In this document: positions 1 to 64,000 of the stretch, piece by piece
How the letters are laid out: the number at the start of each line of letters is the position of its first letter
Position numbering within the stretch: the first letter of the stretch is position 1
Sequence record: PZ027503.1
Length of the DNA stretch: 64,000 nt
Source of the DNA: a phage
Strand: one strand, 5' to 3'
The notes under the pieces: generated by a model
The model's input: only the letters and a program-made list of their open reading frames with translations
The model's database searches: none
Told to the model about the DNA's origin: nothing
Program-made: the position numbers and the translations under genes

Positions 1-16
1 GAAAACGTGGGAAGAA

Positions 17-298
17 ATGGAGAGACATGCGTATAGCATCAATGAAGCTTTAGATCGTAAAGCTTGGTTTATTGAGGCAGTAAAGGCGGCATACCCCCAA
101 TTCTCATTCTGTGATTTCACTGGTGGCCCAGGATACATTACACATACAGCCTCTTTTGAGTTTCCTGGTTCACGTTATAAGGGTAATGTTTATTGGGACT
201 GGGATGAAAATAAACAACCTTCGGCTCAAGACTTCCGTTGCTATGTTTGTCAAGGCGATCAAGAAGCCCTTGACAAATACCTACAAAGTCTGGTATAG
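17..298 (+). CDS. hypothetical protein (93 aa)
   Basis: ORF track; followed by hairpin plus T-run. Confidence 0.5.
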   Translation: MERHAYSINEALDRKAWFIEAVKAAYPQFSFCDFTGGPGYITHTASFEFPGSRYKGNVYWDWDENKQPSAQDFRCYVCQGDQEALDKYLQSLV

Positions 299-315
299 TG
301 CCAGCATCTGAACAA

Positions 316-345
316 AGCCTCCTGTTTCAGGGGGCTTTTCTTTTA
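316..345 (+). terminator. rho-independent terminator
   Basis: stem AGCCTCCTG/CAGGGGGCT followed by TTTTCTTTT. Confidence 0.5.
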
Positions 346-356
346 TAGGAGGGAAT

Positions 357-842
357 ATGTTTCAAGTAAATGTCAATGTGCATAATAGTTACTCTGATTG
401 TGAAACGTGTGGCTATAATTCATCTAATGTTATTCGTATTAGTGGCGATTTAGGAGAAGCTTCTTTTGGAGAAGAAGCAAGTTGCTTTAGTGGTATGGAT
501 GCAGAATGGAATGATATTGCACATTGGTTAGTGAGCAAACTAAAAGAAAAAGAGAAACCATTTCCTACTCTGCTTGATCGTTCTCTTGTGGAAGATGCAG
601 GTAAAGCATACGCAGACTATGCGTATGCAGACGGGAAATATTTGGAAGATGATAAGGCTAACCATTTGCTTTATGTTTACTATGAAGCTGAATCTGCCTA
701 CGATAATTATTACAGCATGTCTAACATCCTACGTCTGTTTGCAGAGTTTGATATTTATTTCGAAGTAGAATTTTCAGAAGATGATACTTACGAGTACAAT
801 TCTTATGATCCATTTGAGGAGGAAGAATGCCAAGACGAGTGA
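357..842 (+). CDS. strongly acidic D/E/Y-rich hypothetical protein (161 aa), coupled to Sir2 gene
   Basis: ORF track; AGGAGG 5 nt upstream; 16-nt overlap with downstream ORF. Confidence 0.6.
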   Translation: MFQVNVNVHNSYSDCETCGYNSSNVIRISGDLGEASFGEEASCFSGMDAEWNDIAHWLVSKLKEKEKPFPTLLDRSLVEDAGKAYADYAYADGKYLEDDKANHLLYVYYEAESAYDNYYSMSNILRLFAEFDIYFEVEFSEDDTYEYNSYDPFEEEECQDE

Positions 843-1642
843 TTTTTGTAAGCGGTGCAGGTTTAAGTGCAGACAGTGGGATTCGAACATTTAGAACAGA
901 CACAGATAGTGGTCGTGCTTTATGGGAAGAATATGATTTAGAAGAGGTCTGCGATATTGGAGCTTTCCAAGCAGGTTATCGTGTTAGAACATCTCCAGAT
1001 CTTCCAGTGGTCGGTGGTGTAGACGAGAACGGTATGGATTTGTATGCCAAAACACACGAATTTTATAACAAAAGACGTGTTGAGCTTAAAGATGTACAAC
1101 CTAATGCTGCACATATTCAAATAGCAAAGTGGTTTAAGGAATATCCTAACCAAATAGTAAACTTGACAACAAACGTTGATGATCTACTAGAGCGAGCAGG
1201 TGTAGACAGAGATTCTGTTATTCACGTACACGGCTATCTTCCTGAAGTAGTTTACCGTATGCATCCTGGAGATTACAAAACACTGGTAGATATTGGTTAC
1301 AATAGTATAAACATAGATGATTATAACTGGGTGAAGCCTAATGTTGTATTTTTTGGTGAGGCTGCACCTTTGTATGCAGATATGGCTCACTTGTTCGATA
1401 CTTTGACCATGCAAGATTTGGTTGTAGTAGTAGGATGTTCAAACCAAGTTATCAATTTTAATTGGGAATTATTTCCTGCACTTAGTATGGGTACAAAAAT
1501 GGTTGTAGTTAACCCTGGAGTTAATTACGAAGAAACACTTCTCTATGAAGATCGTGGAGTTTTTGTTTACCGAGAAAAAGCTGCAACAGCCTTCAGCAAT
1601 GAAGGTTTCATTAAAATGGTCGAAGACCACTTAAACAAATAA
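827..1642 (+). CDS. Sir2-family (sirtuin-like) NAD-dependent enzyme
   Basis: motifs GAGLSADSGIRTFR, TNVDDLLERAG, HVHG, VVFFGE, VVVGCS; no Zn-ribbon cysteines. Confidence 0.8.
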   Translation: MPRRVIFVSGAGLSADSGIRTFRTDTDSGRALWEEYDLEEVCDIGAFQAGYRVRTSPDLPVVGGVDENGMDLYAKTHEFYNKRRVELKDVQPNAAHIQIAKWFKEYPNQIVNLTTNVDDLLERAGVDRDSVIHVHGYLPEVVYRMHPGDYKTLVDIGYNSINIDDYNWVKPNVVFFGEAAPLYADMAHLFDTLTMQDLVVVVGCSNQVINFNWELFPALSMGTKMVVVNPGVNYEETLLYEDRGVFVYREKAATAFSNEGFIKMVEDHLNK

Positions 1643-1649
1643 ACCACTC

Positions 1650-1675
1650 AAGGGGCTTCGGCCCCTTTCTTATTA
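1650..1675 (+). terminator. rho-independent terminator
   Basis: AAGGGGCTTCGGCCCCTT hairpin then TCTTATT. Confidence 0.55.
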
Positions 1676-1685
1676 GGAGAATAAA

Positions 1686-1958
1686 ATGACTGAAGAAATC
1701 CGTGATTACTACCTTGCACATTACGTTTACTACTTTGCCAATGCTACACAAAAAGGGGAAGGTAATCTTTACTTGGCAACAGGACATGGAACAGGCGTTA
1801 GGAAATCAAATATTGATAATGCCTTGGCTCAAGTGGCTGCGGGGCTAGAAGATAAACTTCAAACACCTGTAGTTGTAGTGATGCAAAATATAAGTTACTT
1901 AGCAAGTTGTACTGAAACCGAATTTAACGCGTCTGAGACGCAATCTAACGAAGAATAA
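1686..1958 (+). CDS. hypothetical protein (90 aa)
   Basis: ORF track; AGGAGA RBS. Confidence 0.55.
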   Translation: MTEEIRDYYLAHYVYYFANATQKGEGNLYLATGHGTGVRKSNIDNALAQVAAGLEDKLQTPVVVVMQNISYLASCTETEFNASETQSNEE

Positions 1959-1963
1959 AACAA

Positions 1964-1992
1964 AGGCACCCACTTGGGTGCCTTTTCTATTT
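1964..1992. terminator. bidirectional terminator between convergent units
   Basis: AGGCACCCACTTGGGTGCCT hairpin with T-runs on both strands. Confidence 0.55.
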
Positions 1993-2027
1993 TAGAGCGT
2001 CTCTGTTCGATTTAGGTGGGTTCTAGC

Positions 2028-2258
2028 TTACTTGTGTAGTGCTCTCTCGTATAACTCAATGATCAATTCATCCTCTACTGTAATACGCGCCATTTGATCC
2101 GTCTTAAGTATTGTTGGTTGGTAGTGGTGCATTTCACTATTGATACTACAATCCCATTCGTCATAACCTAAATACTCTCCTACATGGACCTTAACCATAA
2201 AGGGAAACGGGTTATCTACCAAAAATGCCATACAACCTTCTTCGATTTTATTTAACAC
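2028..2258 (-). CDS. hypothetical protein (76 aa, GTG start)
   Basis: ORF track; AGGAGG-like RBS. Confidence 0.5.
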   Translation of the reverse strand: MLNKIEEGCMAFLVDNPFPFMVKVHVGEYLGYDEWDCSINSEMHHYQPTILKTDQMARITVEDELIIELYERALHK

Positions 2259-2285
2259 ACGACCTCCTATTGCTACAGATATGAA

Positions 2286-2307
2286 AAAACCCGCCGAAGC
2301 GGGTTCT
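2286..2307 (-). terminator. intrinsic terminator or attenuator
   Basis: AAACCCGCCGAAGCGGGTT hairpin followed by T6 on minus strand; identical hairpin at 36238. Confidence 0.45.
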
Positions 2308-2349
2308 ATTGCTACGATAGGATCACTATCCTATAGTATTGTTTCTGTG

Positions 2350-2631
2350 TCAAGCCTTAGCGTAGAAAAACTTCTCATATTCAGATTTTGTTACGATTGT
2401 GGGGCAACCTTTTGTTCCATCCTCGATAACAGGGGCTTCTACCATTCTGGTGTTGAATAAGCAATAAGTTCCACGCATGTAAATACCCAGTTTTGTTTCT
2501 ACGATGTGCTCTTTACTTACGCTTGAAAACTTAATCTCACCATCGGAGTCTCTTATAGCAATAAGCGCATGTTCGGGCCAATCTTTTCCTTTTGCTCCTA
2601 AAGCATTATACAATTCTTGAACGAGTTCCAT
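2350..2631 (-). CDS. hypothetical protein (93 aa)
   Basis: ORF track; same-strand tiling. Confidence 0.55.
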   Translation of the reverse strand: MELVQELYNALGAKGKDWPEHALIAIRDSDGEIKFSSVSKEHIVETKLGIYMRGTYCLFNTRMVEAPVIEDGTKGCPTIVTKSEYEKFFYAKA

Positions 2632-2643
2632 GTGACCTCCTTA

Positions 2644-2817
2644 TTAAATAACAAATTTTTCTTCTTCTGGCTTATCGTAATCTGGAGAATAAACATGTGC
2701 GGGATTAAAACCTTTAAAATTTCCGCGACCTTTACGTGGACAGTTGAATGTGCGAGCTTGATGATCCCCAAAAGATTTCCCACAATGCATACATTTAAAA
2801 TCAGTGCGTTTAGTCAT
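2644..2817 (-). CDS. small Cys-rich (CxxC) protein (57 aa)
   Basis: ORF track frame; start moved to internal ATG with AGGAGA RBS. Confidence 0.5.
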   Translation of the reverse strand: MTKRTDFKCMHCGKSFGDHQARTFNCPRKGRGNFKGFNPAHVYSPDYDKPEEEKFVI

Positions 2818-2869
2818 GCCATATCTCCTTTTAAAAGGCTGCACCTATTGAAGATGCAGCTTTGATAGA

Positions 2870-2971
2870 TTATTTAGATGAGTCTAAAATGTCTTTTACT
2901 TTTGCCGTGATAACGTCTTGATATTTGTTAATAAGATAGCCTACAACTACACCTACGATAAATGAAACCAT
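2870..2971 (-). CDS. small hydrophobic peptide (33 aa)
   Basis: hand-translated MVSFIVGVVVGYLINKYQDVITAKVKDILDSSK; AAGGAG RBS; below ORF-track size cutoff. Confidence 0.4.
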   Translation of the reverse strand: MVSFIVGVVVGYLINKYQDVITAKVKDILDSSK

Positions 2972-2980
2972 TATTTCTCC

Positions 2981-3589
2981 TTATTTAAGTGGTGAGAGAA
3001 CAATCTCTCGGTTTTTTAAGAACCAAAGCATGTCATCTTGATCATAATCTGATCCCTCTGTAGTAGAATTTTTGATAGAATCAAAAAACCAACGAGGTAT
3101 ACCAAAACAACTTCCAGATGACTGCATGTCTTTCTGCGACATTTTAAATGTGATTGGAAAATCACAATTATCAATCTCTCGGATATCTGCTGAAGATAAG
3201 ATTGTAACTTCAACCAGTTCGTCGTTAGATGTAGTATCGTTGTCTTCCTGAATAATGTCAAATGCTTTTTGCACATCTTTTGCATCTAATGTTAAACCTG
3301 TGGCTTTCTGAAAAGCCGAAACAAAAATTAGAGCTTCTTCAGAGCAAGGGGCTTCCAGCAAATGAGCCATAATAGGTGACAAGCAAATGTTAAGATCTTT
3401 GTCATACCAACGAACAATCCACACAGGCGTTGCTCCGTTTTGTTTGTCACGAGCCAAAATTGTAACGTGCTGACCTTCTTCTGGTATATGATACCAACCA
3501 GAAAAACCAGGACCTGTAGTAGATTTTTTGACACGTGCTACGTGTCCAACTTCTAAAGGATCTTTACCATCCCAAATCTTCTCTTCCAT
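2981..3589 (-). CDS. hypothetical protein (202 aa)
   Basis: ORF track; AGGAGG RBS. Confidence 0.6.
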   Translation of the reverse strand: MEEKIWDGKDPLEVGHVARVKKSTTGPGFSGWYHIPEEGQHVTILARDKQNGATPVWIVRWYDKDLNICLSPIMAHLLEAPCSEEALIFVSAFQKATGLTLDAKDVQKAFDIIQEDNDTTSNDELVEVTILSSADIREIDNCDFPITFKMSQKDMQSSGSCFGIPRWFFDSIKNSTTEGSDYDQDDMLWFLKNREIVLSPLK

Positions 3590-3597
3590 ATAACCTC

Positions 3598-3861
3598 CTA
3601 AATAACATCTTTGAAATAGTGAATCACTTCAATATTATGGTACAAAGTGCTTCGCTCTTTTGTGTACTCTGTTTTAGTAACAAACACTTTTGCAATACCG
3701 TACTTATGTGCTGGTAGGTTTGGATTGGTTTGCATAATTTCTTTCACTACACTTATAGTTTCGTGCTCGGATTCCCAATAAGTGAAGTAACCCTCACTAT
3801 CAACGATTAAAGACTCGTTTTCAAGATCTACAAAACAGAAAAATATTGACGGATGGCTCAT
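3598..3861 (-). CDS. hypothetical protein (87 aa)
   Basis: ORF track. Confidence 0.55.
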   Translation of the reverse strand: MSHPSIFFCFVDLENESLIVDSEGYFTYWESEHETISVVKEIMQTNPNLPAHKYGIAKVFVTKTEYTKERSTLYHNIEVIHYFKDVI

Positions 3862-4025
3862 TCTTTTTCTTCAACCTTCCTCAAAGCTTTTTGATCGAAT
3901 ATGGCGTGTTGCAATTCCCCGTTTTCATCGAACCAAGTTACTTTACAAGATTCACCATAACTTTCTATTACTGTCATTTGTTTGTTTGCACCTTTAAGAC
4001 AAACCACATCACCTACTTGCATCAT
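3858..4025 (-). CDS. small protein (55 aa) resembling DUF2158/YodC-like family
   Basis: hand-translated MMQVGDVVCLKGANKQMTVIES...; GDVVxLKxGxxxMTV motif; ATGA overlaps both neighbours. Confidence 0.45.
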   Translation of the reverse strand: MMQVGDVVCLKGANKQMTVIESYGESCKVTWFDENGELQHAIFDQKALRKVEEKE

Positions 4026-4471
4026 GATTGAGTTCCTTTTTGTTTTTCAATGGCTGCACGAATTTCTGCTAAAGGCTCTGCTACCAGATCTTCAACTTCT
4101 TGGATTTGTTCATTCATTACGTCACGAACCATTTGAATCCGCTCTTCAAGGGAAACAGCAAGTTCATCTGCATAAGCCATATTAAGAACGTGGTAGAAAT
4201 TTTCTTGTGCACTTAAAGCACCAGATAACAAATAATCCTGATCTTCCTCTGGTAAAAGCATGTGTTGCTCATATTCAGCAAAAGTGTTTTTGTTAATCTC
4301 AAGCAAAGCACCCATCATAACATCATACTGATAATCTTTATGGCCAGGGTTGTTTAAAATAACATCTTCAAAGATATTAAGAAGAATCTTAGTAACAAAA
4401 GCATTGTTTTCGGCACCTTCCATCTGACGGATTACCGTGATTACTTCTTTTTCTTTAGCGTTTTGGCTCAT
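4022..4471 (-). CDS. hypothetical protein (149 aa)
   Basis: ORF track. Confidence 0.6.
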   Translation of the reverse strand: MSQNAKEKEVITVIRQMEGAENNAFVTKILLNIFEDVILNNPGHKDYQYDVMMGALLEINKNTFAEYEQHMLLPEEDQDYLLSGALSAQENFYHVLNMAYADELAVSLEERIQMVRDVMNEQIQEVEDLVAEPLAEIRAAIEKQKGTQS

Positions 4472-4661
4472 AGTGTTTCTCCTCTGATTCTATTTGGATA
4501 TAACCTGTGGTTTTGCACGGGTTACACTCGTAAATTTGACCTACATCCGCCATAACATATCCTGCACCACCACAATAGGGGCAAGGCATAGGAGAACAAG
4601 GTGTGGACGTAGTGATTGTTACGACATTATCAATTTCCAACATTTTCGCCATTATTACCAT
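4455..4661 (-). CDS. small zinc-ribbon-like protein (68 aa)
   Basis: ORF track; CPYCGG...CNPC. Confidence 0.5.
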   Translation of the reverse strand: MVIMAKMLEIDNVVTITTSTPCSPMPCPYCGGAGYVMADVGQIYECNPCKTTGYIQIESEEKHYEPKR

Positions 4662-4903
4662 TCCGCTATTAACGTCAAACCAAGTGCATCGTTAAAACGC
4701 TCAACATTTGAGTATAGGTATGGAGGGGTTATTTGCTCTAAAATTTGTGCTGCTTCCACTTGGTGTTCTATGTTTTGAGAAGTTCGGGCATAAACTAAGA
4801 CACCCATTTTATTCAAAATAAAAACAGAATCAGACCCATCCAGCTTATCAACGGCTGCATACATTTTAGTCATATTTTCTCCTGGATTACCATTCAGCAA
4901 CAA
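4655..4903 (-). CDS. hypothetical protein (82 aa)
   Basis: ORF track. Confidence 0.5.
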   Translation of the reverse strand: MLLNGNPGENMTKMYAAVDKLDGSDSVFILNKMGVLVYARTSQNIEHQVEAAQILEQITPPYLYSNVERFNDALGLTLIAEW

Positions 4904-5102
4904 GACTGGGATTCATTGCAAAAGCTTTGAAAGTTGTTATGTCATGACTAACATTAAAACTAACACCTTTTACTTTCTCCAGTATTTGAACTTTTGTCTC
5001 TCCGTCCCACGGTAGGATGATAACACCATCTCCTGTGATCAACCACCAATGTTTCTCTCCATCTCGTGAATCTTTTGCTTTGTATAGAAAATTGGAACTC
5101 AT
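4887..5102 (-). CDS. hypothetical protein (71 aa)
   Basis: ORF track; GGAGG RBS. Confidence 0.5.
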   Translation of the reverse strand: MSSNFLYKAKDSRDGEKHWWLITGDGVIILPWDGETKVQILEKVKGVSFNVSHDITTFKAFAMNPSLVAEW

Positions 5103-5304
5103 TCTTCCTCCTGTTCGGTATTATTCACCTGTGAGACACAATGTAACACAAGTTTTGTGAGTTTGTCAAGGATCTAATTACATTCTATAGAAGAAGAGGG
5201 TTAATAACCATAGGAATAATCTTACTATAGGTGCAATACTAGTTAAGAGTTAGATTGATAGGTAAGACTTATCTTAAACAGATAATTGATAGGTGAATCA
5301 GCAT

Positions 5305-5361
5305 TGACTTTTTCAAAAAAATATGGTACCCTAAACATATGTTTACGAGCGATAGCGAGTA
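5305..5361 (+). promoter_or_regulatory. conserved element copy 1 (TTGACT...TACCCT...GAGCGATAGCGAGTA)
   Basis: near-identical to 42177-42234; followed by inverted-repeat hairpin 5382-5416. Confidence 0.4.
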
Positions 5362-5462
5362 GTAGATTTCTATATAATAATGTTTCATGTTACTCACGAT
5401 AGTGAGGTATGAAACGTAAGTGAAGGTAGATAAACTATGATCATCTATCTACCATCTATTAA

Positions 5463-5672
5463 TCAATATAGATCTAATGTTAGACTAACAGTTATCCAAC
5501 AAACAATAGCAGTCCATATAACAAGTAATGATCTACAAACTACATCCCATTCAAATACATTGTATGTTAACCATTCTCCCATCACAACAGAAGAACCCAA
5601 CCAACATCCAACAACAACTATAATCCAATAAAAGAATCCTACAGTAGAGTATACAGCAAAAGCTTTTAACAT
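5463..5672 (-). CDS. small membrane protein (69 aa)
   Basis: ORF track; hydrophobic; GGAGG RBS. Confidence 0.5.
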   Translation of the reverse strand: MLKAFAVYSTVGFFYWIIVVVGCWLGSSVVMGEWLTYNVFEWDVVCRSLLVIWTAIVCWITVSLTLDLY

Positions 5673-6085
5673 CTTTCCTCCAGAAGTTGTTCAACAGTTT
5701 GACGAGTATGATTGTCCCAGTAAACCTTAGTGAAGTCAAGAGTTCCTTGTTCGTTTCTCTTAGTTTCGAAGAAGTATCCGCCTTCTCTTTCTACTCTGTC
5801 TCTAATGTGCTCTATAAGGTGCTTTTTACAAGATGCTGATAAACAATAGTCATACTCCCCACGAAGCAATGCTATAGCTGCAAGTCTGTTATCACCAACT
5901 TGAGATATTGTCCAAGAAAGCATACTACCTTTTATACCTAAAGGTGTTTGTCGAATGGAATATCCACCATGCCGACTGATAGAAATTATGGCAAGTGGTT
6001 CTCCTGTTAGGGATCTTCCTAATGCACCTTCTGTTGGACTTCCTTCAATAACACGTTTGAAAAAAGCTTTGATCTTACCTAACAT
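5666..6085 (-). CDS. hypothetical protein (139 aa)
   Basis: ORF track. Confidence 0.55.
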   Translation of the reverse strand: MLGKIKAFFKRVIEGSPTEGALGRSLTGEPLAIISISRHGGYSIRQTPLGIKGSMLSWTISQVGDNRLAAIALLRGEYDYCLSASCKKHLIEHIRDRVEREGGYFFETKRNEQGTLDFTKVYWDNHTRQTVEQLLEERC

Positions 6086-6103
6086 AAGTCCCCCCTTAAA
6101 AAC

Positions 6104-6238
6104 TTACTTGTTTAAAGTATCTCTTACTTGTTCTGCTTGACGTTTAGTAATAAAAGTCCCAACCGAAACGTTAAATTCATTGACTACAGAGAACGATCCA
6201 TCACGATTCTCACGAATATTAAACAATTTCTTACTCAT
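6104..6238 (-). CDS. small protein (44 aa)
   Basis: hand-translated MSKKLFNIRENRDGSFSVVNEF...; GGAGG RBS. Confidence 0.4.
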   Translation of the reverse strand: MSKKLFNIRENRDGSFSVVNEFNVSVGTFITKRQAEQVRDTLNK

Positions 6239-6434
6239 TTCTACCTCCTTCGATGCTTTGTGCCGTACCATCCCAAGCCATTAGAATATTTGCCAATAGT
6301 TCACGAGGCTCTTTAAACCAAACTTCCATTTCATCAAGAATCTCGTCCGTGTCGTAAGTATAACCTGGAACACCAAGTTCGCATTTCTTAAGATAGCTTT
6401 CTAACCAGCGGTGATAATTCTTAACCCCATTCAT
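6231..6434 (-). CDS. hypothetical protein (67 aa)
   Basis: ORF track. Confidence 0.5.
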   Translation of the reverse strand: MNGVKNYHRWLESYLKKCELGVPGYTYDTDEILDEMEVWFKEPRELLANILMAWDGTAQSIEGGRNE

Positions 6435-6759
6435 ACTGTGCTACCTTTTCTTTTACCCAATCTACACGATCTTTATCATAATGTTGAGTGCCAAGGAAAA
6501 GACCATTGTGGAAACTTTCCTCACCGAAAGGATAAATCGGATCTAAACCATCTTCTTCAAATAACATTTTTAGTCTCTGTGATGTAGATTTCTTAGTTTC
6601 TGAGTTGTAGTTTGTGGTTATAAGCCAATCTTCCAAACAACGACACAAACCTTGACGAGAATCCCAAGGAAAAACGCAATCTCCGACAGGAGCTTGTTCA
6701 GCCCATTTCAACCAGCCTTTAAAAAAGTTATACAGTATGTAGTCTTCAGTGTAATACAT
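6421..6759 (-). CDS. paralog family A member (GLC ... RVDWVKEK motif)
   Basis: ORF track frame; start at internal ATG with AAGGAGG RBS; shared motifs with 6 other ORFs. Confidence 0.6.
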   Translation of the reverse strand: MYYTEDYILYNFFKGWLKWAEQAPVGDCVFPWDSRQGLCRCLEDWLITTNYNSETKKSTSQRLKMLFEEDGLDPIYPFGEESFHNGLFLGTQHYDKDRVDWVKEKVAQYEWG

Positions 6760-6810
6760 TAGCGCCTCCTTTACGTATACAATAACACCCCGAAGAACGG
6801 GGTGCAACTG

Positions 6811-7422
6811 TTATTTAATCTGTTTGAAAATTTCGTTTGGAACGGTACCGTTTAAAATACCTTCTACGATCTCCTGTGCAGACGTGTAAGAGAGTCCAAA
6901 AGAAGCTACGCCTAAAATTGCCTCCTTCAAAGGATCTGGCAGGGGTTCAAAATTACCTGCAACAAAGCCACCTGCACAAGCAGCGCCTTCATCATCCCAG
7001 AAAACAACTGCTACATCGTTACCATGCGAAGTTGTGCGATGTGCAATAACTTCAACTTCGGTGCCTTCTTTAGGAACAGAATAAGAACTGTCCCAAGAAT
7101 ATCTTTCCAAATCAGGAACAAAGATAACCTTTTCACCTACTGGTGGCAGTTCACAACGATAGTACCAAGAATTTTTTTCGTTCATTGTTTTATTTTCCTC
7201 CACGTCTTCAAAAGTAACGATCCAATCGTAGCCGTAAGAAAACGGATATTTTAGATCTAAAGAATAAGTTTGACCTAGATCATCCTCAACAAGAACCATC
7301 CTGTCAAAGTTTGCGATGTTAGGATTATGTTTAATGATAGGGTATGTTTCCCCTACAGTAAATTGTCCCAAATGGTAAAGTTCATCTCTCCAAGTAATTT
7401 GGATATGAGTGCATTGAATCAT
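6811..7422 (-). CDS. hypothetical protein (203 aa)
   Basis: ORF track. Confidence 0.6.
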   Translation of the reverse strand: MIQCTHIQITWRDELYHLGQFTVGETYPIIKHNPNIANFDRMVLVEDDLGQTYSLDLKYPFSYGYDWIVTFEDVEENKTMNEKNSWYYRCELPPVGEKVIFVPDLERYSWDSSYSVPKEGTEVEVIAHRTTSHGNDVAVVFWDDEGAACAGGFVAGNFEPLPDPLKEAILGVASFGLSYTSAQEIVEGILNGTVPNEIFKQIK

Positions 7423-7426
7423 AAAA

Positions 7427-7702
7427 TCACCCCCAAGAAATATTTATATATCTTACAATGTTTGCACTGTCTAAAGCCATGTTTGCACCACACCCACGCT
7501 CGCGCCAGTAACTAACAATACCTTCGCAGATACTTTCTTGTATCTTCTTATCACTTGGCATTTCTAGTATAAGACTTGGGTTGTGGATGTTTATGTTATA
7601 ATATCCTTCCTCTGCGGCTTGAGCTACCAACTTACTTACTTTTTCAAAGTACGGGGAATTAGTAGCATCTGCCATTGTTTTTAAGGTTTGTCTATCCATC
7701 AT
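7427..7702 (-). CDS. hypothetical protein (91 aa)
   Basis: ORF track. Confidence 0.55.
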   Translation of the reverse strand: MMDRQTLKTMADATNSPYFEKVSKLVAQAAEEGYYNINIHNPSLILEMPSDKKIQESICEGIVSYWRERGCGANMALDSANIVRYINISWG

Positions 7703-8064
7703 TCTACCTCATCATAGAAGAAATCCAACTCTTGTTCCAGTTGTTTAACTCGATCCTTAACCCACTGTACACGTTTTTCATTAAACATACAACGTTTTTC
7801 CTTACACTCTTGCTCAAAAGATTTTGCTGTGTTAAATGGGAAAGTTGTATCTAAGCCAGCGTTTTCAAAACTGGCTAATTGCATACCATAAACAGAATAT
7901 GCTAAAGAATGCTCTGCCCGAAATTCATCACTTATATACATACGCAGACCTCGGCATAAGCCAACATCAGCGTAACCACTTTCTCTTGGAAAGAGACGGA
8001 GGTGTTCTAACCAATTATTATAGAAATCTAAAAGAATCCTCTTACACTTCAAATCAATTGTCAT
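7699..8064 (-). CDS. paralog family A member (GLC ... RVQWVKDR motif)
   Basis: ORF track frame; start at internal ATG with GAAGGAG RBS. Confidence 0.6.
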   Translation of the reverse strand: MTIDLKCKRILLDFYNNWLEHLRLFPRESGYADVGLCRGLRMYISDEFRAEHSLAYSVYGMQLASFENAGLDTTFPFNTAKSFEQECKEKRCMFNEKRVQWVKDRVKQLEQELDFFYDEVE

Positions 8065-8464
8065 AAAAAGTTTCTCCTTCATCAAACAAGTTGGCAAGAT
8101 TGTTCATGGCAATCTGGGTGGAAAGAAGACAACTGTTTGCAGACACATAAGCACGAGCTATTTTGTAAACATAGACTTTCGTATTACAATTGTCTAGGAT
8201 CGGAAGGCTTTCGTCGATAGCATCTATAACACTAAACATCACATCTAAAACTTTAATGGTGAGTGTTGTATTTGTATCTTCGTAACCTTTTTCAATCAGA
8301 CCTGAATAGAAGGTATAGTCCTCAACAGTTCGTCGTTTAAATTGGCGCATAAAATCGGAACCATCTGTAGCAGAATTGAACAAATTTTCAAAAAATACGT
8401 CCCATCCGGCAAAAAGGGCTGACAGCATGATTAAGTGATCTACAGATTCATTTTCTTGTTTCAT
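8054..8464 (-). CDS. hypothetical protein (136 aa)
   Basis: ORF track. Confidence 0.55.
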   Translation of the reverse strand: MKQENESVDHLIMLSALFAGWDVFFENLFNSATDGSDFMRQFKRRTVEDYTFYSGLIEKGYEDTNTTLTIKVLDVMFSVIDAIDESLPILDNCNTKVYVYKIARAYVSANSCLLSTQIAMNNLANLFDEGETFYDN

Positions 8465-8472
8465 ATCCTCTC

Positions 8473-9144
8473 CTATTTAATGTTAAGTCTGGCACACAAA
8501 CGAGAAACAGTTTTAGCATCCCATTTACCACCACGTGCTGTTGCTATTTTCTTACTGTTGAATTTTTCAGCAATAGTTTTGTAAGGTGTATTTAAATCTC
8601 TAAGGATCTCCAAACGTTCACGGAATGTCTCTGCAAAAGCATCTGCTTTAACAGAGTTGTATTCCATTTTTCCTTTTCTACGCGCAGCGGCAGTTTTAGG
8701 ATTAGCACTGCCTAATAAAACACCTTTGCTTTTTGCTACAGCAAGACCCTTTTTAATACGATCAGCAATACCTCTAACCTCTTGTTCAGCCAGAACAGAC
8801 AGAAGCTGTATAACCATTTTATCTGCATCTGGCATAATGGCTATCTTAACATCAATCATTTCTAGAAGAGTTGCTACGGAGGCGTTGTTACGACCCAAGC
8901 GGTCAACTTTAGCTACCAATAAAGTTGCTCCGGTAGCTTTACACATTTCAACCGCTTTAACCAGTTCCTTACGTTGCTTCCAATCGCCCTTACCCGAATA
9001 GTATTCAGAAAATTGACCAATAACTTCCGCATCAGGCACAGAGTCTAAGAAGTAACGGATATCGTTCTCTTGGCTCTCCATACCATATTGTGCCTCGCCT
9101 TTTTTCTGTTTAGAAAGACGACTGTAAACAACAAACTTTTTCAT
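8473..9144 (-). CDS. serine recombinase (resolvase/invertase family)
   Basis: VYSRLSKQ catalytic-Ser motif, VAKVDRLGRN motif, C-terminal HTH-like segment; AGGAG RBS; sigma70-like promoter upstream. Confidence 0.75.
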   Translation of the reverse strand: MKKFVVYSRLSKQKKGEAQYGMESQENDIRYFLDSVPDAEVIGQFSEYYSGKGDWKQRKELVKAVEMCKATGATLLVAKVDRLGRNNASVATLLEMIDVKIAIMPDADKMVIQLLSVLAEQEVRGIADRIKKGLAVAKSKGVLLGSANPKTAAARRKGKMEYNSVKADAFAETFRERLEILRDLNTPYKTIAEKFNSKKIATARGGKWDAKTVSRLCARLNIK

Positions 9145-9214
9145 AACCACTCCTAAACCATTGCTGTATTCTCACTTTACAAAATGAATAAACACTTGTC
9201 AAGGTATTTATTAT

Positions 9215-9427
9215 TTACAGCCATTCTACTCTTAAGCAGTATTCCTCGACATGTTGTTTACGCTTGTTTTTGTCTATGTAAGTGTATTCAACAAATGTCC
9301 CAAGATAGTCCTTGTCTACATTGTGTGGGCTATTGATTGGACATTTAGTACGACAAACCCGTTGCCACTGACGAAGAATTACGGCTTTGTTTTTAGGATC
9401 AAACGGATGAGGGTAATATACCTTCAT
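9215..9427 (-). CDS. hypothetical protein (70 aa)
   Basis: ORF track. Confidence 0.5.
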   Translation of the reverse strand: MKVYYPHPFDPKNKAVILRQWQRVCRTKCPINSPHNVDKDYLGTFVEYTYIDKNKRKQHVEEYCLRVEWL

Positions 9428-9751
9428 TCACGCCCCCTGTTTTAGTCGAAAAATATTTTGAATAACTAGAGATGTATAGTTATCACCTAGTCCCATAAGT
9501 TCTACTTCCAAGTTTCGAATATCTTCCACCGTAGGAGGATATGTTGGTAAAAATGCTTGAGCATTGCCAGATCCAACCTCATTGCTGTAAGCAGTTGTAA
9601 AATTGTAAGATACAAAACATGAAACACCTTTTTGTCGGTACCCGATTAATCGACGAATACACCAGATAAGAGCCAAACCTATGAGAACACCTCCTAAACC
9701 AGCTAACAAGAAGGATAAGTTCATAATAGCTTCGTTAACAACTGCTTGCAT
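9428..9751 (-). CDS. membrane protein (107 aa)
   Basis: ORF track; N-terminal TM helix. Confidence 0.5.
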   Translation of the reverse strand: MQAVVNEAIMNLSFLLAGLGGVLIGLALIWCIRRLIGYRQKGVSCFVSYNFTTAYSNEVGSGNAQAFLPTYPPTVEDIRNLEVELMGLGDNYTSLVIQNIFRLKQGA

Positions 9752-9761
9752 TCTTTTCTCC

Positions 9762-10061
9762 TTAGTTATGTAAACCCAAATGTGCTACAACTTCTCTACG
9801 ATAAGATAACTGCATAGCGATTTTATAGCCAGGATGAAAACCATTTACATCAATGTCATCAAACCAAACCTCAAACGAACCGTGCTTAAGAGTCATTAAG
9901 TTGATATACCATTCGATAGTATAATGATCGTCAGCAATACCTTCGATGTAAAACTCTCGGCAACAATGAGATAAATCTTCACTTGTTTCACGTTTCCAGT
10001 CTTTGATAGCACCCTTCTCTTTAGCTTTATTCAGAATGTGGATCAGGTCTTCAACTTGCAT
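9762..10061 (-). CDS. hypothetical protein (99 aa)
   Basis: ORF track. Confidence 0.55.
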   Translation of the reverse strand: MQVEDLIHILNKAKEKGAIKDWKRETSEDLSHCCREFYIEGIADDHYTIEWYINLMTLKHGSFEVWFDDIDVNGFHPGYKIAMQLSYRREVVAHLGLHN

Positions 10062-10113
10062 ATTCTCTCCTTTGTGGTTAATCTTTATATTTTAAATATT
10101 GTACCGTCTTCTG

Positions 10114-10527
10114 TCAAATAGTCTCTTTCTCTAAAACAACTCTTTGGATCACAACATCTTCAATGTTTGCCAAACAATGACCCAAAGTCAATCCCGCCTT
10201 GAAAGGTGCTTGTAGTTTGGATTCGGCTTCTACGCGAACAGAATGTTCCGCTCCGCACATGGTGTAATCTACACGGTAAACGTTTAAACCTAAGAACATA
10301 GATTCTTCTTCCTCACAACAAGGATGAAGTTCAGCCCAGTCCCAAGCATCTCCTTCTAAAGCAAATGGAGTATTGTAATTGAAGAAAGTGCAGCGCGGAT
10401 ATTCCCCGTTGAAAGAATCTTTCAGCAGAATATATTTCTTACCGTTTGCATGGAAGAGTTCTCCTTTGATAACTTTACCTACAAGGATATCACTGTTAGT
10501 GGAACGGGTGCAAATAAACTTTTTCAT
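10114..10527 (-). CDS. hypothetical protein (137 aa)
   Basis: ORF track. Confidence 0.55.
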   Translation of the reverse strand: MKKFICTRSTNSDILVGKVIKGELFHANGKKYILLKDSFNGEYPRCTFFNYNTPFALEGDAWDWAELHPCCEEEESMFLGLNVYRVDYTMCGAEHSVRVEAESKLQAPFKAGLTLGHCLANIEDVVIQRVVLEKETI

Positions 10528-10581
10528 GATTTTCTCCTCTCTGTTTCGATGAGATGATTATGACAAAGACAGATCCTTCTG

Positions 10582-10908
10582 TCAACCAATTATTTCTTCT
10601 GCTACACGTTCTTTTACCCAGTTCACACGATCCACATTCAAATGACAACGGCCTTTTTCCGCTTCTAAGGTGTACTTTCCAAAATTACTGTTGAAAGGCA
10701 ACACCATAACCAAACCTTTGAGGTAGAACTGCTCATGCATTTCATCCAGTACAGGTTCGTATCGTTCGCTTTCTCCTATGTCGTAAAAATCATAGAGGTT
10801 CGTGCACAAACCTGTGCAACGGGTGAACGGTTCACCTTCAGGAGCACCAGCTTCCAACCATGCCAAATACGTGCGGTAAAATGTTAATAGCTCTTCGCTC
10901 ATTTCCAC
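10582..10908 (-). CDS. paralog family A member
   Basis: ORF track; FYRTYLAWL, GLC, VDRVNWVKERV motifs. Confidence 0.6.
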   Translation of the reverse strand: MEMSEELLTFYRTYLAWLEAGAPEGEPFTRCTGLCTNLYDFYDIGESERYEPVLDEMHEQFYLKGLVMVLPFNSNFGKYTLEAEKGRCHLNVDRVNWVKERVAEEIIG

Positions 10909-11111
10909 TCTCCTTCGTGATAGTAAACCTCAAAAGAATAGTAAGTGAACATGCTCATTGTAACACCTGCCATTTCTGGATCAAAGGGGGTGTTGTTATA
11001 CATGTCAACTACTGCCTGACCCGCTGCTTTGGCATGTGCTGCTGAATCACAGGCACAAACATCTTTCTCCCACGGAAACTTGCCATCATACTTAAGACGG
11101 ACAATCCACAT
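10899..11111 (-). CDS. hypothetical protein (70 aa)
   Basis: ORF track. Confidence 0.5.
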   Translation of the reverse strand: MWIVRLKYDGKFPWEKDVCACDSAAHAKAAGQAVVDMYNNTPFDPEMAGVTMSMFTYYSFEVYYHEGEWK

Positions 11112-11113
11112 GC

Positions 11114-11341
11114 TTATTCCTCCATCTCAAACCATTCAGGGAACACTTTATGGAAGACACGGGTTGTTTCCAAAAGGAATTCCAATTCTTTTTCCAGATC
11201 TGCGTTCCAATCGTGCACTTTAACATTGATTGCCAATGCACTTGCACGGCGACTCAATTCTTGACAGATTGGATCACGCAGAACTATTGAGTCATAAAAC
11301 TGACAAACAGCCTCAAGTTCATACCAGTTATAATCCGACAT
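11114..11341 (-). CDS. hypothetical protein (75 aa)
   Basis: ORF track. Confidence 0.5.
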   Translation of the reverse strand: MSDYNWYELEAVCQFYDSIVLRDPICQELSRRASALAINVKVHDWNADLEKELEFLLETTRVFHKVFPEWFEMEE

Positions 11342-11667
11342 TATTCATCCTCCTCTGCAATACGATCTCTTACCCAATTAATCCTGTCCACGTTCAGGTG
11401 ACATACCTCTGCATCTGATTCTAAGACATATGCATCGTAGTTCTCATTGAAAGGGAGTTCTTGACTCAACCCTTTGTGGTAAAACTGTGAGTGCATTTCA
11501 TCTGACAAGGTTGTTATAAGAGGATTGTAGCCATCCGCGTGCACATAGTCGAATAAGTTGGCACACAAACCGCAATCCCGCCGAAAAGGTTTACCATCAG
11601 GAGCACCAACATCAATCCACGCTAGATAAATTTTATAAAACTCCATCAACCTTGCACTTGTTTTCAT
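11341..11667 (-). CDS. paralog family A member
   Basis: ORF track; FYKIYLAWI, GLC, VDRINWVRDRI motifs; GAGGTGG RBS. Confidence 0.6.
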   Translation of the reverse strand: MKTSARLMEFYKIYLAWIDVGAPDGKPFRRDCGLCANLFDYVHADGYNPLITTLSDEMHSQFYHKGLSQELPFNENYDAYVLESDAEVCHLNVDRINWVRDRIAEEDE

Positions 11668-11905
11668 TTAGCCACCTCGTTAGTTTTTCTTGCTCTTTGT
11701 TTGCGCGTTCTAAGCTTCTGAACTTTAAACAGAGGGAACGAGAATCCCTACCCATGCACAAGCTTTCATCTAAGCTGTGCTCCCCAACCAACCAAAGAGA
11801 GTATGTTTGAACATCTAACCCATAGTTTCTGTCTTTCCATAATCTCACCCCAAGAACATCAAAAGGCGCTTCCGCGACTAAAGAAAGAAACCGATCTTTA
11901 TTCAT
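11633..11905 (-). CDS. hypothetical protein (90 aa)
   Basis: ORF track; 35-nt overlap with downstream gene. Confidence 0.45.
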   Translation of the reverse strand: MNKDRFLSLVAEAPFDVLGVRLWKDRNYGLDVQTYSLWLVGEHSLDESLCMGRDSRSLCLKFRSLERANKEQEKLTRWLNENKCKVDGVL

Positions 11906-11967
11906 ATTACACCACCTTGCTCACGTTGATAATGTATGTATACCATACATAAAATAAATGTCAAGGC

Positions 11968-12168
11968 TTATCGACACAGATAGTTGTAACGATCTGCTTT
12001 ATCCTCTGCTTCAGCAAAGTCAGCAATCAAGGAAGTTTTGAGTTCTTCCAACTCTTTCACCCAAGAGTCGTAATCGTTCTGTGTTTCTCCAATAGTTTGG
12101 AGAAAACAATCGTCGTAGCCAATAGACATGGCTAACTCGATAATACGTTCCAGTTTTTCTTCCATCAT
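11968..12168 (-). CDS. hypothetical protein (66 aa)
   Basis: ORF track. Confidence 0.5.
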   Translation of the reverse strand: MMEEKLERIIELAMSIGYDDCFLQTIGETQNDYDSWVKELEELKTSLIADFAEAEDKADRYNYLCR

Positions 12169-12527
12169 TTCTCTCCTTCTACAGGCTTCTGTTTAACATA
12201 AAAGTAAGCACCACGAGCAAGATACAAATCATGTTCAATATCGCTCACAGGAAAACCATCTGGATTTTTAAAACCATCTTCTACAGCCAAAATGAGAGAT
12301 CGTAAACTGATAGCTAACAACTCCATTTGATCTTGTAGTTTTCTATTTTCTGCGTAAAGGTTTTTGCATTTTTGTTCTGCATTTTTCCATTGTTCTAATG
12401 CATGATCATAGCGGTGCATAAGAATAGCTTTTTCTTGTTCACGCTTAAAAGTTTCTTCGCAAATGAAACCTGTGCCTAAACCAGTTTCTTCGTCTTTGAC
12501 AAACACTTCAACAAAATCTTTAGACAT
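12165..12527 (-). CDS. hypothetical coiled-coil protein (120 aa)
   Basis: ORF track frame; start at internal ATG with AGGAGA RBS. Confidence 0.55.
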   Translation of the reverse strand: MSKDFVEVFVKDEETGLGTGFICEETFKREQEKAILMHRYDHALEQWKNAEQKCKNLYAENRKLQDQMELLAISLRSLILAVEDGFKNPDGFPVSDIEHDLYLARGAYFYVKQKPVEGEK

Positions 12528-12528
12528 A

Positions 12529-12819
12529 TTATCTCCTATTTGCTTTAGGATACTCCCAACCCTCTGGGAGATCTTCTTTACACATCCACTCAAAAGGCCA
12601 GCGACAATAACTGTGCCATTTTCCATTGAGATACAAACAATCTTCATCTACTGGTCCACAAGGGTTGATAACTACAACACACCCTTTCGCTCGCCAATAT
12701 TGAACTATTTCAGGGTAAAAACAAGAAACGTCGGTCCACTCCCAAATACGTTCATCATTCAGACGGTAGGCTGCTGGTAATGTTTCTTTCATAGTATTAA
12801 ACCTGAGCCAAGGAGTCAC
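12529..12819 (-). CDS. hypothetical protein (96 aa)
   Basis: ORF track. Confidence 0.55.
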   Translation of the reverse strand: MTPWLRFNTMKETLPAAYRLNDERIWEWTDVSCFYPEIVQYWRAKGCVVVINPCGPVDEDCLYLNGKWHSYCRWPFEWMCKEDLPEGWEYPKANRR

Positions 12820-13252
12820 GCCAATTACGGCTATCTCCTTCTCCTAAATACCAGTAATCCGCAGCATTAAAAACTTGATAAGGAATACGCCACGCATAAG
12901 CGAAATCTGGAATCTCCGGTTTATGACTGTAACCATAACGCTCGCCATTCGAATCTGTTGCAATATAATTAACAAATTCAGGAACCTCTAAAGTTTCACC
13001 TTGATACTCTACACGCTTGAAGCCATCTTCCACTTGTTCCTCCCCTTCTACCAGAAGGGCAAGAAGTTTGATGTGAGGGCAAGTGAAATCTTGTCCTGGA
13101 TAACGTGAACGGATATCAGTTAACAATGCGATCACAGCATCCGATAACTCTTTATAATCCTCATATCTTACAAATGTGCCTTCTGTCGGATCATCAGGAC
13201 ATAAACGCCAAACATCGTTGCAGTTTACAGCATAATGTCGCATTTTAGTCAT
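12797..13252 (-). CDS. hypothetical protein (151 aa)
   Basis: ORF track. Confidence 0.55.
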   Translation of the reverse strand: MTKMRHYAVNCNDVWRLCPDDPTEGTFVRYEDYKELSDAVIALLTDIRSRYPGQDFTCPHIKLLALLVEGEEQVEDGFKRVEYQGETLEVPEFVNYIATDSNGERYGYSHKPEIPDFAYAWRIPYQVFNAADYWYLGEGDSRNWRDSLAQV

Positions 13253-13262
13253 AAATACCCCC

Positions 13263-13661
13263 TTATCGTTGCGTACAATCAGCTTCTAGAGTAAGAACAT
13301 TCGTTATTGTTTTATCATTTTTTAGAAATGCAAACCAAGCCAAAGTGTCTCGATACTCTGTGCGCATCATTACTACTTCAGTAGTGCCAATAAACTGTTG
13401 TGAACCGTACATAGCACTACCATCTTTACTTTTTTCTCCTGTGTATTGCAGAATGCCACTCATCAAAGCACCACCTGAATTTTTAAGGATAAAGGAGTTA
13501 TCTTTGTTAATGACAACAGAAGCCATTTTCTTAGGACCAGAAATAACTTCACCTTTCAGATTTTTAACAACCACCTCTGACACACACTCATAAACTTGAG
13601 ACGCATTTGCTGTTCCAAGTGATGCAATGAGTAACAATAAACCTACAATGATCTTTTTCAT
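13263..13661 (-). CDS. secreted protein with signal peptide (132 aa)
   Basis: ORF track; MKKIIVGLLLLIASLGTANA. Confidence 0.6.
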   Translation of the reverse strand: MKKIIVGLLLLIASLGTANASQVYECVSEVVVKNLKGEVISGPKKMASVVINKDNSFILKNSGGALMSGILQYTGEKSKDGSAMYGSQQFIGTTEVVMMRTEYRDTLAWFAFLKNDKTITNVLTLEADCTQR

Positions 13662-13756
13662 ATAAACTCTCCTCTTTATTTACCCGACGCGCCCCTGTTG
13701 GGCGGAAAGGGTTGTACGCAAAATTTTTAGCTCCAATCGTCGGGTGTCCCGACTCC

Positions 13757-13963
13757 TTACGCTTTTAATGTTTTAACAGAATGACAAGCTTTGCAAACCA
13801 TAACCGGAACAAGTTCATCTCCATTATCCGCATAAATCACTGTTTTCTTCATTCTGCCACCACATGAACAATACTCCGTATGATCCACTGGAATATTAAA
13901 TATTCCGTAATCACTTTCATACTGTTTCTTACATATGGACACTGCTTTTGTAAAACAAGACAT
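13757..13963 (-). CDS. small zinc-ribbon-like protein (68 aa)
   Basis: ORF track; CSCGG...CKAC. Confidence 0.5.
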   Translation of the reverse strand: MSCFTKAVSICKKQYESDYGIFNIPVDHTEYCSCGGRMKKTVIYADNGDELVPVMVCKACHSVKTLKA

Positions 13964-13965
13964 AC

Positions 13966-14187
13966 CTACTCCGAAAGAACATTCACTTCATCAGAGAAAA
14001 ATACGTAATCACAACCTTCCCAAACATCTTCTTCAAACCACTCCCATCCCTCAACTTTGGACATTTCTTCTATCGTAACAAAGAATGTTGTCATGTCATC
14101 GCTAACAAGATGTGCTTCAACAACAAAAGGAATCTGAACATTCTCAAAACCAACATAACCCAATACATCGCAAACTCTAATTTTCAT
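13966..14187 (-). CDS. hypothetical protein (73 aa)
   Basis: ORF track. Confidence 0.5.
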   Translation of the reverse strand: MKIRVCDVLGYVGFENVQIPFVVEAHLVSDDMTTFFVTIEEMSKVEGWEWFEEDVWEGCDYVFFSDEVNVLSE

Positions 14188-14188
14188 A

Positions 14189-14389
14189 TTATGCTCCTTT
14201 GTAGATTATGTTGGTGCGTTCACACTCTGCCACCAGCAAGCGATTAGCAATGTTGTCCATAGGAACATCAATCTCTACGCTCCAGGCATTGATATACACT
14301 TCTTCAATCTTTGCTCCAAGCGTTTGTGCGATCAGAGCAACAGCCCCAGCATATTCAAGTTTAATCTCAATTACCATTTTGCACCTCAA
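14189..14389 (-). CDS. hypothetical protein (66 aa)
   Basis: ORF track. Confidence 0.5.
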   Translation of the reverse strand: MRCKMVIEIKLEYAGAVALIAQTLGAKIEEVYINAWSVEIDVPMDNIANRLLVAECERTNIIYKGA

Positions 14390-14391
14390 GG

Positions 14392-14592
14392 TTATTTATC
14401 TTGCTTGTATCTTACAAGGCGATCACACTCTAGGTCAAGAAATTTCTCCGCATTTCGTTCATGTTTGAGCACAATACATTGTTCTTTCCAGTCTGTAGCT
14501 CTTTGCTGCGCTGCTCCTGGGTCAAAATCCCAAAGCCATGCCGCGAAAAGAACTACCATAACAATTACTAAGAAACTAAACACTATTGGCAT
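14392..14592 (-). CDS. small membrane protein (66 aa)
   Basis: ORF track frame; start at internal ATG with AGGAGG RBS; TM helix. Confidence 0.5.
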   Translation of the reverse strand: MPIVFSFLVIVMVVLFAAWLWDFDPGAAQQRATDWKEQCIVLKHERNAEKFLDLECDRLVRYKQDK

Positions 14593-14897
14593 TGCACATC
14601 CTCCTGTGTGGCATGGTCTTTTACCCATTTTATACGGGCAGCATTCAAATGCAATAGCCCGTTTCTTTGTGCAAAATCATATTTAAACCAGTCTCCGTCA
14701 TCAAACGGGTATTCTTCAGACAATCCTGCCTCACGGAATTGCATTTGCATTTCATAATTTAGATCATCATAACCTCCAGTCCAAAGGTAGAGGCAACTAC
14801 ATAATCCTTTATCATGCCAGAAAGGATTATTATCTGGAGCACCAGCTAACAGCCAGTTATGATATGCTTGATAAAATTCTTTAAGTTCTTCTGACAT
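14583..14897 (-). CDS. paralog family A member
   Basis: ORF track; FYQAYHNWL, GLC, ARIKWVKDH motifs. Confidence 0.6.
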   Translation of the reverse strand: MSEELKEFYQAYHNWLLAGAPDNNPFWHDKGLCSCLYLWTGGYDDLNYEMQMQFREAGLSEEYPFDDGDWFKYDFAQRNGLLHLNAARIKWVKDHATQEDVQCQ

Positions 14898-15074
14898 TTA
14901 ACCTCCTGTGTACAGGGTTGAAAGATACACAGCAAACGCATTCTCGGCTGTTTTCACCTCCTCTTCAAGATCTTCACGCTCTGCTGGCGTTAATGCATTC
15001 CGCACAGCAGCGTCTGCTTCTCGGATTTTTCTTACTAAACGTGAAACATCTTTCAATTGTTGAAAAGTAGCCAT
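14898..15074 (-). CDS. small protein (58 aa)
   Basis: hand-translated MATFQQLKDVSRLVRKIREADAAV...; AGGAGA RBS. Confidence 0.4.
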   Translation of the reverse strand: MATFQQLKDVSRLVRKIREADAAVRNALTPAEREDLEEEVKTAENAFAVYLSTLYTGG

Positions 15075-15088
15075 AATTTTCTCCTGTT

Positions 15089-15448
15089 TTAGTGAGTATC
15101 ACGCCATTCGGCAATCTCTTCGGCTAAACGATCACAAGAATCGAAAGCCACTTTACCTTCACCAGGGTAGTTCCAGAAGACACCCCGTGAATCTGTAATG
15201 TTTATATGATACTTGTCCCACATCTCTTTTGCAAGTGGTCGATCAACATATCCTTCAAAATATATTTCAGTTTCTGCTGAATATGGAGTGTAATCACTGG
15301 CAGCAAAAGCATCCTGGAAGATCACCATCACGTTACGTGTTGTGCTTGGGTACATCAATTGGTGAAATTTCAACAACCTTCCGTTGATCCTAACAACATC
15401 TCCTTCAAACAAGGAGATATCTTTTACTTTACGAAATTCTCCGCTCAT
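15089..15448 (-). CDS. hypothetical protein (119 aa)
   Basis: ORF track. Confidence 0.55.
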   Translation of the reverse strand: MSGEFRKVKDISLFEGDVVRINGRLLKFHQLMYPSTTRNVMVIFQDAFAASDYTPYSAETEIYFEGYVDRPLAKEMWDKYHINITDSRGVFWNYPGEGKVAFDSCDRLAEEIAEWRDTH

Positions 15449-15457
15449 TTTACCCCC

Positions 15458-15649
15458 TTAATACACATCTCCTACAAACCAGATTTCTGGATCGCCATAC
15501 TGATCCTTCTCGTAAGATTTATAGACATTACAGCAATATTTCAAAACACCATCGACAAAGATTGTTGATCTTTCTTCTGGAATCTCTGTGATTTCACCTT
15601 TACGGGTTTCGAAGATGGTATCACCATTTTCAATTAGTCTGATTTTCAT
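15458..15649 (-). CDS. hypothetical protein (63 aa)
   Basis: ORF track. Confidence 0.5.
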   Translation of the reverse strand: MKIRLIENGDTIFETRKGEITEIPEERSTIFVDGVLKYCCNVYKSYEKDQYGDPEIWFVGDVY

Positions 15650-15848
15650 ATCGTACTTCCTTCAATGCGAGTAATGCATTCACCAGATTATCAACACCTT
15701 GATCATCCAGTGCAATAACATCAAAGTTAAACCCTGTATCAGTTGGGACTTTACGTTTTATGGTGTAATAGTCTCCTTCATGACGTTCAACATCCGCGTA
15801 TGGGTAACTGCTGTTTGGATCATGTTTTACGCGAATAGATGTTTTCAT
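15630..15848 (-). CDS. hypothetical protein (72 aa)
   Basis: ORF track. Confidence 0.5.
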   Translation of the reverse strand: MKTSIRVKHDPNSSYPYADVERHEGDYYTIKRKVPTDTGFNFDVIALDDQGVDNLVNALLALKEVRYENQTN

Positions 15849-16318
15849 GTTTTGTTCTCCTCTTTAATTGCAACACGGAACTTATTAGCTTCTCTCACCT
15901 GGTGCATGAAGTCTTTCTTCTTCATAATCCAGATGGACATTTCATCCAGTTCTTCTGGGTGAATCTGAAGATTACGGCGATCAGACAGGAACCAAGTTTT
16001 CTCCCACCAGAAGCGTTGATCCTCCTCTTCGTGATATTTATATGTCTCTTTTTCTTCTTCTGTGAGAAGTTTGAATCGGTTTTTCGCTTCGTACCTCATT
16101 GGGGTATGAAAAGGAATGCCATTATCACCATTATACACCGCAGACGTACCCAGACAATAACCAGTTTCTGCGTCGATCATTTGGTAGTGAAACTCACACT
16201 CCAGTTCAACATACTCTAAATCCCCATAAAAATCACTAATCAAGAAAGCAATGTAAGTTTCACCGTGTTCGGGAACAAATTCTTGCTTTGTCAACATCTC
16301 CAGTTTCAAACCTGCCAT
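15845..16318 (-). CDS. hypothetical protein (157 aa)
   Basis: ORF track. Confidence 0.55.
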   Translation of the reverse strand: MAGLKLEMLTKQEFVPEHGETYIAFLISDFYGDLEYVELECEFHYQMIDAETGYCLGTSAVYNGDNGIPFHTPMRYEAKNRFKLLTEEEKETYKYHEEEDQRFWWEKTWFLSDRRNLQIHPEELDEMSIWIMKKKDFMHQVREANKFRVAIKEENKT

Positions 16319-16330
16319 TGCTTTTTCCTT

Positions 16331-16582
16331 TTAGTCAAACCAGTTGTATTCAGAAGGGTAACGAGCGTAGTTTGGCTTGTACCCCAGCCTTTTCATCTTA
16401 ACAGACATACGAGTGAAGCCAAAGGTTGTTTTGCCCTTAGACATAAACTTCTTCCCACTCTTCATTGGCTTCTTAGGGTCTTTGATCGTCTGGTGTAACG
16501 CTCGCGCAAGCCATAAAGTGTATGCGCTCGGCACTTGATTAACTTTCATCTTGTTACCTTTCATCATTTCACCTCGGACCAA
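16331..16582 (-). CDS. small basic protein (83 aa)
   Basis: ORF track; K/R-rich. Confidence 0.5.
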   Translation of the reverse strand: MVRGEMMKGNKMKVNQVPSAYTLWLARALHQTIKDPKKPMKSGKKFMSKGKTTFGFTRMSVKMKRLGYKPNYARYPSEYNWFD

Positions 16583-16863
16583 TCAATAGTGATCCACTCA
16601 TATGCTCCGTTTAGGTCCATTTCTTTATAAACAACAAGCCCACGCTCACGAAGAATTGCTACTGCTTCATCCATCCACTTCACCTGATTGTAGATCTGCT
16701 CTGGGTGGGTGGGAGAATTATTCAGACCAAAATCAGATGGCGTGAAATTTCTTGAAGAGTTTCCCGCTCGTGCTTCAGCAAAACATGTCTCGATCACTTC
16801 TTCAACAGGGAAGTTGAAGGAAGCTTCTTTTGCAATACGGCGTAACTGTTCGGTCAGATTCAT
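16564..16863 (-). CDS. hypothetical protein (99 aa)
   Basis: ORF track. Confidence 0.55.
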   Translation of the reverse strand: MNLTEQLRRIAKEASFNFPVEEVIETCFAEARAGNSSRNFTPSDFGLNNSPTHPEQIYNQVKWMDEAVAILRERGLVVYKEMDLNGAYEWITIDWSEVK

Positions 16864-16890
16864 CTTATTCTCCTTTCGTTGTGCGAAACA

Positions 16891-17328
16891 TTACAGCAGA
16901 TCTAATGCTTTCAACTCTTCTTTCAATGATTCAGGCAGGTCACATTCAATGTCAATCAGAGATAACAAGTGACCAACAATGCCTTCCAGATGTTGATACT
17001 CACTATAACTTATAAATTCAGAATTGTAAACAGAAACATCCTTAGTTTCTTTCACAACTTCCCCCGCAGACACGCACATAAAAAAGTTACGCTCTCCGCG
17101 AGCTAACAATATCTCCCAACTCCTGAACGGATACTGTCCAGCTTCAATAATATCCCCGCTGTCCAATAAAGTCAATGAGCAAACAGACCCTGATTCACTA
17201 ACATCTTCGACGCGGAAACAAGACCCTTCAATCAAAGCTGCCATTTTGAAATTTTCATCAGAGATCATAGAGAAAGCTTCACATGCAGCTTTACTTTTGA
17301 AACAGTAAACAGCATTAACTTTAAACAT
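16891..17328 (-). CDS. paralog family B member
   Basis: ORF track; MFKVNAVYCF N-terminus shared with two neighbours. Confidence 0.55.
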   Translation of the reverse strand: MFKVNAVYCFKSKAACEAFSMISDENFKMAALIEGSCFRVEDVSESGSVCSLTLLDSGDIIEAGQYPFRSWEILLARGERNFFMCVSAGEVVKETKDVSVYNSEFISYSEYQHLEGIVGHLLSLIDIECDLPESLKEELKALDLL

Positions 17329-17340
17329 AACATTCCCCTT

Positions 17341-17796
17341 TTAAACAAAAGATACGCCGATGGTAGCAACAACCAAACGTTTATAAACTTCAACCTCTTC
17401 TGTAGGATTAGCCATTTTATGCTCTGCTGCTTCTTTCAAAGCTTCTTCATAACTTTCAAATCCAGAAATACAGGTGTCATCAGTCATTACAACATACCAC
17501 TCTTCTTTTGTTGTATCAACAGGTTCTTCTTGGGGTTTTCCACGACCACCACGAATACCACCGTCAACAAAATAATCTATATGAGCAGAATTGATTATGT
17601 AACGATCCCCATCACTAGCAGTGATAATACCGTCTCTCCCTATCACAACAATTGACAAGATATTACCATTTGCATCAGTGCTCAACACCTCGAAAAAATT
17701 CTCTCCAATGATAGCAGCCATACTGTTATCAAAGGTAGAATATAATTGCATATAATCTTCATCCTGGAAACGGTAGACATGACCTTCTTTGAACAT
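17341..17796 (-). CDS. paralog family B member
   Basis: ORF track; MFKEGHVYRF; C-terminal domain shared with 17802-18257. Confidence 0.55.
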   Translation of the reverse strand: MFKEGHVYRFQDEDYMQLYSTFDNSMAAIIGENFFEVLSTDANGNILSIVVIGRDGIITASDGDRYIINSAHIDYFVDGGIRGGRGKPQEEPVDTTKEEWYVVMTDDTCISGFESYEEALKEAAEHKMANPTEEVEVYKRLVVATIGVSFV

Positions 17797-17801
17797 TGGC
17801 T

Positions 17802-18257
17802 TTACTCCTTATCAATAGTGATTGTGGCGTTTGCTACTGCAACACGAGCGTAAATCTCAACCGTCTTCGACGGATAATCCTTCTTAGCTTTTGTAGCGAC
17901 TTCAGAAGCTTTTTCAAAACTAGAACAAACATCTACACACTCTGATCCTACGATCACAACATGCCATTGTGGTTCTGCTTTACCCATTGTTTCCTCCTTT
18001 ACTTCTTCAAAATATTTAAATTCTTCGTTATCAATCAAATAAGTATACGAATTAAACCCTGGGGTAACACCTGCTGTATAGAGGGTACCATTGATATAAA
18101 ACTCAAGAACATGACCATACTTATCATCTGTATTCATAACTTTGAAAACTTCGTTTCCAATTGCTTGACAAACAGCAATATTTGCTTTGTCCTGTGTTGC
18201 CATAGCTCCTTGGTCAGCAACGCTTTTGAATTTATAAGTAAACCCTACTTTAAACAC
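17802..18257 (-). CDS. paralog family B member (GTG start)
   Basis: ORF track frame; start moved to GTG after AAGGAG RBS giving (M)FKVGFTYKF. Confidence 0.5.
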   Translation of the reverse strand: MFKVGFTYKFKSVADQGAMATQDKANIAVCQAIGNEVFKVMNTDDKYGHVLEFYINGTLYTAGVTPGFNSYTYLIDNEEFKYFEEVKEETMGKAEPQWHVVIVGSECVDVCSSFEKASEVATKAKKDYPSKTVEIYARVAVANATITIDKE

Positions 18258-18444
18258 GATGTGCTCCTTCTTGTTCAAGAGTAAAAGGAATGATTTCACC
18301 GTAGCTGTATCGCATAGCATCCACTTCTTCTTCTGCACGTTGTGCTAGTTCTAATGTTGCACAGATTTTGTAAGGGACAGTGCTGCATTGGCTCCAGCCT
18401 GGGGTATTCTTTGTTACTAAATATACAGTAGTTCCTTTATTCAT
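18250..18444 (-). CDS. hypothetical protein (64 aa)
   Basis: ORF track. Confidence 0.5.
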   Translation of the reverse strand: MNKGTTVYLVTKNTPGWSQCSTVPYKICATLELAQRAEEEVDAMRYSYGEIIPFTLEQEGAHRV

Positions 18445-18898
18445 AACTTTCTCCTCCTAGTTCATCATACCATTTCAAAGCGTCTTTTGGAAGCATACCA
18501 AAATCTTCTTTCAGTTCTTTTTCAATCTCTTCTTGCATTTCCATCAGCGTTTTCAGTTGACGGACTTTTTTGTGCATAGCCACATTCCTTTCATTAAGGT
18601 TTGTCACTACATTATTTGCACGACTCGGTGGAAATGACAAAGGTTTCACGGGAAGATAATCTTCGATATTATCTAGTGCGTTACGAAAATTATGATCCAA
18701 GAAACGCACATCTACACGATTGTAATCAGCAGCTACAACAGTGAACACTTTAAACGGCACGTTGGATAAAGTATGTTGCACACAGACAGTACCCATATTA
18801 CCTTCAATTTTACTGGTAACTTCCAGCAAACCTGTATGAGCACTAACATAATCGTGAACACATTGCACATAAGCTGCCAGTATAGTGAATTGTCTCAT
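18437..18898 (-). CDS. hypothetical protein (153 aa)
   Basis: ORF track. Confidence 0.55.
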   Translation of the reverse strand: MRQFTILAAYVQCVHDYVSAHTGLLEVTSKIEGNMGTVCVQHTLSNVPFKVFTVVAADYNRVDVRFLDHNFRNALDNIEDYLPVKPLSFPPSRANNVVTNLNERNVAMHKKVRQLKTLMEMQEEIEKELKEDFGMLPKDALKWYDELGGESYE

Positions 18899-19143
18899 TT
18901 TCTACCTCCCCATAATGCTAACATTTTATTGAAAATGGAAACGCGTCGTGCGCGAGATGCCATATCATAGTTCATTCTTTCCGTCTCTGCAAGAAATTGA
19001 TCTACTGTAATCAACGCTTCTGTTTTCTCTTTCAGAGTTTGCATATTCATCCATTCACATTCGGAGTACCAATTATCGAAATACAAACTATCAAGAAGAT
19101 CCATTGCTGCTTCGTTCTGTTGTGGTGTGATCATTGCACACAA
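18895..19143 (-). CDS. hypothetical protein (82 aa)
   Basis: ORF track. Confidence 0.5.
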   Translation of the reverse strand: MCAMITPQQNEAAMDLLDSLYFDNWYSECEWMNMQTLKEKTEALITVDQFLAETERMNYDMASRARRVSIFNKMLALWGGRK

Positions 19144-19146
19144 CCT

Positions 19147-19377
19147 TTAATAGACAATTTCATATTCGTGAGGAAAGAAAACATAATCTTCCCCTTCTCG
19201 TGCATCTATCTCGTCCCAAAACCACTCCTGCACTTCCATCATCTTCGAGAATCGCACATGAGCAAGCCCACTGTATTCCACTGTAGCTTCCAACACAAGT
19301 GGAAATTTTGCATGTGCCAATCCTTTATAACCACCATCATTCTCAATACGAATTTTCATACGTTTCATGTTATGCAT
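19147..19377 (-). CDS. hypothetical protein (76 aa)
   Basis: ORF track. Confidence 0.5.
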   Translation of the reverse strand: MHNMKRMKIRIENDGGYKGLAHAKFPLVLEATVEYSGLAHVRFSKMMEVQEWFWDEIDAREGEDYVFFPHEYEIVY

Positions 19378-19579
19378 CTTTCATATTCTCCACGAAGTGA
19401 CGAGCAACAGGATTCCCGTGGAAATATTCATTGATGAAATCGATCACACACGTTTCACTGCCTGTCACAACGGACGGTGCGAAGTTTCGGAACTGCACGA
19501 GTACACGACTTGCATTAGCAAGGGTGTGCACACGATCAGTGTTAGCTAAATACAAGGATACAGTTTTCATATTTGACAT
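19370..19579 (-). CDS. hypothetical protein (69 aa)
   Basis: ORF track. Confidence 0.5.
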   Translation of the reverse strand: MSNMKTVSLYLANTDRVHTLANASRVLVQFRNFAPSVVTGSETCVIDFINEYFHGNPVARHFVENMKDA

Positions 19580-19638
19580 TTCAATCTCCTCATTGGCTAT
19601 CTGTTATGTGCGGTATGCAAACCACTATACAGACATTT

Positions 19639-20022
19639 TTATTCAATGCAAGCATTATTTGCATCTTCAATGCGATCTTTCACCCATTGAAGACGTAACG
19701 TGTTGGTATGACACGCCAAGTTTATACACTCTGAAAGGTAATCCATGCAATCTGCATTGAACGGAAGATTGTAGTCCAGCCCTGCACATGTAAATTGTTT
19801 CCTCATTTCATATTTCAAACGGTCTAACAAACTATCCCGCCATCTTCTATCTTCTTCTCTAGTTGTCTCACCAACAAAATCATCTACATAATCTACCAGA
19901 CAACCACATAAGCCACTCGTTGTGCGATTCATTGCAGGATAGTTGGCAATCCATGCTTTATAGAAGCGAAGCAATGTTGCACTACTCAACGGAATATTAT
20001 TTGTCATTTTTCTCTCCTTCAT
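19639..20022 (-). CDS. paralog family A member
   Basis: ORF track; FYKAWI, GLC, RLQWVKDRI motifs. Confidence 0.55.
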   Translation of the reverse strand: MKERKMTNNIPLSSATLLRFYKAWIANYPAMNRTTSGLCGCLVDYVDDFVGETTREEDRRWRDSLLDRLKYEMRKQFTCAGLDYNLPFNADCMDYLSECINLACHTNTLRLQWVKDRIEDANNACIE

Positions 20023-20341
20023 AATCCTGAATTCTATCTAACACCCATTGTATACGATGTTTGTTTTTATGGCAAATATGTTTTTTATGTTCGAAGGTGT
20101 ATTCTTCATAACCACCTTCATTAAACGGGAAATTGTAATCTAGTCCTGCACTAATAAACTGTGATTTCATCTCCTGTTGTAGACGAGGTAACAGTTCATC
20201 AGGGTATGTTCCCTCTACATACTTAATCAAACATATGCACAAACCACTCGTTGTGTGACCTTCTACCTCACCAGTAAGCCAAGCTTTGTAAAACTTCATT
20301 AGACGTAAGCTACTCAACGGAACATTTCTACTCTCTTGCAT
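19997..20341 (-). CDS. paralog family A member
   Basis: ORF track; FYKAWL, GLC, RIQWVLDRI motifs. Confidence 0.55.
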   Translation of the reverse strand: MQESRNVPLSSLRLMKFYKAWLTGEVEGHTTSGLCICLIKYVEGTYPDELLPRLQQEMKSQFISAGLDYNFPFNEGGYEEYTFEHKKHICHKNKHRIQWVLDRIQDYEGEKNDK

Positions 20342-20680
20342 GATAATCTCCTCTCATTCTTAGCCATCTTTCATGGCAATCATCAATCACCAACATCATA
20401 CGATCAATCTTAGGGAATTACAATCGAATTATCATAGGGGATTCCTATCAATTATCCCATATATACCGATTATTTTTGACACCCCACTCTTGTATAAAAA
20501 GTAACCCAAAATATCTACGGGGAGAGATTATTTCGGGACACCCTGTTTCATGGCAATCATGGCAAGAATATCTAATAGAATCAATATGATATGGCAAAAA
20601 TCATGGCGCATACGTAAGAAGTGCTTAACGCGAACTTTCGGGCCGTCAGGTCCACGCAGCGACAATTCCCAAATATCATG

Positions 20681-20703
20681 CGAATGAGAATAATTATCAT
20701 TCG
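20681..20703. promoter_or_regulatory. operator-like palindrome CGAATGA-N9-TCATTCG
   Basis: inverted repeat seen in sequence; related motifs at 20863, 33553, 33625. Confidence 0.4.
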
Positions 20704-21117
20704 TATTCAATGACTTATGCAAGGCTCATGCCAACATAGCGACAAGGTGGGCCACTTGATTATAAATCACACAAACACTTATTTATCAATAGGTTGGCAA
20801 CTTCATCATATGACGGAACAATGTCAACTAATCCCGCTCATAACAGACAGACTATTATTTATATGAGAATGATTATTATTTAAACGTTTATTAACATAAA
20901 ACCAGAATAAATCAAGAATTTTCTGATTTTATTTACGTTTAAGAGAAGATGCTCAACATCCTACCGGATCGCCGTTGGCAATCCTGCGGATATTTACGCC
21001 CCCATGATTAAGGTTTATCTCTTTTCTTAGTGCTCAACATTCCCGCCCGTGGCGGTAACATTTCGCCCCCAAAATTATTGACTTTTATTCTATTATGTGC
21101 ATAGTGTGCAATGTATC

Positions 21118-21136
21118 GGAATGATGATAATCATCC
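21118..21136. promoter_or_regulatory. Fur-box-like palindrome (AATGATGATAATCATC)
   Basis: close match to TGATAATCATT core of enterobacterial Fur boxes. Confidence 0.35.
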
Positions 21137-21928
21137 TCCCATTGCCCCCAATAATTATTGCCATGCTAATGATCTCATATTGTAATTATTACAATGATTA
21201 TTGTTATTGCGCTAATGTTATGATCTTGGTAATTACATATAATGCTAATAATAAGCCAGCGCAATGAGTGTAAGCGTAATTACGCTTGCAATTATTGCAA
21301 GCTACGCAATAACAAGAAATAACCGTCACCGATGGTTATGATTGTTGGGGTGTAGTTGGCTTATTATTAGCTCGCTATGTGTCCGGCATAGCGTGCTAAT
21401 GATGATCCTGGGAATGATTCGTTTTGTAATGATTTCATTCAGTCACTATTATGGCAATAGTTATTATTTTAATGGTTTCGTTTGTTATTGTTCGTTAGTT
21501 GGTTGTTTTGTCGTGTTATCGTTATTTTGCTTAGTATTCATCATGGTTTGATTGTTTGTCGTTATCAATCATCTTGCTATTATTCCTTTGATTATGATTA
21601 GTTTGCTTATTGTTTTATGTTGTTTGTTGGTTAGTTGTTGCGAACTATTATCAACATTATAATTATGCGCTTATATTGCATAGATAATCATGGGTAGATG
21701 ATAATGGTTATCATTGCACTAGAAAGGAGGTAGAAGGGTGTTTTTGATGGTTTGTTGTTGGTTGTTGATCGATTTTAACCGCTATAAATGGCTCTCTAAC
21801 AGCCTGTTACCCTGGGAGGTATGGTTATTCGTTTAATGGTTGATTAGCTCGATACCGCGATTTATTCAATTTTGTTCTGTGTCGGTTTTTCATAGGCGAA
21901 AGCTATCAACATTGTTCGGGCAAAAAGA

Positions 21929-21949
21929 AAGGGCGCTTGGTGCGCCCTT
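21929..21949 (-). terminator. terminator at distal end of island
   Basis: AAGGGCGCTTGGTGCGCCCTT hairpin flanked by T-runs. Confidence 0.5.
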
Positions 21950-21962
21950 GTTTTGTTGTCAA

Positions 21963-22382
21963 TTATAACGCTTCATAGATTGAGTAGATCCGGTTTGCCA
22001 GGTCATTACGAAAGCGGAATTTTTCATCACGTTTGATCATCAGATCCTTAAAACCGCATTCTTTCAGTGCTTCATTAACTTTACTGCGGCATACTTTCAT
22101 ATTGTCCTGCGCGTCACCAATAAACTTGTTACTATGATGCATTGCTTTGATCTCTTCTTCCAGGACCAGGGCAACTACACGGATCGGATCAAGCTGATAC
22201 GCGGTAACATCCATGCGGCATTGTAAACGGCTTTTAACGTCTGCCACCGGATATACTGCAACCTCTTCCCCGTCAACGTTCACAATAACCAATTTACCAT
22301 CGATTTCGAAGCCTTTAGCGGCGCTACCGTGACAAAAAGCGTTGTCGAAGGAGTAAGCTGGATTATTTGATTTAATGTTCAT
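21963..22382 (-). CDS. hypothetical protein (139 aa)
   Basis: ORF track; promoter TTGACA inside hairpin at 22440-22470. Confidence 0.6.
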   Translation of the reverse strand: MNIKSNNPAYSFDNAFCHGSAAKGFEIDGKLVIVNVDGEEVAVYPVADVKSRLQCRMDVTAYQLDPIRVVALVLEEEIKAMHHSNKFIGDAQDNMKVCRSKVNEALKECGFKDLMIKRDEKFRFRNDLANRIYSIYEAL

Positions 22383-22492
22383 GGTGTTGTCCTTTGTTTC
22401 GTTTCGTTGTTTGCTGCCAGTGAGTTAAATATAATATAACGCCGATCCCCTGTCAATAGGGGATAGCGCATTATTTACATTTCTTTACGTTA

Positions 22493-22513
22493 AAGGGCGC
22501 TTAGTGCGCCCCT
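22493..22513 (-). terminator. stem-loop, weak terminator
   Basis: AAGGGCGCTTAGTGCGCCCCTT hairpin after stop at 22523. Confidence 0.4.
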
Positions 22514-22522
22514 TGTACAATC

Positions 22523-22891
22523 TTACTTTGTGCGGTTGTGAACGTTATCGCGTTCAACCATCAGGGCAAGGCGGATCAGTTGATCAGTTGTATCGCGTAA
22601 ATTGTCGGGCCATGTTTTACTGTTCCAGCTATCCATGTTTGATTGTATATAGGTTTCAATGGCTTGATCCATATTATCAAACAAGTTTTCCTCCAGGCTC
22701 TCGGCTGTTTCACACTGGAAAGCATTAGCGACACTATTAATCAATAAGCAAGCCAGTAAATCAGCATTACGCCAATTTTTACGGATAGTTTCATCTGTCA
22801 GATAACCAACGAGATTAACCTTTGCGCCAGTGGTTGACGTTGCGATCACTTCTTGTGCTTTTTCAAGTGCTTTAATTGCTGATTTGCTCAT
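22523..22891 (-). CDS. hypothetical protein (122 aa)
   Basis: ORF track frame; start at internal ATG with AGAGGAAAA RBS downstream of cassette. Confidence 0.55.
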   Translation of the reverse strand: MSKSAIKALEKAQEVIATSTTGAKVNLVGYLTDETIRKNWRNADLLACLLINSVANAFQCETAESLEENLFDNMDQAIETYIQSNMDSWNSKTWPDNLRDTTDQLIRLALMVERDNVHNRTK

Positions 22892-22906
22892 TTTATTTTC
22901 CTCTTT

Positions 22907-22969
22907 GTGGGCTTGCTGTATTGCTCGCCCTACGTGATAAATAATAATGTAAGCGTGATCCGGTGTCAA
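22907..22969 (-). promoter_or_regulatory. promoter plus degenerate 5' stem-loop cassette
   Basis: minus-strand TTGACA-N17-TATTAT then CCCTACGTGATA block. Confidence 0.45.
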
Positions 22970-23144
22970 TAGGTAGCATTGTAAAGATTTGATAGTTTAT
23001 TCCTTTGATGTTTTGTTGTTTGATAGATGTTAGCTATCAATATATGGCGGGGTCGTCCGGTGATTATCTTCCCCTGCTCCCAGGTGCCGCCCGTTCAATA
23101 AGTATAACAAAAAACAGGACAAAAACAAGCCCTGTTTATTTATC

Positions 23145-23264
23145 TTAAAACCAGTTGCCAACCGTTTCCAATAGGTCACTGACTACCAGGACAACATTGA
23201 TCAGCACATATTTAATCAGGAAGGGGATTAGCGCCAGCGCCGCTACTATGATCCCCATTGTCAT
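23145..23264 (-). CDS. membrane micro-protein (39 aa)
   Basis: hand-translated MTMGIIVAALALIPFLIKYVLINVVLVV...; GAGAAAGG RBS. Confidence 0.35.
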   Translation of the reverse strand: MTMGIIVAALALIPFLIKYVLINVVLVVSDLLETVGNWF

Positions 23265-23275
23265 GATTACCTTTC

Positions 23276-23566
23276 TCATTGTTGGCGGTTTACGTAAGCT
23301 TTACCGTTTACGGTCATCTGTATGGCTTCAAGGTCTGGATCTTCCTTAAGGTCGCGTGCAAGCTCACCGCAGCGGATACCCTCGAATCCGTAGTATTCTG
23401 TTTCCCCGTCCTTAAAAGTTTTAGCGGCAAGGCATAGGCGATAATTAACGCCGATCCGGTTTACCGCGTTGATATCGGTTAACGCGATGGATTCAGGCAA
23501 ATCATTAGCCATTACAGGCGCGTTAATACCAACAACCAGGGCAACTACTGCGATCATCTTTTTCAT
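23276..23566 (-). CDS. secreted protein with signal peptide (96 aa)
   Basis: ORF track; MKKMIAVVALVVGINAPVMA; hairpin 23597-23612 upstream. Confidence 0.6.
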   Translation of the reverse strand: MKKMIAVVALVVGINAPVMANDLPESIALTDINAVNRIGVNYRLCLAAKTFKDGETEYYGFEGIRCGELARDLKEDPDLEAIQMTVNGKAYVNRQQ

Positions 23567-23621
23567 GCTTTCTAGCCTCTTCCTATTGCGTTTAATGGGG
23601 CGTTACCGCCCCGCTTATGGT

Positions 23622-23858
23622 TTATTGATTGATGTTATAATGAAAATTATTTTCTTCAATAGCTTTTAAAATAAAAGCCGTGATCGCTTTCGTGTCTACT
23701 TGTTCGAACGTATCGGAATAGCACCAATAATGATCATCCCCTACTTTCGGCGGGTAAACCTGGACAAGGAGATCGCCACCTGGTTGATCTATAAGCTCAA
23801 CATGTAAGCCGGATGATTCAGCGGTTTTAACGGCGTTTAATACTGTTGCAATACTCAT
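23622..23858 (-). CDS. hypothetical protein (78 aa)
   Basis: ORF track; hairpin 23879-23894 upstream of RBS. Confidence 0.55.
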   Translation of the reverse strand: MSIATVLNAVKTAESSGLHVELIDQPGGDLLVQVYPPKVGDDHYWCYSDTFEQVDTKAITAFILKAIEENNFHYNINQ

Positions 23859-23902
23859 AATCTTTTCCTTTCTGATGTGGGGCGTTGCCGCCCCTTTGTT
23901 GA

Positions 23903-24202
23903 TTAGATCGCTGTTTCCAGTAGTTCGGCTAACGTCTTACCGCCTGATAGTTGGTCTAACGTTTGCTCTTCTGGCAAGAAATTAGCTGATATTAATCCGA
24001 CTTGATTCCCTTTGTGCCAATTGGCTTGACGGATGATTCCATCCTTTAAAGATTTTACCGCCATTGTGCAACCGTCGCCAAATGATTCATTTTTATGATC
24101 CATTACTTCATAAGCGCCCAGCTTGCTGCTGTTAGGCACCATCAACGCGAATACATCACCAACAACCAGTTTTTCTACGGTAACAATAGCGATAGTTTCC
24201 AT
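23903..24202 (-). CDS. hypothetical protein (99 aa)
   Basis: ORF track. Confidence 0.55.
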   Translation of the reverse strand: METIAIVTVEKLVVGDVFALMVPNSSKLGAYEVMDHKNESFGDGCTMAVKSLKDGIIRQANWHKGNQVGLISANFLPEEQTLDQLSGGKTLAELLETAI

Positions 24203-24219
24203 TTTACTTTCCTCATTAT

Positions 24220-24278
24220 CGGCGGCACCATTGCCGCCCTACGCATTAAATATAAGTTATCTAAGAGATTAGATCAAG
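24220..24278 (-). promoter_or_regulatory. promoter plus 5' stem-loop cassette
   Basis: hairpin GGCGGCACCATTGCCGCC 24221-24238; minus-strand TTGATC-N17-TATATT. Confidence 0.55.
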
Positions 24279-24280
24279 GA

Positions 24281-24472
24281 TTATTTTGTAAAGATTACAG
24301 CTTCATCAAAATTTTCAACATAGTAAGCAAGCTCCTCATTTGCTGCAACCATTCCTAAAAGTTGGCTATAAGATAAACCTTTGATCCCTTCCTCGTTGTT
24401 TAATGCTTCGATGATTTCATCAACGGGCGCAAAAAACATGTTATTCGATTCCAGGTAGGAGATGGTTTTCAT
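24281..24472 (-). CDS. hypothetical protein (63 aa)
   Basis: ORF track. Confidence 0.5.
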   Translation of the reverse strand: MKTISYLESNNMFFAPVDEIIEALNNEEGIKGLSYSQLLGMVAANEELAYYVENFDEAVIFTK

Positions 24473-24492
24473 AATGTTTACCTTTTTCGGGG

Positions 24493-24549
24493 AGCGGCAC
24501 CATTGCCGCCCTACGTGGTAAATATTAGCACACTGGCGATCTGTGTCAA
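24493..24549 (-). promoter_or_regulatory. promoter plus 5' stem-loop cassette
   Basis: hairpin GCGGCACCATTGCCGC 24494-24509; TTGACA-N16-TAATAT on minus strand. Confidence 0.6.
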
Positions 24550-24555
24550 TACTTT

Positions 24556-24942
24556 TTATTCAATATAAATCAAATTATCTTCACCAATGTAAGCCGACAC
24601 GTTCGGCATAAACTTAGCTGCATTGGTTAGGCGGTTCGCCGTGTTAGTGGTGTATATTTCAGGGCGATCCCAAAAGCCTACGCCGTGACTGTTACGGGTA
24701 AAATGTAAATCATTCCCGATCTGGTTGGCTGTTGCGCCGTCGCTCATTGCCTCAGAGATAGCGGCAAGATTAGCATTAATAAAGGCTGTTACATCCTGGG
24801 CGATCCGTTGATCCGCACTAGGAGAAAAATCATAATCGTCTAAGTTATCAATAAAATTACCTTCATAATCCCTTGCTGATTCAGCAAAAATAAAGGCTTC
24901 TTTATAGCCGTTGATGATTTCAATAATGATTTCTGTTTTCAT
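24556..24942 (-). CDS. hypothetical protein (128 aa)
   Basis: ORF track. Confidence 0.55.
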   Translation of the reverse strand: MKTEIIIEIINGYKEAFIFAESARDYEGNFIDNLDDYDFSPSADQRIAQDVTAFINANLAAISEAMSDGATANQIGNDLHFTRNSHGVGFWDRPEIYTTNTANRLTNAAKFMPNVSAYIGEDNLIYIE

Positions 24943-25154
24943 GCTGTACGCTCGACAATAATAATAGTTTGCGGGATCTCGTTTTCTACTACTAACAAGG
25001 CTTTTTTCTGTGTGATAGATATTTTAACACGTTGTAAAGTAGCGGTAAAATCTTTCATTTCATTATGCGCGGATTTAGTACAATGCCAGATCTCAGGTTT
25101 ACCAACTTGCAAGCCGCGTAAAAATTCCGTTTTACCTGTCTTATTCGTGATCAT
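24939..25154 (-). CDS. hypothetical protein (71 aa)
   Basis: ORF track frame; start at ATG 25154 with AAGGTG RBS. Confidence 0.5.
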   Translation of the reverse strand: MITNKTGKTEFLRGLQVGKPEIWHCTKSAHNEMKDFTATLQRVKISITQKKALLVVENEIPQTIIIVERTA

Positions 25155-25164
25155 TTGTTTCACC

Positions 25165-25269
25165 TTAACCGATACCGTGGGAAGATAGGATCATATTAGC
25201 CATAGTTGCAACTACTCCAACCGATAACGCCAGGCCAACCACTGCAACCGTGAAAATTTTCTCTAACAT
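25165..25269 (-). CDS. membrane micro-protein (34 aa)
   Basis: hand-translated MLEKIFTVAVVGLALSVGVVATMANMILSSHGIG; follows cassette. Confidence 0.35.
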   Translation of the reverse strand: MLEKIFTVAVVGLALSVGVVATMANMILSSHGIG

Positions 25270-25286
25270 GATTCTACCCTCATTAA

Positions 25287-25349
25287 TGGGCGTTGCACCA
25301 TTGCCCCGCCCTACGTAATACACTTTACCAGATAACAAACCATTGTCAA
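25287..25349 (-). promoter_or_regulatory. promoter plus 5' stem-loop cassette (variant)
   Basis: hairpin 25288-25311; TTGACA at 25343-25349 (minus). Confidence 0.5.
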
Positions 25350-25407
25350 GGTTTATTTACTACATCTTTTAAGCTGTATTTTTAAAATACAGCTTTCAGG
25401 CTGTCAA

Positions 25408-25578
25408 TTACTCTTCATCGTCGCCGTTATAGTATTCAATGCCGTTTTCATCGGTTACGGTGATGTTAACGCCACCGATAGCAACACGATCACGGGCAAA
25501 CGTCATAGCTTCGTTTAAATCTTCAGACCAAAAAATATTGTGACCTTTGCGCGATACATAAAACATAGTTGGGATCAT
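25408..25578 (-). CDS. hypothetical protein (56 aa)
   Basis: ORF track frame; start at internal ATG after cassette and AGAAGAGAAA RBS. Confidence 0.5.
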   Translation of the reverse strand: MIPTMFYVSRKGHNIFWSEDLNEAMTFARDRVAIGGVNITVTDENGIEYYNGDDEE

Positions 25579-25600
25579 GATTTGTTTCTCTTCTGTTGTG

Positions 25601-25662
25601 AGCGGTGGACCATTCCGCCGCTCTATGTAATAAACTTTACTACGTTGTTTGCCTACTGTCAA
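25601..25662 (-). promoter_or_regulatory. promoter plus 5' stem-loop cassette
   Basis: hairpin GCGGTGGACCATTCCGCCGC; TTGACA 25657-25662 (minus). Confidence 0.55.
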
Positions 25663-25663
25663 A

Positions 25664-25948
25664 TTATTTTTTAATGTTTTGCCCTACAAAATTGATCACT
25701 TCCTTAAGCTGTCTCTCTGTCATGATCGTACCTGGTAACTCTTCTTTAATTTCTTCCGGTAAATAAATATTACCGCGCCAGGTTAACAAACAACCGTTTT
25801 GATCTTCGCAGATAGAATAAGAAAACATCCACTCGCAATCATTCTCAAGCTCCCAAAAACACAAAAAGTCTTCTTTCCCTAAGTTTTCAACGGTTAAACA
25901 TAATCCGCGACGTGCTGCATAATTAGTTAGGCTTTTTGTGATTTTCAT
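25664..25948 (-). CDS. hypothetical protein (94 aa)
   Basis: ORF track frame; start at internal ATG downstream of hairpin. Confidence 0.55.
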   Translation of the reverse strand: MKITKSLTNYAARRGLCLTVENLGKEDFLCFWELENDCEWMFSYSICEDQNGCLLTWRGNIYLPEEIKEELPGTIMTERQLKEVINFVGQNIKK

Positions 25949-25970
25949 GATTTTTCTCTCTTCTGTTGTG

Positions 25971-26027
25971 AGCGGCACCATTGCCGCCCTACAAGATACA
26001 TATTATCAGACTACGCGGACTTGTCAA
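25971..26027 (-). promoter_or_regulatory. promoter plus 5' stem-loop cassette
   Basis: hairpin GCGGCACCATTGCCGC 25972-25987; TTGACA 26021-26027 (minus). Confidence 0.6.
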
Positions 26028-26028
26028 A

Positions 26029-26139
26029 CTATTTTTTCTTTTTCTTTGCTTCCAACCGTCTAAGGTTACGGCTTGACTTATTGCGCAAGGCGCTTAGATC
26101 GTCGTACCCTTTCCATGCTTGCATATCTTTCGGATTCAT
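26029..26139 (-). CDS. small basic protein (36 aa)
   Basis: ORF track frame; start at internal ATG with GGGGGATAAC RBS; K-rich C-terminus. Confidence 0.35.
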   Translation of the reverse strand: MNPKDMQAWKGYDDLSALRNKSSRNLRRLEAKKKKK

Positions 26140-26149
26140 GTTATCCCCC

Positions 26150-26428
26150 TTAACGATTATAAACATTATGGATGGCTTCAAAGGCAAGATGACCATAAGC
26201 CGCCAAATCGGGATTGATCCAAGCGTTATCCAACATCGTTTCAAGGACTGTGGAATCATCGTATAAAGCATCATAGAAATCTGCACGGATGATCGTTTCA
26301 ATGTCGTCCGGTGTTAGTTTGTCGTTCAACTTGCACACTGTTTCAACGTCAACACCAATTTTCCAATTTTGTAAATTAGTGGTTAACATTGTTTTCATTT
26401 CTTCGGTTGTTAATTTAACGATGGTCAT
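26150..26428 (-). CDS. hypothetical protein (92 aa)
   Basis: ORF track; cassette upstream. Confidence 0.55.
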   Translation of the reverse strand: MTIVKLTTEEMKTMLTTNLQNWKIGVDVETVCKLNDKLTPDDIETIIRADFYDALYDDSTVLETMLDNAWINPDLAAYGHLAFEAIHNVYNR

Positions 26429-26451
26429 GATTTTTTCTCTCTTCTGTTAGG

Positions 26452-26507
26452 CGGGGCGCTTGTCGCCCCTATGTGATACATCTTATCAGGTTGATTCAGC
26501 TTGTCAA
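26452..26507 (-). promoter_or_regulatory. promoter plus 5' stem-loop cassette
   Basis: hairpin GGGGCGCTTGTCGCCCC; TTGACA-N16-TAAGAT (minus). Confidence 0.6.
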
Positions 26508-26508
26508 A

Positions 26509-26670
26509 CTATTTGTTAGCCGGATTATATGCCAGGACCGCGCCGCTTGCTTTCACGCTTTCCGCTTCATAGTTGCGCAGATCGTTTTCTGTAAGATTGA
26601 GCGCGATCACTTCCTCAATCTCAACACCAGCGGCAATGGCGATCTCTTTGATAATGTCTGCTGTTTTCAT
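26509..26670 (-). CDS. hypothetical protein (53 aa)
   Basis: ORF track frame; start at internal ATG (MKTADIIKEI). Confidence 0.5.
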   Translation of the reverse strand: MKTADIIKEIAIAAGVEIEEVIALNLTENDLRNYEAESVKASGAVLAYNPANK

Positions 26671-26680
26671 GGTATGTACC

Positions 26681-26800
26681 TTATAAGATGATTGATAAGA
26701 TAGTGACAACGAAAGCGATTATACTGATGGCAAATGTCATCTTTTTACCTTCGGATACTGCCGGATTTTCTACCGTGTATTCTACTGTGTACTTGCTCAT
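26681..26800 (-). CDS. membrane-anchored micro-protein (39 aa)
   Basis: hand-translated MSKYTVEYTVENPAVSEGKKMTFAISIIAFVVTILSIIL. Confidence 0.35.
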   Translation of the reverse strand: MSKYTVEYTVENPAVSEGKKMTFAISIIAFVVTILSIIL

Positions 26801-26822
26801 CGTGTAATCCTCTCGTTTGCTT

Positions 26823-26880
26823 TGGGAACTATTCCCGCCGCCCTATGAATTAAATATACACTATCTCAAAATGATTGCAA
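26823..26880 (-). promoter_or_regulatory. promoter plus 5' stem-loop cassette (short stem)
   Basis: hairpin GGGAACTATTCCC; TTGCAA at 26875-26880 (minus). Confidence 0.5.
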
Positions 26881-26898
26881 GCCTTTTTCTAAATTATT

Positions 26899-27183
26899 TT
26901 ATGCAGTAAACAAACCATCATTTACAACGGCGGCGATGATCTCCCGTGCCATTGATTCAGGGAAAGGGGCGCTATAGTCCTGGCTTGTCTCATCGGTATC
27001 GGTGATCCAATGATAAGCTAACGAGTAAAAGCCTTTACTAACTGTTTTCAGTGAGATGATGATCACTCGGTCAAGCTTATTGGTGAATGTTGCCGTTAAT
27101 GTGTCACCCTCCTGCGTCATGTTGGACAAGTAAGCGGGATCATTAATCAGGGAAAACATTAGCACGGTGTTAGCTTTACTCAT
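26899..27183 (-). CDS. hypothetical protein (94 aa)
   Basis: ORF track frame; start at internal ATG with GAGGATG RBS. Confidence 0.55.
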   Translation of the reverse strand: MSKANTVLMFSLINDPAYLSNMTQEGDTLTATFTNKLDRVIIISLKTVSKGFYSLAYHWITDTDETSQDYSAPFPESMAREIIAAVVNDGLFTA

Positions 27184-27203
27184 GATTGCATCCTCAAAGG
27201 GGG

Positions 27204-27260
27204 CGCGGCACCATTGCCGCCCTACACGATAACTATAACACAATATAAAACAGGATCAAC
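27204..27260 (-). promoter_or_regulatory. promoter plus 5' stem-loop cassette
   Basis: hairpin GCGGCACCATTGCCGC 27205-27220; TTGATC-N16-TATAGT (minus). Confidence 0.55.
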
Positions 27261-27462
27261 CTTTATTTTTCCACGGTGTCAGCTTGTTAATCATTGGTGA
27301 TAAATAGCGTTTACCAACGTAAAACAGCACGCCAACTGATGCAACGGCGGCGACCTCATGCATAGCCGACGGGAAACGGGTATCATAATAAGATCCAATA
27401 ATAGCAATAGCGGCAACGGCTGCAACGTCGATAATGATTTTTTCTTGTTTTGCGGTGATCAT
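27256..27462 (-). CDS. small membrane protein (68 aa)
   Basis: ORF track; hydrophobic. Confidence 0.5.
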   Translation of the reverse strand: MITAKQEKIIIDVAAVAAIAIIGSYYDTRFPSAMHEVAAVASVGVLFYVGKRYLSPMINKLTPWKNKG

Positions 27463-27481
27463 AATATTTACCTTTTTGTAT

Positions 27482-27541
27482 GGTGGGGAACTATTCCCCG
27501 CCTGATGTAATACAGTTTAACAGGTCCGGTTATGGTGTCAA
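27482..27541 (-). promoter_or_regulatory. promoter plus 5' stem-loop cassette
   Basis: hairpin GGTGGGGAACTATTCCCCGCC; TTGACA 27536-27541 (minus). Confidence 0.55.
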
Positions 27542-27547
27542 CCACTT

Positions 27548-27733
27548 TTAAAGATATTTTATGTTAATGATGTTTTCAGGTTTTACCTTGTTATGATGTG
27601 CATCAACATAGATCAAACCATCGTCAGAAAAGCCCAGGATCACGCCCTGCGCAATAAAACCGTATTCGTCACGGTAACGCACGGCTATTTTTAATGTTGC
27701 GCTGTAGGCTGTTTTAAGCTCGTTTAAAGTCAT
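27548..27733 (-). CDS. hypothetical protein (61 aa)
   Basis: ORF track; GAGGAT RBS. Confidence 0.5.
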   Translation of the reverse strand: MTLNELKTAYSATLKIAVRYRDEYGFIAQGVILGFSDDGLIYVDAHHNKVKPENIINIKYL

Positions 27734-27753
27734 TTTTGTTTATCCTCTACATG

Positions 27754-27774
27754 TAAAAAGAAAGGGCGCTTGGT
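27754..27774 (-). terminator. intra-island terminator
   Basis: AAGGGCGCTTGGTGCGCCCTT hairpin followed by CTTTTTAC on minus strand. Confidence 0.45.
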
Positions 27775-27788
27775 GCGCCCTTGTTATG

Positions 27789-27935
27789 TTAATCCTCTAA
27801 ATCCATCCAATTATATTTGTCACTCTTCCCGCGCTTTGTTTTATTGCGCTTGTCGCCTTTGCGGATCACTTCCTCGTTCCAGGCCTTGCGGATCTTGGAA
27901 GATTGAATTTTTTCTGCGCGATTAGATGTATTCAT
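27789..27935 (-). CDS. small basic protein (48 aa)
   Basis: hand-translated MNTSNRAEKIQSSKIRKAWNEEVIRKGDKRNKTKRGKSDKYNWMDLED; AGAGGAAACA RBS. Confidence 0.4.
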   Translation of the reverse strand: MNTSNRAEKIQSSKIRKAWNEEVIRKGDKRNKTKRGKSDKYNWMDLED

Positions 27936-27954
27936 TTTGTTTCCTCTTTATATG

Positions 27955-28008
27955 AGCGGCACTATTGCCGCTATATTGTTAATTTAAACTGTTTTGTAAA
28001 ATTGTCAA
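27955..28008 (-). promoter_or_regulatory. promoter plus 5' stem-loop cassette
   Basis: hairpin GCGGCACTATTGCCGC 27956-27971; TTGACA 28002-28008 (minus). Confidence 0.55.
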
Positions 28009-28014
28009 GGTTTA

Positions 28015-28368
28015 TCATTCATAAGAGCAAGCAAGGATCACGCCTGCAATATAAAGCCAATAATTTTCCCTTTCTCGTTGGATTTTATCATCGCTGCTAT
28101 TCTCTTTAATGTATCCCCAGGATGTTAACAACCGATCTACTTCCCAATACTCGAAAGCTATATTAATATTTGACGGTAAACCTTGTAACCATGATGCTAT
28201 TGCTCTGATAATGTTATGATCGTAACGTTTTTGATTATCGGTGTACCAATATTCAGATTTAAAACAGCGCATCAATTCCGCGATCTTCTCTTTCTCTTCT
28301 GTGATGCCATACTCGCTATAATCAATTGAGGCCAGAATATAAAGTTTAATTGCATTTTGTGCTTTCAT
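28015..28368 (-). CDS. hypothetical protein (117 aa)
   Basis: ORF track. Confidence 0.55.
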   Translation of the reverse strand: MKAQNAIKLYILASIDYSEYGITEEKEKIAELMRCFKSEYWYTDNQKRYDHNIIRAIASWLQGLPSNINIAFEYWEVDRLLTSWGYIKENSSDDKIQRERENYWLYIAGVILACSYE

Positions 28369-28387
28369 GGTGTCTCTCTTCTGTTGT

Positions 28388-28445
28388 TGGCGGCACCATT
28401 GCCGCCCTATGTGTTACATCTTACCGGATTTTTAAAACTTGTCAA
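28388..28445 (-). promoter_or_regulatory. promoter plus 5' stem-loop cassette
   Basis: hairpin GGCGGCACCATTGCCGCC 28389-28406; TTGACA 28439-28445 (minus). Confidence 0.6.
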
Positions 28446-28667
28446 TCATTTTTCTACTATCATTTGATACCCTGTTTCCAGGTTAGTAAACACCGTGATC
28501 CCGTCCTGGCGTTCACTCATTAGCATACAAGGCGCTAACATCCTTTCTACTGCCTTGCACTCATTGTAAACGGCGGTTATGTCTCCTGCGGCCTTGTCTT
28601 CTGTGGTGAATGTATCGTTTACGTAAACCTGACCAGCGACAACGGCGACAATAGCGAAAGTGATCAT
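28446..28667 (-). CDS. hypothetical protein (73 aa)
   Basis: ORF track; MITFA N-terminus shared with next small ORF. Confidence 0.5.
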   Translation of the reverse strand: MITFAIVAVVAGQVYVNDTFTTEDKAAGDITAVYNECKAVERMLAPCMLMSERQDGITVFTNLETGYQMIVEK

Positions 28668-28700
28668 GGTGTTTCCTTGTTAGTAGTGGTTTCTCTTCTC

Positions 28701-28726
28701 TATAGCGCCCATTGTAAGGCGCTATA
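28701..28726 (-). promoter_or_regulatory. variant 5' stem-loop (TATAGCGCC/GGCGCTATA)
   Basis: inverted repeat immediately upstream of RBS of 28446-28667. Confidence 0.4.
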
Positions 28727-28734
28727 ACGAAAAG

Positions 28735-28908
28735 TCAACGATTATTTTTAAGGCTTAAAGTACCTAACTTGTCAGCATGACGCAGACCAGGGAAGATCCA
28801 TTTGCCTGATTCATCTTTTACAGGTGCTTTAAACGTAGCGCCCAGGTTGGCGGCGTTAATTTTACGGGCAACGTTGCGAGCGGCTTCACGGGTAGCGAAA
28901 GTGATCAT
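28735..28908 (-). CDS. small protein (57 aa)
   Basis: hand-translated MITFATREAARNVARKINAANLGATFKAPVKDESGKWIFPGL... Confidence 0.4.
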   Translation of the reverse strand: MITFATREAARNVARKINAANLGATFKAPVKDESGKWIFPGLRHADKLGTLSLKNNR

Positions 28909-28932
28909 GGTGTTTTCCTCTTCTCTTTGTTA

Positions 28933-28994
28933 GGCGGTGGACCATTCCGCCGCCTTGATGTAATACAGTTTACTTTATTTTTGCAGTATTGCAA
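28933..28994 (-). promoter_or_regulatory. promoter plus 5' stem-loop cassette
   Basis: hairpin GGCGGTGGACCATTCCGCCGCC; TTGCAA 28989-28994 (minus). Confidence 0.45.
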
Positions 28995-29000
28995 GCGGTT

Positions 29001-29213
29001 TTATGAAATAATCGTCAAAGTAAAATTGTAATCACCTGATTGATACAATACTTTATCACCGAACGTTCCAACACGTTTAACATTGCAATATATACCCATA
29101 ACACTTTTTACATCTTTGATATTCTTCACGCCTGTAATATCTTTATTAAAATGATCGTGATCAGAAAATAAAACTTGACTTGCATTTTTTAACAGTGTGC
29201 GGATATTAGCCAT
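29001..29213 (-). CDS. hypothetical protein (70 aa)
   Basis: ORF track. Confidence 0.5.
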   Translation of the reverse strand: MANIRTLLKNASQVLFSDHDHFNKDITGVKNIKDVKSVMGIYCNVKRVGTFGDKVLYQSGDYNFTLTIIS

Positions 29214-29237
29214 CGTAATAATCTCTCTTCTGTTGTG

Positions 29238-29294
29238 AGCGGCACCATTGCCGCCCTACGTAATATAGTTTACTCTTTTTCTTTCCCGTGTCAA
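29238..29294 (-). promoter_or_regulatory. promoter plus 5' stem-loop cassette
   Basis: hairpin GCGGCACCATTGCCGC 29239-29254; TTGACA 29289-29294 (minus). Confidence 0.6.
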
Positions 29295-29303
29295 CAATCT
29301 TTT

Positions 29304-29531
29304 TCAGATTAATTCATCCAGGCATAACAGGCGATCAACGTTGAGATCGGTTAGGCTGATGGTTGGCACCTGGTAGGATTCGATGTACTCGACGCTTGCA
29401 TATTCCCCAAAATTAGCAATAGCCCACTTATTCAAGATCTCACATACATCATTAATCTTTTTGTTTGTTACGACTGCAATAACCTGGGAAGTGCCAACGG
29501 TGCCGGATACGCGAACAATATTGATAGCCAT
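29304..29531 (-). CDS. hypothetical protein (75 aa)
   Basis: ORF track. Confidence 0.5.
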   Translation of the reverse strand: MAINIVRVSGTVGTSQVIAVVTNKKINDVCEILNKWAIANFGEYASVEYIESYQVPTISLTDLNVDRLLCLDELI

Positions 29532-29551
29532 AATCTTTAATCTCTCTGTTT

Positions 29552-29612
29552 TGGCGGGAAACCACTTCCCGCCCTATGTGATACATCTTACACTAATTTT
29601 AAACGTTGTCAA
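29552..29612 (-). promoter_or_regulatory. promoter plus 5' stem-loop cassette
   Basis: hairpin GGCGGGAAACCACTTCCCGCC; TTGACA-N-TAAGAT (minus). Confidence 0.6.
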
Positions 29613-29621
29613 CTGTTTTTA

Positions 29622-29861
29622 TTACATTCCAACCATCGCGGCACGGATCGCAGTAGTGCTATATTTGAAACCGTCTGGCGTTTTATCTTGTCCAGTTTGT
29701 TCCAGAAAAAGCATCATATCCCGCGCCGCATCATTACGATTAGCATTAGCGTTAATAAAATCTTGGGCCAACCGGTATAACGATTCATCGTTATTAATCC
29801 AAAGGCTTACATTCCAATGAGTTTTGTTTTTGTGACCGTTGTACATTTTAGATTTAGCCAT
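29622..29861 (-). CDS. hypothetical protein (79 aa)
   Basis: ORF track. Confidence 0.5.
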   Translation of the reverse strand: MAKSKMYNGHKNKTHWNVSLWINNDESLYRLAQDFINANANRNDAARDMMLFLEQTGQDKTPDGFKYSTTAIRAAMVGM

Positions 29862-29884
29862 GATTTTTCTCTCTTTTTCAGTGA

Positions 29885-29944
29885 GGCGGGAAGTGTTCCC
29901 GCTCTCTATGTAATACAGTTTACTCTTTTTATTCGTGCTGTCAA
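29885..29944 (-). promoter_or_regulatory. promoter plus 5' stem-loop cassette
   Basis: hairpin GCGGGAAGTGTTCCCGC 29886-29902; TTGACA 29939-29944 (minus). Confidence 0.55.
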
Positions 29945-29950
29945 TGCTTT

Positions 29951-30316
29951 TTATAAATCTTTTTTACGTTTTACATCGCTCGCATGACTGTATACAGTGA
30001 TCCCATTGTCACGGCAAAAACGGGAAAGGTAGGCATAATTTGAAAACTCTTTACCTTCCAGGTTGATAACCTTGCTAAACTCTTCTAGGGCAACGGTATC
30101 AAAATGATCACCATAGCCATATTGAAACGGAACGTTAACCACCTCGATCAGTTTACCGCCGATCTCAACGTCAACCATTAAAGAGAAATATGTGTTACCG
30201 TAGGACCGTTGAAACCAGCGACGGGCGCTAATGTGCACCGCTTCAATGCTGGATAATTCAATTTTAGCCGTGTTAGCCAGGGTAGCATAAGCGGAAACAT
30301 TGATATTAATAGCCAT
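29951..30316 (-). CDS. hypothetical protein (121 aa)
   Basis: ORF track. Confidence 0.55.
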   Translation of the reverse strand: MAININVSAYATLANTAKIELSSIEAVHISARRWFQRSYGNTYFSLMVDVEIGGKLIEVVNVPFQYGYGDHFDTVALEEFSKVINLEGKEFSNYAYLSRFCRDNGITVYSHASDVKRKKDL

Positions 30317-30341
30317 GATGATAATCTCTCTTTTTGGTTAG

Positions 30342-30394
30342 TGGGAAGTATTCCCGATAAAAGTTATTATGCTTATACTATCACTCATTGTCAA
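30342..30394 (-). promoter_or_regulatory. promoter plus 5' stem-loop cassette (short stem)
   Basis: hairpin GGGAAGTATTCCC; TTGACA 30389-30394 (minus). Confidence 0.5.
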
Positions 30395-30413
30395 TAGTAT
30401 AAGACTAAAACTT

Positions 30414-30593
30414 TTAACGATAATCGTTATAGGCTTTATTGACCTGGCGAATGTAACATTCGAAAGCAAGATCAATGTATTCGTATTCACGCACATAATC
30501 ACCATAGGTCACTACATACATTTTTAAAGTTTCCTCATAAGCCAGGAGGATCGAATCTAAACCTATAATCTCAGTTTTTGCAATGATAGCCAT
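30414..30593 (-). CDS. small protein (59 aa)
   Basis: hand-translated MAIIAKTEIIGLDSILLAYEETLKMYVVTYGDYVREYEYIDLAFECYIRQVNKAYNDYR. Confidence 0.4.
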   Translation of the reverse strand: MAIIAKTEIIGLDSILLAYEETLKMYVVTYGDYVREYEYIDLAFECYIRQVNKAYNDYR

Positions 30594-30612
30594 GATGTTA
30601 ACCTTTTATTGT

Positions 30613-30670
30613 TGGCGGCACCATTGCCGCCCTACGTGATAAACTATACCAGAAGTTTAAACAGTGTCAA
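30613..30670 (-). promoter_or_regulatory. promoter plus 5' stem-loop cassette
   Basis: hairpin GGCGGCACCATTGCCGCC 30614-30631; TTGACA 30665-30670 (minus). Confidence 0.6.
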
Positions 30671-30676
30671 CCGTTT

Positions 30677-31039
30677 TTATTCGTAAATTTTACCGCTTTC
30701 GGCCCATACCATAACGCGGCGCATACTATCCCAAGTGTTTTGATCCAGGTTTAAGCCGTGCAACTCTTCGGTACTTCCCAGACCAGGTACCGCTTTGTTG
30801 TAAGTCGCATATAAGCGCCCTTGATACTCATACGCCAGAGTAAGATCCGTTTGAATCATCTTTTTAAGCATAGCATTAAGCATCATATTAGCGGCATGTT
30901 GATCACGTTTTAGCGGTAACATATCAATAAGGGCGCGATAAGCTGAAACATGGATATCAACCGTTTCACGTGGTAAATTTTTCATATCATCGCGGAAAGA
31001 TACCAGATTAAATATGATAGTATTGATTTGCTTGCTCAT
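30677..31039 (-). CDS. hypothetical protein (120 aa)
   Basis: ORF track. Confidence 0.55.
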   Translation of the reverse strand: MSKQINTIIFNLVSFRDDMKNLPRETVDIHVSAYRALIDMLPLKRDQHAANMMLNAMLKKMIQTDLTLAYEYQGRLYATYNKAVPGLGSTEELHGLNLDQNTWDSMRRVMVWAESGKIYE

Positions 31040-31059
31040 TGTGTTACCCTTTTTTGTTT

Positions 31060-31121
31060 TGGCGGGGAAGTATTCCGCCGCCCTATGTGATACATCTTAT
31101 CAGATTAAAAAACGTTGTCAA
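31060..31121 (-). promoter_or_regulatory. promoter plus 5' stem-loop cassette
   Basis: hairpin GGCGGGGAAGTATTCCGCCGCC; TTGACA-N-TAAGAT (minus). Confidence 0.6.
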
Positions 31122-31129
31122 GAATATTT

Positions 31130-31225
31130 TTAGAAAATAATATCCGCTACTACAACCCAAAATGGAACGGCTAGAATGATAGCGTTAATCGTTCCAACCG
31201 TCAAGCTATTTTCTTTATTAATCAT
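31130..31225 (-). CDS. membrane micro-protein (31 aa)
   Basis: hand-translated MINKENSLTVGTINAIILAVPFWVVVADIIF; sits between two cassettes. Confidence 0.3.
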   Translation of the reverse strand: MINKENSLTVGTINAIILAVPFWVVVADIIF

Positions 31226-31253
31226 TGTAAGCCTCTTGCATAATTTCACTATG

Positions 31254-31311
31254 AGCGGCACCATTGCCGCCCTACGTGGTAAATATTATGCCAGTGGCGG
31301 CGATATGTCAA
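31254..31311 (-). promoter_or_regulatory. promoter plus 5' stem-loop cassette
   Basis: hairpin GCGGCACCATTGCCGC 31255-31270; TTGACA 31306-31311 (minus). Confidence 0.6.
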
Positions 31312-31865
31312 AGACTATTTTCAAAGTTTTCTAGTGCGATCCTTTTTTCTTCCTCTGTCGGCTGATAATCAGGAAAAGCATCAACACACAACAACGGCGG
31401 GATCTCTTCGTACTCTTCCTCTTCCGTTGTCTCCTCGTCTTCCTCCTGGGCTATGGCTGCAATTTTGGCTAATTTTCTTTCGGCTTGAATCAATTTACCA
31501 TCAAGTACGTTTTTTGCCATGTTGTAAGCGGTCCAGGTGATGCGCTTACTTTCCAACGCTTCATCAAGCGCCGCTATCTTGCTGGGGTATTCATCCAGGA
31601 CACGAAAAGCCGGATCAATTTTGTACAAAGGATTATCTTTCGCGCCGTCGCTTGCATCTTCCGCACTGGATAAATCAGCGTTACCATTTGCCAGCCAGCC
31701 AGGGCGCACATAACGCGCTTTTACGTTGCCGTTACTACGTGCTAATCTGTTACCTATTTGCTCACCGCTATATCCCGTGGATTCATCGATAAGATGATCG
31801 GGAATGATGCGCGGATCATCTGCTTCATGTTTTACCCAAGACTGGATCACATATTCGCGGCCCAT
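31308..31865 (-). CDS. hypothetical protein with acidic C-terminus (185 aa)
   Basis: ORF track frame; start at ATG 31865 with AAGGTGG RBS. Confidence 0.6.
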   Translation of the reverse strand: MGREYVIQSWVKHEADDPRIIPDHLIDESTGYSGEQIGNRLARSNGNVKARYVRPGWLANGNADLSSAEDASDGAKDNPLYKIDPAFRVLDEYPSKIAALDEALESKRITWTAYNMAKNVLDGKLIQAERKLAKIAAIAQEEDEETTEEEEYEEIPPLLCVDAFPDYQPTEEEKRIALENFENSL

Positions 31866-31866
31866 A

Positions 31867-32124
31867 TTAACCACCTTTTTTCAACAATTGGCATACTTTA
31901 AAAAGACTTGCTGAATCCTTGCAAGGGTAGAAAGATGTACGATAATCACGTACGCCAACCTTGCGGATCTCGATGTTCTCGCATGTTGTTTGATCAAAGA
32001 TATTTATTTCATCACGCCCCCTTATATAAACATAGTGGGGATGTATTAACGCATATTTTGCTAATCTGTAAAAAGCGTTATCTTTGAACGCGATCACGTG
32101 ACCTTTTAATTTGATGTAAAACAT
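31867..32124 (-). CDS. hypothetical protein (85 aa)
   Basis: ORF track. Confidence 0.5.
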   Translation of the reverse strand: MFYIKLKGHVIAFKDNAFYRLAKYALIHPHYVYIRGRDEINIFDQTTCENIEIRKVGVRDYRTSFYPCKDSASLFKVCQLLKKGG

Positions 32125-32141
32125 TCTACCACCTTACAAAT

Positions 32142-32197
32142 AGCGGGAACTATTCCCGCTTTATGTAACATATTAACAAATTATTCGTTAATGTCAA
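32142..32197 (-). promoter_or_regulatory. promoter plus 5' stem-loop cassette
   Basis: hairpin AGCGGGAACTATTCCCGCT; TTGACA 32192-32197 (minus). Confidence 0.55.
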
Positions 32198-32200
32198 GCC

Positions 32201-32473
32201 TTAAAGCAAAAACGCTACATCTTGCGCTTTTAGTGTAGTATCAACCATTTTCGGGCTTTTATAATCAACAAAGCGCGCGGTTTTTTCAATAGCGAAACCG
32301 AGATAATCTTGCTTGTTGAAATTACACTCTTTCTTAAATGTTTCCCGTGCAATGGCAATCGCTGCGTCCAGGGATAAACGCCCGTCAATATTGATATTAG
32401 CGAAAGATCCGCCACCGCTCATAGGTTTACCAGTTGTGCCAGCTACGATCATTGTTGCGCTATATGATGCCAT
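32201..32473 (-). CDS. hypothetical protein (90 aa)
   Basis: ORF track. Confidence 0.55.
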   Translation of the reverse strand: MASYSATMIVAGTTGKPMSGGGSFANINIDGRLSLDAAIAIARETFKKECNFNKQDYLGFAIEKTARFVDYKSPKMVDTTLKAQDVAFLL

Positions 32474-32497
32474 GATGATAATCTCTCTTCTGTTACG

Positions 32498-32557
32498 AGC
32501 GGGAAACCACTTCCCGCCCTATGTGATACATCTTATCAGGTTGTTGTTTGTTGTCAA
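32498..32557 (-). promoter_or_regulatory. promoter plus 5' stem-loop cassette
   Basis: hairpin GCGGGAAACCACTTCCCGC; TTGACA-N-TAAGAT (minus). Confidence 0.6.
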
Positions 32558-32563
32558 TACTTT

Positions 32564-32761
32564 TTATTCTATCCCTGCAATTTGATTAACGCGCTTGCAT
32601 TTTGTAGCGTGCTGGTCTTCTGTAATGACTCCCATTTCTAACAGGGAATCAATGAAAGATAAAACCGTTTCATGATCATCCTGGGGATGACTGAACTCAG
32701 TAAAACCGTTTACCACGACGCTGATTTGTCCTGCTTTCGCCACAATGTGCAATGTTGCCAT
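32564..32761 (-). CDS. hypothetical protein (65 aa), first gene of island
   Basis: ORF track; GGAG RBS. Confidence 0.5.
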   Translation of the reverse strand: MATLHIVAKAGQISVVVNGFTEFSHPQDDHETVLSFIDSLLEMGVITEDQHATKCKRVNQIAGIE

Positions 32762-33036
32762 GATTTTAACTCCAGGTGATGAATGATGTTTTTTGTTGGT
32801 GGACGGTGGATTATGGAGATCCTCACCTTTGCCCGTCCTGCATTGCGCCCCTCCTGTTGTTTATTGTCGTTGTGCCGCGCCCCCCTCGACAAGATGAATA
32901 CTACGCCACCAGGTGAGGAACGTCAACCACTTTTTCAATCTTTTTTATTTTCTTTTTTGCTTGCTGTATATGAAGGAAACGGCTATCATCTTTCTACCGC
33001 GCCAACCAGGGCGCACAACAAAGAAAGGGCGATACC

Positions 33037-33303
33037 ATGACAAATACTACATTACACCTTATGCACTCATTGGGCTGGCAAGGCGGCACGGTGCACCAGG
33101 TAGCAAGCGCAACGGGCTTAAAGGTTGAAACAGTTCTCAACCTGGGCGATCATAAGGTGGAAGAGATAGATCATTTTGATTCGTTCGCTGATGGTTATTT
33201 ATGGGCTTGCAGTGGCGGCGGGGAAAGCAAGATACCGCCAGGGGAGCGGGGTAATATGTATTTTTGGTTAGGTGTCCTATCCTGGCAAGAAGATAAAAAA
33301 TAA
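33037..33303 (+). CDS. hypothetical protein (88 aa)
   Basis: ORF track; isolated rightward ORF in hub, weak RBS. Confidence 0.35.
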   Translation: MTNTTLHLMHSLGWQGGTVHQVASATGLKVETVLNLGDHKVEEIDHFDSFADGYLWACSGGGESKIPPGERGNMYFWLGVLSWQEDKK

Positions 33304-33552
33304 TCTTGACAAGCCCAGGGATCGGGCTTATACTGTTTTACATACAGAAGAGGAAGCGCCACCCCACGGCGTAAAGGCGGGGCTAACATACCAGGGCGCT
33401 GGTTGGAAGGTTGATCGCCGGTAGGCTGGGCGCTATATATTTGTAAAGAAATGTAAAGATAAAATAATCGCTTGCTTTCCTGGCTGGATCTGTTATTCTT
33501 ATTACATGGCGAGGGGACACGGGAGCGCGAGACAAACACCACCCCTGCGCGT

Positions 33553-33670
33553 CATTCTCTAGATGAGAATGATTATCATTCACCTTATTAAATAAGAATC
33601 AATCTCATTTATAAACTTAAATGCGAATCATTATCATTTGCATTTCCATATGAGAACTCTTCTCATTCTC
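33553..33670. promoter_or_regulatory. cluster of operator-like palindromes (TCATTCTC/GAGAATGA, GAATGATTATCATTC, GAATCATTATCATT)
   Basis: overlapping inverted repeats seen in sequence; same motif family as 20681 and 20863. Confidence 0.45.
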
Positions 33671-33686
33671 ACCTGCATAAATTTTT

Positions 33687-33863
33687 GTAAACTTTAAATT
33701 TTGCTTTTGTACTTTCATTTTTGTAAAAGCAAAAAAACTTTAAATACTGTGGGCGCGCAAAATTTTTAAAATTTTCCTTGACTTTTGAGTTTTGTTTTGT
33801 ATCTAACATTTTAAGATAATTTTCCTAAACTTTAAATTTTGGTTTTCAACTTTCACTTTTGTA
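33687..33863. repeat. two 39-bp direct repeats (35/39 identical) plus partial copies, iteron-like
   Basis: AAACTTTAAATTTTGCTTTTGTACTTTCATTTTTGTAAA at 33687 and 33825; AT-rich. Confidence 0.5.
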
Positions 33864-34024
33864 AATTCTTAAAAAGTTTAAATAATTTGAGGGATTTTTG
33901 AGATAATGGATAGTGGGAATTTGATATAACCTTTAATCTTATTAGTAGACCTTCAGGAACCCACTTAGATCGAATCCTAGTGATGCAAACTGAAAAAGAT
34001 AAGGGTTTGTATAGGACAAAATAA

Positions 34025-34055
34025 CAGGCTCTCTACGGTGCTGTAGGAGCCTTAT
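34025..34055. terminator. bidirectional terminator
   Basis: GGCTCTCTACGGTGCTGTAGGAGCC hairpin with T-rich flanks. Confidence 0.5.
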
Positions 34056-34107
34056 TTCTATGCTACAAAGTGACACCTTTGTTCTAAAAATGAAAAAAGT
34101 TAAAATA

Positions 34108-34650
34108 TCACAAATATCGTCTTTGCGGTATTTTGTCTGGGAAAAGTATTTCGATCAGTTTATTATGATATTTACCTAAAAGATTCTGCCCTTTCCAGGT
34201 GGCAGGGTTTAGCACCCCTGGTTCATACATCCCCATTCCAATTCCGTAAACCTTATCGTAGGGGCTTGCTTCAACAAACGTTTTGTATTGGTAAAGGTGT
34301 AAGTCTGCATACAAATCTGGATTCTGTACATATTTCAAGCATAAACCTCGCATAACAATACGCTCACGGTTCTCTTCCCATACGTTGTTATCAAAATCCG
34401 ACACTGCCCTACCCATACGTTTGTAATAAGCTTGGATCTTCTCATCTTTCCGTATCAAACTATGAGTCAGAATAGCCTGTGCAGTGTTGTGATCATTAAA
34501 AAGCAAAGCTTTACGCCACATCATGTATTGTTCGACACAATTAAATGTCTGATTGTAACCTGGTTCGGTTTCTGTAAAGGGTGCAATATACCAATTACTA
34601 AAAACATCTTTATGTGAAAAGAAGAATACATAATCATCAGTTATTCGCAT
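34108..34650 (-). CDS. NADAR (YbiA-like) domain protein
   Basis: FFFSHKDVFSNWYIAPF and CVEQYMMWRKALLF motifs typical of YbiA/NADAR. Confidence 0.75.
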   Translation of the reverse strand: MRITDDYVFFFSHKDVFSNWYIAPFTETEPGYNQTFNCVEQYMMWRKALLFNDHNTAQAILTHSLIRKDEKIQAYYKRMGRAVSDFDNNVWEENRERIVMRGLCLKYVQNPDLYADLHLYQYKTFVEASPYDKVYGIGMGMYEPGVLNPATWKGQNLLGKYHNKLIEILFPDKIPQRRYL

Positions 34651-34861
34651 TTTTCATACTCTCCAAAATTTCACGTTGCCCTTGCTGATAGGCTTTCATC
34701 AGAACTACTTTAAGGTTTGTCTCCAAGAGGTCTTCATTGTAATTATACCGCTCCACAACATATGTCAATTCATCATAAAGATCAAGAACGGGGTAGAATA
34801 CAGGGTTATCTGCTAAACGTGCCATAATTTCTCCTTTGTTAGTCCATCCACCAGTAGCCAT
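34637..34861 (-). CDS. hypothetical protein (74 aa)
   Basis: ORF track. Confidence 0.5.
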   Translation of the reverse strand: MATGGWTNKGEIMARLADNPVFYPVLDLYDELTYVVERYNYNEDLLETNLKVVLMKAYQQGQREILESMKNANN

Positions 34862-35204
34862 AAACTGCGTCTGCGTCGATGAGTTTGTGTTTGTTGTTTC
34901 GCATGTAGTCTAAGATAAGTAGACGTTTATTGTATCTGGAGAGATTATGACCCTCTTTTCCGCCATAGTCAAAATATTTTGCAAGATCTTTGCACTCAAA
35001 CAAAATTAGTTCGGGAGTTTCTTCACACTGGTCTGTCTGGTACACTTGACGAATGATCATGTATACATCATCGTCTTCCGCTAAATGCTCTACTGGTCCA
35101 CATCCAGCAGGAACAAATTCATAGTCCCATCTGATCAGATGTTTCTCTACTGCTTCAAAGAAGTCCATTCTTTCGTTGCGCATAATTTGAACGTCAACTA
35201 ACAT
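34839..35204 (-). CDS. hypothetical protein (121 aa)
   Basis: ORF track. Confidence 0.55.
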   Translation of the reverse strand: MLVDVQIMRNERMDFFEAVEKHLIRWDYEFVPAGCGPVEHLAEDDDVYMIIRQVYQTDQCEETPELILFECKDLAKYFDYGGKEGHNLSRYNKRLLILDYMRNNKHKLIDADAVYGYWWMD

Positions 35205-36205
35205 GTTTCCTCCTGTAATATTCCACCATAAAGTTTATAAATGTTTTGTATTGATGCCAGACAAGATAGCTCCACTGTTTCTGTGTAGCCGTCTGGCATA
35301 GCATATTTGCTCACTGCTTCTGTGTCTAACACCTTTTTGCAATACTTTTCTGAATTTTTGCACTGCTTCACAGTGGGGAACTGCCACACTTGAACTTGTC
35401 TCATAGTAAACACATTGCGGCTATTCTGTTCTTTGATACGGCGATCACTACTATTGGCAATACCAAACTTCAGTGCACAAAGAATACCATCTTCATCATA
35501 AATATGATTAATGTAACATTGTTGTTGGTTTTGGCCCCCGCACTGCGGACACCCACTCCCCTTATGTAGCAAACCATCTGCACGCCCTATCTGTTCCCCG
35601 TGCTCCTTACATCCATATTTAAACTTACCCATTGTTGAAGGTTTACCGATCCATCCTACCCATATATATCCTCTCCTTTCTACTTCCTTTCTTGTTCTAT
35701 AGGTGGTCTGATCCTCTGTGTATTTGTAACTTGTAGAACAGCGGCAAGGGAGACACCCACGTTTAAGATGACTTCCGGTAGCATAGAATTTACCATCACA
35801 CACCCCAGCTTCCACATATTCATCATGAGAGCAAACAGGACATTCAACCATCCATACTATATCACACCCTTTACGTTCCCCTGTATTGGTGAAAATAGTG
35901 CCTTCCTTAAATTTACCTACCTTCATAAAATCTTGTATGTGTTGCTGGTCTGGAATAGTGATAGCTTTGCTTCTCTTTTTCGAACGTTCCCTGTAGGCGC
36001 ACTTAGGACAACCTCGACCATCTTTAAAACTGTGAAACGTTGTAGTATTCCATTCATGACCATGCTCACAACGATTGATCATCTTCGTATGCACACCTTT
36101 ATCTTCTCCATACGTGCCGAGAATGGTAATCCCTTTAGCCTCAGCTATCGGCTTACATTCTTCCATATATGTTTCAATACTCTTCTTTACTGGCATATCT
36201 AACAA
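35198..36205 (-). CDS. protein with three zinc-ribbon repeats and C-terminal GIY-YIG/T5orf172-like segment (possible nuclease)
   Basis: three CxxHG...GxGCPxC repeats; C-terminal HIY...KFGIANSSDRRIKEQN. Confidence 0.5.
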   Translation of the reverse strand: MLDMPVKKSIETYMEECKPIAEAKGITILGTYGEDKGVHTKMINRCEHGHEWNTTTFHSFKDGRGCPKCAYRERSKKRSKAITIPDQQHIQDFMKVGKFKEGTIFTNTGERKGCDIVWMVECPVCSHDEYVEAGVCDGKFYATGSHLKRGCLPCRCSTSYKYTEDQTTYRTRKEVERRGYIWVGWIGKPSTMGKFKYGCKEHGEQIGRADGLLHKGSGCPQCGGQNQQQCYINHIYDEDGILCALKFGIANSSDRRIKEQNSRNVFTMRQVQVWQFPTVKQCKNSEKYCKKVLDTEAVSKYAMPDGYTETVELSCLASIQNIYKLYGGILQEETC

Positions 36206-36237
36206 TTCTCTTCCTATTAAACTGAAATCAATATAAC

Positions 36238-36257
36238 AAAACCCGCCGAAGCGGGTT
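36238..36257 (-). terminator. intrinsic terminator or attenuator
   Basis: AAACCCGCCGAAGCGGGTTT hairpin, identical stem to 2286-2307. Confidence 0.45.
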
Positions 36258-36274
36258 TAGCTATTTGTGCTGTA

Positions 36275-37414
36275 TCAGAATACGCTACCCAGTGTGGTAG
36301 ATCGCTGCGTTACAGGCTCCAGCACCACTCGCAGAGTGTTTCCTGGTGTAGTGCTCATCACCAGGATCTTACCACCTTCAATCAGATCACAAGTTAGACC
36401 ATCAGCAGTTGCACATAGATCAATATGTGGGTCGCCATCTTCGTCTAGGATAACATAACTATTGGTTTCCATTGCTTCCACTTCATCATCTTTCAAGCTT
36501 TGTAGATAGATGTTCAAGGAACAAGCACCCGACAAAAACTTAGTAGGGGTAAAGTCGTGCCAGTTATTGATCCAATTCACCTTCAAGGTTTTACCATTAG
36601 CTACAATAGAAGCCACATTCCATTTAGCATCATTGCCTAAAGAAATACCCATCATTTCAAGACATTCTTTAAAAGTCATTTTTGGATAGAAATTCAATTC
36701 TTCTACAATGCCTTGAATAACATCGAAAGACAACTCTGTGCTAACATCCCATAAACGTTGGAAGTTATCTACGTGTTTTTTATTTACCAAGTTCTTATCC
36801 AAGTAATCTAACATAGTTTCACTAGACAGTTTATCGTAATTGAAACTGTAGTAGATACGACTAGGACGGTTTACAAAATATTCCGAGATATAGCCACTAT
36901 TTTTAGTGAGGATGTAAAGTTTATTCCCACTTCCTGTTCCATCCAACAAGGTCAACAGTGCTTCCTGATCTTCTTTCTTAGCGTACACTTTATCAAATTC
37001 GTCAAATAAAACAACAGCACGATCTGTAATTTTACTCATAAATTCTAAGAAGCCAGCATCTGTGTAAGGCTGTGTAACCAAAATGGTTGGAATACCTAAA
37101 CCTTCTGTGGACATTAGAGACATGCTAATCAGTTTAGCTAACATCGTCTTACCACTGCCTTTTGTCCCTGTCAGTAACACCCCAGTATTTTTACCTTCTT
37201 TACTACGACGAGCAAATGTTTTAATAACATGTGCGGCGCGATCTTTAGTTTCCCCATAAAGAGTGTTCGGAAGAGAGAAACTTTCGCCACGCACTAAAGA
37301 GTAGTTACCGTGCGGATCGCAGTTGACAACCCAAACTCCAGCAGGAAGTTTATTAGCTTCAACACCATATTCCTTATTTACAACAGCCACATCTCCAAAA
37401 ATAGTGTATTTCAT
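36275..37414 (-). CDS. P-loop NTPase (AAA-type ATPase)
   Basis: Walker A LLTGTKGSGKT; Walker B AVVLFDEFDK. Confidence 0.7.
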   Translation of the reverse strand: MKYTIFGDVAVVNKEYGVEANKLPAGVWVVNCDPHGNYSLVRGESFSLPNTLYGETKDRAAHVIKTFARRSKEGKNTGVLLTGTKGSGKTMLAKLISMSLMSTEGLGIPTILVTQPYTDAGFLEFMSKITDRAVVLFDEFDKVYAKKEDQEALLTLLDGTGSGNKLYILTKNSGYISEYFVNRPSRIYYSFNYDKLSSETMLDYLDKNLVNKKHVDNFQRLWDVSTELSFDVIQGIVEELNFYPKMTFKECLEMMGISLGNDAKWNVASIVANGKTLKVNWINNWHDFTPTKFLSGACSLNIYLQSLKDDEVEAMETNSYVILDEDGDPHIDLCATADGLTCDLIEGGKILVMSTTPGNTLRVVLEPVTQRSTTLGSVF

Positions 37415-37770
37415 TAGAACGTTTCTCCTTTTAAAATAATTACTGTAAACTTTGCAGTTTTTTCACTCTTAATATTCTTGATTAATAAGTACTCTCCTCC
37501 AGGGGCATCTTTGTATTGTTTAATAGCTACTATTTCATTTTTGCAAGTAGCTATAATCGAATAAAAAGGACGTTCCGTGTTATCTTCTTTTCCTGTATAT
37601 GCCTCAACATCTTGGCACTCTTCTAGAACACCATTTCCAGGTGTATAGTAAAATTTGTTGCCTGTGATCACAACATCTTTACCAATATCTGTTTTAACTG
37701 CTACAAATTTTTGAGCGTAAGTGGTGAAGCTTACGGTAGCCAGCAATGTGGCTAAGATTAATTTTTTCAT
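37414..37770 (-). CDS. secreted protein with signal peptide (118 aa)
   Basis: ORF track frame; start at ATG with GGAGGG RBS; MKKLILATLLATVSFTTYA. Confidence 0.6.
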   Translation of the reverse strand: MKKLILATLLATVSFTTYAQKFVAVKTDIGKDVVITGNKFYYTPGNGVLEECQDVEAYTGKEDNTERPFYSIIATCKNEIVAIKQYKDAPGGEYLLIKNIKSEKTAKFTVIILKGETF

Positions 37771-37781
37771 AAACTTCCCTC

Positions 37782-37946
37782 CTATTCCCACAACATACAA
37801 ATCGCAGCGACAAACATATTAGCAATAGCTGCACCAAGAACTATAAACATCGCCAGTTCAGAACAATATTCACCAACCAGAGGGGATACTATTGCACAGA
37901 GTAGTCCCAATGTCAAACACAAGTTGATGATGAAGTTTAAAATCAT
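37782..37946 (-). CDS. membrane micro-protein (54 aa)
   Basis: hand-translated MILNFIINLCLTLGLLCAIVSPLVGEYCSELAMFIVLGAAIANMFVAAICMLWE; AAGGAG RBS. Confidence 0.4.
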   Translation of the reverse strand: MILNFIINLCLTLGLLCAIVSPLVGEYCSELAMFIVLGAAIANMFVAAICMLWE

Positions 37947-37955
37947 ATTCTCTCC

Positions 37956-38147
37956 TTACAACCAACCCTTTGCCTGGTAGCCTTTAGAAAATCCATTTTC
38001 CCATTCTTCGAATTCCTTTTTGTGTGTCATTGGACAGTATGGATTTACTTTATTAAACATACCAAACTTGAACCCTGCGGTATACCCTTTCTTAAAAGCT
38101 ATTGATTCTAAAGAGATCATATTCTTTCTCCTCTTAGAACTCGACAA
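37956..38147 (-). CDS. hypothetical protein (63 aa)
   Basis: ORF track. Confidence 0.5.
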   Translation of the reverse strand: MSSSKRRKNMISLESIAFKKGYTAGFKFGMFNKVNPYCPMTHKKEFEEWENGFSKGYQAKGWL

Positions 38148-38385
38148 TGATTTTGTCTAAGTGTTCTGCTTCAACTTGGGATAATGTTAACACCTGCACC
38201 AAACCTCTGTCAATGCCTAATTTGATCACTTGCAAATAATCACCGAAAAGATCAGAGATTTCAATCTGGTGTTCAGTAACCACCACGACCTCGTTACCCT
38301 TGGTATACTCTCTCCAGATTCGTCCACACTTGTAAATGAAATCTTTCTGGTCTTCACTGATCATCTTAGGCTTAACGCTTAACAT
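38134..38385 (-). CDS. hypothetical protein (83 aa)
   Basis: ORF track. Confidence 0.5.
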   Translation of the reverse strand: MLSVKPKMISEDQKDFIYKCGRIWREYTKGNEVVVVTEHQIEISDLFGDYLQVIKLGIDRGLVQVLTLSQVEAEHLDKIIVEF

Positions 38386-38741
38386 TACATACTCCCGTAT
38401 TCTGGTTCAATATTATGTTTACGACAAATGGTATCCCAACGTTCATTACCAAAACTTCTTCCATGTAGAGCGTTAAATGCGAAATGCTCTGCCAACCACA
38501 ATACTACATCATCAGGATCTGTGTCAAGAGGAATTCTAAACTCTCGATCATAACGCATACGCAGAATAAAATCCTTATCATCTTCAAGGAGATACATGTG
38601 ACTTTTAGCCCGTGATGCCAAATCAAAGAAAGGAGGCTCATCTTTCCAAACGTGACGCTCAACTTCAACACCATGATCAACTACCAGAGTAGCGATTACC
38701 TCTCTCATTTCTTTACTAAACATATTACCTCCATTAACCAA
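38385..38741 (-). CDS. hypothetical protein (118 aa)
   Basis: ORF track. Confidence 0.55.
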   Translation of the reverse strand: MVNGGNMFSKEMREVIATLVVDHGVEVERHVWKDEPPFFDLASRAKSHMYLLEDDKDFILRMRYDREFRIPLDTDPDDVVLWLAEHFAFNALHGRSFGNERWDTICRKHNIEPEYGSM

Positions 38742-38922
38742 TTAGTTCAACCGATTTGCAAATGTAAATCCAAACTGGAGTGAGCATAAGAGCTATACCG
38801 AATGCACAATTCCACTTAATTCCCATTTCCTCTATTAGAGACATGATTAAGCCAACAGCACTAATAATCAGATAGATCCCTAAGAAAGCCATTGTGAAGA
38901 ATTCAGACATATTTAGCTCCAA
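38734..38922 (-). CDS. small membrane protein (62 aa)
   Basis: ORF track; two TM helices. Confidence 0.5.
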   Translation of the reverse strand: MELNMSEFFTMAFLGIYLIISAVGLIMSLIEEMGIKWNCAFGIALMLTPVWIYICKSVELIG

Positions 38923-39269
38923 AGATTATCAAAATAACTAGCGAATAAAAGACGGCCCTCTAACCGTGCCTTCCTTTGATCTTCAGCATACACGATTTCT
39001 GGATTACCACTATCAATAAAAGCATTCTCCATCTTTTCTAAAATATTTAACCACTCTCTTCTACCTGTCTCCTCTTCTTCATCTGTATACGGCGCACTTC
39101 TATTTGGATACAAAACACGCATCAGTTTAGTGGGGATCATGACAAACGTGCTATTGTTTGCCTTCTCACGGAAGGCTTTAATTCCTGCATAGATTACCTT
39201 CCCCAAAGCTGCATCCAAATCCATCAGGTCACTTTCTTCTATTTGAATTTCATCGTGTACAATTTTCAT
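38913..39269 (-). CDS. hypothetical protein (118 aa)
   Basis: ORF track. Confidence 0.55.
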   Translation of the reverse strand: MKIVHDEIQIEESDLMDLDAALGKVIYAGIKAFREKANNSTFVMIPTKLMRVLYPNRSAPYTDEEEETGRREWLNILEKMENAFIDSGNPEIVYAEDQRKARLEGRLLFASYFDNLWS

Positions 39270-39553
39270 CGTGCCTTCTCCCGATCTGCATCTAATTTCA
39301 ACAAGAAAGCTGTATACTCTTCCGAACCTTGGTGTAAAAACATGTGATAAGAGCTTACCAGTTTCTTCGTTGTCGTATAACGTTCCATTTCCCCAACAAC
39401 ACCTCCACCTAGTGTGTAGAGCACAATACCTTCAACTCCAACATAGGTTACTACTTCAACCAAGTCTGTGTTATCCCAATAGTAGTTAGGTGACACAATA
39501 AGATCGCCAACTGCCAGTTTAATGTTTGCTACTTCATCTTGTGAATAATACAT
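39266..39553 (-). CDS. hypothetical protein (95 aa)
   Basis: ORF track frame; start at internal ATG with GAGAGGAGAA RBS. Confidence 0.55.
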   Translation of the reverse strand: MYYSQDEVANIKLAVGDLIVSPNYYWDNTDLVEVVTYVGVEGIVLYTLGGGVVGEMERYTTTKKLVSSYHMFLHQGSEEYTAFLLKLDADREKAR

Positions 39554-39590
39554 TTGGTTCTCCTCTCTTAATTGATGGAAATAGTATACC

Positions 39591-40082
39591 TTACCACATA
39601 ATCTCGCGCAACTCTTTTTCTTCTTTAAAATTACGCAAGTTTTCCAGTGCACGGTTTAGGTCTTCTTCCGTCTCTGCTTTCTGGACTTTTTCCATCATTT
39701 TCGCAACAATATTTTTCTTAACTTGCAAATCTGGAACAGGCATACGTTTTTCCATTTCATAAACTTCTCGTTTATGACGTTCCTCCATCTCTGCTTTTTC
39801 TTTTACCCAATCCGCCTCGTCCATTGCACCTTTGCAGACACAAGTGTAACCTTTAATAGTATAATCACCATGTTCAATACCAGGTTGAAGAGCTAAGGCT
39901 TCATTACCACAATACGCGCACAACGGACGACCTGGCATTTTCAAAGTTTTGGTAGCCTTAGCGCCACATTGACTATCCCAGCTTGTTTTATAACTGGAAC
40001 CGTTGTCTCCGTGAGAACGACCAACCAAGAAGTTACGGAAGAAACCCATAGCACGTTCGTCAATGTAATCAGGGTAAGCCAT
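39591..40082 (-). CDS. Cys-rich protein with coiled-coil C-terminus (163 aa)
   Basis: ORF track; CAYCG...CVCKG. Confidence 0.55.
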   Translation of the reverse strand: MAYPDYIDERAMGFFRNFLVGRSHGDNGSSYKTSWDSQCGAKATKTLKMPGRPLCAYCGNEALALQPGIEHGDYTIKGYTCVCKGAMDEADWVKEKAEMEERHKREVYEMEKRMPVPDLQVKKNIVAKMMEKVQKAETEEDLNRALENLRNFKEEKELREIMW

Positions 40083-40094
40083 TATATTCTCCTT

Positions 40095-40388
40095 TCACAT
40101 TAAGACACGTTTTGTGTCGATGGGTGCATTATCAAACATGTTAAGAACATTGTCAAGCAGTTTTACTAATTCGTTTGTAATTTGTTCCTTTGAACGGGAG
40201 GAAGTGAGCACTTTGCTTTCACCAACAATATGCATAACTTTTATAGGAGCGTCTAAAATGATGTTGTGCTGACGATCCTCTTCAAAAGAAGCCAACCATT
40301 TCTCATTGTTACCGTGCAAGGCTATAATCACACCAAAACCGTTAATTGTTTCAGAAATATTCTTAGTTGCTAAAGTAATGTTCATCAT
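40095..40388 (-). CDS. hypothetical protein (97 aa)
   Basis: ORF track. Confidence 0.55.
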   Translation of the reverse strand: MMNITLATKNISETINGFGVIIALHGNNEKWLASFEEDRQHNIILDAPIKVMHIVGESKVLTSSRSKEQITNELVKLLDNVLNMFDNAPIDTKRVLM

Positions 40389-40443
40389 CTACCTCTCTTG
40401 TTAATGTTCATACATGATACCTGAAAATAATTTCAGATCAAGT

Positions 40444-40471
40444 GTTGACATGCTTTTTAGTCCTGTTAAGA
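40444..40471 (+). promoter_or_regulatory. sigma70-like promoter for rightward operon
   Basis: TTGACA-N16-TAAGAT, then GAGGAG RBS and ATG 40503. Confidence 0.55.
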
Positions 40472-40502
40472 TCAACTCATACAAAACGAGAGGAGAAAAC
40501 AA

Positions 40503-40931
40503 ATGCAAAACATGACTTGGACCGAAGCTAAAGAAGCGATGCAGAATGGCAAACGTGTGAAGCACGAATACTTCTGTAGTGATGAGTGGTTTGAGATGCA
40601 ATACGGTGTTATTCTGGATGAGCATGGCTACAATATGTCAAACTGGTTCCGAGGGGAAGCTTGGCAGGAACAGGGTTGGTTTGTAATTGAAAAAGAAGAC
40701 AGTAAGGAAGAAGGCGTGTTGTCTAATGTAGAACGCGAGATGAGGGAAACAAAGATACCTGCTTTGGATTTTGTATACCTGGAAGAACTTGTGGCAGCAT
40801 CTTTTGTAGCAGGAAACCTTTGGAATACACCTGTTAGCCGACTGGAGAACCAAAATAACCCGTCTGCTCGTAATCACAAGCTTTATAAGGGTAAAGGTCA
40901 CAACAAATTAAAGAAAGGAAAGAAGAAATGA
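40503..40931 (+). CDS. protein with DUF2829-like (Tad2-like) N-terminal domain and basic tail
   Basis: WTEAKEAMQNGKRVKHEYF...WFRGEAWQEQGWFVIE pattern; function call tentative. Confidence 0.45.
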   Translation: MQNMTWTEAKEAMQNGKRVKHEYFCSDEWFEMQYGVILDEHGYNMSNWFRGEAWQEQGWFVIEKEDSKEEGVLSNVEREMRETKIPALDFVYLEELVAASFVAGNLWNTPVSRLENQNNPSARNHKLYKGKGHNKLKKGKKK

Positions 40932-41074
40932 TCTACAAAAACAAGTTCACTGGTTGTCTCCGTAAATTTATCGATAAGAAAGGGTATGTTTCTCTTGACA
41001 ACGGGGCTACATGGATAGAGAATGGTGCTTCAGAACAATTGATTAAAGCTTTGCCTTACTACGAGGAGGTTTAA
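40928..41074 (+). CDS. small protein (48 aa)
   Basis: hand-translated MIYKNKFTGCLRKFIDKKGYVSLDNGATWIENGASEQLIKALPYYEEV; ATGA overlap upstream. Confidence 0.4.
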   Translation: MIYKNKFTGCLRKFIDKKGYVSLDNGATWIENGASEQLIKALPYYEEV

Positions 41075-41398
41075 ATGTCAAACAGCCTGTTTAGCGTGTC
41101 AATTGCACCACGTGTCAACATCCGTTGTCAGTTTGTTACTTTACCTGGTGTAACGCATATCACATTAGAATACGATCCTCGTTCACGAGAGAACCCAATT
41201 ACAGGTAAGATTGATTCAGCCTACGGCGACTTCCTGATGGATCACCAAGCGATCTTATGTTGTGTGCAACGCTTACAGGCAGGGTCTTTATACATCTTTA
41301 AGAAAACGGTGTTCCAAGAGATTGCTCAAGCAGTTGAAAGTGGTATGGAGACTCTTAACGCTATGATTGAAGCAGCCAACAAGAAGGAGGTTTTATGA
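41075..41398 (+). CDS. hypothetical protein (107 aa)
   Basis: ORF track. Confidence 0.55.
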   Translation: MSNSLFSVSIAPRVNIRCQFVTLPGVTHITLEYDPRSRENPITGKIDSAYGDFLMDHQAILCCVQRLQAGSLYIFKKTVFQEIAQAVESGMETLNAMIEAANKKEVL

Positions 41399-41655
41399 CA
41401 CTTTATCACGTAACTACAGAAGGCGACTGTGAAGGCCGCACTACAAAAGATTTGGGGTATGTTGAAGCAGATTCACCTGAACATGCTATCAAATACCTGC
41501 ATTCCATCGGGAAGTATGCGGGTTATGAGTATACTATCTACGAGGTTGAAATTATTAACCTTATACAAGTGGCAACTCCTATGGCAGAGTTGAAACATCT
41601 TAAGGCAAAAGTAAGACCTGGTATAGTGTCCGATTACAAAGGGGAAGTAAAGTGA
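41395..41655 (+). CDS. hypothetical protein (86 aa)
   Basis: ORF track. Confidence 0.55.
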   Translation: MTLYHVTTEGDCEGRTTKDLGYVEADSPEHAIKYLHSIGKYAGYEYTIYEVEIINLIQVATPMAELKHLKAKVRPGIVSDYKGEVK

Positions 41656-41864
41656 GTGGATGGATTAAAGTATCTGGTACTGAGGATGTTCCTATCGGAG
41701 AGTGGCTTGTAATCATGGCAAACGGCAAGAAGGGATTCTGTGAGGTTAACAAAACACGCAATGGCACGATAGCTGTTATCAATGGTCATTTTTATTTTGA
41801 CTTGGCACCTGTGATCGCATACCATGAACTACCAACATATGAAGAGGAGATTAACAATGGCTAA
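41652..41864 (+). CDS. hypothetical protein (70 aa)
   Basis: ORF track. Confidence 0.5.
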   Translation: MSGWIKVSGTEDVPIGEWLVIMANGKKGFCEVNKTRNGTIAVINGHFYFDLAPVIAYHELPTYEEEINNG

Positions 41865-41866
41865 CA

Positions 41867-42180
41867 AAGAACCACATGTATATACTGCACTGGTAAAACA
41901 TTTGAACAAAGAACGTAACAGGATCATTGCAGATTATCGTAAATTTAAACGTAGTAGTCTAAATCGTAAATACATGCCACATGCAGCTTTTGACGCTACA
42001 CGTGCAGTATTTCGTGCAAAGATTGCGGAAATGGATAATCTGCTTAAGCTTGCACGATTATCTATTCATGCATCCAAAGTAACAGGAGTCACTCACTTCT
42101 TTGACTTCGATACTAAAGCACTATATGCACCAGAAGCAGGTGAACAATTGATTTATCTACTTACCAAAAATAAGTGTTGA
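41867..42180 (+). CDS. hypothetical protein (104 aa)
   Basis: ORF track frame; start at ATG after GAGGAG RBS. Confidence 0.55.
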
Positions 42181-42234
42181 CTTTTTTCAAAAAATATGCT
42201 ACCCTAACCCCGAAGGGTCGAGCGATAGCGAGTA
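42177..42234 (+). promoter_or_regulatory. conserved element copy 2 (TTGACT...TACCCT...GAGCGATAGCGAGTA)
   Basis: near-identical to 5305-5361; followed by ~115-nt inverted-repeat-rich leader. Confidence 0.4.
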
Positions 42235-42349
42235 TAGATTATGTAATAGATTAATCTCTATCGTTAGATGTTCGAAGAACAGAGATTTAAGTACTTGTTC
42301 TTATCGGTAGATGATCGTAAGATCAAGAACAATAATAGGAGAGTGTGTT

Positions 42350-42547
42350 ATGTTAGTCAGTGAAATACTACCTGACTCTAATGGTAATCAGATCACTGTT
42401 GATTGGTTTCCTGGTACTGGTACACTAGATCTAACTGCTGAATGGTCTGGTGATATTTATGGAGAAGGTGTATTATCATTGTCTACAGAACAAATGATCA
42501 TCCTTCGTGACTTCTTAATTAGTTTAGATCTAGGAGAAAACAAATGA
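42350..42547 (+). CDS. hypothetical protein (65 aa)
   Basis: ORF track frame; start at ATG with AGGAGAG RBS. Confidence 0.5.
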   Translation: MLVSEILPDSNGNQITVDWFPGTGTLDLTAEWSGDIYGEGVLSLSTEQMIILRDFLISLDLGENK

Positions 42548-42813
42548 GTAAAACTTCTGTCGAGTTTATCGAGAAATCCCCTGTTCCAAAGTTATACCGT
42601 TTATCTGAAATTGAACCTATGTCTGTTTTCTACTACTACGATTCAGAAGTAAGTGAACAAGAACGGGACTACTACTTAGCTACAGATACAGGTGCAGTGT
42701 GCTTAACAGGTTCTCGTGCAGGAGAATACATTGTGACTAGTCGTTTTAATGAAGCAGATTACTGTTGGGCTAAGGTTGAAACTAAGATTGTCATCAACAT
42801 CACTAATCATTAA
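42544..42813 (+). CDS. hypothetical protein (89 aa)
   Basis: ORF track. Confidence 0.55.
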   Translation: MSKTSVEFIEKSPVPKLYRLSEIEPMSVFYYYDSEVSEQERDYYLATDTGAVCLTGSRAGEYIVTSRFNEADYCWAKVETKIVINITNH

Positions 42814-42835
42814 GACTAATCTGACAAAGAGTTAC

Positions 42836-42865
42836 TTGACATGTGCAAAGCTCTTTGTGTAGAAT
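42836..42865 (+). promoter_or_regulatory. sigma70-like promoter
   Basis: TTGACA-N18-TAGAAT upstream of AAGGAG RBS. Confidence 0.45.
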
Positions 42866-42895
42866 AAAGATTCACTTACTAAGGAGATTTTATAA

Positions 42896-43093
42896 ATGGC
42901 TACAAAGAAACAGAAAATGAAATGTCTTACTCTCACTGAACTGGGTCAAGCTTCCAACTGCGTTACTGTTGGTAAGATTTATTCTACAGTTTTTGATAAA
43001 GACAACAACAGTTTTACTTTCAAAGATGATAACGGAAACCCTCAAGTTGGAATCTACCCTTCCTGTGCTTTTGGTACTTGGGAAAAAGTGTAA
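42896..43093 (+). CDS. hypothetical protein (65 aa)
   Basis: ORF track. Confidence 0.5.
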   Translation: MATKKQKMKCLTLTELGQASNCVTVGKIYSTVFDKDNNSFTFKDDNGNPQVGIYPSCAFGTWEKV

Positions 43094-43136
43094 CTAATTA
43101 GAGGGTATACTTGTAAACAAGATTAAGGAGGCATTT

Positions 43137-43310
43137 ATGGGAGATAAACAAAGTAACATCCGTTACGCGCTTTATGGAAGAATGGGTGCAGATTGTGAAT
43201 GGATGCTTCTGTCGCAACGTATACCCTCTTACAAAGAGGCTCTTGAAAAAAGAGACTATTATAAACAAACATGGCGTTTTGTCATTTGTAAACACTATTT
43301 GGAGGCGTGA
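43137..43310 (+). CDS. small protein (57 aa)
   Basis: hand-translated MGDKQSNIRYALYGRMGADCEWMLLSQRIPSYKEALEKRDYYKQTWRFVICKHYLEA; AAGGAGG RBS. Confidence 0.45.
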   Translation: MGDKQSNIRYALYGRMGADCEWMLLSQRIPSYKEALEKRDYYKQTWRFVICKHYLEA

Positions 43311-43618
43311 TGAGTACATTATCATTAGCAGTTACGGTGCACCAGTATTACGAAGAAGCTGTAAAAGATTCAGAAAACCCATCTACATTGGTGTTTGAAG
43401 ATCGGACTGGTCTTAAATGGGTAGAATCTGGGGATGAACTCTACTTTTGGTATCCACAAGGTTGCACAAGTAATTCTAATTTGTATAGTTATGAACTGGA
43501 GTATCGTGCGCCTGTAGACGAAGATGACAATTACATCATGTATTATGTTAATAATGGTTGCGGTGAAACGTTTAATGTAGTATTCTCTAAAGCCTTGAAG
43601 TCCGACGAGGAGATGTAA
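43310..43618 (+). CDS. paralog family C member (102 aa)
   Basis: ORF track; TLSLAV...EDD.(F/Y)IM(F/Y) shared with next ORF. Confidence 0.55.
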   Translation: MSTLSLAVTVHQYYEEAVKDSENPSTLVFEDRTGLKWVESGDELYFWYPQGCTSNSNLYSYELEYRAPVDEDDNYIMYYVNNGCGETFNVVFSKALKSDEEM

Positions 43619-43923
43619 TGCGGCACAATACGACTTTAAGTTTGGCAGTTGCAGCCCACACGCTGTACAATGATTCTGTGAAGGATGAGTTGTCGCCTGT
43701 GAGTTTAGCTTTCTATCTGATAGATAGGGATTGGATGTTCTCTGGTGAGGATGAAATCTACTACGTAAATTCACGCGGTTTTATTGAAAGTTTTGAACTT
43801 GAACATCGCGCACCAACAGCAGAAGATGATCGTTTTATTATGTTCTGTGTAAATGATGGTTACGGAGAGGTGTATGACGTAGTATTCTTCAAAAACCGAC
43901 AGAAGACTGAAGAGGAATTCTAA
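43618..43923 (+). CDS. paralog family C member (101 aa)
   Basis: ORF track; tandem duplicate of 43310-43618. Confidence 0.55.
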   Translation: MRHNTTLSLAVAAHTLYNDSVKDELSPVSLAFYLIDRDWMFSGEDEIYYVNSRGFIESFELEHRAPTAEDDRFIMFCVNDGYGEVYDVVFFKNRQKTEEEF

Positions 43924-44286
43924 ATGAAAAGGCTACTTTGTATCCTGATGTTGATGATTGCCACCAATGCTACAGCCGCCCGTGATGGTTTCAAGATTGG
44001 GGTGGAAGGTAGCCAATTCTTCACTTGGTATGGTGGTGAAGCTGTCTACCAGGTGGATGATAAAAAGTATAACTGCAAGTTTGATCGTATAGATCGTGGA
44101 GTGGATAATTGGGGTGACGCTTACAAAGCCACAGGTTTCTATTGCACAAAAGATTTATATATTACAGTCAAAGAACCACAAGACAATAGAAAGGTGTTGT
44201 TCATTGTGGTAAACCCTGCTAAATTTGAAGAACGTAAAGCTTACTATGCAGATATGTTCATTGAATACAAAAAGGAGGAAAAATGA
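43924..44286 (+). CDS. secreted protein with signal peptide (120 aa)
   Basis: ORF track; MKRLLCILMLMIATNATA. Confidence 0.6.
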   Translation: MKRLLCILMLMIATNATAARDGFKIGVEGSQFFTWYGGEAVYQVDDKKYNCKFDRIDRGVDNWGDAYKATGFYCTKDLYITVKEPQDNRKVLFIVVNPAKFEERKAYYADMFIEYKKEEK

Positions 44287-44645
44287 GAGAAACAATCGTA
44301 GATGTTGTTATTAATGGTCAACGTTATGTGCCTGTTGTAGAGAAAGCTGAACCAGATGCTTTAGATGTTGTTTTTGAAGACGATGATCTTGGCACTGTTA
44401 CTGTGCGTGAATATTTCAGACGACTGCTCTCTACGCTTTGGGAAGAAGAAGATAGTTTCAGTGGAAAACGCCCTTTCGGTAACTCTTGCTGGCAGTTCGA
44501 TTTGATTATTGGTTTGATCGATGCTGGGTACCTGGAAGGTAAAGTTTATCGTGACGAAGATGGTGGTATAGAAGATACCGACTATGATCGGGAAGAAGCA
44601 GATAAACTCATCCAGGGTCTGATCGCACGTATGTGTTTAGGTTAA
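44283..44645 (+). CDS. hypothetical acidic protein (120 aa)
   Basis: ORF track. Confidence 0.55.
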   Translation: MRETIVDVVINGQRYVPVVEKAEPDALDVVFEDDDLGTVTVREYFRRLLSTLWEEEDSFSGKRPFGNSCWQFDLIIGLIDAGYLEGKVYRDEDGGIEDTDYDREEADKLIQGLIARMCLG

Positions 44646-44646
44646 T

Positions 44647-45015
44647 ATGAAGGTATTAAACTTTTACCATTTAGGCAAAACAATCCCAGAAGGTGCTGTT
44701 TATATTGGTAGAGCAATGCCACACATGGGATTAAAAGCCTCTAAGTTTGCAAACCCTTTTAAGTTAAAAGATGATGAACCACGAGGATCAACTATACAAA
44801 GGTATAAAGAGTGGTTGTGGGAGCAAATTCGTTGTGGTAAGATCACTCTTGAAGATTTATTAGAGTTAGAAGGGAAAGATTTAGTTTGCTTCTGCTCACC
44901 TCAACCTTGTCATGGAGATGTATTGGTAGCAGCCGTAGCTTGGGCTAGAAAAGAGTGGGACAAAAGGCATCCTACTTATGTAGACAATTATTGGATTTGG
45001 GAGGAGAATTTTTGA
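44647..45015 (+). CDS. conserved protein with CFCSPQPCHGD motif (possibly DUF4326-like)
   Basis: ORF track; family assignment from memory only. Confidence 0.5.
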   Translation: MKVLNFYHLGKTIPEGAVYIGRAMPHMGLKASKFANPFKLKDDEPRGSTIQRYKEWLWEQIRCGKITLEDLLELEGKDLVCFCSPQPCHGDVLVAAVAWARKEWDKRHPTYVDNYWIWEENF

Positions 45016-45365
45016 AAAATATTATTGATGTAGATGTGTTTGGTATCACAGCACTACAAGACAAACAAGCAACATTATACTACCATAAAAAAGAGGACCA
45101 AGCTTACATCTACATCGGGGCAGAAAAGTTTGGTGTCGGAGATATGGTTTTAAATGTTGAAGGAGATCTTCCTTTAGAACAAAAGTTGAAAGTTTTTCGT
45201 TTCACAGGAGATGTTAAACTAGACGGCGTTATCGCAATCCTACAAGAAGACCATTATTATATGGTAACTTTCGTTACTCCTGCTTTCTCTGGCCTTAATG
45301 GAGAAGACGCTCTTAATGATGTTATTATCTTAAAGATTGGTAATGCTCTAAACGATGTAAACTAA
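45012..45365 (+). CDS. hypothetical protein (~117 aa, TTG start uncertain)
   Basis: ORF track frame; GGAGGAG RBS then TTG. Confidence 0.45.
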   Translation: MKNIIDVDVFGITALQDKQATLYYHKKEDQAYIYIGAEKFGVGDMVLNVEGDLPLEQKLKVFRFTGDVKLDGVIAILQEDHYYMVTFVTPAFSGLNGEDALNDVIILKIGNALNDVN

Positions 45366-45378
45366 AGGGGGAGTGAGT

Positions 45379-45888
45379 ATGTTTTTTGATGCAAATTCTC
45401 TTTTTGTATCTACAGCAGGGCAGTCTGCTGTTAATGCAGAATTTGAGGAAAGAGAAGAATGGATTGATAATCACAACTACGATCCAAGTAATTTAAACTG
45501 GTGCAGTTTGGATGTTGGTAATCTTAGTAGAGATAATGCACTTAGAGCATACTACTCTGTATATACTGTTGACAATCTTTATCAATACTACGTGTTTCGT
45601 AGTCTTATTGTTAATCTTAATTTAGCTGGACGTTTAAAGAACAATAAGGCATTCACATTGGGACATTATATTCCCTTCCGTAAAGGTGGTGTGCATTTTC
45701 CATGTAATTGGATCATTCAAACACGAAAAGAAAACAGTTTAGCAGGAGACACCATGCCAAGATTTAAAGATAAGTGGACATGGGAAAAACAAATGGGGTA
45801 CATTAATGCACATTTGCCACCTAATCTAAAAGAACCTTACGCCAGCAGAGCTAAGGAAATGATGAGGATTGTCAAGAGTTTTTATTAA
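45379..45888 (+). CDS. hypothetical protein (169 aa)
   Basis: ORF track frame; ATG after AAGGGGGAG. Confidence 0.55.
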   Translation: MFFDANSLFVSTAGQSAVNAEFEEREEWIDNHNYDPSNLNWCSLDVGNLSRDNALRAYYSVYTVDNLYQYYVFRSLIVNLNLAGRLKNNKAFTLGHYIPFRKGGVHFPCNWIIQTRKENSLAGDTMPRFKDKWTWEKQMGYINAHLPPNLKEPYASRAKEMMRIVKSFY

Positions 45889-45902
45889 GAGAGGAGAAAT
45901 AC

Positions 45903-47495
45903 GTGTCTACACAATTGAGTTTTACACCTACCGAGGAACAATACGCTATTGAAAGCGGGTATAAAGAAAATCGTTTCGTTACAATTCAAGCTAAATCTGG
46001 ATCAGGTAAAACGTCAACACTGTATATGTTGGCTAATGGCACAAATGATAGTATTCTATACTTGGCGTTTAACAAAAGTATGGCAGAGGAAGCTCGACGT
46101 AAAATGCCGCCTAACGTTATGTGCCGAACGCTACATTCAATCTGTTACCAGCGTCTTCCACAAAACCTTCGACACAAATTGTCTCGTCCAGAAGGTCAAT
46201 ATGTTAACGTAGCTGGAACTGGTAGTGAGATTGCCAAAAAATTCAAGATTCAGAACTTGATTGATAAGAATGGTAAAGTGCTACTGACTCGTGCAATGAT
46301 CGGGTTAATGGTAAAACAAACTTTAGCTAAATATGAGTTTTCTGACGATGAACATATTGGACATAAACATTTTCCTAAAGTGCATATGTCAGATCTTAAA
46401 CGTAAGAACATCAACGAACAAAAACTTATTAACGAAGTTGTTAAATATGCGAAGCAACTTTGGCGTGAGCGTATTGATCCTAAATCAGAAACCATTATGA
46501 CTCATGACACCTATGTGAAACTCTTTGAATTGAGCAAAGAAGACTTAGGATATGATATTATTTTTGGAGATGAATTCCAGGATGTTAACCCTGCATTCCT
46601 GTCTATCCTTCGCAATGCTAAATCGGCTAAACGTATTGTTGTTGTGGGTGATGAATTTCAGAGTATTTATCAGTTCCGTGGAAGCCAGAACATGATGAAG
46701 CAAACGGCTACATATGGGGTTGAGTTGCCTCTGACAGCTTGTTTTCGCTTTGGTCCTAAAGTTGCGGACATTGCTAATGCGATCCTTTCTGATCGCTCAC
46801 CTCTGAAGCATCCGCTGGTAGGCAAAGGTTATGATACTGTCACTGGAAGTTTTCATTCTGATGTGGTAGATTATAGTAAACCTTACACCATTATTTTCCG
46901 TAAGAATTTGACTCTGTTGCTCGAAGCTATGGACCGAATCGCTAACGGAGAAGAGATTATTATTAACGTAGATACCAAAGATTTCATTTCTATGGTTGAT
47001 AGTGTTAATGCTTTACGTAGAGGTGATTTGGACAAAGTTAAGCATGAGACAGTTCTCCCTTACACTTCTTGGGAAGAATTTGTAGAGTGTGCAGAATCAG
47101 ATCCTGATGCAAAACGACTTTTAAACATTGTTGTTTCTGGTAAAGCTAATAATATTGCATACACTTTACGTATGCACCGTAACTCTCCAACGGCTAAAGT
47201 TACTTTAACTACAGCCCACAAATCAAAAGGTTTGGAATGGGATCAGGTTATTGTTGCAAATGACTTTCCTTCTAATTATGATAAGAAGGGTGAGTGGGTA
47301 GGTCTTGAAGAATCAGAACGAAATCTTCTGTATGTTGCACATACACGTTGTATTAAATGTCTACAATGGAACCGAACTGTTCAAGAGATTTTAGACATGC
47401 ATCGTTTAGGTAAGAGCACGGCTCCTGTGTCTGAAGAAGATAAGCTTATAGCTGCCCTTGCTCGTAAGATTAATCAAATCAGAGAGGATCGTTAA
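45903..47495 (+). CDS. UvrD/Rep-type superfamily 1 DNA helicase
   Basis: motif I AKSGSGKTS, motif II FGDEFQDV, motif III VVVGDEFQSIYQFRGS, motif VI TTAHKSKGLEWDQV; GTG start with GAGGAG RBS. Confidence 0.8.
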   Translation: MSTQLSFTPTEEQYAIESGYKENRFVTIQAKSGSGKTSTLYMLANGTNDSILYLAFNKSMAEEARRKMPPNVMCRTLHSICYQRLPQNLRHKLSRPEGQYVNVAGTGSEIAKKFKIQNLIDKNGKVLLTRAMIGLMVKQTLAKYEFSDDEHIGHKHFPKVHMSDLKRKNINEQKLINEVVKYAKQLWRERIDPKSETIMTHDTYVKLFELSKEDLGYDIIFGDEFQDVNPAFLSILRNAKSAKRIVVVGDEFQSIYQFRGSQNMMKQTATYGVELPLTACFRFGPKVADIANAILSDRSPLKHPLVGKGYDTVTGSFHSDVVDYSKPYTIIFRKNLTLLLEAMDRIANGEEIIINVDTKDFISMVDSVNALRRGDLDKVKHETVLPYTSWEEFVECAESDPDAKRLLNIVVSGKANNIAYTLRMHRNSPTAKVTLTTAHKSKGLEWDQVIVANDFPSNYDKKGEWVGLEESERNLLYVAHTRCIKCLQWNRTVQEILDMHRLGKSTAPVSEEDKLIAALARKINQIREDR

Positions 47496-47747
47496 ATGGC
47501 AGGGTATCACATAACAGACATTAAGAAACAACCTTATGGCAGCATAGAAAAGATTAAAGAGGAAGTAGAAGAACTTTTTGATGCTGTTGAACAGGATTGC
47601 AAAATAATGCAACTTGTTGAATTATCAGATATTATAGGTGCTGTTGAGGGAGTTTTAGAACAACAGTTCCCAGATATGACTTTACAAGACTTAATCATTA
47701 TGTCCAACATTACTAAACGCGCTTTCCGCACAGGAGGAAGATCATGA
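47496..47747 (+). CDS. MazG-like nucleotide pyrophosphohydrolase domain protein
   Basis: EEVEELFDAV ... ELSDIIGAV pattern. Confidence 0.45.
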   Translation: MAGYHITDIKKQPYGSIEKIKEEVEELFDAVEQDCKIMQLVELSDIIGAVEGVLEQQFPDMTLQDLIIMSNITKRAFRTGGRS

Positions 47748-48298
47748 ACGTAGCTGTTATTGCTCAAGCTATTGATTACTACGGGCGATTTGCGGAGATG
47801 TTGGAAGTCCCTTATCTTGTAGATGCGGATATCCTTGCATATACATTACCAGAAGGTAAAGAGGATCGCCCCTTGGGGCATCCTAATGGTAAGTTCTACG
47901 TAGCCAGTGCAGAGCAGTCTTTCCTCCAGATGGAGAAAGATGGGTTTGAATTTTCAACAGATCATCCTTATATGGCTCTAACACCTTGCTACCGAACAGA
48001 AGAAGAGTTGGATGATGCTCATTTTAACATTTTCTTAAAGTTGGAAATTATTGAGTTTTATCCAGGAGCGTCCGTCAAAGAATATGCCGAAACTATGCGC
48101 TATTTCTTTTGGACGTATTACAAAGTTCAAACTCAAATCATAGAGACAGATATTGGTCTTGACGTGGAAGATATGTATGGGTTAGAATTAGGTTCGTTTG
48201 GGATGAGAACTTCTCCACAAGGTCATCCATATTTATACGCCACTGGTATCGCAGAGCCTAGGGCATCTATTGCAATAAAACGAGGAGGGTTATTATGA
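47744..48298 (+). CDS. hypothetical protein (184 aa)
   Basis: ORF track. Confidence 0.55.
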   Translation: MNVAVIAQAIDYYGRFAEMLEVPYLVDADILAYTLPEGKEDRPLGHPNGKFYVASAEQSFLQMEKDGFEFSTDHPYMALTPCYRTEEELDDAHFNIFLKLEIIEFYPGASVKEYAETMRYFFWTYYKVQTQIIETDIGLDVEDMYGLELGSFGMRTSPQGHPYLYATGIAEPRASIAIKRGGLL

Positions 48299-49641
48299 AT
48301 GTATATGCACATAAGCAAGATTTGGTAACAGCGGCAAACAATCGGGGCTTGTTCGATAGGCTTTGCAAAGCTATTGAGATTGCATATGGTTGGACTAAAG
48401 AGACAGATCCTAAACTTACAGGACAATATGCTCTTTTACACGGTTGCACAAATTTTCCATACATCTGTCACACAGTCGGGACCGATGAATTTACTGGAGA
48501 GCCGACAGTAGGAGATAATGAACTACGTTTTACAGGAGATGCAATGCTAGATTTAATTTTTAAGAAAACTAAAATGCTAAAAATTGAAGATGTTTACACA
48601 GACACTAGTAACCTTTCTGAAGAAGAAATTGGAGAAATGATTACTACTTTCAATAATACAACAGGGAAGAGTTTTTGGACTAAAAGCGATGCTTCCCGTC
48701 TTAAACGAGTAGACCCTGCTATTCCAGAAGACGGTAAGAAGTATCGAAAAGTTATCTTTTACGATAAAATGGCAGGTCTGGATGCTCTACATCTTGAGTG
48801 TGGAAGCCTTGTGCCTCCGGCTGTTAGAGAACATGAATTTGCAGTTGAGGTTGAAGCACAGGAGTTTAAAGATATGTTTTATACTAAGCATGTAAGAAAA
48901 GTGGAAGATGTGGAACAACAAAAAGAGACTTTTGAACCAGAAGACACAGAGCCTACCTATATTCCTAATACAGGTATTCAACCTTGTGAGGACTTTGTTC
49001 AAGTCCGTTACAAAAATGGTGTTTTAGAAGTATGCAAAGCCAACCACTTCGAATGGGAGAAATACGACAGTGAATGGCAGATTGAAGAATATTTTGTTCT
49101 CCCAAGAACAGCAAAATACCAAGCCCACATCGGAGGTAGACGCCCTTGTGATGGTCCTGTTAATGTCCTTTTTCGAAATGGGGACAAAGGAAAAGGTTTG
49201 GCAGAGACGTTTTATTGGAGCCACTCTGGAGATGGGTCAGATATTGTAGGTTATATTCAACTTAACCCGTCTCCACGTTACCGCAAGCGTCGTCAGAAGC
49301 CGCCAGTAGGTAAGAAGAGTGTCGTTCGTGTCCTTTACACTACACAGCAGACATACACATTTAAAAATGTGGTAGACGTGCAAGTGACCGAGGAGCGAGT
49401 TTATATCCAATATGATCGTGAAGTTACAGAGGGTATTAAAGAATCGGTTACTACCGAAATTGAAAATAAGCTTGTTATGGCAATCATTGTGGAAGAAAGT
49501 AAAGTAGAGAACGGTAAAGCCTACATTGTTCGTGATAGCTTCTTGCGTAACATTGATGGAACTTGGGATTATAATGGACACGATGGGACCGCTGTAAAGA
49601 ACGGTAAGATCATGGGAAGACAATTCCTCTCCAAACGATAA
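48295..49641 (+). CDS. hypothetical protein (448 aa)
   Basis: ORF track; no recognised motif. Confidence 0.6.
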   Translation: MNVYAHKQDLVTAANNRGLFDRLCKAIEIAYGWTKETDPKLTGQYALLHGCTNFPYICHTVGTDEFTGEPTVGDNELRFTGDAMLDLIFKKTKMLKIEDVYTDTSNLSEEEIGEMITTFNNTTGKSFWTKSDASRLKRVDPAIPEDGKKYRKVIFYDKMAGLDALHLECGSLVPPAVREHEFAVEVEAQEFKDMFYTKHVRKVEDVEQQKETFEPEDTEPTYIPNTGIQPCEDFVQVRYKNGVLEVCKANHFEWEKYDSEWQIEEYFVLPRTAKYQAHIGGRRPCDGPVNVLFRNGDKGKGLAETFYWSHSGDGSDIVGYIQLNPSPRYRKRRQKPPVGKKSVVRVLYTTQQTYTFKNVVDVQVTEERVYIQYDREVTEGIKESVTTEIENKLVMAIIVEESKVENGKAYIVRDSFLRNIDGTWDYNGHDGTAVKNGKIMGRQFLSKR

Positions 49642-49647
49642 AACTTA

Positions 49648-49675
49648 AAGGCGCACTTTGCGCCTTTTTTGATTT
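49648..49675 (+). terminator. rho-independent terminator
   Basis: AAGGCGCACTTTGCGCCTT hairpin then TTTTTGATTTT. Confidence 0.6.
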
Positions 49676-49741
49676 TCCTCAAAGCTTTTTTCGGTTGGAA
49701 GAGGTAGAATAATAGTTCTACTCACAAAATAAGGATTAATA

Positions 49742-51556
49742 ATGAAAGATTTGTACCAAGATGTTTTTTCTTTTTTAGATCGCACTTCAGAAACATACAC
49801 TAGAGAGAATGCAAACAAACCTTCCCACCTCGTTAACACGCACAGGGATCTCTTGGCGGGGATTTTAAGCAAACATATGGCAATGACACAGATACTGCCA
49901 AAAAACTTGTCAGAATGGCATACAGAAGGTTTTGGACATATTCACGACTTGGATTATCTACTCTCTCCTCTTACAAACTGTTGTCTTGTTAATTATCAAG
50001 ATATGTTAGAGAATGGTTTTAAGATCGGAGCCGCACAGATAGAAAAACCAAAATCTATTGGGGTAGCTACTACAGTGCTAACTCAAATCATTCAAGCTGT
50101 TGCCTCCAGTCAGTATGGAGGTCAAACGTGTGCGCACATTGATAAAGGTCTTAGTCCTTATGTTGAAGCTAGTTTCCTTAAAAACATGGAGATAACCAAA
50201 CGTCGCTACGGTTGTTATGCAAGGAAAGAAGCCCTGGAAATGACCGAACAAGATGTATATGATGCTATGCAAACTCTCTTGTATCAGGTTAATACTTTAA
50301 TGAGTGTTAATGGACAATCTCCTTTTATTACAATCAGTATGGGTCTGGATACCTCTGTTTTTGGCAGAATGATCACAGCTAACTATCTTAAAGTGCATAG
50401 TAACGGTCTAGGCAAAGATCATGTAACACCTGTATTCCCTAAAGTTATTTTCTTTTTACAAGAAGGTGTTAACATGAAACCTAATGATCCTAACTATGAC
50501 CTTAAGCAACAAGCTTTGGCATGTTGTGCTGATCGTATTTATCCAGACTTTATTTCTGTTCCTTTGAACAAAGAAGTTACGGGATCAGCAGATGGTACTG
50601 TTACGAGTATGGGTTGTCGTTCCTTTTTGTCGTACTATGCCACCGAGCAAGGAGAAAAATATGATGGACGATTCAACCTTGGAGTAGTTTCTATCAACTT
50701 GCCTCTGATTGCTGCGGAAGCGAGAAGTAAAGGAGAATCTTTCACCGATCTTCTTAATAAACATATGGAGATAGCCTACGATGCTCACATGCTACGTGTA
50801 AACCGTATCAGACATACCAAAGCATCTGAAAACCCTATTCTTTTCATGGAAGGGGCTTTAGCGCGTTTAAATGCCAACGATGAAATTGGTGTTTTGTTTG
50901 AAGGTGGTTATGCTTCTATTAGTATTGGTTATGTAGGTCTTGCCGAAGCTTTGGAAATCCTTTATCCAGAAGAAAAAGATAAAAAGGAACTTGGTAAAAA
51001 CATTCTGCAACATATGAAAGATGTGTGTGCTGTGTTTAAAGAACGATCTAATTTGGCGTTTAGTCTCTATGGAACTCCAGCAGAATCTTTGTGCTATAAG
51101 TTTGCAACAGCTTTAAATGAAAAATACCCAGGTTTGGTAGAAAGAGACTATCTTACCAACTCTTTTCACCAACCTGTATGGTTGGTAACAAATCCTTTTG
51201 AAAAATGGGATTATGAAGCAGGTTTTGCACAGATTAGCAATGGTGGTAACATAAGTTATGTCGAAACACCAAACTTAAAGAATAACTTAGAAGCTTTGGA
51301 GACTTTAGTAGACTACGCTTATGAACATATTCACTATTTTGGTATTAATCAGCCCGTGGATCAATGCTTTAAGTGTGGTTTTCATGGAGAATTTAAGGCA
51401 ACGGCTAAAGGGTTTGAGTGTCCTGATTGTGGCAATCATGAAGAAGAAACTATTTCTGTAGTTAGACGTGTATCAGGGTATCTTTCTGCCCCTAATTCAC
51501 GGCCTTACAACAAAGGTAAAATGCAGGAAGTTTTGCAAAGGGAGAAACATCTTTGA
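49742..51556 (+). CDS. nrdD: anaerobic ribonucleoside-triphosphate reductase (class III RNR)
   Basis: 604 aa; C-terminal Zn ribbon CFKCG...CPDCG and glycyl-radical motif RRVSGYL. Confidence 0.85.
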   Translation: MKDLYQDVFSFLDRTSETYTRENANKPSHLVNTHRDLLAGILSKHMAMTQILPKNLSEWHTEGFGHIHDLDYLLSPLTNCCLVNYQDMLENGFKIGAAQIEKPKSIGVATTVLTQIIQAVASSQYGGQTCAHIDKGLSPYVEASFLKNMEITKRRYGCYARKEALEMTEQDVYDAMQTLLYQVNTLMSVNGQSPFITISMGLDTSVFGRMITANYLKVHSNGLGKDHVTPVFPKVIFFLQEGVNMKPNDPNYDLKQQALACCADRIYPDFISVPLNKEVTGSADGTVTSMGCRSFLSYYATEQGEKYDGRFNLGVVSINLPLIAAEARSKGESFTDLLNKHMEIAYDAHMLRVNRIRHTKASENPILFMEGALARLNANDEIGVLFEGGYASISIGYVGLAEALEILYPEEKDKKELGKNILQHMKDVCAVFKERSNLAFSLYGTPAESLCYKFATALNEKYPGLVERDYLTNSFHQPVWLVTNPFEKWDYEAGFAQISNGGNISYVETPNLKNNLEALETLVDYAYEHIHYFGINQPVDQCFKCGFHGEFKATAKGFECPDCGNHEEETISVVRRVSGYLSAPNSRPYNKGKMQEVLQREKHL

Positions 51557-52023
51557 ATTTTGCAGGATATGAACCTGTAGATCTTATTAATGGTGAGGGA
51601 GTTAGGTGCTCCCTCTGGGTTAGTGGTTGTAGCCACGGTTGTCGTGGCTGTTTTAACCAAAAAGCCTGGTCTTATTCTTATGGGAAACCGTTTACTCACG
51701 AAAATGTAGAGCAAGTTTTAAAAGATTTGTCAAGACCGTTTGTAAAAGGTTTAACAATTTTAGGAGGAGAGCCATTAGATCCGCAGAATATTTACAATGT
51801 TAAAAACCTTATAGAAAAGGTGAGAGACGTTTATGGGTCAAGCAAAGATATAATGGTGTATACAGGATATACTTTTGAGGAAGTGCCTTTGTATATTAAA
51901 AATCTTGTTGACATTATTGTAGACGGAAAGTATGAAATAAACAATCCAACTACAAAACCTTTCAGAGGGTCAGATAATCAAAGATTATGGACCAAAACGG
52001 CAAGTGGTTGGCAGTCAGATTAA
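51553..52023 (+). CDS. nrdG: anaerobic RNR activating radical-SAM enzyme
   Basis: CSHGCRGC (Cx3Cx2C) motif; ATGA-coupled to nrdD. Confidence 0.85.
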   Translation: MNFAGYEPVDLINGEGVRCSLWVSGCSHGCRGCFNQKAWSYSYGKPFTHENVEQVLKDLSRPFVKGLTILGGEPLDPQNIYNVKNLIEKVRDVYGSSKDIMVYTGYTFEEVPLYIKNLVDIIVDGKYEINNPTTKPFRGSDNQRLWTKTASGWQSD

Positions 52024-52036
52024 CTTAGGAGGTTTC

Positions 52037-52228
52037 ATGGTTACATATTTTGCTGTAGGAGATAGAGTAGGGACGGCAGGAGAACTTTTGAAGAACAGTG
52101 ATCGGGACGTTAAGGACATTCTTGCAACCCTTGTGGATATTTTACAAAGAAAAGAGTTGCTTTCTGATCGAGATGTTGCTAAATTACTTGATATCGGAGG
52201 AGATGAACTTCAAAGACTTCCATTTTAA
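52037..52228 (+). CDS. hypothetical protein (63 aa)
   Basis: ORF track frame; ATG after TTAGGAGG. Confidence 0.45.
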   Translation: MVTYFAVGDRVGTAGELLKNSDRDVKDILATLVDILQRKELLSDRDVAKLLDIGGDELQRLPF

Positions 52229-52243
52229 GTGAGGAGATAAGTA

Positions 52244-52849
52244 ATGCAACATAGTGTAGTAGTCAACATGCCGAATAGTGGGGATAAATCTTTTGGTGCC
52301 CCTGCTAAAAAAGTGTGGAAAGCCCATTTTCATCTTACTTTATCTAACGTTAGTTCTGAAGAGTTGATGAAAGCAGCTAAGATTATTGGTGCCAAATGCA
52401 CAACAATTGATTTACATCGGGATACAAAGTCTCAACGTGATCGTATGTTAACAAAGTATCAAAGCGATCTCGACACTACTTTAATGTTGCAGTGTGTAGA
52501 AAAACTTGAGAAGGCAGGTTTCAATGTTGTTCGTTACAAACTGGAACGAATGTTTAAACATGTTGCCTGTGTTCTTTTCATGGATCTAAGCAAAGAAAAT
52601 TATGGAGAAGTTCACATTAAGACTTCAGCAAGTGATCCCGAAGTAGAAACAAACTTCTTCCGTATTTCTTCTAATGCTGAAGAAATTGATTACCGATTTT
52701 ATAATGCTCGCTTATATTCCGCAGAAGATAAGTTGCGTTTCAATGAAGCGTATGAGATGCTCTTGAACAGTGGGATACAGATAAAAGGCTACCACATAGA
52801 ACAAGTGGTAGTGGACAGTAATCTTAATTTAGACGCATGGTGGGCTTAA
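52244..52849 (+). CDS. hypothetical protein (201 aa)
   Basis: ORF track. Confidence 0.55.
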   Translation: MQHSVVVNMPNSGDKSFGAPAKKVWKAHFHLTLSNVSSEELMKAAKIIGAKCTTIDLHRDTKSQRDRMLTKYQSDLDTTLMLQCVEKLEKAGFNVVRYKLERMFKHVACVLFMDLSKENYGEVHIKTSASDPEVETNFFRISSNAEEIDYRFYNARLYSAEDKLRFNEAYEMLLNSGIQIKGYHIEQVVVDSNLNLDAWWA

Positions 52850-52850
52850 T

Positions 52851-53507
52851 ATGACTATTAAACATATCTCTTTTGATGTATGGAACACACTGATCACAGC
52901 AAACTCCAATTACGCAGATATGCGAGCCTGGACTATCGCAAAATATGGAGATATTACGGAAGTGGAAGCAAGAGCAGCTTATAAGAAGATCAAAAAGGAA
53001 CTGGATAATGCAGCACTTCAAGGCAAAGCTGAGTGTGCAGCATACGCCTGGGAAAGACTTGGTTCTGAACTTGGGATAACCCCTTGGAAGTCTGCAAAGC
53101 TTCGTTTCGAGTGTGAACAGTGGTTCCTTAAGTTTCCACCACACGTAGCCGTGGATCTGCCGATGTACTTGCTGTATCTTTCGGGGCGTTATGATTTGAG
53201 TATTAAGAGCAATACCAACTTCATATCAGGGGATATCCTGCGTCGTGCTTGTAAGTTTGATAGTTGGAATTGTTTTGAGTTCACCCATTTCTCGGATGAA
53301 GCTTTACTTTGTAAACCAGATCCGCGATTCTTTGCTCGCACGCTCACGTATTCTCCGATCCCTCTGTTAGGGCACGAAGTATTGCACGTAGGCGATAGTG
53401 AAGAATATGATGGAAAATGTGTTGACTTAGGATTTAACTTCTGTCATATTAAGAACCCTAACGACTTACTAGAGAAACTTAAAAGAGGAGAAATTGTAAA
53501 TGCGTAA
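52851..53507 (+). CDS. HAD-superfamily hydrolase
   Basis: motif I FDVWNTLI, motif III CKPDPRFF, motif IV HVGDSEEYD. Confidence 0.65.
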   Translation: MTIKHISFDVWNTLITANSNYADMRAWTIAKYGDITEVEARAAYKKIKKELDNAALQGKAECAAYAWERLGSELGITPWKSAKLRFECEQWFLKFPPHVAVDLPMYLLYLSGRYDLSIKSNTNFISGDILRRACKFDSWNCFEFTHFSDEALLCKPDPRFFARTLTYSPIPLLGHEVLHVGDSEEYDGKCVDLGFNFCHIKNPNDLLEKLKRGEIVNA

Positions 53508-54327
53508 TCAAACTCAAATTTTTGCAAATAAATTTGATGACCTGGAAACTGCTACTTTTGATATTAAAGATTATTCAAAATTGAAATTTGGTAGTAACCA
53601 GGCTGCGCGTCGTATGGGTAAAGAATTGGCACTTCAGTTTTTTGCTCAAGTGGCAATGGAACATATTGGGGAACAATTTGTTATCATCCCTTCTCCTTAC
53701 AACCATGTGCATAATGCTGCAACAATGATGACAGATCATTTTATTAATTACTTTAATATGTTGCAATCACAATATGATCAAGGTCGTTCAGCAGAACTGG
53801 ATATTATTCATCGTAAAGTTAGCTATATCAACGATTATGGTTTCTTGGATAAAGCTAGTCGTAAGAAACTTATTGATGGGGATACATTCTACTGCAACAA
53901 AGAATTCTGGGGTGATAAGAAGCTTGTGTTTATTGATGATGTAAATATCACTGGAACTCATGAAGACAAACTGATTGAGATCCTTGATGAAAATCAAGTT
54001 AAAAATGATGTTTACTTCTTGTATTTTGCAAAATATGAAGGTAATCAAGCAGATACCGAAGCTAAACTGAATTTTAACTACATTAAGACACCAGAAGCGT
54101 TTGTTAAAATGATTAATGAAGAACGTGATGCACAGTGCCTTGTTCGTCCTATTAAGTATCTTATGGGCCAAAATCACGAAGACTTCAAAATCATTCTTAG
54201 CCAATTGCCACACTACTATGTAGAGCAACTTTTCTTCGGATGCTTGGGAGAAGGTTACAACCGAATTTCAAAGTATGCTGAAAACTTTGAATTCTTGGAT
54301 CGTTACACAAAACAACACATTCTGTAA
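53500..54327 (+). CDS. phosphoribosyltransferase (type I PRTase fold) family protein
   Basis: PRPP-binding loop LVFIDDVNITGTH. Confidence 0.65.
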   Translation: MRNQTQIFANKFDDLETATFDIKDYSKLKFGSNQAARRMGKELALQFFAQVAMEHIGEQFVIIPSPYNHVHNAATMMTDHFINYFNMLQSQYDQGRSAELDIIHRKVSYINDYGFLDKASRKKLIDGDTFYCNKEFWGDKKLVFIDDVNITGTHEDKLIEILDENQVKNDVYFLYFAKYEGNQADTEAKLNFNYIKTPEAFVKMINEERDAQCLVRPIKYLMGQNHEDFKIILSQLPHYYVEQLFFGCLGEGYNRISKYAENFEFLDRYTKQHIL

Positions 54328-54339
54328 TAAGGAGCTAAA

Positions 54340-54813
54340 ATGCTTAAAATGAAAACAGGTAATCTTATTGATGCCGCTAAAGCAGGTGAAGTAACTGTTA
54401 TTGCTCATTGTTGCAACTGTATGTGTAATATGGGGGCAGGTATTGCCCCACAAATCAAACAAGCATTTCCTTACGCATATGCAGCAGACTTAGACACAAT
54501 GGCTGGTGATCAAAGTAAACTAGGTTGTTTTAGTTTAGGGGTGCCAGACGAACAATCAGACCCTTTGGTATATAATCTATACGGGCAATACCGTTACGGA
54601 TACAATGCTAAAGGTCGTCAGTTGGACTATGATGCACTTTACGATGCACTAATAGCTATGGCTAATGATTTGCTTCTCCGTGACCAAAAATGTAAGATCG
54701 GCTTACCTATGATTGGCGCTGGATATGCTGGAGGTAATTGGGCTATCATCCAAGTGATGATTGAAGAAACTTTAGTAAAAACAGGTCACGATGTGACTAT
54801 TTATAAACTTTAA
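54340..54813 (+). CDS. macro-domain protein (ADP-ribose binding/processing)
   Basis: VIAHCCNCMCNMGAGIA and KIGLPMIGAGYAGG motifs. Confidence 0.7.
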   Translation: MLKMKTGNLIDAAKAGEVTVIAHCCNCMCNMGAGIAPQIKQAFPYAYAADLDTMAGDQSKLGCFSLGVPDEQSDPLVYNLYGQYRYGYNAKGRQLDYDALYDALIAMANDLLLRDQKCKIGLPMIGAGYAGGNWAIIQVMIEETLVKTGHDVTIYKL

Positions 54814-54825
54814 GAGGAGATTAGT

Positions 54826-55047
54826 ATGGGTGTTTTTGCAGGTATTGTTGCAGTGGTAAGCTTTTTTGTTATTGCTTTTATGCTTAGTTTGATTCCAGCT
54901 TGGTTACTGTTGCTGGCTTACAACTATGTTGCTGAAGTTATGGGTCATGCAGATATCACTGTCCCAGTAACCTTCTGGACCGTGGTTTGTGTTTCGTTTA
55001 TTCTGGCTGTATTACGAGGAATCTTTTCCTCTCATTCAACAAAATAA
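54826..55047 (+). CDS. small membrane protein (73 aa)
   Basis: ORF track; two TM helices. Confidence 0.5.
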   Translation: MGVFAGIVAVVSFFVIAFMLSLIPAWLLLLAYNYVAEVMGHADITVPVTFWTVVCVSFILAVLRGIFSSHSTK

Positions 55048-55050
55048 GTG

Positions 55051-55109
55051 TTGACATAGTTCTTAAAAAGAGTAAGATATATCACATGAAGCGGGGAATA
55101 GTTCCCCGC
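55051..55109 (+). promoter_or_regulatory. promoter plus 5' stem-loop cassette (same family as island cassettes, plus orientation)
   Basis: TTGACA-N16-TAAGAT, then hairpin GCGGGGAATAGTTCCCCGC, then GAGAGGAG RBS. Confidence 0.6.
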
Positions 55110-55126
55110 AAAGAGAGGAGAAAAGA

Positions 55127-56101
55127 ATGCAACTTGGTTTCCCAATTATTGATGTAGTTGTTTTAGTTGGTATTTTAGCATTGTCTATTGGTATCGATTT
55201 CTTTGGTCATAAAGAGAATAAAGAAATTGGAATTAAATCTGCTTTGCTTTGGTCTGTTTTTTGGATTGCTTTAGCTTTAGGATATTACGCATTCATTTGG
55301 GTAGAACATGGTAAAGAGTTTGCCGCGCTTTTCCTAAGTGGCTATGTGTTGGAAAAGAGTCTTTCTGTAGATAACCTGATGGTGTTCATGGCGATTTTTG
55401 CAAGCTTTGGAATTAAGAGCACACATCTCCAACATAAGATTCTACTTTGGGGGATTGCAGGAGCCATTGTCTTCCGAGGTATTTTTGTTGCAGCAGGGAC
55501 CGCTTTGTTTAACCTTCATTGGTCGGTCCAAGTGTTGTTCGGTTTGATTGTAGCTTGGTCTGCCGTGGCTATCATCAAAGGTGGTGACGAAGAAGAGGAT
55601 ATTGATTACTCTAAACATTGGGCTGTTCGTTTAGTAGGTAAAGTTCTGCCTGTGCACAATGCACTAGATGGTGAAAAGTTCATTACCATTAAGAATGGTA
55701 TTAAATATGCAACTCCTGCTCTTCTTTGTGTGTTTGTTATTGAGCTTACAGATATTGTCTTCTCTTTTGATTCAGTTCCGGCTGTGATCGGTGTGACACA
55801 AGAACCTCTGCTAGTTTATTCTGCAATGCTGATGGCTGTTCTTGGTTTACGTGCACTTTTCTTTGTGTTAAGTGTAGCTGTGAAATATCTGGTTCACTTA
55901 GAGAAAGCTGTTGCTGTGGTTCTGGTGTTTGTCGGTGCTAAACTTATGTATCACCCGTTCGGTGAAACACTTCATGCCAAGTGGTCATTCCTCCCGCATG
56001 ATATTTCCCCTAACGTAAGTCTGATGATTGTTCTAGGCACATTAGCTCTTGGTGTTATTGCAAGCTTTATCTTCCCTGAAAAAGAAGAAGCTGCTATTTA
56101 A
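55127..56101 (+). CDS. TerC-family integral membrane protein
   Basis: multi-TM; duplicated signature VLEKSLSVDNLMVF and IELTDIVFSFDSVPAV. Confidence 0.8.
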   Translation: MQLGFPIIDVVVLVGILALSIGIDFFGHKENKEIGIKSALLWSVFWIALALGYYAFIWVEHGKEFAALFLSGYVLEKSLSVDNLMVFMAIFASFGIKSTHLQHKILLWGIAGAIVFRGIFVAAGTALFNLHWSVQVLFGLIVAWSAVAIIKGGDEEEDIDYSKHWAVRLVGKVLPVHNALDGEKFITIKNGIKYATPALLCVFVIELTDIVFSFDSVPAVIGVTQEPLLVYSAMLMAVLGLRALFFVLSVAVKYLVHLEKAVAVVLVFVGAKLMYHPFGETLHAKWSFLPHDISPNVSLMIVLGTLALGVIASFIFPEKEEAAI

Positions 56102-56107
56102 TAGATG

Positions 56108-56130
56108 AGCCTCCTTCGGGAGGCTATTTT
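56108..56130 (+). terminator. rho-independent terminator
   Basis: AGCCTCCTTCGGGAGGCT hairpin then ATTTTAT. Confidence 0.6.
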
Positions 56131-56143
56131 ATAGGAGAGACTT

Positions 56144-56494
56144 ATGAATAATTTTGATGAAATTCAAGAACTTGTTTGGGATTTGCCTGGTGATGTGGAT
56201 TACATTTCAGATTATCTTTCAAAAGTTTACCCTGGGGTAAGCGTTATGATTGTGACCAAAGATCCGATTAATTTGCCTCCTAATGTGGTAGCTTGTTGTG
56301 GAAGTGGTTCAGGAGAAGTAGAGCCTGTATCTCGTTGGGAATTAACTAAAGCTGTTTCAAAACGAAACGGTGAAGTTTTGAATATTGATATTGAACAAAT
56401 ATGGACTTCTCCAGCAGCCAAATGGAATGATCCGAATGGTTGGGATTTGTTCTTCTGGGATAATGAAACTGATGATGAGGTATTTTTAAAATGA
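56144..56494 (+). CDS. hypothetical protein (116 aa)
   Basis: ORF track. Confidence 0.55.
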   Translation: MNNFDEIQELVWDLPGDVDYISDYLSKVYPGVSVMIVTKDPINLPPNVVACCGSGSGEVEPVSRWELTKAVSKRNGEVLNIDIEQIWTSPAAKWNDPNGWDLFFWDNETDDEVFLK

Positions 56495-56736
56495 AATACT
56501 TGTTGGTTGTGTTTGAAAATATCTGTTTTGCAATAGGGTTGTTTGTTGTAATTTTTGTATTGACAAGCGTAATCAACGGCAGTAAAGTGAGTTTATACCG
56601 AGATGGAGAGCAACTTTATTGCTTCTCTGGAGATTTCAAACACAGATGTATTAATAGCCAAAACGAGGAAAGCAAATATGAAAAAACTAGCCCTGATTTT
56701 AATTGGTTGTATCTTTTTAACAGCTTGCGAGGATGA
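56491..56736 (+). CDS. small membrane protein (81 aa)
   Basis: ORF track; overlaps start of next gene, end uncertain. Confidence 0.4.
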   Translation: MKYLLVVFENICFAIGLFVVIFVLTSVINGSKVSLYRDGEQLYCFSGDFKHRCINSQNEESKYEKTSPDFNWLYLFNSLRG

Positions 56737-57115
56737 AACAAATCCTGCACAATACCAACAACCTCCTCAACAATACGCTCAACAAAGATCTGACGGAGAT
56801 ACAACTATTATCAACAATGGTGGCGGTTCTAGTAGTAGCGGTGTTGGTGAGTTTGCTACAGGTATGTTGTTAGGGCATATGATGAGTGGCGGTAGTAATC
56901 GTAGCAGTGGGGATTATAACGATAACAGAACGATTATTAATAAGCATTATAATACACCTAAACCGAAAACTAATTTTTATGGTAAGCCTAAACAAGAGAT
57001 AAAAACTTATGAAAAGCCGAGACAAACTTTTAAAACAAATAGTAGCTATACAACTCGTAAATCTTACAATAGCCCTTTAAGTAAAAAGAGTTCATCTCGT
57101 AGCAAGCGACGTTAA
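56678..57115 (+). CDS. lipoprotein (145 aa), Q/P/G/S-rich
   Basis: ORF track frame; start MKKLALILIGCIFLTAC (lipobox) after GAGGAAAG RBS. Confidence 0.55.
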   Translation: MKKLALILIGCIFLTACEDETNPAQYQQPPQQYAQQRSDGDTTIINNGGGSSSSGVGEFATGMLLGHMMSGGSNRSSGDYNDNRTIINKHYNTPKPKTNFYGKPKQEIKTYEKPRQTFKTNSSYTTRKSYNSPLSKKSSSRSKRR

Positions 57116-57129
57116 TAAGGAGAAAAACA

Positions 57130-57723
57130 ATGACAATTTCTATCCGTACTTCCATTACAGGTGTTAAAAGTTTGCCTAATGCTTTGCAAATTACACGCGC
57201 TTTGAGGGATACGTTCTCTGCTGTGGATGAGCATAAGATGCTCGATAATCTCTCAAATTGGCCCTATTTTCATTATTTTAAAAATGAAGACGACGAGTTT
57301 ATAGATGCTGTTTCTTATGGTTATGATTTCGGTAAGGAGGTTTCTCCTGAAGAATTTGTAGCTACGGTATTTCCAAATGGTTTTCCTACTCGCAATAAGC
57401 GTAAAAAAGGACCAAAAAACAAGAAACGTGCTACTAATAAAGCTACCATTTTCTTTACTGATGGGACACAGTATACGATTAAAGATTTTGAAGAAGTATC
57501 TTATACAGCAGGTGGGAATCTTTCTTTCTACACCATCAAAAAACAAAACTATACGTTCAGCCATGTTTCTAACATGATTGAAATGTTAGTAGAAGATATT
57601 GAAAGCGTGGCTGTGTTAGGTATGCATAAAAGCTTTTTAATTACAAATATTTCAGATTTCAGTGCAAGTTTATCTGGCCCTGATTTTGAAGCCACGACCA
57701 CGCATTTCGCTTTTAAGGTGTAA
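57130..57723 (+). CDS. hypothetical protein (197 aa)
   Basis: ORF track. Confidence 0.55.
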   Translation: MTISIRTSITGVKSLPNALQITRALRDTFSAVDEHKMLDNLSNWPYFHYFKNEDDEFIDAVSYGYDFGKEVSPEEFVATVFPNGFPTRNKRKKGPKNKKRATNKATIFFTDGTQYTIKDFEEVSYTAGGNLSFYTIKKQNYTFSHVSNMIEMLVEDIESVAVLGMHKSFLITNISDFSASLSGPDFEATTTHFAFKV

Positions 57724-57725
57724 GT

Positions 57726-58316
57726 ATGCATACCGAGAGAGACTTGCAACTCTTGTGGTGGGAAGTGATGCAGGAAATAAAAGAAGATTTTCCTGTTTAC
57801 TACAACATGTTACGTGAAGCAGGATATAAAGCTTGTGTTAGAAACAAAGTGAATAACTCTTTCGGTTGGTGCAACTACCGAGATAAAATTGTTGTTGTAA
57901 ATTGGCACTTGCATAAGAACTCTACAAGAGATATGATCGTGGATACAATGAAGCACGAAATTGCTCACGCTATTGATGGTTGTATGGGTAAGTTTAGTAG
58001 GCACGGTGCTCATTGGCAAAAACTGGCAGCAGAGTTAGGGGCTAATCCTAAAGCCACTTCCAAAGAGCCGTTGAACCACGAGTATAAATATGTTCTTGTT
58101 CTGGTAGATAGGTTTGCGACAAGATGTGTTAGAGGTTATAATCGTAAACCTAATCGCATGTACCCAGGCAAGCAACCTAACATGTGGTTGAAATCAGATA
58201 AAGAAGGAACTGAAGGAAAATTATGGTTGTATAAATGGGATGATTGGGTTAAAGTAGCTAAAGAGTACGGTGTTTCACCATATATAAGAGATGCAGAAGA
58301 GGAGAATGAAGAATGA
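57726..58316 (+). CDS. SprT-like zinc metalloprotease domain protein
   Basis: HEIAHAIDG ... HGAHW motifs. Confidence 0.6.
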   Translation: MHTERDLQLLWWEVMQEIKEDFPVYYNMLREAGYKACVRNKVNNSFGWCNYRDKIVVVNWHLHKNSTRDMIVDTMKHEIAHAIDGCMGKFSRHGAHWQKLAAELGANPKATSKEPLNHEYKYVLVLVDRFATRCVRGYNRKPNRMYPGKQPNMWLKSDKEGTEGKLWLYKWDDWVKVAKEYGVSPYIRDAEEENEE

Positions 58317-59425
58317 CAAGTCCATTTTTAAAAGTAGCTACTGGTGGTCAGAAGAAGTCTGAAATGAGTGTATTCGCTGCAACAACAGATGCAAGTAAAT
58401 CTGTATTCGCTCCAAGCGTGTTAGATGCCAGTCCTGTTTATGCACCAGCGGCACCGCAAGAAGTTCCAGTTTTGCCTTCTATGACCCGACAAGAGATTGA
58501 AGAGATTGGGGCAGAGGCAGGAACAACCTTGCGTTCCTTGAATGCCGAGGTGTTAAAACATCAACGTAGTAATCAAGGCGATCAGATGAGTGAACGACTT
58601 ACAGCTTTGATTAAACAGGCAAAACAACTTGATCCAAACTCTATTAAACAAAGCAAGGGTATTACTAAACTCATTAAAAAAGTTATGGGTATGAAAGAAG
58701 ACCTGTTCGGGGAGTTTGATAATGTTAATAACCGTATTGAAGAGTTGGTAAAGAACCTTCAAATGGATATTCGCAAAGAAGAAGATTCCTTGGTATATCT
58801 TGAAAAGCTACATCAAGCTATTGGACAATATGCTGCAAGTTTGAACCGAGATATGCAGCTTCTAACAGCAACCTATGAAAAAGAAGAACAAGCTTTGGCT
58901 GCTCTTCCAGAAGATGCAGTAGAACAGCGACAAGTGATCCGAGATACTTTGGATCTTCTGGAGATTCGTATTGCAGATTTAAAAGCATTGCGCCTACTGT
59001 GTGTCCAAATGGGACCGCGTGTACAAGGTATGCAAAAAGTTTCTGCAAGCTTAATGCGATCTGCGCGTAACATAGTAAATAATGTTATTCCTGCTTACTC
59101 TGCTAACTTCTCAATGTATATCGAGAGCTTACGTCAAATGAAAGCAGCAGAGACGCAGAATAACGTTCTTGATGAATTTAACCTGGCAATTAAACTGGGT
59201 AGCGATCTTGCCACACAGAATCAGATCGAAGCAGCAGCACTGGCTAACCGTCAAGTGTTGGATATTGAAACTCTGCGTCACGATCAGGAAAACTTGGTTA
59301 AGATGCTGGAAGAAACTAACCGCATCAATACGGAAGCCCGTGCTGCTCGTGTTGATTATATTAATGAAGTTCAATCTCTGGAAGACGGGATGGTAGCTGC
59401 TGTGAAACGAGGGCTTGGTAAATGA
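58313..59425 (+). CDS. alpha-helical/coiled-coil protein (370 aa), possibly TelA-like
   Basis: ORF track; TelA suggestion from size and Ter context only. Confidence 0.5.
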   Translation: MTSPFLKVATGGQKKSEMSVFAATTDASKSVFAPSVLDASPVYAPAAPQEVPVLPSMTRQEIEEIGAEAGTTLRSLNAEVLKHQRSNQGDQMSERLTALIKQAKQLDPNSIKQSKGITKLIKKVMGMKEDLFGEFDNVNNRIEELVKNLQMDIRKEEDSLVYLEKLHQAIGQYAASLNRDMQLLTATYEKEEQALAALPEDAVEQRQVIRDTLDLLEIRIADLKALRLLCVQMGPRVQGMQKVSASLMRSARNIVNNVIPAYSANFSMYIESLRQMKAAETQNNVLDEFNLAIKLGSDLATQNQIEAAALANRQVLDIETLRHDQENLVKMLEETNRINTEARAARVDYINEVQSLEDGMVAAVKRGLGK

Positions 59426-59619
59426 GAATCCGTATCTATATAATTGATGAAGACATTGGTGTCCGTTATGATGACGAAAAACGATTCGCACCGATGGGAG
59501 GCATATATCCCCCAAGTGTTCTAGCAGTTTGTCGTGATTGTTATATTTATGAAGGTTGTCGTAACTTCCGTAAATTCGAACTCCTTGCAGATATTGACTT
59601 CAATGAGGAGGAGGAGTAA
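59422..59619 (+). CDS. hypothetical protein (65 aa)
   Basis: ORF track. Confidence 0.5.
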   Translation: MRIRIYIIDEDIGVRYDDEKRFAPMGGIYPPSVLAVCRDCYIYEGCRNFRKFELLADIDFNEEEE

Positions 59620-59791
59620 TGAAAATATTACGGGTGAATATTGAAACTGCTTGGTGTGGATGCAATGAGGTTGTGGATATCGAAATTGAAGATGATATGT
59701 CTCAAGAGGATATAGAAGATCTTGCACACGAAACCTTTCAGGATTATTGTAATTACGGGTTCCATATTTTAGAGGAGGAAGAAGATGTATA
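59619..59791 (+). CDS. small acidic protein (57 aa)
   Basis: hand-translated MKILRVNIETAWCGCNEVVDIEIEDDMSQEDIEDLAHETFQDYCNYGFHILEEEEDV. Confidence 0.4.
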
Positions 59792-60183
59792 ATCCAACAG
59801 GTATTCTTTTAAAACTTACAGTAACAGACCCTACTCTTTTCACTAATTTGGCAAGTGGTGAAGTTTATGAAGTAATGAAAGATGATGACGGTTGGTGTTA
59901 TCTTTGTGGCTACTTCCTCTGTGATGCAGAAGAGTTAGAATCCATTATAACTAAAGGTTTTTATGAAGAACCAGGGTTCCGTGTGGAAACTACGCAGAAA
60001 CCTGATACCATTACGTTGACTCGACAGGAACTGATCACAATCATTGAAGATGCTTTTATAGATGGCTGGAATACACAAGATAATGACTGGGGTGGACCCG
60101 AAGCTTTTCTGGAACATCATAAAGCTTATGGAGAATTTTGTGAAACCACTGTAGCTCTTGATAATCTGAAGGAGGGTTTGTAA
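59785..60183 (+). CDS. hypothetical protein (132 aa)
   Basis: ORF track. Confidence 0.55.
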   Translation: MYNPTGILLKLTVTDPTLFTNLASGEVYEVMKDDDGWCYLCGYFLCDAEELESIITKGFYEEPGFRVETTQKPDTITLTRQELITIIEDAFIDGWNTQDNDWGGPEAFLEHHKAYGEFCETTVALDNLKEGL

Positions 60184-60746
60184 TGGGTTGTTTTAGCTTT
60201 TTGTGCAAAGAATCGGGCAAAGCTGCCCTTTCTACTTCTTTCGACGGATCACCTTGCTACCTCTTTCTTTTGAAGGACGGTGTTGTTATTGAAGAGATGT
60301 ATGGCAACTATGATAGTTATGGTTGTGTTTTCTCTGGAAAGGAGGATGAAAATGGTGTTCGTGAACGATTTGAATGGGCTATGGATTGGAGTAAGGTTTG
60401 TGATTTGATGCATTCCTCAAATCCAAGGGACGGTATCGCTATGGTGCTGGAAGAGTACTTTACAGGTGAAATCCCTACAGAACAATCTGACGGAGATCCT
60501 AACCAAGGTTGGGGTGATGGTGAAGAAGATCCAGATTGTTTTTTCAGCACAGAAAAGAATAAGTTTAAACGTGTTGACAACCCTTATCACAAAGTGCATA
60601 ATACTCTCATTGAAACAGAAGATGACAAGATGGAAATTGAAGAAGATGATCCTCTTGTAACACTTCCTATAAGTGAGTTACAAAAGATCACTAAGGAAGC
60701 TTACGATTTGGGCTTCAAAATTGGTAGAGGAGGTATGCGTGTTTAG
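60183..60746 (+). CDS. hypothetical protein (187 aa)
   Basis: ORF track. Confidence 0.55.
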   Translation: MGCFSFLCKESGKAALSTSFDGSPCYLFLLKDGVVIEEMYGNYDSYGCVFSGKEDENGVRERFEWAMDWSKVCDLMHSSNPRDGIAMVLEEYFTGEIPTEQSDGDPNQGWGDGEEDPDCFFSTEKNKFKRVDNPYHKVHNTLIETEDDKMEIEEDDPLVTLPISELQKITKEAYDLGFKIGRGGMRV

Positions 60747-61017
60747 ATTCAATATTCAAGAAGAAAAAAGTCAGGATTTACCTATTGCTTTCGAAGATCT
60801 TGACGTAGGGGCCACATTCATGTATTATGATGCCTATGAAGACGCAGGGTTGGATACCTACCGTAACTTGGTGTTCATTAAAAATTCCACAAACAGTGCG
60901 ATTTGTATTAATGGATCACTAGCACAACGAGGCTATACTCATTGCATCCCACCAGATACAAATATGGTGGAAGTAGATTTAGAAGTTACCAATATTACAC
61001 TTAAGAAGGAGAAATAA
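60739..61017 (+). CDS. paralog family D member (92 aa, GTG start)
   Basis: ORF track frame; start set by alignment to 62039 paralog and GGAGG RBS. Confidence 0.45.
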   Translation: MFRFNIQEEKSQDLPIAFEDLDVGATFMYYDAYEDAGLDTYRNLVFIKNSTNSAICINGSLAQRGYTHCIPPDTNMVEVDLEVTNITLKKEK

Positions 61018-61018
61018 T

Positions 61019-61813
61019 ATGTCCGAGAAAATCAGCCTGAAAAAACGTCAAGAAAACCTTGCTTTCTCTCTGAAAAAGAATAAGAACCTGAATGAAGGTA
61101 AGATTGTTCTTCGTGTAGCATGTGCTCTAGATATTTCTGGTAGTATGCATGGTCTATATTCTAGTGGGGTAGTGAGTGATTTTGTAGGTAAACTGCTTCC
61201 TTTTGGTATGCTGTTCGACGATAATCAACAAATTGATATGTGGGCCTTCAATACGAGTTCCCAAGAGCTTACTCCAGCAACAGCAGACGTTTACGATGAC
61301 TATGTTGGTAAATGTATGCGCAATGTTCGTATCGGAGGTGGAACAAATTACGCCCCTGTAATGGCAGATATCTACGATGAGTATTTTGGCACTGTTACCA
61401 AATATATTACCACTAAACAAGTGGTACAAGAGGAGGCTCCAAAGAAAGGCTTCTTTAATCGTCTGCTTGGTAAAACTGAAACAGTGTCTGTAGAGCGTGA
61501 AAAAGTTGTAGCTGTATCTGAACCAGGTGCTGACGTTACCCCTGGTGTTGTATTCTTCCAGACGGATGGTGAGAATGGTGATCCTAGTGCTGTTCGTCGT
61601 CTTATTGAAGAGAATAAGAATAAACCTATTTATTGGTTCATGGTTGGCGTTGGTAATGAGAAGTTTGGCTTCCTGAAAGAACTGGCAAATGCTTATGATA
61701 ATGTTGGTTTTATTGGCATTAAAGATTTAGACTTGACAGATTCAGAGCTTTATGACAAACTTTTATCTGAAGAGTTCGGAGAGTGGGTTGTTAAAGTAGG
61801 TGCTAAAAAATGA
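61019..61813 (+). CDS. vWA-domain protein with KISLKK N-terminus
   Basis: MIDAS-like DISGSM motif. Confidence 0.65.
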   Translation: MSEKISLKKRQENLAFSLKKNKNLNEGKIVLRVACALDISGSMHGLYSSGVVSDFVGKLLPFGMLFDDNQQIDMWAFNTSSQELTPATADVYDDYVGKCMRNVRIGGGTNYAPVMADIYDEYFGTVTKYITTKQVVQEEAPKKGFFNRLLGKTETVSVEREKVVAVSEPGADVTPGVVFFQTDGENGDPSAVRRLIEENKNKPIYWFMVGVGNEKFGFLKELANAYDNVGFIGIKDLDLTDSELYDKLLSEEFGEWVVKVGAKK

Positions 61814-62058
61814 TCGACAAGCTTGCCTCTCAAGTCGTAGAAAATTATTGGCGCGAGAGAGAAGCTTTCATTATGCGCAGTCTCAAAGAGTATTTCATTG
61901 GGACTGTGCGAATGGAAGATATTGTAAGTAGAGTAGAGATTCATGTATGGCCCGATTATGAAGAATGGGTTGACAAAGAAAATGAAAATGCTATAATTCT
62001 TCGTATATACAAACCGGAGATAACATTAGGAGGAAGAAGTGTTAAACTTCGAAATTGA
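61810..62058 (+). CDS. hypothetical protein (82 aa)
   Basis: ORF track. Confidence 0.5.
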   Translation: MIDKLASQVVENYWREREAFIMRSLKEYFIGTVRMEDIVSRVEIHVWPDYEEWVDKENENAIILRIYKPEITLGGRSVKLRN

Positions 62059-62308
62059 TGAGCAAAAAGTAAATAAACGATGCCTTACCATTAAAGATTT
62101 GGATGTAGGAGATACTTTCGTCTATGAAAATGCATTTGATGAAAATGGTTTAGACCTTAGTGAAATCATTGTTTATTTAAAAGTAGACGATGGGGAGAAT
62201 GATTATTCCGCTGTAGAACTAAACCATCATGCACAATTAGTATCAATCCAAAACACATCTAAGCTTTTGGAAGTAGAATTGACTGTAACTGGTATTACAC
62301 TTAAATAA
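62039..62308 (+). CDS. paralog family D member (89 aa, GTG start)
   Basis: ORF track; LDVGDTF(V/M)Y motif shared with 60739. Confidence 0.5.
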   Translation: MLNFEIDEQKVNKRCLTIKDLDVGDTFVYENAFDENGLDLSEIIVYLKVDDGENDYSAVELNHHAQLVSIQNTSKLLEVELTVTGITLK

Positions 62309-62323
62309 TAGAGGAGACAAAAG

Positions 62324-62926
62324 ATGACTGATAAAATTTCCCTGAAAAAAGGCTCTAGCGAAAAAATTTCCCTGAAGAAAGTTGCTCCGGCTCTGAAAGA
62401 ACTGCGCCTGGAATTCTCTTGGAAATCTGATTCTAAACTGGATCTGGATGTAAGTGCACTGGTTTGTCGTCATAATGCCGCTGGCAATCCTGAAATGCTG
62501 TCTGCACGTCATCTGGTTTGCTACGCTAACAAGTTTGATCCTGAACGTTCTACCTTCGCTGGTGACGATGTTCGTGATGGGACTGGCAGCATGGAGCAGA
62601 TTGATATTACTCTGGCTAAAATTTCTCCTGATGCACAAGAGATTGCCTTTGTTCTGACCATTGATGATGATACAGGTCTGAAACGTTTTGGTCATGCTTC
62701 TGAAGGTATGCTTAAAATCTTTGACTCCGAACGCAATGTGGAAATTCTGGATTTTGACTTCCTGGCTCCTGAAGTAGCTGGTAACACAATCTGCCACGTG
62801 GCTTCCTTGGTTCGTGAAGATGGGGAATGGAAGCTGAAAGCATATGGTGTAGGTAAAGCTGGTCTGGATATTTGCGATGTGGTGATGGCCTTCGGTGGTA
62901 AAAAAGAATGGTATGAATGTCCATAA
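62324..62926 (+). CDS. TerD-family protein
   Basis: 200 aa; duplicated KISLKK N-terminus, LDLDVSALV, EIAFVLTID, C-terminal GEWKLKAYGVG. Confidence 0.7.
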   Translation: MTDKISLKKGSSEKISLKKVAPALKELRLEFSWKSDSKLDLDVSALVCRHNAAGNPEMLSARHLVCYANKFDPERSTFAGDDVRDGTGSMEQIDITLAKISPDAQEIAFVLTIDDDTGLKRFGHASEGMLKIFDSERNVEILDFDFLAPEVAGNTICHVASLVREDGEWKLKAYGVGKAGLDICDVVMAFGGKKEWYECP

Positions 62927-62944
62927 TAATTAACAAATGATTTT

Positions 62945-62964
62945 GAGGGGGAGAAATCCCCCTC
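62945..62964 (+). terminator. probable terminator hairpin
   Basis: GAGGGGGAGAAATCCCCCTC; weak T-run. Confidence 0.4.
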
Positions 62965-62993
62965 TTGCAATAAAGCCTCTATCGTGTTATACT
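62965..62993 (+). promoter_or_regulatory. sigma70-like promoter
   Basis: TTGCAA-N17-TATACT upstream of AAAGGAGG RBS. Confidence 0.45.
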
Positions 62994-63025
62994 AGAAATT
63001 CGTTAACTTAAAAAGGAGGCAAAAT

Positions 63026-63547
63026 TTGCTGATAAAAAACTTTGTAACAGTTGCGTTACTATCCTTAACTGCTTTTACATTTACACCTGTTGTGGCGAAA
63101 GCCGAAGCTGCAAACGTAAAAACCGCTAAAGTAGTTCACAAATGTACAAAGCAATATAATGATAAAATTCTATTAGCTTGTGCAATTTACGCAGAAGGTC
63201 GAGGTCTGGGTAAAAAAGGAATGAATGCCGTTGGGAATGTGGTAATCAACAGAAGAAATGATACCTACTTCCCTAACACAGTCAGAGGAGTCTTGTTCCA
63301 GAAAGGGCAATTCTCATATGCGAAAACTTTTAACGTAACAGAGAAAGATAAGTGGCAAGAAGCAAAAGCAATAGCGGAGCGTTTACTTTATTTAGAGAAA
63401 CATTTTCCTGAATTGCGGTCTGTTTTAGATGTTACTAAAGGTGCTCTATACTTCAAGAAACGGAATATAAGGACACACTGGGAACGTGATATGCGTCTTG
63501 TTTATCGAGATAAAGTGCATGGTTTCTATCTACCAAAGGGGAGTTAA
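63026..63547 (+). CDS. secreted SleB-like cell-wall hydrolase (TTG start)
   Basis: signal peptide; AIYAEGRG ... AVGNVVINR ... VRGVLFQKGQFS motifs. Confidence 0.65.
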   Translation: MLIKNFVTVALLSLTAFTFTPVVAKAEAANVKTAKVVHKCTKQYNDKILLACAIYAEGRGLGKKGMNAVGNVVINRRNDTYFPNTVRGVLFQKGQFSYAKTFNVTEKDKWQEAKAIAERLLYLEKHFPELRSVLDVTKGALYFKKRNIRTHWERDMRLVYRDKVHGFYLPKGS

Positions 63548-63548
63548 A

Positions 63549-63833
63549 ATGCAAGAAGATAATACTGTTGTTGTAGCAAGTTACCTGGTTGTCGGTCTTA
63601 CTGAAGAGGATGTATACTACACCCGTAAGCATTTAGAAGCATATGCTACTTTGTTTATGGAAGATGAAAAGGATGTAGATAAATATAGCATTGACATGAT
63701 CAACGACAGTATTTATCCTTGTATGGTTCTTAAAGTAGATGCTGTATTGTGGGAGCGTTTTGCAAGGACTCATGATGCTGTAGAATGCTCCGCAGTAATG
63801 TCTCAAAACAATATTTTAGGGGAGATTCACTGA
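63549..63833 (+). CDS. hypothetical protein (94 aa)
   Basis: ORF track frame; ATG after AAGGGGAG. Confidence 0.55.
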   Translation: MQEDNTVVVASYLVVGLTEEDVYYTRKHLEAYATLFMEDEKDVDKYSIDMINDSIYPCMVLKVDAVLWERFARTHDAVECSAVMSQNNILGEIH

Positions 63834-64000
63834 TGGGAGAAGTCATTGAAGTCAATTTTCGCACTAAACAGAAAGTGCAAAAATATGTCGTTATTAAAAA
63901 CATTTGCGTTGTCTGCTTCAATACAGTAATATACGACTCACGACGCGGAGAAAACGAAAATGAACCTTACATTGAAATTTCTAAGAACAAAGGTCAATGT
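63833..64000 (+). CDS. hypothetical protein, 3' end beyond window
   Basis: open frame from ATG 63833 to window edge. Confidence 0.4.
   Translation, partial: MGEVIEVNFRTKQKVQKYVVIKNICVVCFNTVIYDSRRGENENEPYIEISKNKGQC

Follow-up and report, generated by a model that had tools for sequence, protein, structure and literature searches.

The 64,000 nucleotides of phage DNA analysed here (the window, from sequence record PZ027503.1) contain an island of small genes between two gene-free regions, the left and right hubs, which raises the question of how the island is built and whether, as a preliminary description proposed, it is a discrete hyperplastic module acquired or exchanged as a block. Phapecoctavirus genomes match the region at 94–97% identity in nucleotide comparisons, indicating that the window derives from a Phapecoctavirus, a phAPEC8-like Escherichia coli myovirus. 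The island consists of an array of ∼34 minus-strand genes (21963–32761), encoding proteins of 31–185 aa (median 78), and the limits originally given for it, 21929–33040, were essentially right. The plus-strand open reading frame that formed its right end (32783–33040), however, has no PHROG match and is probably not a gene. None of the array genes has an assigned function; PHROG families match 32 of the 34, showing that they are real and conserved. The coding fraction of the island is 0.74, compared with 0.90–0.94 in the flanks.

At least 21 of the island genes are preceded by a unit of ∼85 nt that comprises a promoter (TTGACA-N16/17-TAAGAT), a GC-rich hairpin, a Shine-Dalgarno sequence and the ATG. 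The promoters are near-consensus sigma-70 sites, often with an extended −10, and an A/C-rich leader lies ahead of the Shine-Dalgarno sequence. Promoter matches of at least 10/12 number 24 on the gene strand and one on the opposite strand. A strict scan, in which the promoter was combined with a perfect GC stem, returned 15 matches in the window, 14 of them in the island, while shuffled sequences gave 0.3. The start of the hairpin is fixed at ∼11 nt after the −10, with a mean ΔG of −12.6 kcal/mol and a mean z of −2.8 against shuffles, and its sequence is different in 21 of 22 hairpins. In orthologous units from another genus the promoter and Shine-Dalgarno sequence are kept, and the stem is different and still pairs (for example CGGCGGA..TCCACCG vs CGGGAAA..TTTCCCG).

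The 21 aligned units of the island, all on the minus strand, are located at 22889–22969 (upstream of gene 22891), 24200–24280 (upstream of gene 24202, with a weak −35), 24470–24549 (upstream of gene 24472), 25267–25349, 25576–25662, 25946–26027, 26426–26507, 26798–26880 (TTGCAA as −35), 27460–27541, 27933–28008, 28366–28445, 28906–28994 (again TTGCAA), 29211–29294, 29529–29612, 29859–29944 (upstream of gene 29861), 30314–30395 (weak hairpin), 30591–30670, 31037–31121, 31223–31311, 32122–32197 and 32471–32557. A single further unit, on the plus strand at 55051–55129 and upstream of a 324-aa membrane protein, is the only one elsewhere in the window. The ∼12 island genes that lack a unit abut or overlap the preceding gene, or come after a terminator. 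There are only three true intergenic terminators in the array, all predicted on the minus strand: an intrinsic terminator that closes it at 21929–21949 (AAGGGCGCACCAAGCGCCCTT followed by TCTTTTT), its internal duplicate at 27762–27782, which lies in a 36-nt copy (27755–27790) that is 97% identical, and a third at 23112–23137, which is also an insertion hotspot in relatives.

The view that the island is GC-richer than its surroundings was borne out by calculation, with a GC content of 0.414 against 0.383–0.398 in all 307 non-overlapping 11.1-kb windows. The difference resides in third codon positions, where the per-gene median is 0.41 in the island and 0.32 elsewhere (Mann-Whitney p = 2.6e-9). 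Single island genes are heterogeneous, with GC contents of 0.30 to 0.475.

Comparison with nine relatives revealed 18 indel events, the breakpoints of which were intergenic in 29 of 36 cases, compared with 25% expected (p = 5e-12), a bias that could partly stem from selection against gene-disrupting indels rather than from a preference of recombination. Most of the events are one gene in size, and the flanks of several overlap by 16–38 nt of the repeated unit. Gene 24472 is missing from four relatives, with breakpoints within 35 nt common to the neighbouring unit. Chimeric units also occur: in phage Paula, the unit ahead of the gene 32473 orthologue has the promoter of the window unit at 31121, the promoter half of which thus stands upstream of a different gene there. 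These data show that the units exist, are confined to the island region and hold indel breakpoints. The content of the island varies among relatives, as the preliminary description anticipated, with at least 80% of it covered by only 12 of 290 matching phage records (34 of 132 and 56 of 127 for the flanks of equal length). The module is, however, not uniquely plastic: although distinct in architecture, with a unit per gene, and in composition, its indel density against the nine relatives (0.37 per kb per relative) is equalled by that of the left flank (0.40). As the left flank has no units, these are not required for plasticity in this genome. Matches to pieces of the island, at 80–90% nucleotide identity, occur in Vequintavirinae, PBECO4-like jumbo phages and PGT2, and Justusliebigvirus covers 34–42% of the island at ∼87%, but only 2–20% of the flanks. 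Gene 29861 and its unit jointly match the jumbo phage WPEC3 at 82.5%, where the same type of unit is present.

The two hubs (20342–21928 and 33304–34107) carry no annotated gene in any relative examined. Their description as gene-free thus holds, with the right hub reaching further than first stated, to 34107, while their AT-richness is true but mild (GC 0.362 and 0.354 for the left and right hub, respectively, vs 0.392 for the whole window). The left hub begins with non-coding DNA (20342–20625) that separates the terminal repeat described below from the operon of the opposite genome end, whose first gene lies at 20341 on the minus strand; no ORF is annotated there in any relative, and its promoter-like sites are weak. 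The records of Mt1B1_P17 and Schickermooser contain exact repeats of 328 bp and 329 nt, respectively, at both ends, and both repeats map to 20626–20953. A 328-bp terminal repeat has been reported (PMC6563267), and throughout the subfamily genomes generally have direct terminal repeats (PMC12695924). The mapping indicates that this segment is one copy of a 328-bp direct terminal repeat that forms the physical ends of the virion DNA, and that the left hub holds the genome terminus. What the preliminary description took for a regulatory hub on the left is therefore the physical end of the genome; the island makes up the left-terminal ∼12 kb of a linear genome and is not inserted between two hubs in its interior. 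A non-coding spacer (20954–21928), G/T-rich on the plus strand and with a variable stretch at 20960–21165, separates the terminal repeat from the end of the array.

On the right, a divergent promoter region (32762–33036) holds the minus-strand promoter of the first array gene (32926–32898) and, read by eye, a candidate plus-strand promoter and hairpin for gene 33037. This plus-strand gene (33037–33303; 88 aa, PHROG 19316) has no assigned function. It is followed by a predicted strong promoter, TTGACA-N17-TATACT, on the plus strand (33306–33334), which is invariant across genera and has a stem-loop in its spacer (AAGCCC..GGGCTT). The non-coding plus-strand stretch downstream (33335–33580) is near-invariant between Phapecoctavirus and Justusliebigvirus; it contains no ORF, has no Rfam match and its fold z-score is −0.64. 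Further along are two 72-nt repeats, 138 nt apart and 82% identical, with four AAACTTTAAAT boxes (33680–33889), and a putative bidirectional terminator that closes the hub (34027–34051; an imperfect stem, GGCTCTCTAC..GTAGGAGCC, that has a T-rich tail on either strand), which was read directly from the sequence, the terminator scan having missed the stem owing to a bulge. The right hub has no convincing ORF and appears to be a conserved non-coding transcription unit.

The hubs share palindromes of the form TGAGAAT-N-ATTATCA, in agreement with the earlier observation of one palindrome family on both sides. A search of the whole window for TGAGAATNATTATCA with up to two mismatches found eight distinct sites, seven of them in the hubs; 1.3 matches were expected from dinucleotide shuffles of the window, none of 100 of which reached the observed count. 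Two sites are within the terminal repeat (TGAGAATAATTATCA, 20685–20699, and TGAGAATGATTATTA, 20864–20878), three in the spacer (21125, 21639 and 21699) and two in the right hub: TGAGAATGATTATCA at 33564–33578 and TGCGAATCATTATCA at 33622–33636, the latter annotated as a repeat_region in phage anhysbys. A single DNA-binding protein probably recognises the palindrome in both hubs. The E. coli Fur box is GATAATGATAATCATTATC, with the 7-1-7 form TGATAAT-N-ATTATCA, which the hub palindromes match at 13–14 of 14 specified positions, while one site matches the 19-mer at 16/19 (33565–33583). Moreover, the hubs account for 3.7% of the window but hold 11 of the 22 sites that match at 14/19 or better, and these sites often overlap in arrays with a 6-nt offset. 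In contrast to the Fur box, G takes the place of T (TGAGAAT) in the four strongest sites, at 20685, 20864 and 33564 and in the 33651 palindrome, and the Justusliebigvirus motif is ATGAGAA..TTCTCAT, which suggests a different, possibly phage-encoded, binding protein. Neither hub belongs to the cassette system.

The explanation that we consider likely is that the island is the left-terminal, hyperplastic early-gene region of the linear genome, made up of monocistronic cassettes, in which the mechanism of the promoter-early stem-loops (PeSLs; Arbiol et al. 2010, PMC2839356; Comeau et al. 2014, PMC4122927) operates outside T4-like phages. Each cassette would consist of a small accessory gene and its upstream ∼85-nt regulatory unit, the stem-loop lying ∼4 nt from the predicted 5′ end of the mRNA. 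Host RNA polymerase would transcribe each gene independently straight after infection, and the 5′-proximal hairpin may stabilise these short mRNAs, by analogy with the 5′-terminal stem-loops that guard E. coli mRNAs from RNase E; it may also dampen read-through from upstream units. Since the units amount to ∼20 direct repeats of the same ∼85 nt, homologous recombination from one to another could delete, insert or swap single genes. A moved gene would keep its own promoter, and exchange with other coliphages bearing similar units would become possible.

The competing proposal of a discrete island gained or exchanged as one block, with the hubs as recombination or regulatory boundaries, draws on the composition of the island (GC 0.414, GC3 0.41) and on its non-coding ends with their common palindrome family. 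It is nevertheless highly improbable and already largely refuted. Neither the locus nor the orientation of the array differs among the Stephanstirmvirinae genomes examined, and the same hubs adjoin it in all Phapecoctavirus relatives examined and in Justusliebigvirus. Vequintavirus has a homologous terminal gene and an array of small genes that runs leftward next to a gene-poor stretch. In addition, relatives differ by single-gene indels, the GC content of the genes is heterogeneous, identity of shared DNA to close relatives is ∼94–95% inside the island as in the flanks, and the left ‘boundary' is the genome terminus. The preliminary interpretation is therefore only partly supported, although the observation on which it was built is confirmed. 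The composition might reflect translational selection and not a foreign origin, with immediate-early genes using host-preferred codons as they are translated before phage tRNAs are made, a reading to which we give some, but less than even, credence. Codons common in E. coli are more frequent in the island than elsewhere (CTG 0.42 vs 0.28, CCG 0.37 vs 0.12, CGC 0.46 vs 0.14, GGC 0.30 vs 0.11 and ATC 0.56 vs 0.32), and relatives have 10–13 tRNA genes (PMC6563267). There is, however, no shift for Phe, Tyr, His, Lys, Glu or Gln, per-gene values are very heterogeneous, and several genes are common to the GC-richer Vequintavirinae (43.6% GC, PMC3606486), such that a mixture of gene pools accounts for the shift just as well. 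Selection on codons would in any case address composition only, and is compatible with the cassette explanation.

The hairpins could also be ordinary terminators or insulators between independent genes, in which case the array would be a plain series of promoter-gene-terminator repeats that contribute neither to recombination nor to mRNA stability. Intergenic hairpins of a similar kind are annotated as terminators in the records of Paula and Murica, and one stem-loop without an evident U-run context has been measured to terminate strongly (PMC2839356). This is unlikely, however, as each hairpin lies downstream of its own −10 and would terminate its own transcript; no U-run follows on either strand and none was flagged on the gene strand, so that, judged by these features, the unit hairpins are not canonical terminators. 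Breakpoints and chimeric units, furthermore, show that the units take part in recombination. Finally, the island and right hub resemble the first-step-transfer region of T5, which makes up 7.9% of that genome and whose end is an untranslated region with many repeats and palindromes (bioRxiv 10.1101/866236). Here, too, the genome is that of a large lytic coliphage, small genes with strong sigma-70 promoters occupy its terminal ∼8%, and a long non-coding region with abundant repeats and palindromes forms their boundary: the right hub is 12.7–13.5 kb (8.4–8.9%) from the left end of a genome of ∼151 kb. That the leftmost ∼8% enters first and expresses takeover genes, with injection pausing at the right hub, is nevertheless very doubtful. 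The T5 stop region is defined by eight conserved DnaA boxes, while neither hub has any; the terminal repeat, only 328 bp compared with ∼10 kb in T5, does not include the island; A1/A2 homologues were not detected among the island genes; and the window phage is a myovirus. The similar percentages may be coincidence.

With respect to other known systems, the left hub recalls the ‘non-coding' box of rV5 (Kropinski et al. 2013, PMC3606486), at which a skew change was noted: in Murica a gene-free stretch of ∼1.5–2.5 kb adjoins the homologue of the last island gene. That study treats the rV5 genome as circularly permuted and gives the box no function, whereas the homologous Phapecoctavirus region contains the terminal repeat.

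The closest parallel to the cassettes is provided by the PeSLs, which occupy hyperplastic regions of the T4-like phages RB49/phi1, T4/PST and KVP40/nt-1 (PMC2839356; PMC4122927). RB49 PeSLs, read directly, have the same parts as the window units, which, at the level of sequence, display every feature by which PeSLs are defined. Both are repeated intergenic elements of ∼65–90 nt, with a stop codon, A-rich stretch, sigma-70 consensus promoter, GC-rich stem-loop, Shine-Dalgarno sequence and ATG; both cluster in regions of small genes that have no assigned function, where close relatives differ by single-gene indels whose junctions fall within units. Sequence similarity to RB49 PeSLs is seen in three promoters of the window (22456, 22969 and 33306): the first, TTGACAGGGGATCGGCGTTATATTATATT (22428–22456, minus strand), has its first 15 nt identical to PeSL206/205, and that at 33306 has the commonest RB49-type layout. 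In 21 of ∼24 window units, however, the hairpin is downstream of the −10, in the 5′ UTR, a subclass that is listed for PeSLs but is not the common one; most RB49 hairpins lie between the −35 and −10 and were shown to terminate transcription. As the window hairpins are in the 5′ UTR and have no U-run, their function may differ from that of the RB49 hairpin. The PeSL phages are also circularly permuted Straboviridae, in contrast to the Stephanstirmvirinae with their short terminal repeats. PeSLs have so far been described only in T4-like phages, and the island would thus represent a new example in a different phage family.

The stretch of the window from 20 to 35 kb is 94-97% identical to Phapecoctavirus genomes, the closest relatives being Mt1B1_P17, UP17 and P3322; the group comprises phAPEC8-like E. 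coli myoviruses of ~150 kb in the subfamily Stephanstirmvirinae. Within this stretch an island of ~34 small genes (31-185 aa), all on the minus strand, occupies 21963-32761 between two non-coding regions, the left hub (20342-21928) and the right hub (33304-34107). PHROG families were matched by 32 of the island genes, every one of unknown function save for a single ‘membrane protein’ label, which was the only annotation that family searches returned for the island proteins; no Pfam domain was found in the ten largest. Every element of the observation in the preliminary description, which had read a GC-richer island of small ORFs lying between gene-free, AT-rich hubs with common palindromes, is confirmed. 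The hubs contain no gene in any of the relatives read and are mildly AT-rich (GC 0.362 and 0.354), and the palindrome TGAGAATNATTATCA, allowing up to two mismatches, occurs at eight sites, seven of which lie in the hubs, where chance would give 1.3 sites in the whole window. The GC content of the island (0.414) exceeds that of all other 11.1-kb windows (0.383-0.398). The excess sits in third codon positions, with a GC3 of 0.416 compared with 0.32-0.36 elsewhere (per-gene medians 0.41 and 0.32, p = 2.6e-9), and codon usage is shifted toward CTG, CCG, CGC, GGC, ATC and AGC. The rise in GC3 may reflect mixing with GC-richer phage gene pools, host-type codon selection in early genes, or both; the rV5 genome has a GC content of 43.6% (PMC3606486). 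Coding density is 0.74 in the island versus 0.90-0.94 in the flanks, where genes abut or overlap in operon-like fashion, while island genes are separated by gaps of 76-98 nt.

Read on the minus strand, most of these spacers are copies of one ~85-nt unit. It starts at the stop codon of the preceding gene and a brief A-rich run, the spacer opening with AAAGTA, AAATATTC or TAAAAACAG, and continues with TTGACA, 16-17 nt and a TAAGAT-like -10 element. The 3' part consists of GTATCACATAGGGCGG leading into a GC-rich stem-loop, an A/C-rich leader and the closing AGAAGAGAGA-N5-8-ATG. Twenty-one island units could be aligned with one further copy on the plus strand at 55051. The promoters of the 21 island units conform to TTGACA (or TTGCAA)-N16-17-TAnnnT, with TG preceding the -10 element in nine, and promoter matches at 10-11 of 12 number 24 on the gene strand and one on the opposite strand. 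A strict scan, in which a promoter and a perfect GC-rich stem had to lie at the right distance, placed 14 of its 15 window matches in the island; shuffled sequences gave 0.3. The sole unit outside the island, with its gene, spans 55051-56101 (plus strand) and precedes a 324-aa multi-pass membrane protein that appears TerC-like by eye (YVLEKSLSVDNL motif); the 55-56 kb region displays an island-like AT skew of -0.197.

Folded individually, the hairpins of the units comprise 5-9 bp (mean dG -12.6 kcal/mol, mean z -2.8) and begin ~11 nt past the -10 element, corresponding to ~+4 on the predicted transcript. Their sequences differ in 21 of the 22 units. Stem types across loci are few, namely GCGGCA-ATGG-TGCCGC, GCGGGAA-TAG-TTCCCGC, GCGGGAAA-TGG-TTTCCCGC and GGGGCG-ACAAG-CGCCCC, the inner stem pairs displaying compensating changes between loci, and in the Justusliebigvirus Paula the orthologous units keep the promoter and Shine-Dalgarno (SD) sequence but have a different stem type. 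RNAalifold predicted no pairs on a MAFFT alignment of the units because stems of unequal length were misaligned, and per-unit folding was used in its place together with the orthologue comparison. A tRNA cluster or known RNA family, which might have accounted for GC-rich hairpins in an AT-rich phage, was rejected, as ARAGORN found no tRNA gene in the window and no Rfam family reached its gathering score across the whole window. The unit hairpins are not followed by a U-run and none scored as a terminator on the gene strand, where the scan found only three canonical intergenic terminators in the island (21949-21929, 23137-23112 and 27782-27762). The terminator that closes the array (21922-21957) is copied near-exactly (35 of 36 nt) in mid-array at 27755-27790, and a third, diverged copy (22486-22521) marks a deletion junction in phage anhysbys. 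Each island gene would be expressed from a separate early transcript made by the host RNA polymerase. By analogy with E. coli 5'-terminal stem-loops, a hairpin close to the 5' end would stabilise these short mRNAs, and it may also attenuate read-through.

The content of the island varies among relatives; of 290 matching records, only 12 cover 80% or more of it, compared with 34 of 132 and 56 of 127 for flanks of equal length. Chained alignments against nine Phapecoctavirus relatives revealed 18 distinct indel events in the island, mostly of one gene (200-360 nt), and 29 of the 36 breakpoints are intergenic (25% expected, p = 5e-12). Several of the junctions have overlaps of 16-38 nt; that at 24256/24494, for example, lies within 35 nt common to two adjacent units. 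Units can also be chimeric, since the unit of the Paula orthologue of gene 32473 bears the promoter half of the window unit at 31121. Intergenic single-gene indels, junction overlaps and chimeric units together are what recombination between repeated units leaves behind. As direct repeats, the units would drive homologous recombination that excises, inserts or swaps cassettes, both within one genome and between co-infecting phages.

The preliminary description had gone further, proposing a hyperplastic module acquired or exchanged as a block, a reading that is only partly supported. The variable content stands, whereas block transfer was rejected on synteny and on heterogeneity between genes, and shared island DNA is no more divergent from close relatives than are the flanks. 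Nor is the island uniquely plastic. The density of indels per kb per relative is 0.37 in the island, 0.40 in the left flank, 0.16 in the right flank and 0 in the right hub; the left flank, which contains no units, is therefore as indel-rich as the island in the same nine relatives, and its plasticity must rely on other repeats. In this operon-like flank (8000-20341) the indels are gene-sized and several have junction overlaps of 12-28 nt. One such junction, 20001/20310, lies between genes 19639-20022 and 19997-20341, whose orthologues in phage anhysbys share the label VOG7392 and which may be tandem paralogues. In the right flank, the gene at 35198-36270 is labelled endonuclease or homing endonuclease in relatives and varies in length, with 35955-36270 divergent in phage anhysbys, which suggests a mobile endonuclease locus.

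Beyond the lineage the picture is reversed. The island query matched 290 records, versus ~130 for the flanks, the additional matches being single genes at 80-90% nucleotide identity in Vequintavirinae (rV5-like), PBECO4-like jumbo phages and PGT2. Justusliebigvirus genomes cover 34-42% of the island at ~87% identity, compared with 2-20% of the flanks at ~80-85%. Relative to the flanks, the island thus differs more in content between close relatives yet keeps a greater sequence similarity to distant ones, the combination predicted for a horizontally traded accessory gene pool. Gene 29861 is matched in the jumbo phage WPEC3 together with its unit, and adjacent WPEC3 genes are preceded by units of this type (TTGACA..TATAAT..GGGGAATAGTTCCCC..SD). 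A bolder proposal, which we consider possible but rather doubtful, is that the units act as a shared ‘recombination currency’ with which unrelated virulent coliphages trade single genes, the lineages concerned being Stephanstirmvirinae, Vequintavirinae, RB49-type T4-likes and PBECO4-type jumbo phages. Such trade on co-infection, through homologous recombination between their units, would be possible because these lineages share similar ~85-nt units before early accessory genes. The conservation of island DNA across genera, which exceeds that of the flanking operons, the WPEC3 match to both gene and unit, and the 15 nt in common with promoter-early stem-loops (PeSLs), the cassette elements of T4-like phages, in RB49 are compatible with this proposal, which, if true, would describe an integron-like pool of cassettes that works without a recombinase and extends across phage families. 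Some matching records are named as Campylobacter, Klebsiella, Acinetobacter, Pseudomonas or Enterococcus phages (for example B15, ABPW7, PsgM04F and heks). Most are 94-96% identical to the window (PsgM04F 87.7%; heks 86.7% over a short stretch), and several of them probably represent mislabelled hosts, or contaminated or chimeric assemblies.

The left hub had been viewed as an internal regulatory boundary, a view that does not hold, as it contains the end of the genome. An exact repeat of 328 bp stands at both ends of the Mt1B1_P17 record and one of 329 nt at those of the Schickermooser record, and both map to 20626-20953. The ends of Schickermooser were placed by abrupt read ends and its terminal repeat was reported as 328 bp (PMC6563267), so that the same sequence stands at both read-defined ends; direct terminal repeats are stated to be general across the Stephanstirmvirinae (PMC12695924). 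It follows that, in the linear genome, the island takes up the ~12 kb just inside the left end and its transcription runs toward that end, while the operon of the ‘left flank’ starts beside the right end. As the left hub holds a single copy of the repeat, the window spans the junction of the physical genome ends, a layout as in a circularised or concatemer-type assembly. Just inside the repeat lies a variable spot, 20960-21165, where Mt1B1_P17, Ro121c4YLVW and SKA64 have a replacement or a shorter stretch. Rfam gave only a chance-level snoRNA match (E = 0.1) in the left hub.

The right hub region comprises a divergent promoter region (32762-33036), a small plus-strand gene (33037-33303), a strong plus-strand promoter followed by ~250 nt of near-invariant sequence (33306-33580), palindromes with two 72-nt repeats (33680-33889) and a putative bidirectional terminator read by eye (34027-34051). 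The segment 33306-33580 is near-invariant between Phapecoctavirus and Justusliebigvirus, although adjacent coding DNA is only ~72% identical. No ORF fits the segment and Rfam returned nothing in the right hub at E up to 1; a structured RNA was rejected, as the segment folds no better than shuffles (z = -0.64). It could be an origin, a site for packaging or regulation, or the source of an unstructured RNA. The 72-nt repeats, 138 nt apart and 82% identical in very AT-rich DNA, carry four AAACTTTAAAT boxes and TTTTGTAAA motifs and have an iteron-like look. Across the window neither the AAACTTTAAAT box nor the half-site ATGAGAAT alone is enriched over chance, their local clustering being the only notable feature.

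The palindromes of both hubs resemble Fur boxes, taken here as a match to the 19-bp consensus or at least three NATWAT hexamers. The site at 33565 matches the consensus at 16 of 19 positions, 11 of the 22 sites that match at 14 or more lie in the hubs, where they form overlapping clusters in both, and arrays of overlapping NATWAT-type hexamers occupy 20680-21713 and 33559-33668. The four strongest sites (20685, 20864, 33564 and 33651), the first two of which fall within the terminal repeat, nevertheless all carry, at one and the same position of the half-site, a G in place of the T of Fur boxes (TGAGAAT), and the Justusliebigvirus version of the motif is ATGAGAA..TTCTCAT. The palindromes could thus bind Fur or a phage protein, the substitution and the differing Justusliebigvirus motif making another binding protein at least as likely as Fur. 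A first-step-transfer arrangement of the T5 type was also considered, as the right hub lies at ~8%, similar to the T5 injection stop site. The T5 stop region, however, has a conserved array of DnaA boxes, while neither hub contains any of the six TTWTNCACA boxes in the window (10.7 expected by chance), which argues against a T5-like stop site. Furthermore, the T5 region is part of a long terminal repeat and codes for functions of the A1/A2 type, whereas the repeat here is 328 bp and outside the island, and the island proteins match no annotated family.

An array of the PeSL type next to the genome terminus extends modular shuffling of this kind, previously known only from T4-like phages, to the phAPEC8/phi92/rV5 group, phages commonly isolated for biocontrol and therapy. 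It explains why otherwise near-identical phages of the group differ in ‘hypothetical protein’ content, where new genes insert and why these bring a promoter of their own. Searches for genes of host takeover or anti-defence could naturally start from the array, and the units offer a handle for engineered insertions. The corrected picture of the locus, in which one ‘hub’ is a genome end, bears on annotation, genome start coordinates and synteny comparisons.

PeSLs were described in RB49/phi1 as repeated motifs of hyperplastic regions, in which an AT-rich stretch is combined with a consensus sigma-70 promoter and with a stable stem-loop that lies, in one of five placement subclasses, downstream of the -10 element; the motif closes with the SD sequence and the start codon belonging to a small gene of unknown function, and single-gene indels and mini-circle formation are associated with the elements (Arbiol et al., PMC2839356). 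They were later extended to T4/PST and KVP40/nt-1 (Comeau et al., PMC4122927). The window units share the AT-rich stretch by the upstream stop codon, before the -35 element, the consensus promoter (21 island units), the stable stem-loop ~11 nt past the -10 element, here by sequence without a U-run, and the terminal SD and start codon. They are likewise concentrated in a region of variable small genes, 21 of the 22 (14 of 15 in the strict scan) lying in the island, and are associated with indels, with the caveat that the unit-free left flank is equally indel-rich. In RB49 itself the units read TTGACA-GGGGATCnnnGATCCCC-TATAAT...GGAGAATCAAA. Three window promoters (22428-22456, 22941-22969 and 33306-33334, the last on the plus strand) resemble these in having GGATC-containing spacers; the promoter at 22456 includes TTGACAGGGGATCGG, 15 nt identical to RB49 PeSL206/205, and an RB49-like spacer stem-loop is seen at 33306. 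A GATC Dam site occurs within each of the three. A full-text literature search found the term PeSL in only three papers, the two on T4-like phages and one on a cyanophage, and the rV5 paper, which gives promoters, terminators and a ‘non-coding’ box, describes no such units (PMC3606486). As judged from sequence, the window units display all the features that define PeSLs at this level and, given the scope of that literature, the island is a PeSL-type cassette array adjoining the genome terminus, new for its phage family.

Follow-up and report, generated by a model that had tools for sequence, protein, structure and literature searches.

Cassettes and their cargo

The window, by which we mean the whole stretch of 64,000 nucleotides analysed here, comes from a Phapecoctavirus, a phAPEC8-like E. 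coli myophage; it belongs to the Stephanstirmvirinae and not to the T4-type phages. On the minus strand, between positions 22,892 and 32,557 (~10 kb), lie 22 near-identical cassettes of a promoter and a hairpin (Table 1). They were obtained by taking out the 105 nt 5′ of every leftward gene start from 22.5 to 32.8 kb (33 in all), which yielded 22 full modules, with ATGs at 32473, 32124, 31225, 31039, 30593, 30316, 29861, 29531, 29213, 28908, 28368, 27935, 27462, 27183, 26800, 26428, 25948, 25578, 25269, 24472, 24202 and 22891. The array of more than 20 cassettes claimed in a preliminary description of this DNA is thus real. That description had also placed a cassette before almost every leftward ORF, and a single small ORF behind each cassette. 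A full cassette directly precedes 22 of the 33 ORFs and one further ORF has a different cassette type, leaving the remaining ORFs without a full cassette; 15 cassettes carry one ORF, and seven carry 2–4.

The 33 small genes served by the cassettes are of unknown function. All matches of the 10 largest cargo proteins are to PHROGs without a known function, and none is to a Pfam family, in agreement with the cargo having been called unannotatable. In tuntematon and phi92 the array adjoins the genome end. It is most likely an array of early (host-takeover) genes.

Table 1. Cassettes and related features in the window.
Feature	Position	Strand	−35, spacer (nt), −10	Hairpin or other element	Gene(s) or remark
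Cassette 1	32474..32557	-	TTGACA-16-TAAGAT	32519-32497 GGGCGGGAAGtggTTTCCCGCTC, then leader	90-aa ORF
Cassette 2	32125..32197	-	TTGACA-16-TAATAT	32160-32142 AGCGGGAAtagTTCCCGCT	85-aa + 185-aa ORFs
Cassette 3	31226..31311	-	TTGACA-17-TAATAT	31272-31253 GGGCGGCAatggTGCCGCTC	31-aa ORF
Cassette 4	31040..31121	-	TTGACA-16-TAAGAT	31082-31061 GGCGGCGGAAtacTTCCCCGCC	120-aa ORF
Cassette 5	30594..30670	-	TTGACA-16-TATAGT	30631-30614 GGCGGCAatggTGCCGCC	59-aa ORF
Cassette 6	30317..30394	-	TTGACA-17-CATAAT	weak, 5 bp, 30355-30343 GGGAAtacTTCCC	121-aa ORF
Cassette 7	29862..29944	-	TTGACA-16-TAAACT	29906-29883 GAGAGCGGGAAcacTTCCCGCCTC	79-aa ORF
Cassette 8	29532..29612	-	TTGACA-16-TAAGAT	29573-29553 GGCGGGAAGtggTTTCCCGCC	75-aa ORF
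Cassette 9	29214..29294	-	TTGACA-16-TAAACT	29256-29237 GGGCGGCAatggTGCCGCTC	70-aa ORF
Cassette 10	28909..28994	-	TTGCAA-16-TAAACT	28955-28932 AGGCGGCGGAatggTCCACCGCCT, internal C.A mismatch	57-aa ORF
Odd cassette	28668..28738	-	TTGACT-16-TACAAT	stem-loop around −10 (TATAGCGCC..GGCGCTATA), RB49-PeSL layout	73-aa ORF
Cassette 11	28369..28445	-	TTGACA-16-TAAGAT	28406-28389 GGCGGCAatggTGCCGCC	117-aa ORF
Cassette 12	27936..28008	-	TTGACA-16-TAAATT	27972-27955 AGCGGCAatagTGCCGCT	48-aa ORF
Terminator-like hairpin + T-run	27762..27782	-		AAGGGCGCaccaaGCGCCCTT TCTTTTT	gap between 48-aa and 61-aa ORFs
Cassette 13	27463..27541	-	TTGACA-16-TAAACT	27502-27482 GGCGGGGAAtagTTCCCCACC	68-aa ORF
Cassette 14	27184..27259	-	TTGATC-16-TATAGT	27220-27205 GCGGCAatggTGCCGC	94-aa ORF
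Cassette 15	26801..26880	-	TTGCAA-16-TATATT	degenerate, 26836-26824 GGGAAtagTTCCC	39-aa + 53-aa ORFs
Cassette 16	26429..26507	-	TTGACA-16-TAAGAT	26469-26453 GGGGCGacaagCGCCCC	92-aa + 36-aa ORFs
Cassette 17	25949..26027	-	TTGACA-16-TAATAT	25989-25970 GGGCGGCAatggTGCCGCTC	94-aa ORF
Cassette 18	25579..25662	-	TTGACA-17-TAAAGT	25623-25600 GAGCGGCGGAatggTCCACCGCTC	56-aa ORF
Cassette 19	25270..25349	-	TTGACA-16-TAAAGT	25311-25288 GGGCGGGGCAatggTGCAACGCCC	34-, 71-, 128-aa ORFs
Cassette 20	24473..24549	-	TTGACA-16-TAATAT	24511-24492 GGGCGGCAatggTGCCGCTC	63-aa ORF
Cassette 21	24203..24277	-	TTGATC-17-TATATT	24238-24221 GGCGGCAatggTGCCGCC	4-gene operon (99, 78, 96, 39 aa)
Promoterless hairpin	23879..23894	-		GGGGCGgcaaCGCCCC	ATG of 78-aa ORF 21 nt downstream
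Promoterless hairpin	23597..23612	-		GGGGCGgtaaCGCCCC	upstream of 96-aa ORF
Terminator-like hairpin + T-run	23112..23137	-			end of cassette-21 operon
Cassette 22	22892..22969	-	TTGACA-17-TATTAT	~22933-22907 GGGCGAGCAatacaGCAAGCCC	122-aa ORF
Variant cassette	32762..32926	-	TTGACG-17-TAGTAT	~125-nt leader in place of hairpin	65-aa ORF
Outlying cassette	55051..55126	+	TTGACA-16-TAAGAT	GCGGGGAAtagTTCCCCGC	5′ of TerC-family membrane protein gene; covariance-model match 55047-55117

Cassette anatomy

In each module an A-rich tract precedes TTGACA, which is separated by 16–18 nt from a −10 of the TAAGAT type. Some 10 nt further on comes a GC hairpin, followed by an unpaired, A-rich leader, the RBS and the ATG; this anatomy is as originally described (promoter, ~10 nt, hairpin, RBS, ATG). 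Eighteen of the 22 cassettes have TTGACA as their −35, and the −10 forms include TAAGAT, TAATAT, TAAACT and TATAGT. Stems start 9–11 nt past the −10 in 16 of the 22 (range 5–16, the low values being due to extra weak outer pairs), which places the hairpin close to the predicted transcript start, at about +3 to +5; their ends lie 15–27 nt from the ATG. The longest repeat in the array is the conserved block from the −10 through the hairpin. All four hairpins quoted in the preliminary description are present, as are its two promoterless hairpins, both upstream of RBSs.

Strict hairpins (Watson–Crick GC hairpins of at least 6 bp with at least 5 GC pairs) number 17 in the 9.7-kb array, against 0.25 in local-composition shuffles (maximum 2), with a density of 1.75 per kb in the array versus 0.28 per kb elsewhere in the window. 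All 20 predicted leaders tested fold into a hairpin from nt 4–7 followed by an unpaired RBS, and 16 of these have a fold z of −1.9 or lower relative to dinucleotide shuffles. A covariance model built from nine copies and searched against all 64 kb with filters off finds 21 of the 22 cassettes (19 at E < 0.01, two at E 0.1–0.2); its sole other match with E < 0.5 is the outlying plus-strand copy.

T-runs are absent after the stems (median 1 T and 5 A within 8 nt 3′ of the stem), and terminator scoring on the coding strand picked out none of the 22 cassette hairpins. These results bear on the original reading of PeSLs, the cassettes of T4-type phages with which the array had been compared, whereby the hairpin would mainly terminate or attenuate upstream transcription and so prevent expression from piling up behind 22 tandem strong promoters. 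In a reporter, the stem-loop of an RB49 PeSL terminated transcription and cut lacZ as strongly as rrnB T1 (PMC2839356), a result that also counts against a role in 5′ protection. Moreover, there are only two T-run terminators for 33 genes, so that other insulation would be useful, the promoterless hairpins stand between genes, and the hairpin is labelled a terminator in some GenBank records. We nevertheless consider this reading unlikely for the window, given the A-rich tails in place of T-runs, the position of the RB49 stem-loop within its promoter, unlike that of the window hairpins, and an offset to the next promoter's −10 that is fixed at 9–11 nt in several phage groups and would be unexplained for a terminator of the upstream gene.

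Conservation of pairing and sequence

Pairing holds in 94% of the cells of the model-fitted alignment, compared with 84% in shuffles, none of which (0/500) reaches the observed level. Double-sided changes occur in five of the eight pairs (27 double-change cells), and the outer pair is GC in 15 cases, GU in 13, AU in eight and A.C in none, which bears out the compensatory change reported earlier. An internal C.A mismatch in three stem types weighs against an RNA role, since an RNA-level constraint should disfavour C.A. As a test for such a constraint, the asymmetry between G.U and C.A gave an ambiguous result.

The covariation check across related phages, proposed at the outset, gave the same picture: in phAPEC8, phi92 and 121Q, the orthologous sites have different stems in which pairing is retained. 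Five genomes show three stem types between them at gene 32473, and the 121Q stems of genes 31039 and 29861 differ from those of the window. The 9–11 nt offset from −10 to stem is common to the window, tuntematon, Mt1B1_P17, phAPEC8, phi92, rV5 and 121Q, with different bases in between. The cassette grammar is also present in rV5 and the jumbo phages 121Q and K64-1, in stem sequences quite unlike those of the window. At the site of the variant cassette, phAPEC8 and tuntematon have a normal hairpin, and the phi92 leader homologous to that of the promoterless hairpin at 23879..23894 carries a full cassette. The weak hairpin of cassette 6 (gene 30316) is broken in tuntematon and missing in phi92, which counts against the function proposed below.

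About half of the copies share one hairpin sequence, GGCGGCAatggTGCCGCC; independent variants are therefore fewer than copies, and conservation is partly recent homogenisation.

Some conservation goes beyond the needs of pairing. Both TAGGGCGG and the loop, AAT(G/A)G, hardly vary, and the G-rich arm is the 5′ arm in every stem, which weighs against a purely structural role because structure alone leaves it unexplained. The hairpin is restricted to one promoter class; other good promoters in the window lack it, an observation that counts against the function proposed below. Together with an overlap with the classical operator position, these features could mark a recognition site for some factor, of phage or host origin, that governs the early class as a whole: either an operator in the DNA, spanning +3 to +25, where a repressor would switch the early genes off, or a tag in the RNA for a protein or nuclease timing decay or translation. 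We regard such a site as quite unlikely: stem length, loop length (3–6 nt) and the outer GGCGG-to-CCGCC distance (17–24 nt) vary and the arms covary, which fits poorly with a rigid dimer on duplex DNA, the stems of rV5, 121Q and K64-1 are very different, and the analysis turned up no candidate factor.

The phAPEC8 GenBank record NC_020079.1 already annotates a 20-mer, exactly GTAGGGCGGCAATGGTGCCG, as a 'putative promoter determined with PHIRE'. It is extremely unlikely that this is a phage-specific promoter, as PHIRE reports nothing but repeated 20-mers, and this one forms an inverted repeat whose arms covary, and lies 3′ of a near-consensus sigma-70 promoter and 15–27 nt from the ATG; furthermore, a related phage of the group reportedly has no gene for an RNA polymerase (PMC7344957).

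Recombination at the cassettes

Where genes have been gained or lost relative to close relatives, the crossovers fall within cassettes. The 63-aa ORF served by cassette 20 is missing, along with one cassette, from tuntematon and Mt1B1_P17, which have a chimeric cassette with the crossover within cgtagggcggcaatggtgccgc; in the reverse case the crossover lies in cgtagggcg. Compared with tuntematon, cassette 22 is a chimera of two cassettes. As DNA, the block from −10 through the hairpin very probably provides a homology patch for recombination that adds, deletes or swaps single-ORF modules.

Crossovers within the hairpin, the identical copies and the occurrence of one hairpin variant before different genes in both the window and 121Q could also mean that the hairpin plays no part in expression: it would simply belong to a repeat that recombination or gene conversion spreads and keeps uniform, or selection would act on it only as a hot spot of recombination, for instance as a substrate in cruciform or hairpin form; the PeSL authors speculated on a structure-specific recombination protein. 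This is very unlikely in our view, because pairing survives two-arm changes and unrelated stem sequences across lineages, where a neutral repeat would decay asymmetrically, and the offset from the −10 is kept while the flanking bases change.

Relation to PeSLs and proposed function of the hairpin

The window cassettes resemble the PeSLs of T4-type phages in architecture, genomic setting and recombination behaviour. They differ in that the phage is not T4-type, sequence similarity to the RB49 PeSLs is not detectable, and the stem-loop is placed elsewhere: that of RB49 lies inside the promoter (in the −35/−10 gap or around the −10) and is hence absent from the promoter's own transcript, whereas the window hairpin lies downstream of the −10. 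Only the odd cassette shares the RB49 layout. The preliminary observation is thus confirmed and its interpretation partly supported. The array represents a PeSL-related layout, outside the T4-type phages, with the hairpin at a different place.

We conclude that the cassettes are very probably units of the PeSL kind, combining a promoter with a transcribed hairpin, which double as expression units and as linkers where crossovers shuffle genes. The fuller proposal of PeSL-like early cassettes and recombination linkers whose hairpin also protects the 5′ end has, in our judgement, an even chance of being correct. The A-rich, UP-like tract and near-consensus sigma-70 promoter would be used by unmodified host RNA polymerase, with a predicted start ~7 nt past the −10, at a conserved CA. 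Every early mRNA would then have its hairpin 3–5 nt from the 5′ end, where the structure probably protects or insulates the message. By analogy with the 5′-terminal stem-loops of ompA and papA, it could shield the end from RppH and from 5′-end-dependent decay by RNase E, both of which are slowed by 5′-terminal base pairing (review PMC3997798, its references 92-95); with 3–5 unpaired nt ahead of the hairpin, such protection would be borderline. It may also give unrelated ORFs one common folded 5′ context in which the RBS stays open. In transcripts reading through from an upstream cassette, the hairpin may act as an internal barrier or processing boundary, which would account for the retention of the promoterless hairpins.

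Anatomy of the promoter-hairpin cassettes

The array on the minus strand between 22,892 and 32,557 serves 33 small leftward genes. The 105 nt preceding each of the 33 leftward gene starts (22.5-32.8 kb) were read directly, and 22 of these starts have a full module, which confirms the array of promoters and hairpins reported in the preliminary description. Each module comprises, in this order, an A-rich tract, a -35 element, a spacer of 16-18 nt, a -10 element, a short conserved stretch, a GC hairpin, an A-rich leader, a purine-rich RBS and the ATG by whose coordinate cassettes and genes are named here. The -35 element is TTGACA in 18 of the 22 cassettes, and the -10 element is of the TAAGAT, TAATAT, TAAACT or TATAGT type (pattern TAnnnT). 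The conserved stretch between -10 and stem reads gtatcacatag or ttaccacgtag; the stem starts 9-11 nt past the -10 in 16/22 cassettes and ends 15-27 nt before the ATG. Hairpin stability ranges from -5.5 to -16 kcal/mol in all 22 cassettes.

The preliminary description had placed such a cassette before almost every ORF, each driving one small ORF. This holds in part: 15 cassettes precede a single ORF, but modules are found at only 22 of the 33 starts and seven cassettes serve two to four ORFs. Seven of the 33 genes have neither promoter nor hairpin, and three have a hairpin without a promoter, at 23894-23879, 23612-23597 and 27782-27762. The first two, which had been described before, are present and lack a T-run; the third has one and looks like a true terminator. 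The hairpin lies downstream of the -10 in 22 of the 23 promoter/stem-loop motifs of the array. The exception is listed below with two further unusual motifs.

Motifs that depart from the standard cassette in layout or location
Feature	Coordinates	Strand	Description
Exceptional promoter, ATG 28667	28668-28738	-	Stem-loop round the -10: TATAGCGCC-tTACAATg-GGCGCTATA; typical RB49-PeSL layout; the only one in the array
Outlying cassette	55051-56101	+	Single copy far from the array; drives a gene for a TerC-family membrane protein of 324 aa (Pfam PF03741, E = 3e-40)
Variant cassette	32762-32926	-	Hairpin replaced by a leader of ~125 nt with a 6-codon mini-ORF, ATGCAGGACGGGCAAAGGTGA

The variant cassette is common to the window, phi92 and Mt1B1_P17, whereas phAPEC8 and tuntematon have a normal hairpin at this position; two alleles therefore circulate among these genomes.

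Two regularities of composition accompany the cassettes. On the transcribed strand the G-rich arm is 5′ and the C-rich arm 3′ in every hairpin of all phage groups examined, including the promoter-early stem-loop (PeSL) cassettes of RB49. The leaders that follow the hairpin are A-rich and often read AACAACAGAAGAGAGA, a run of A-R-N triplets (22 cassettes, e.g. 28388-28369) that may resemble Hfq distal-face or S1-binding enhancer sequences.

Phage identity and genomic setting

Positions 26,000-32,600 of the window are 96% identical over their full length to the Escherichia phages Mt1B1_P17 and tuntematon, the latter classified as Stephanstirmvirinae, Phapecoctavirus, and the same query matches 203 phage records that are phAPEC8-like nearly throughout. 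Therefore, the phage is a member of the Stephanstirmvirinae and not of T4 type. The array region corresponds to tuntematon 5.9-17.4 kb, a leftward block of hypothetical genes near the left end of the genome, and in phi92 the homologous block adjoins the terminal repeat. This setting fits the early region of a large virulent myophage. The cargo of 33 small ORFs is as resistant to annotation as had been thought: the 10 largest proteins match only PHROGs of unknown function and no Pfam family, and the region is annotated as hypothetical in the records of relatives. A tRNA scan of the window found none, and Rfam at the gathering score gave no matches in the 64 kb.

Conserved pairing and repeated sequence

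The cassette copies are clearly related, since one hairpin sequence, GGCGGCAatggTGCCGCC, accounts for about half of them and the -10, the 5′ arm, the loop and the bases between these are strongly conserved across copies. A rival reading holds that the hairpin is a functionless repeat that has been homogenised. Beside this relatedness stand at least ten distinct stems in the window, every one of them paired (for example GCGGGAA/TTCCCGC, GGCGGGAAG/TTTCCCGCC, GGGGCG/CGCCCC and GGCGGCGGA/TCCACCGCC). When 41 cassettes taken from the window, phAPEC8, phi92 and rV5 were aligned by fitting to the model, 94% of cells proved to be paired, compared with 84 ± 1.3% in shuffled versions; both-sided changes occur at five of eight pairs (27 cells), and none of 500 shuffles reaches any of these measures; sliding the partners by 1-3 columns lowers pairing to 27-66%. 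Given the model-fitted alignment and the relatedness of the sequences, these statistics are supportive of conserved pairing rather than decisive.

More weight attaches to orthologous sites, for which each gene's first 90 nt served as the anchor. The stem of gene 32473 is GGGCGGGAAGtggTTTCCCGCTC in the window and tuntematon, GGGCGGCGGAatggTCCACCGCTC in phAPEC8 and GGGCGGCAatagTGCCGCTC in phi92; that of gene 28368 is GGCGGCA/TGCCGCC in the window and GGGCGGGAA/TTCCCGCT in three relatives; and gene 31039 has three differing stems, one each in the window, phi92 and the jumbo phage 121Q. The C.A mismatch of cassette 28908 corresponds to a U-A pair in phi92. These differing stems at orthologous sites indicate that one hairpin has repeatedly been swapped for another, and the proposal that compensatory change maintains the pairing is borne out by sites and alignment together, the latter with the limits just given. 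The hairpin is dispensable at least at cassette 30316, whose weak stem is broken in tuntematon and absent in phi92.

The outer pair is GC in 15 cases, GU in 13, AU in 8 and A.C in none, yet an internal C.A mismatch occurs in three stem types. The asymmetry of mismatches, which bears on whether selection acts on RNA or DNA, amounts to 4-5 unique types with G.T against 3 with C.A, a difference that does not discriminate between the two. The hairpins do not show the conserved half-sites at fixed spacing of a palindromic DNA operator: stem and loop lengths vary, the outer GGCGG and CCGCC lie 17-24 nt apart, and the arms covary.

The hairpin as the mark of one promoter class

Strict Watson-Crick GC hairpins number 17 in the 9.7-kb array against 0.25 in shuffles of local composition, and the array is six times as dense in them as the remaining window. 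All 20 predicted leaders that were folded form a hairpin from nt 4-7 followed by an unpaired RBS (z <= -1.9 in 16/20). A covariance model built from nine canonical cassette copies, and run over all 64 kb with filters off, recovered 21 of the 22 cassettes (19 at E < 0.01, two at E 0.1-0.2); its sole further match with E < 0.5 lies on the plus strand at 55,047-55,117, before the TerC-family gene. Near-consensus sigma-70-like promoters without a hairpin stand directly before genes at +40445, +42836, +61970, -10585, -10117 and -9202, with short, unstructured leaders. Therefore, the hairpin is the mark of one promoter class and not of all promoters. The non-coding stretch 22975-23145, examined as a possible small RNA, yielded nothing (z = -1.0).

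Distribution in other phages

Such cassettes are not restricted to close relatives. At least 14 are present in phi92 (Justusliebigvirus), and in rV5 (Vequintavirinae) roughly one in two strong early promoters has the hairpin, whose stems there include GGCGGGAAtgtTTCCCGCC, GGGGGGCaacaaGCCCCACC and GGGGCAaaagTGCCC. The same grammar of promoter, hairpin and leader precedes small ORFs in the unrelated jumbo phage 121Q (Asteriusvirus; 134670-140357), where hairpins almost identical in sequence to those of the window, including one identical variant, stand before different genes. It recurs in the Klebsiella jumbo phage K64-1 (226110-231228) with AU-richer stems and a longer offset. The offset from -10 to stem clusters at 9-11 nt in the window, three close relatives, phi92, rV5 and 121Q; the intervening bases differ. 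A BLAST search with a 70-nt cassette matched 145 phage records. A host origin of this cassette was rejected, as 5,426 complete E. coli genomes gave no match.

Recombination at the cassettes

Alignment of 22.0-33.5 kb with tuntematon and Mt1B1_P17 revealed six indels, five of which touch a cassette; the sixth concerns an in-operon gene. In two of the six, the crossover leads cleanly from one cassette into another and lies inside the hairpin. The 63-aa gene at 24281-24472 has a cassette on each side in the window and is missing from tuntematon and Mt1B1_P17, which have a single chimeric cassette at this site, made of the upstream promoter and the downstream leader with the crossover in the shared cgtagggcggcaatggtgccgc. 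In the reverse case it is the window that has the chimera: tuntematon gp016 has a cassette on either side, and the crossover lies in cgtagggcg. The three other junctions fall in a cassette leader, at the -35 or at the hairpin itself. Judged from these alignments, exchange in the array is the same modular shuffling as has been reported for PeSLs (PMC2839356, PMC4122927).

Two smaller observations concern the same region. Two neighbouring small genes on the minus strand have the RBS and first 16 nt in common (ATGATCACTTTCGCTA; 28893-28908 and 28652-28667), and a tuntematon-indel junction is located there. At 25378-25410, also on the minus strand, an orphan TTGACA is followed by an AT-rich inverted repeat, aaagctgtattttaaaaatacagcttaaaag; this is probably a deletion or replacement scar, because tuntematon has a promoterless GC hairpin and a 45-aa gene at that position.

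Comparison with known systems

PeSLs have been described in the T4-type phages RB49/phi1, PST/T4 and nt-1/KVP40 (Arbiol et al. 2010, PMC2839356; Comeau et al. 2014, PMC4122927). Like them, the array combines a strong sigma-70-like early promoter, an AT-rich upstream tract and a G...C stem-loop in one intergenic motif, forms dense series before small ORFans in a plastic region, and shows indels between close relatives with crossovers in the motif that generate chimeras. Excised mini-circles are a further trait of PeSLs. The host phages differ, being T4-type there and Stephanstirmvirinae here, and so does the position of the stem-loop. We read the intergenic regions in 24 kb of one hyperplastic region of RB49 with a dozen or more PeSL-type promoter/stem-loop motifs, which take the form TTGACAggggatc...gatccccTATAAT, or GGGAGTAgtaagaTACTCCC with the -10 in the loop. 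In RB49 the stem-loop thus lies between -35 and -10 or round the -10, whereas in the array it follows the -10 in 22 of 23 motifs, within the predicted transcript; a stem-loop downstream is one of five PeSL classes (PMC2839356).

Because it is placed inside the promoter, the RB49 stem-loop is not part of that promoter's own transcript, which agrees with the terminator/attenuator reading favoured by the authors, and with their reporter result (PMC2839356). For the array, a T-run-independent attenuator is a rival that would extend this reading to a stem-loop predicted to be transcribed. The cassette hairpins share with intrinsic terminators a GC-rich stem of 6-10 bp, but they have no U-tract and their tails are A-rich: the 8 nt after the stem contain a median of one T and five A, and a T-run follows none of the 22. 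A coding-strand scan returned strong (GC-rich) terminator-like sites only at 27782-27762 and 23137-23112, and no cassette hairpin scored. An intrinsic terminator was therefore rejected on sequence. An RNase III site was rejected on general knowledge, as the stems are only 6-10 bp.

The covariance model found no match in the 24-kb RB49 region, and leaders and stems differ by eye. This is a weak criterion, since the PeSLs of separate T4-like lineages also differ from each other. Kinship with PeSLs therefore lies in design and evolutionary behaviour rather than in sequence, and where the hairpin sits implies another primary role. Of the preliminary interpretation, cassette anatomy, maintained pairing and the likeness to PeSLs in architecture stand, and the likeness extends to setting and recombination; the phage is not of T4 type, and the RB49 PeSLs share with the array neither detectable sequence similarity nor the usual placement of the stem-loop.

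5′-terminal stabiliser stem-loops are known from the E. coli ompA and papA mRNAs (Emory, Bouvet, Belasco 1992, via review PMC3997798). They resemble the array in having a short GC hairpin a few nucleotides from the 5′ end (here predicted) and an open RBS after it, and in the array the pairing covaries. However, they are single-gene features, whereas here a standard module is repeated on 22 promoters. The T7 gene 10 leader also has a 5′ stem-loop. Morons and integron gene cassettes are likewise small single ORFs with their own expression signals that are gained and lost as units; unlike integrons, the array has neither an integrase nor an attC-type site, and exchange apparently proceeds by general homologous recombination between repeated cassettes.

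Proposed role of the hairpin

The most likely role of the hairpin is to protect and standardise the 5′ ends of early mRNAs. E. coli holoenzyme would start about 7 nt past the -10, at a conserved CA, which, from the offset of 9-11 nt, is predicted to put the first base of the hairpin at +3 to +5 in every early mRNA. RNase E and RppH attack a base-paired 5′ end more slowly (review PMC3997798), and the remaining leader, short and A-rich, would lie mostly under the initiating ribosome. Secondarily, in transcripts that read through from upstream, the hairpin would form an internal barrier, and this would account for the promoterless copies. The conserved promoter-hairpin block probably serves as the recombination linker.

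Three features do not fit neatly: the constant 5′ position of the G-rich arm, the internal C.A in three stem types, and the conservation of loop and 5′ arm beyond the needs of pairing. In a further rival reading, the hairpin is the recognition site of a class-wide regulator. A wider and improbable proposal is that the hairpin is a shared address label: large virulent enterobacterial phages of unrelated families would trade their early host-takeover genes in a common currency of promoter-hairpin cassettes, and a dedicated factor would read the hairpin. Its scope would, equally doubtfully, take in phAPEC8/phi92-like, rV5-like, 121Q-like and K64-1-like jumbo phages. The reader, in an unlikely but definable form, would be either a nuclease or RNA-binding protein that sets the timing of the whole early class or a recombination function specific for structure, acting on the hairpin with its G-rich 5′ arm. 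If this were true, the array would be an integron-like system without an integrase.

The preliminary interpretation is partly supported, and the array most likely consists of PeSL-like cassettes outside the T4 group, with the hairpin at the predicted transcribed 5′ end. This reading would extend the PeSL idea of cassettes that both express and shuffle small genes from T4-type phages to enterobacterial phages of at least two more subfamilies and of two jumbo-phage genera, in a variant whose hairpin is part of the mRNA 5′ end. It would also offer a testable hypothesis of how phage early mRNAs evade 5′-end-dependent decay, a natural and compact set of promoter and 5′-hairpin parts for expression design, and a simple sequence rule for spotting early host-takeover genes, now annotated as hypothetical, in hundreds of therapeutic coliphage genomes.

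Previous annotation

For rV5, the Certrevirus phage CB7 and the jumbo phage CBB, published accounts describe clusters of sigma-70 promoters ahead of small early genes and no hairpin; in the literature on phAPEC8-, rV5-, phi92- and 121Q-like phages we found sigma-70 promoters only, and neither transcript 5′-end data nor a description of the hairpin. In the phAPEC8 record NC_020079.1, exactly this 20-mer (GTAGGGCGGCAATGGTGCCG and variants) is annotated at orthologous sites as 'putative promoter determined with PHIRE', and the sigma-70 part as 'host dependent promoter determined with MEME'. The inverted repeat, its position after the sigma-70 promoter and the covariation are all absent from the PHIRE annotation. 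Another GenBank record labels the motif a terminator. Therefore, the motif has been seen before, yet in these records it is read as promoter or terminator and not as a transcribed hairpin; the present reading, if true, would correct them.
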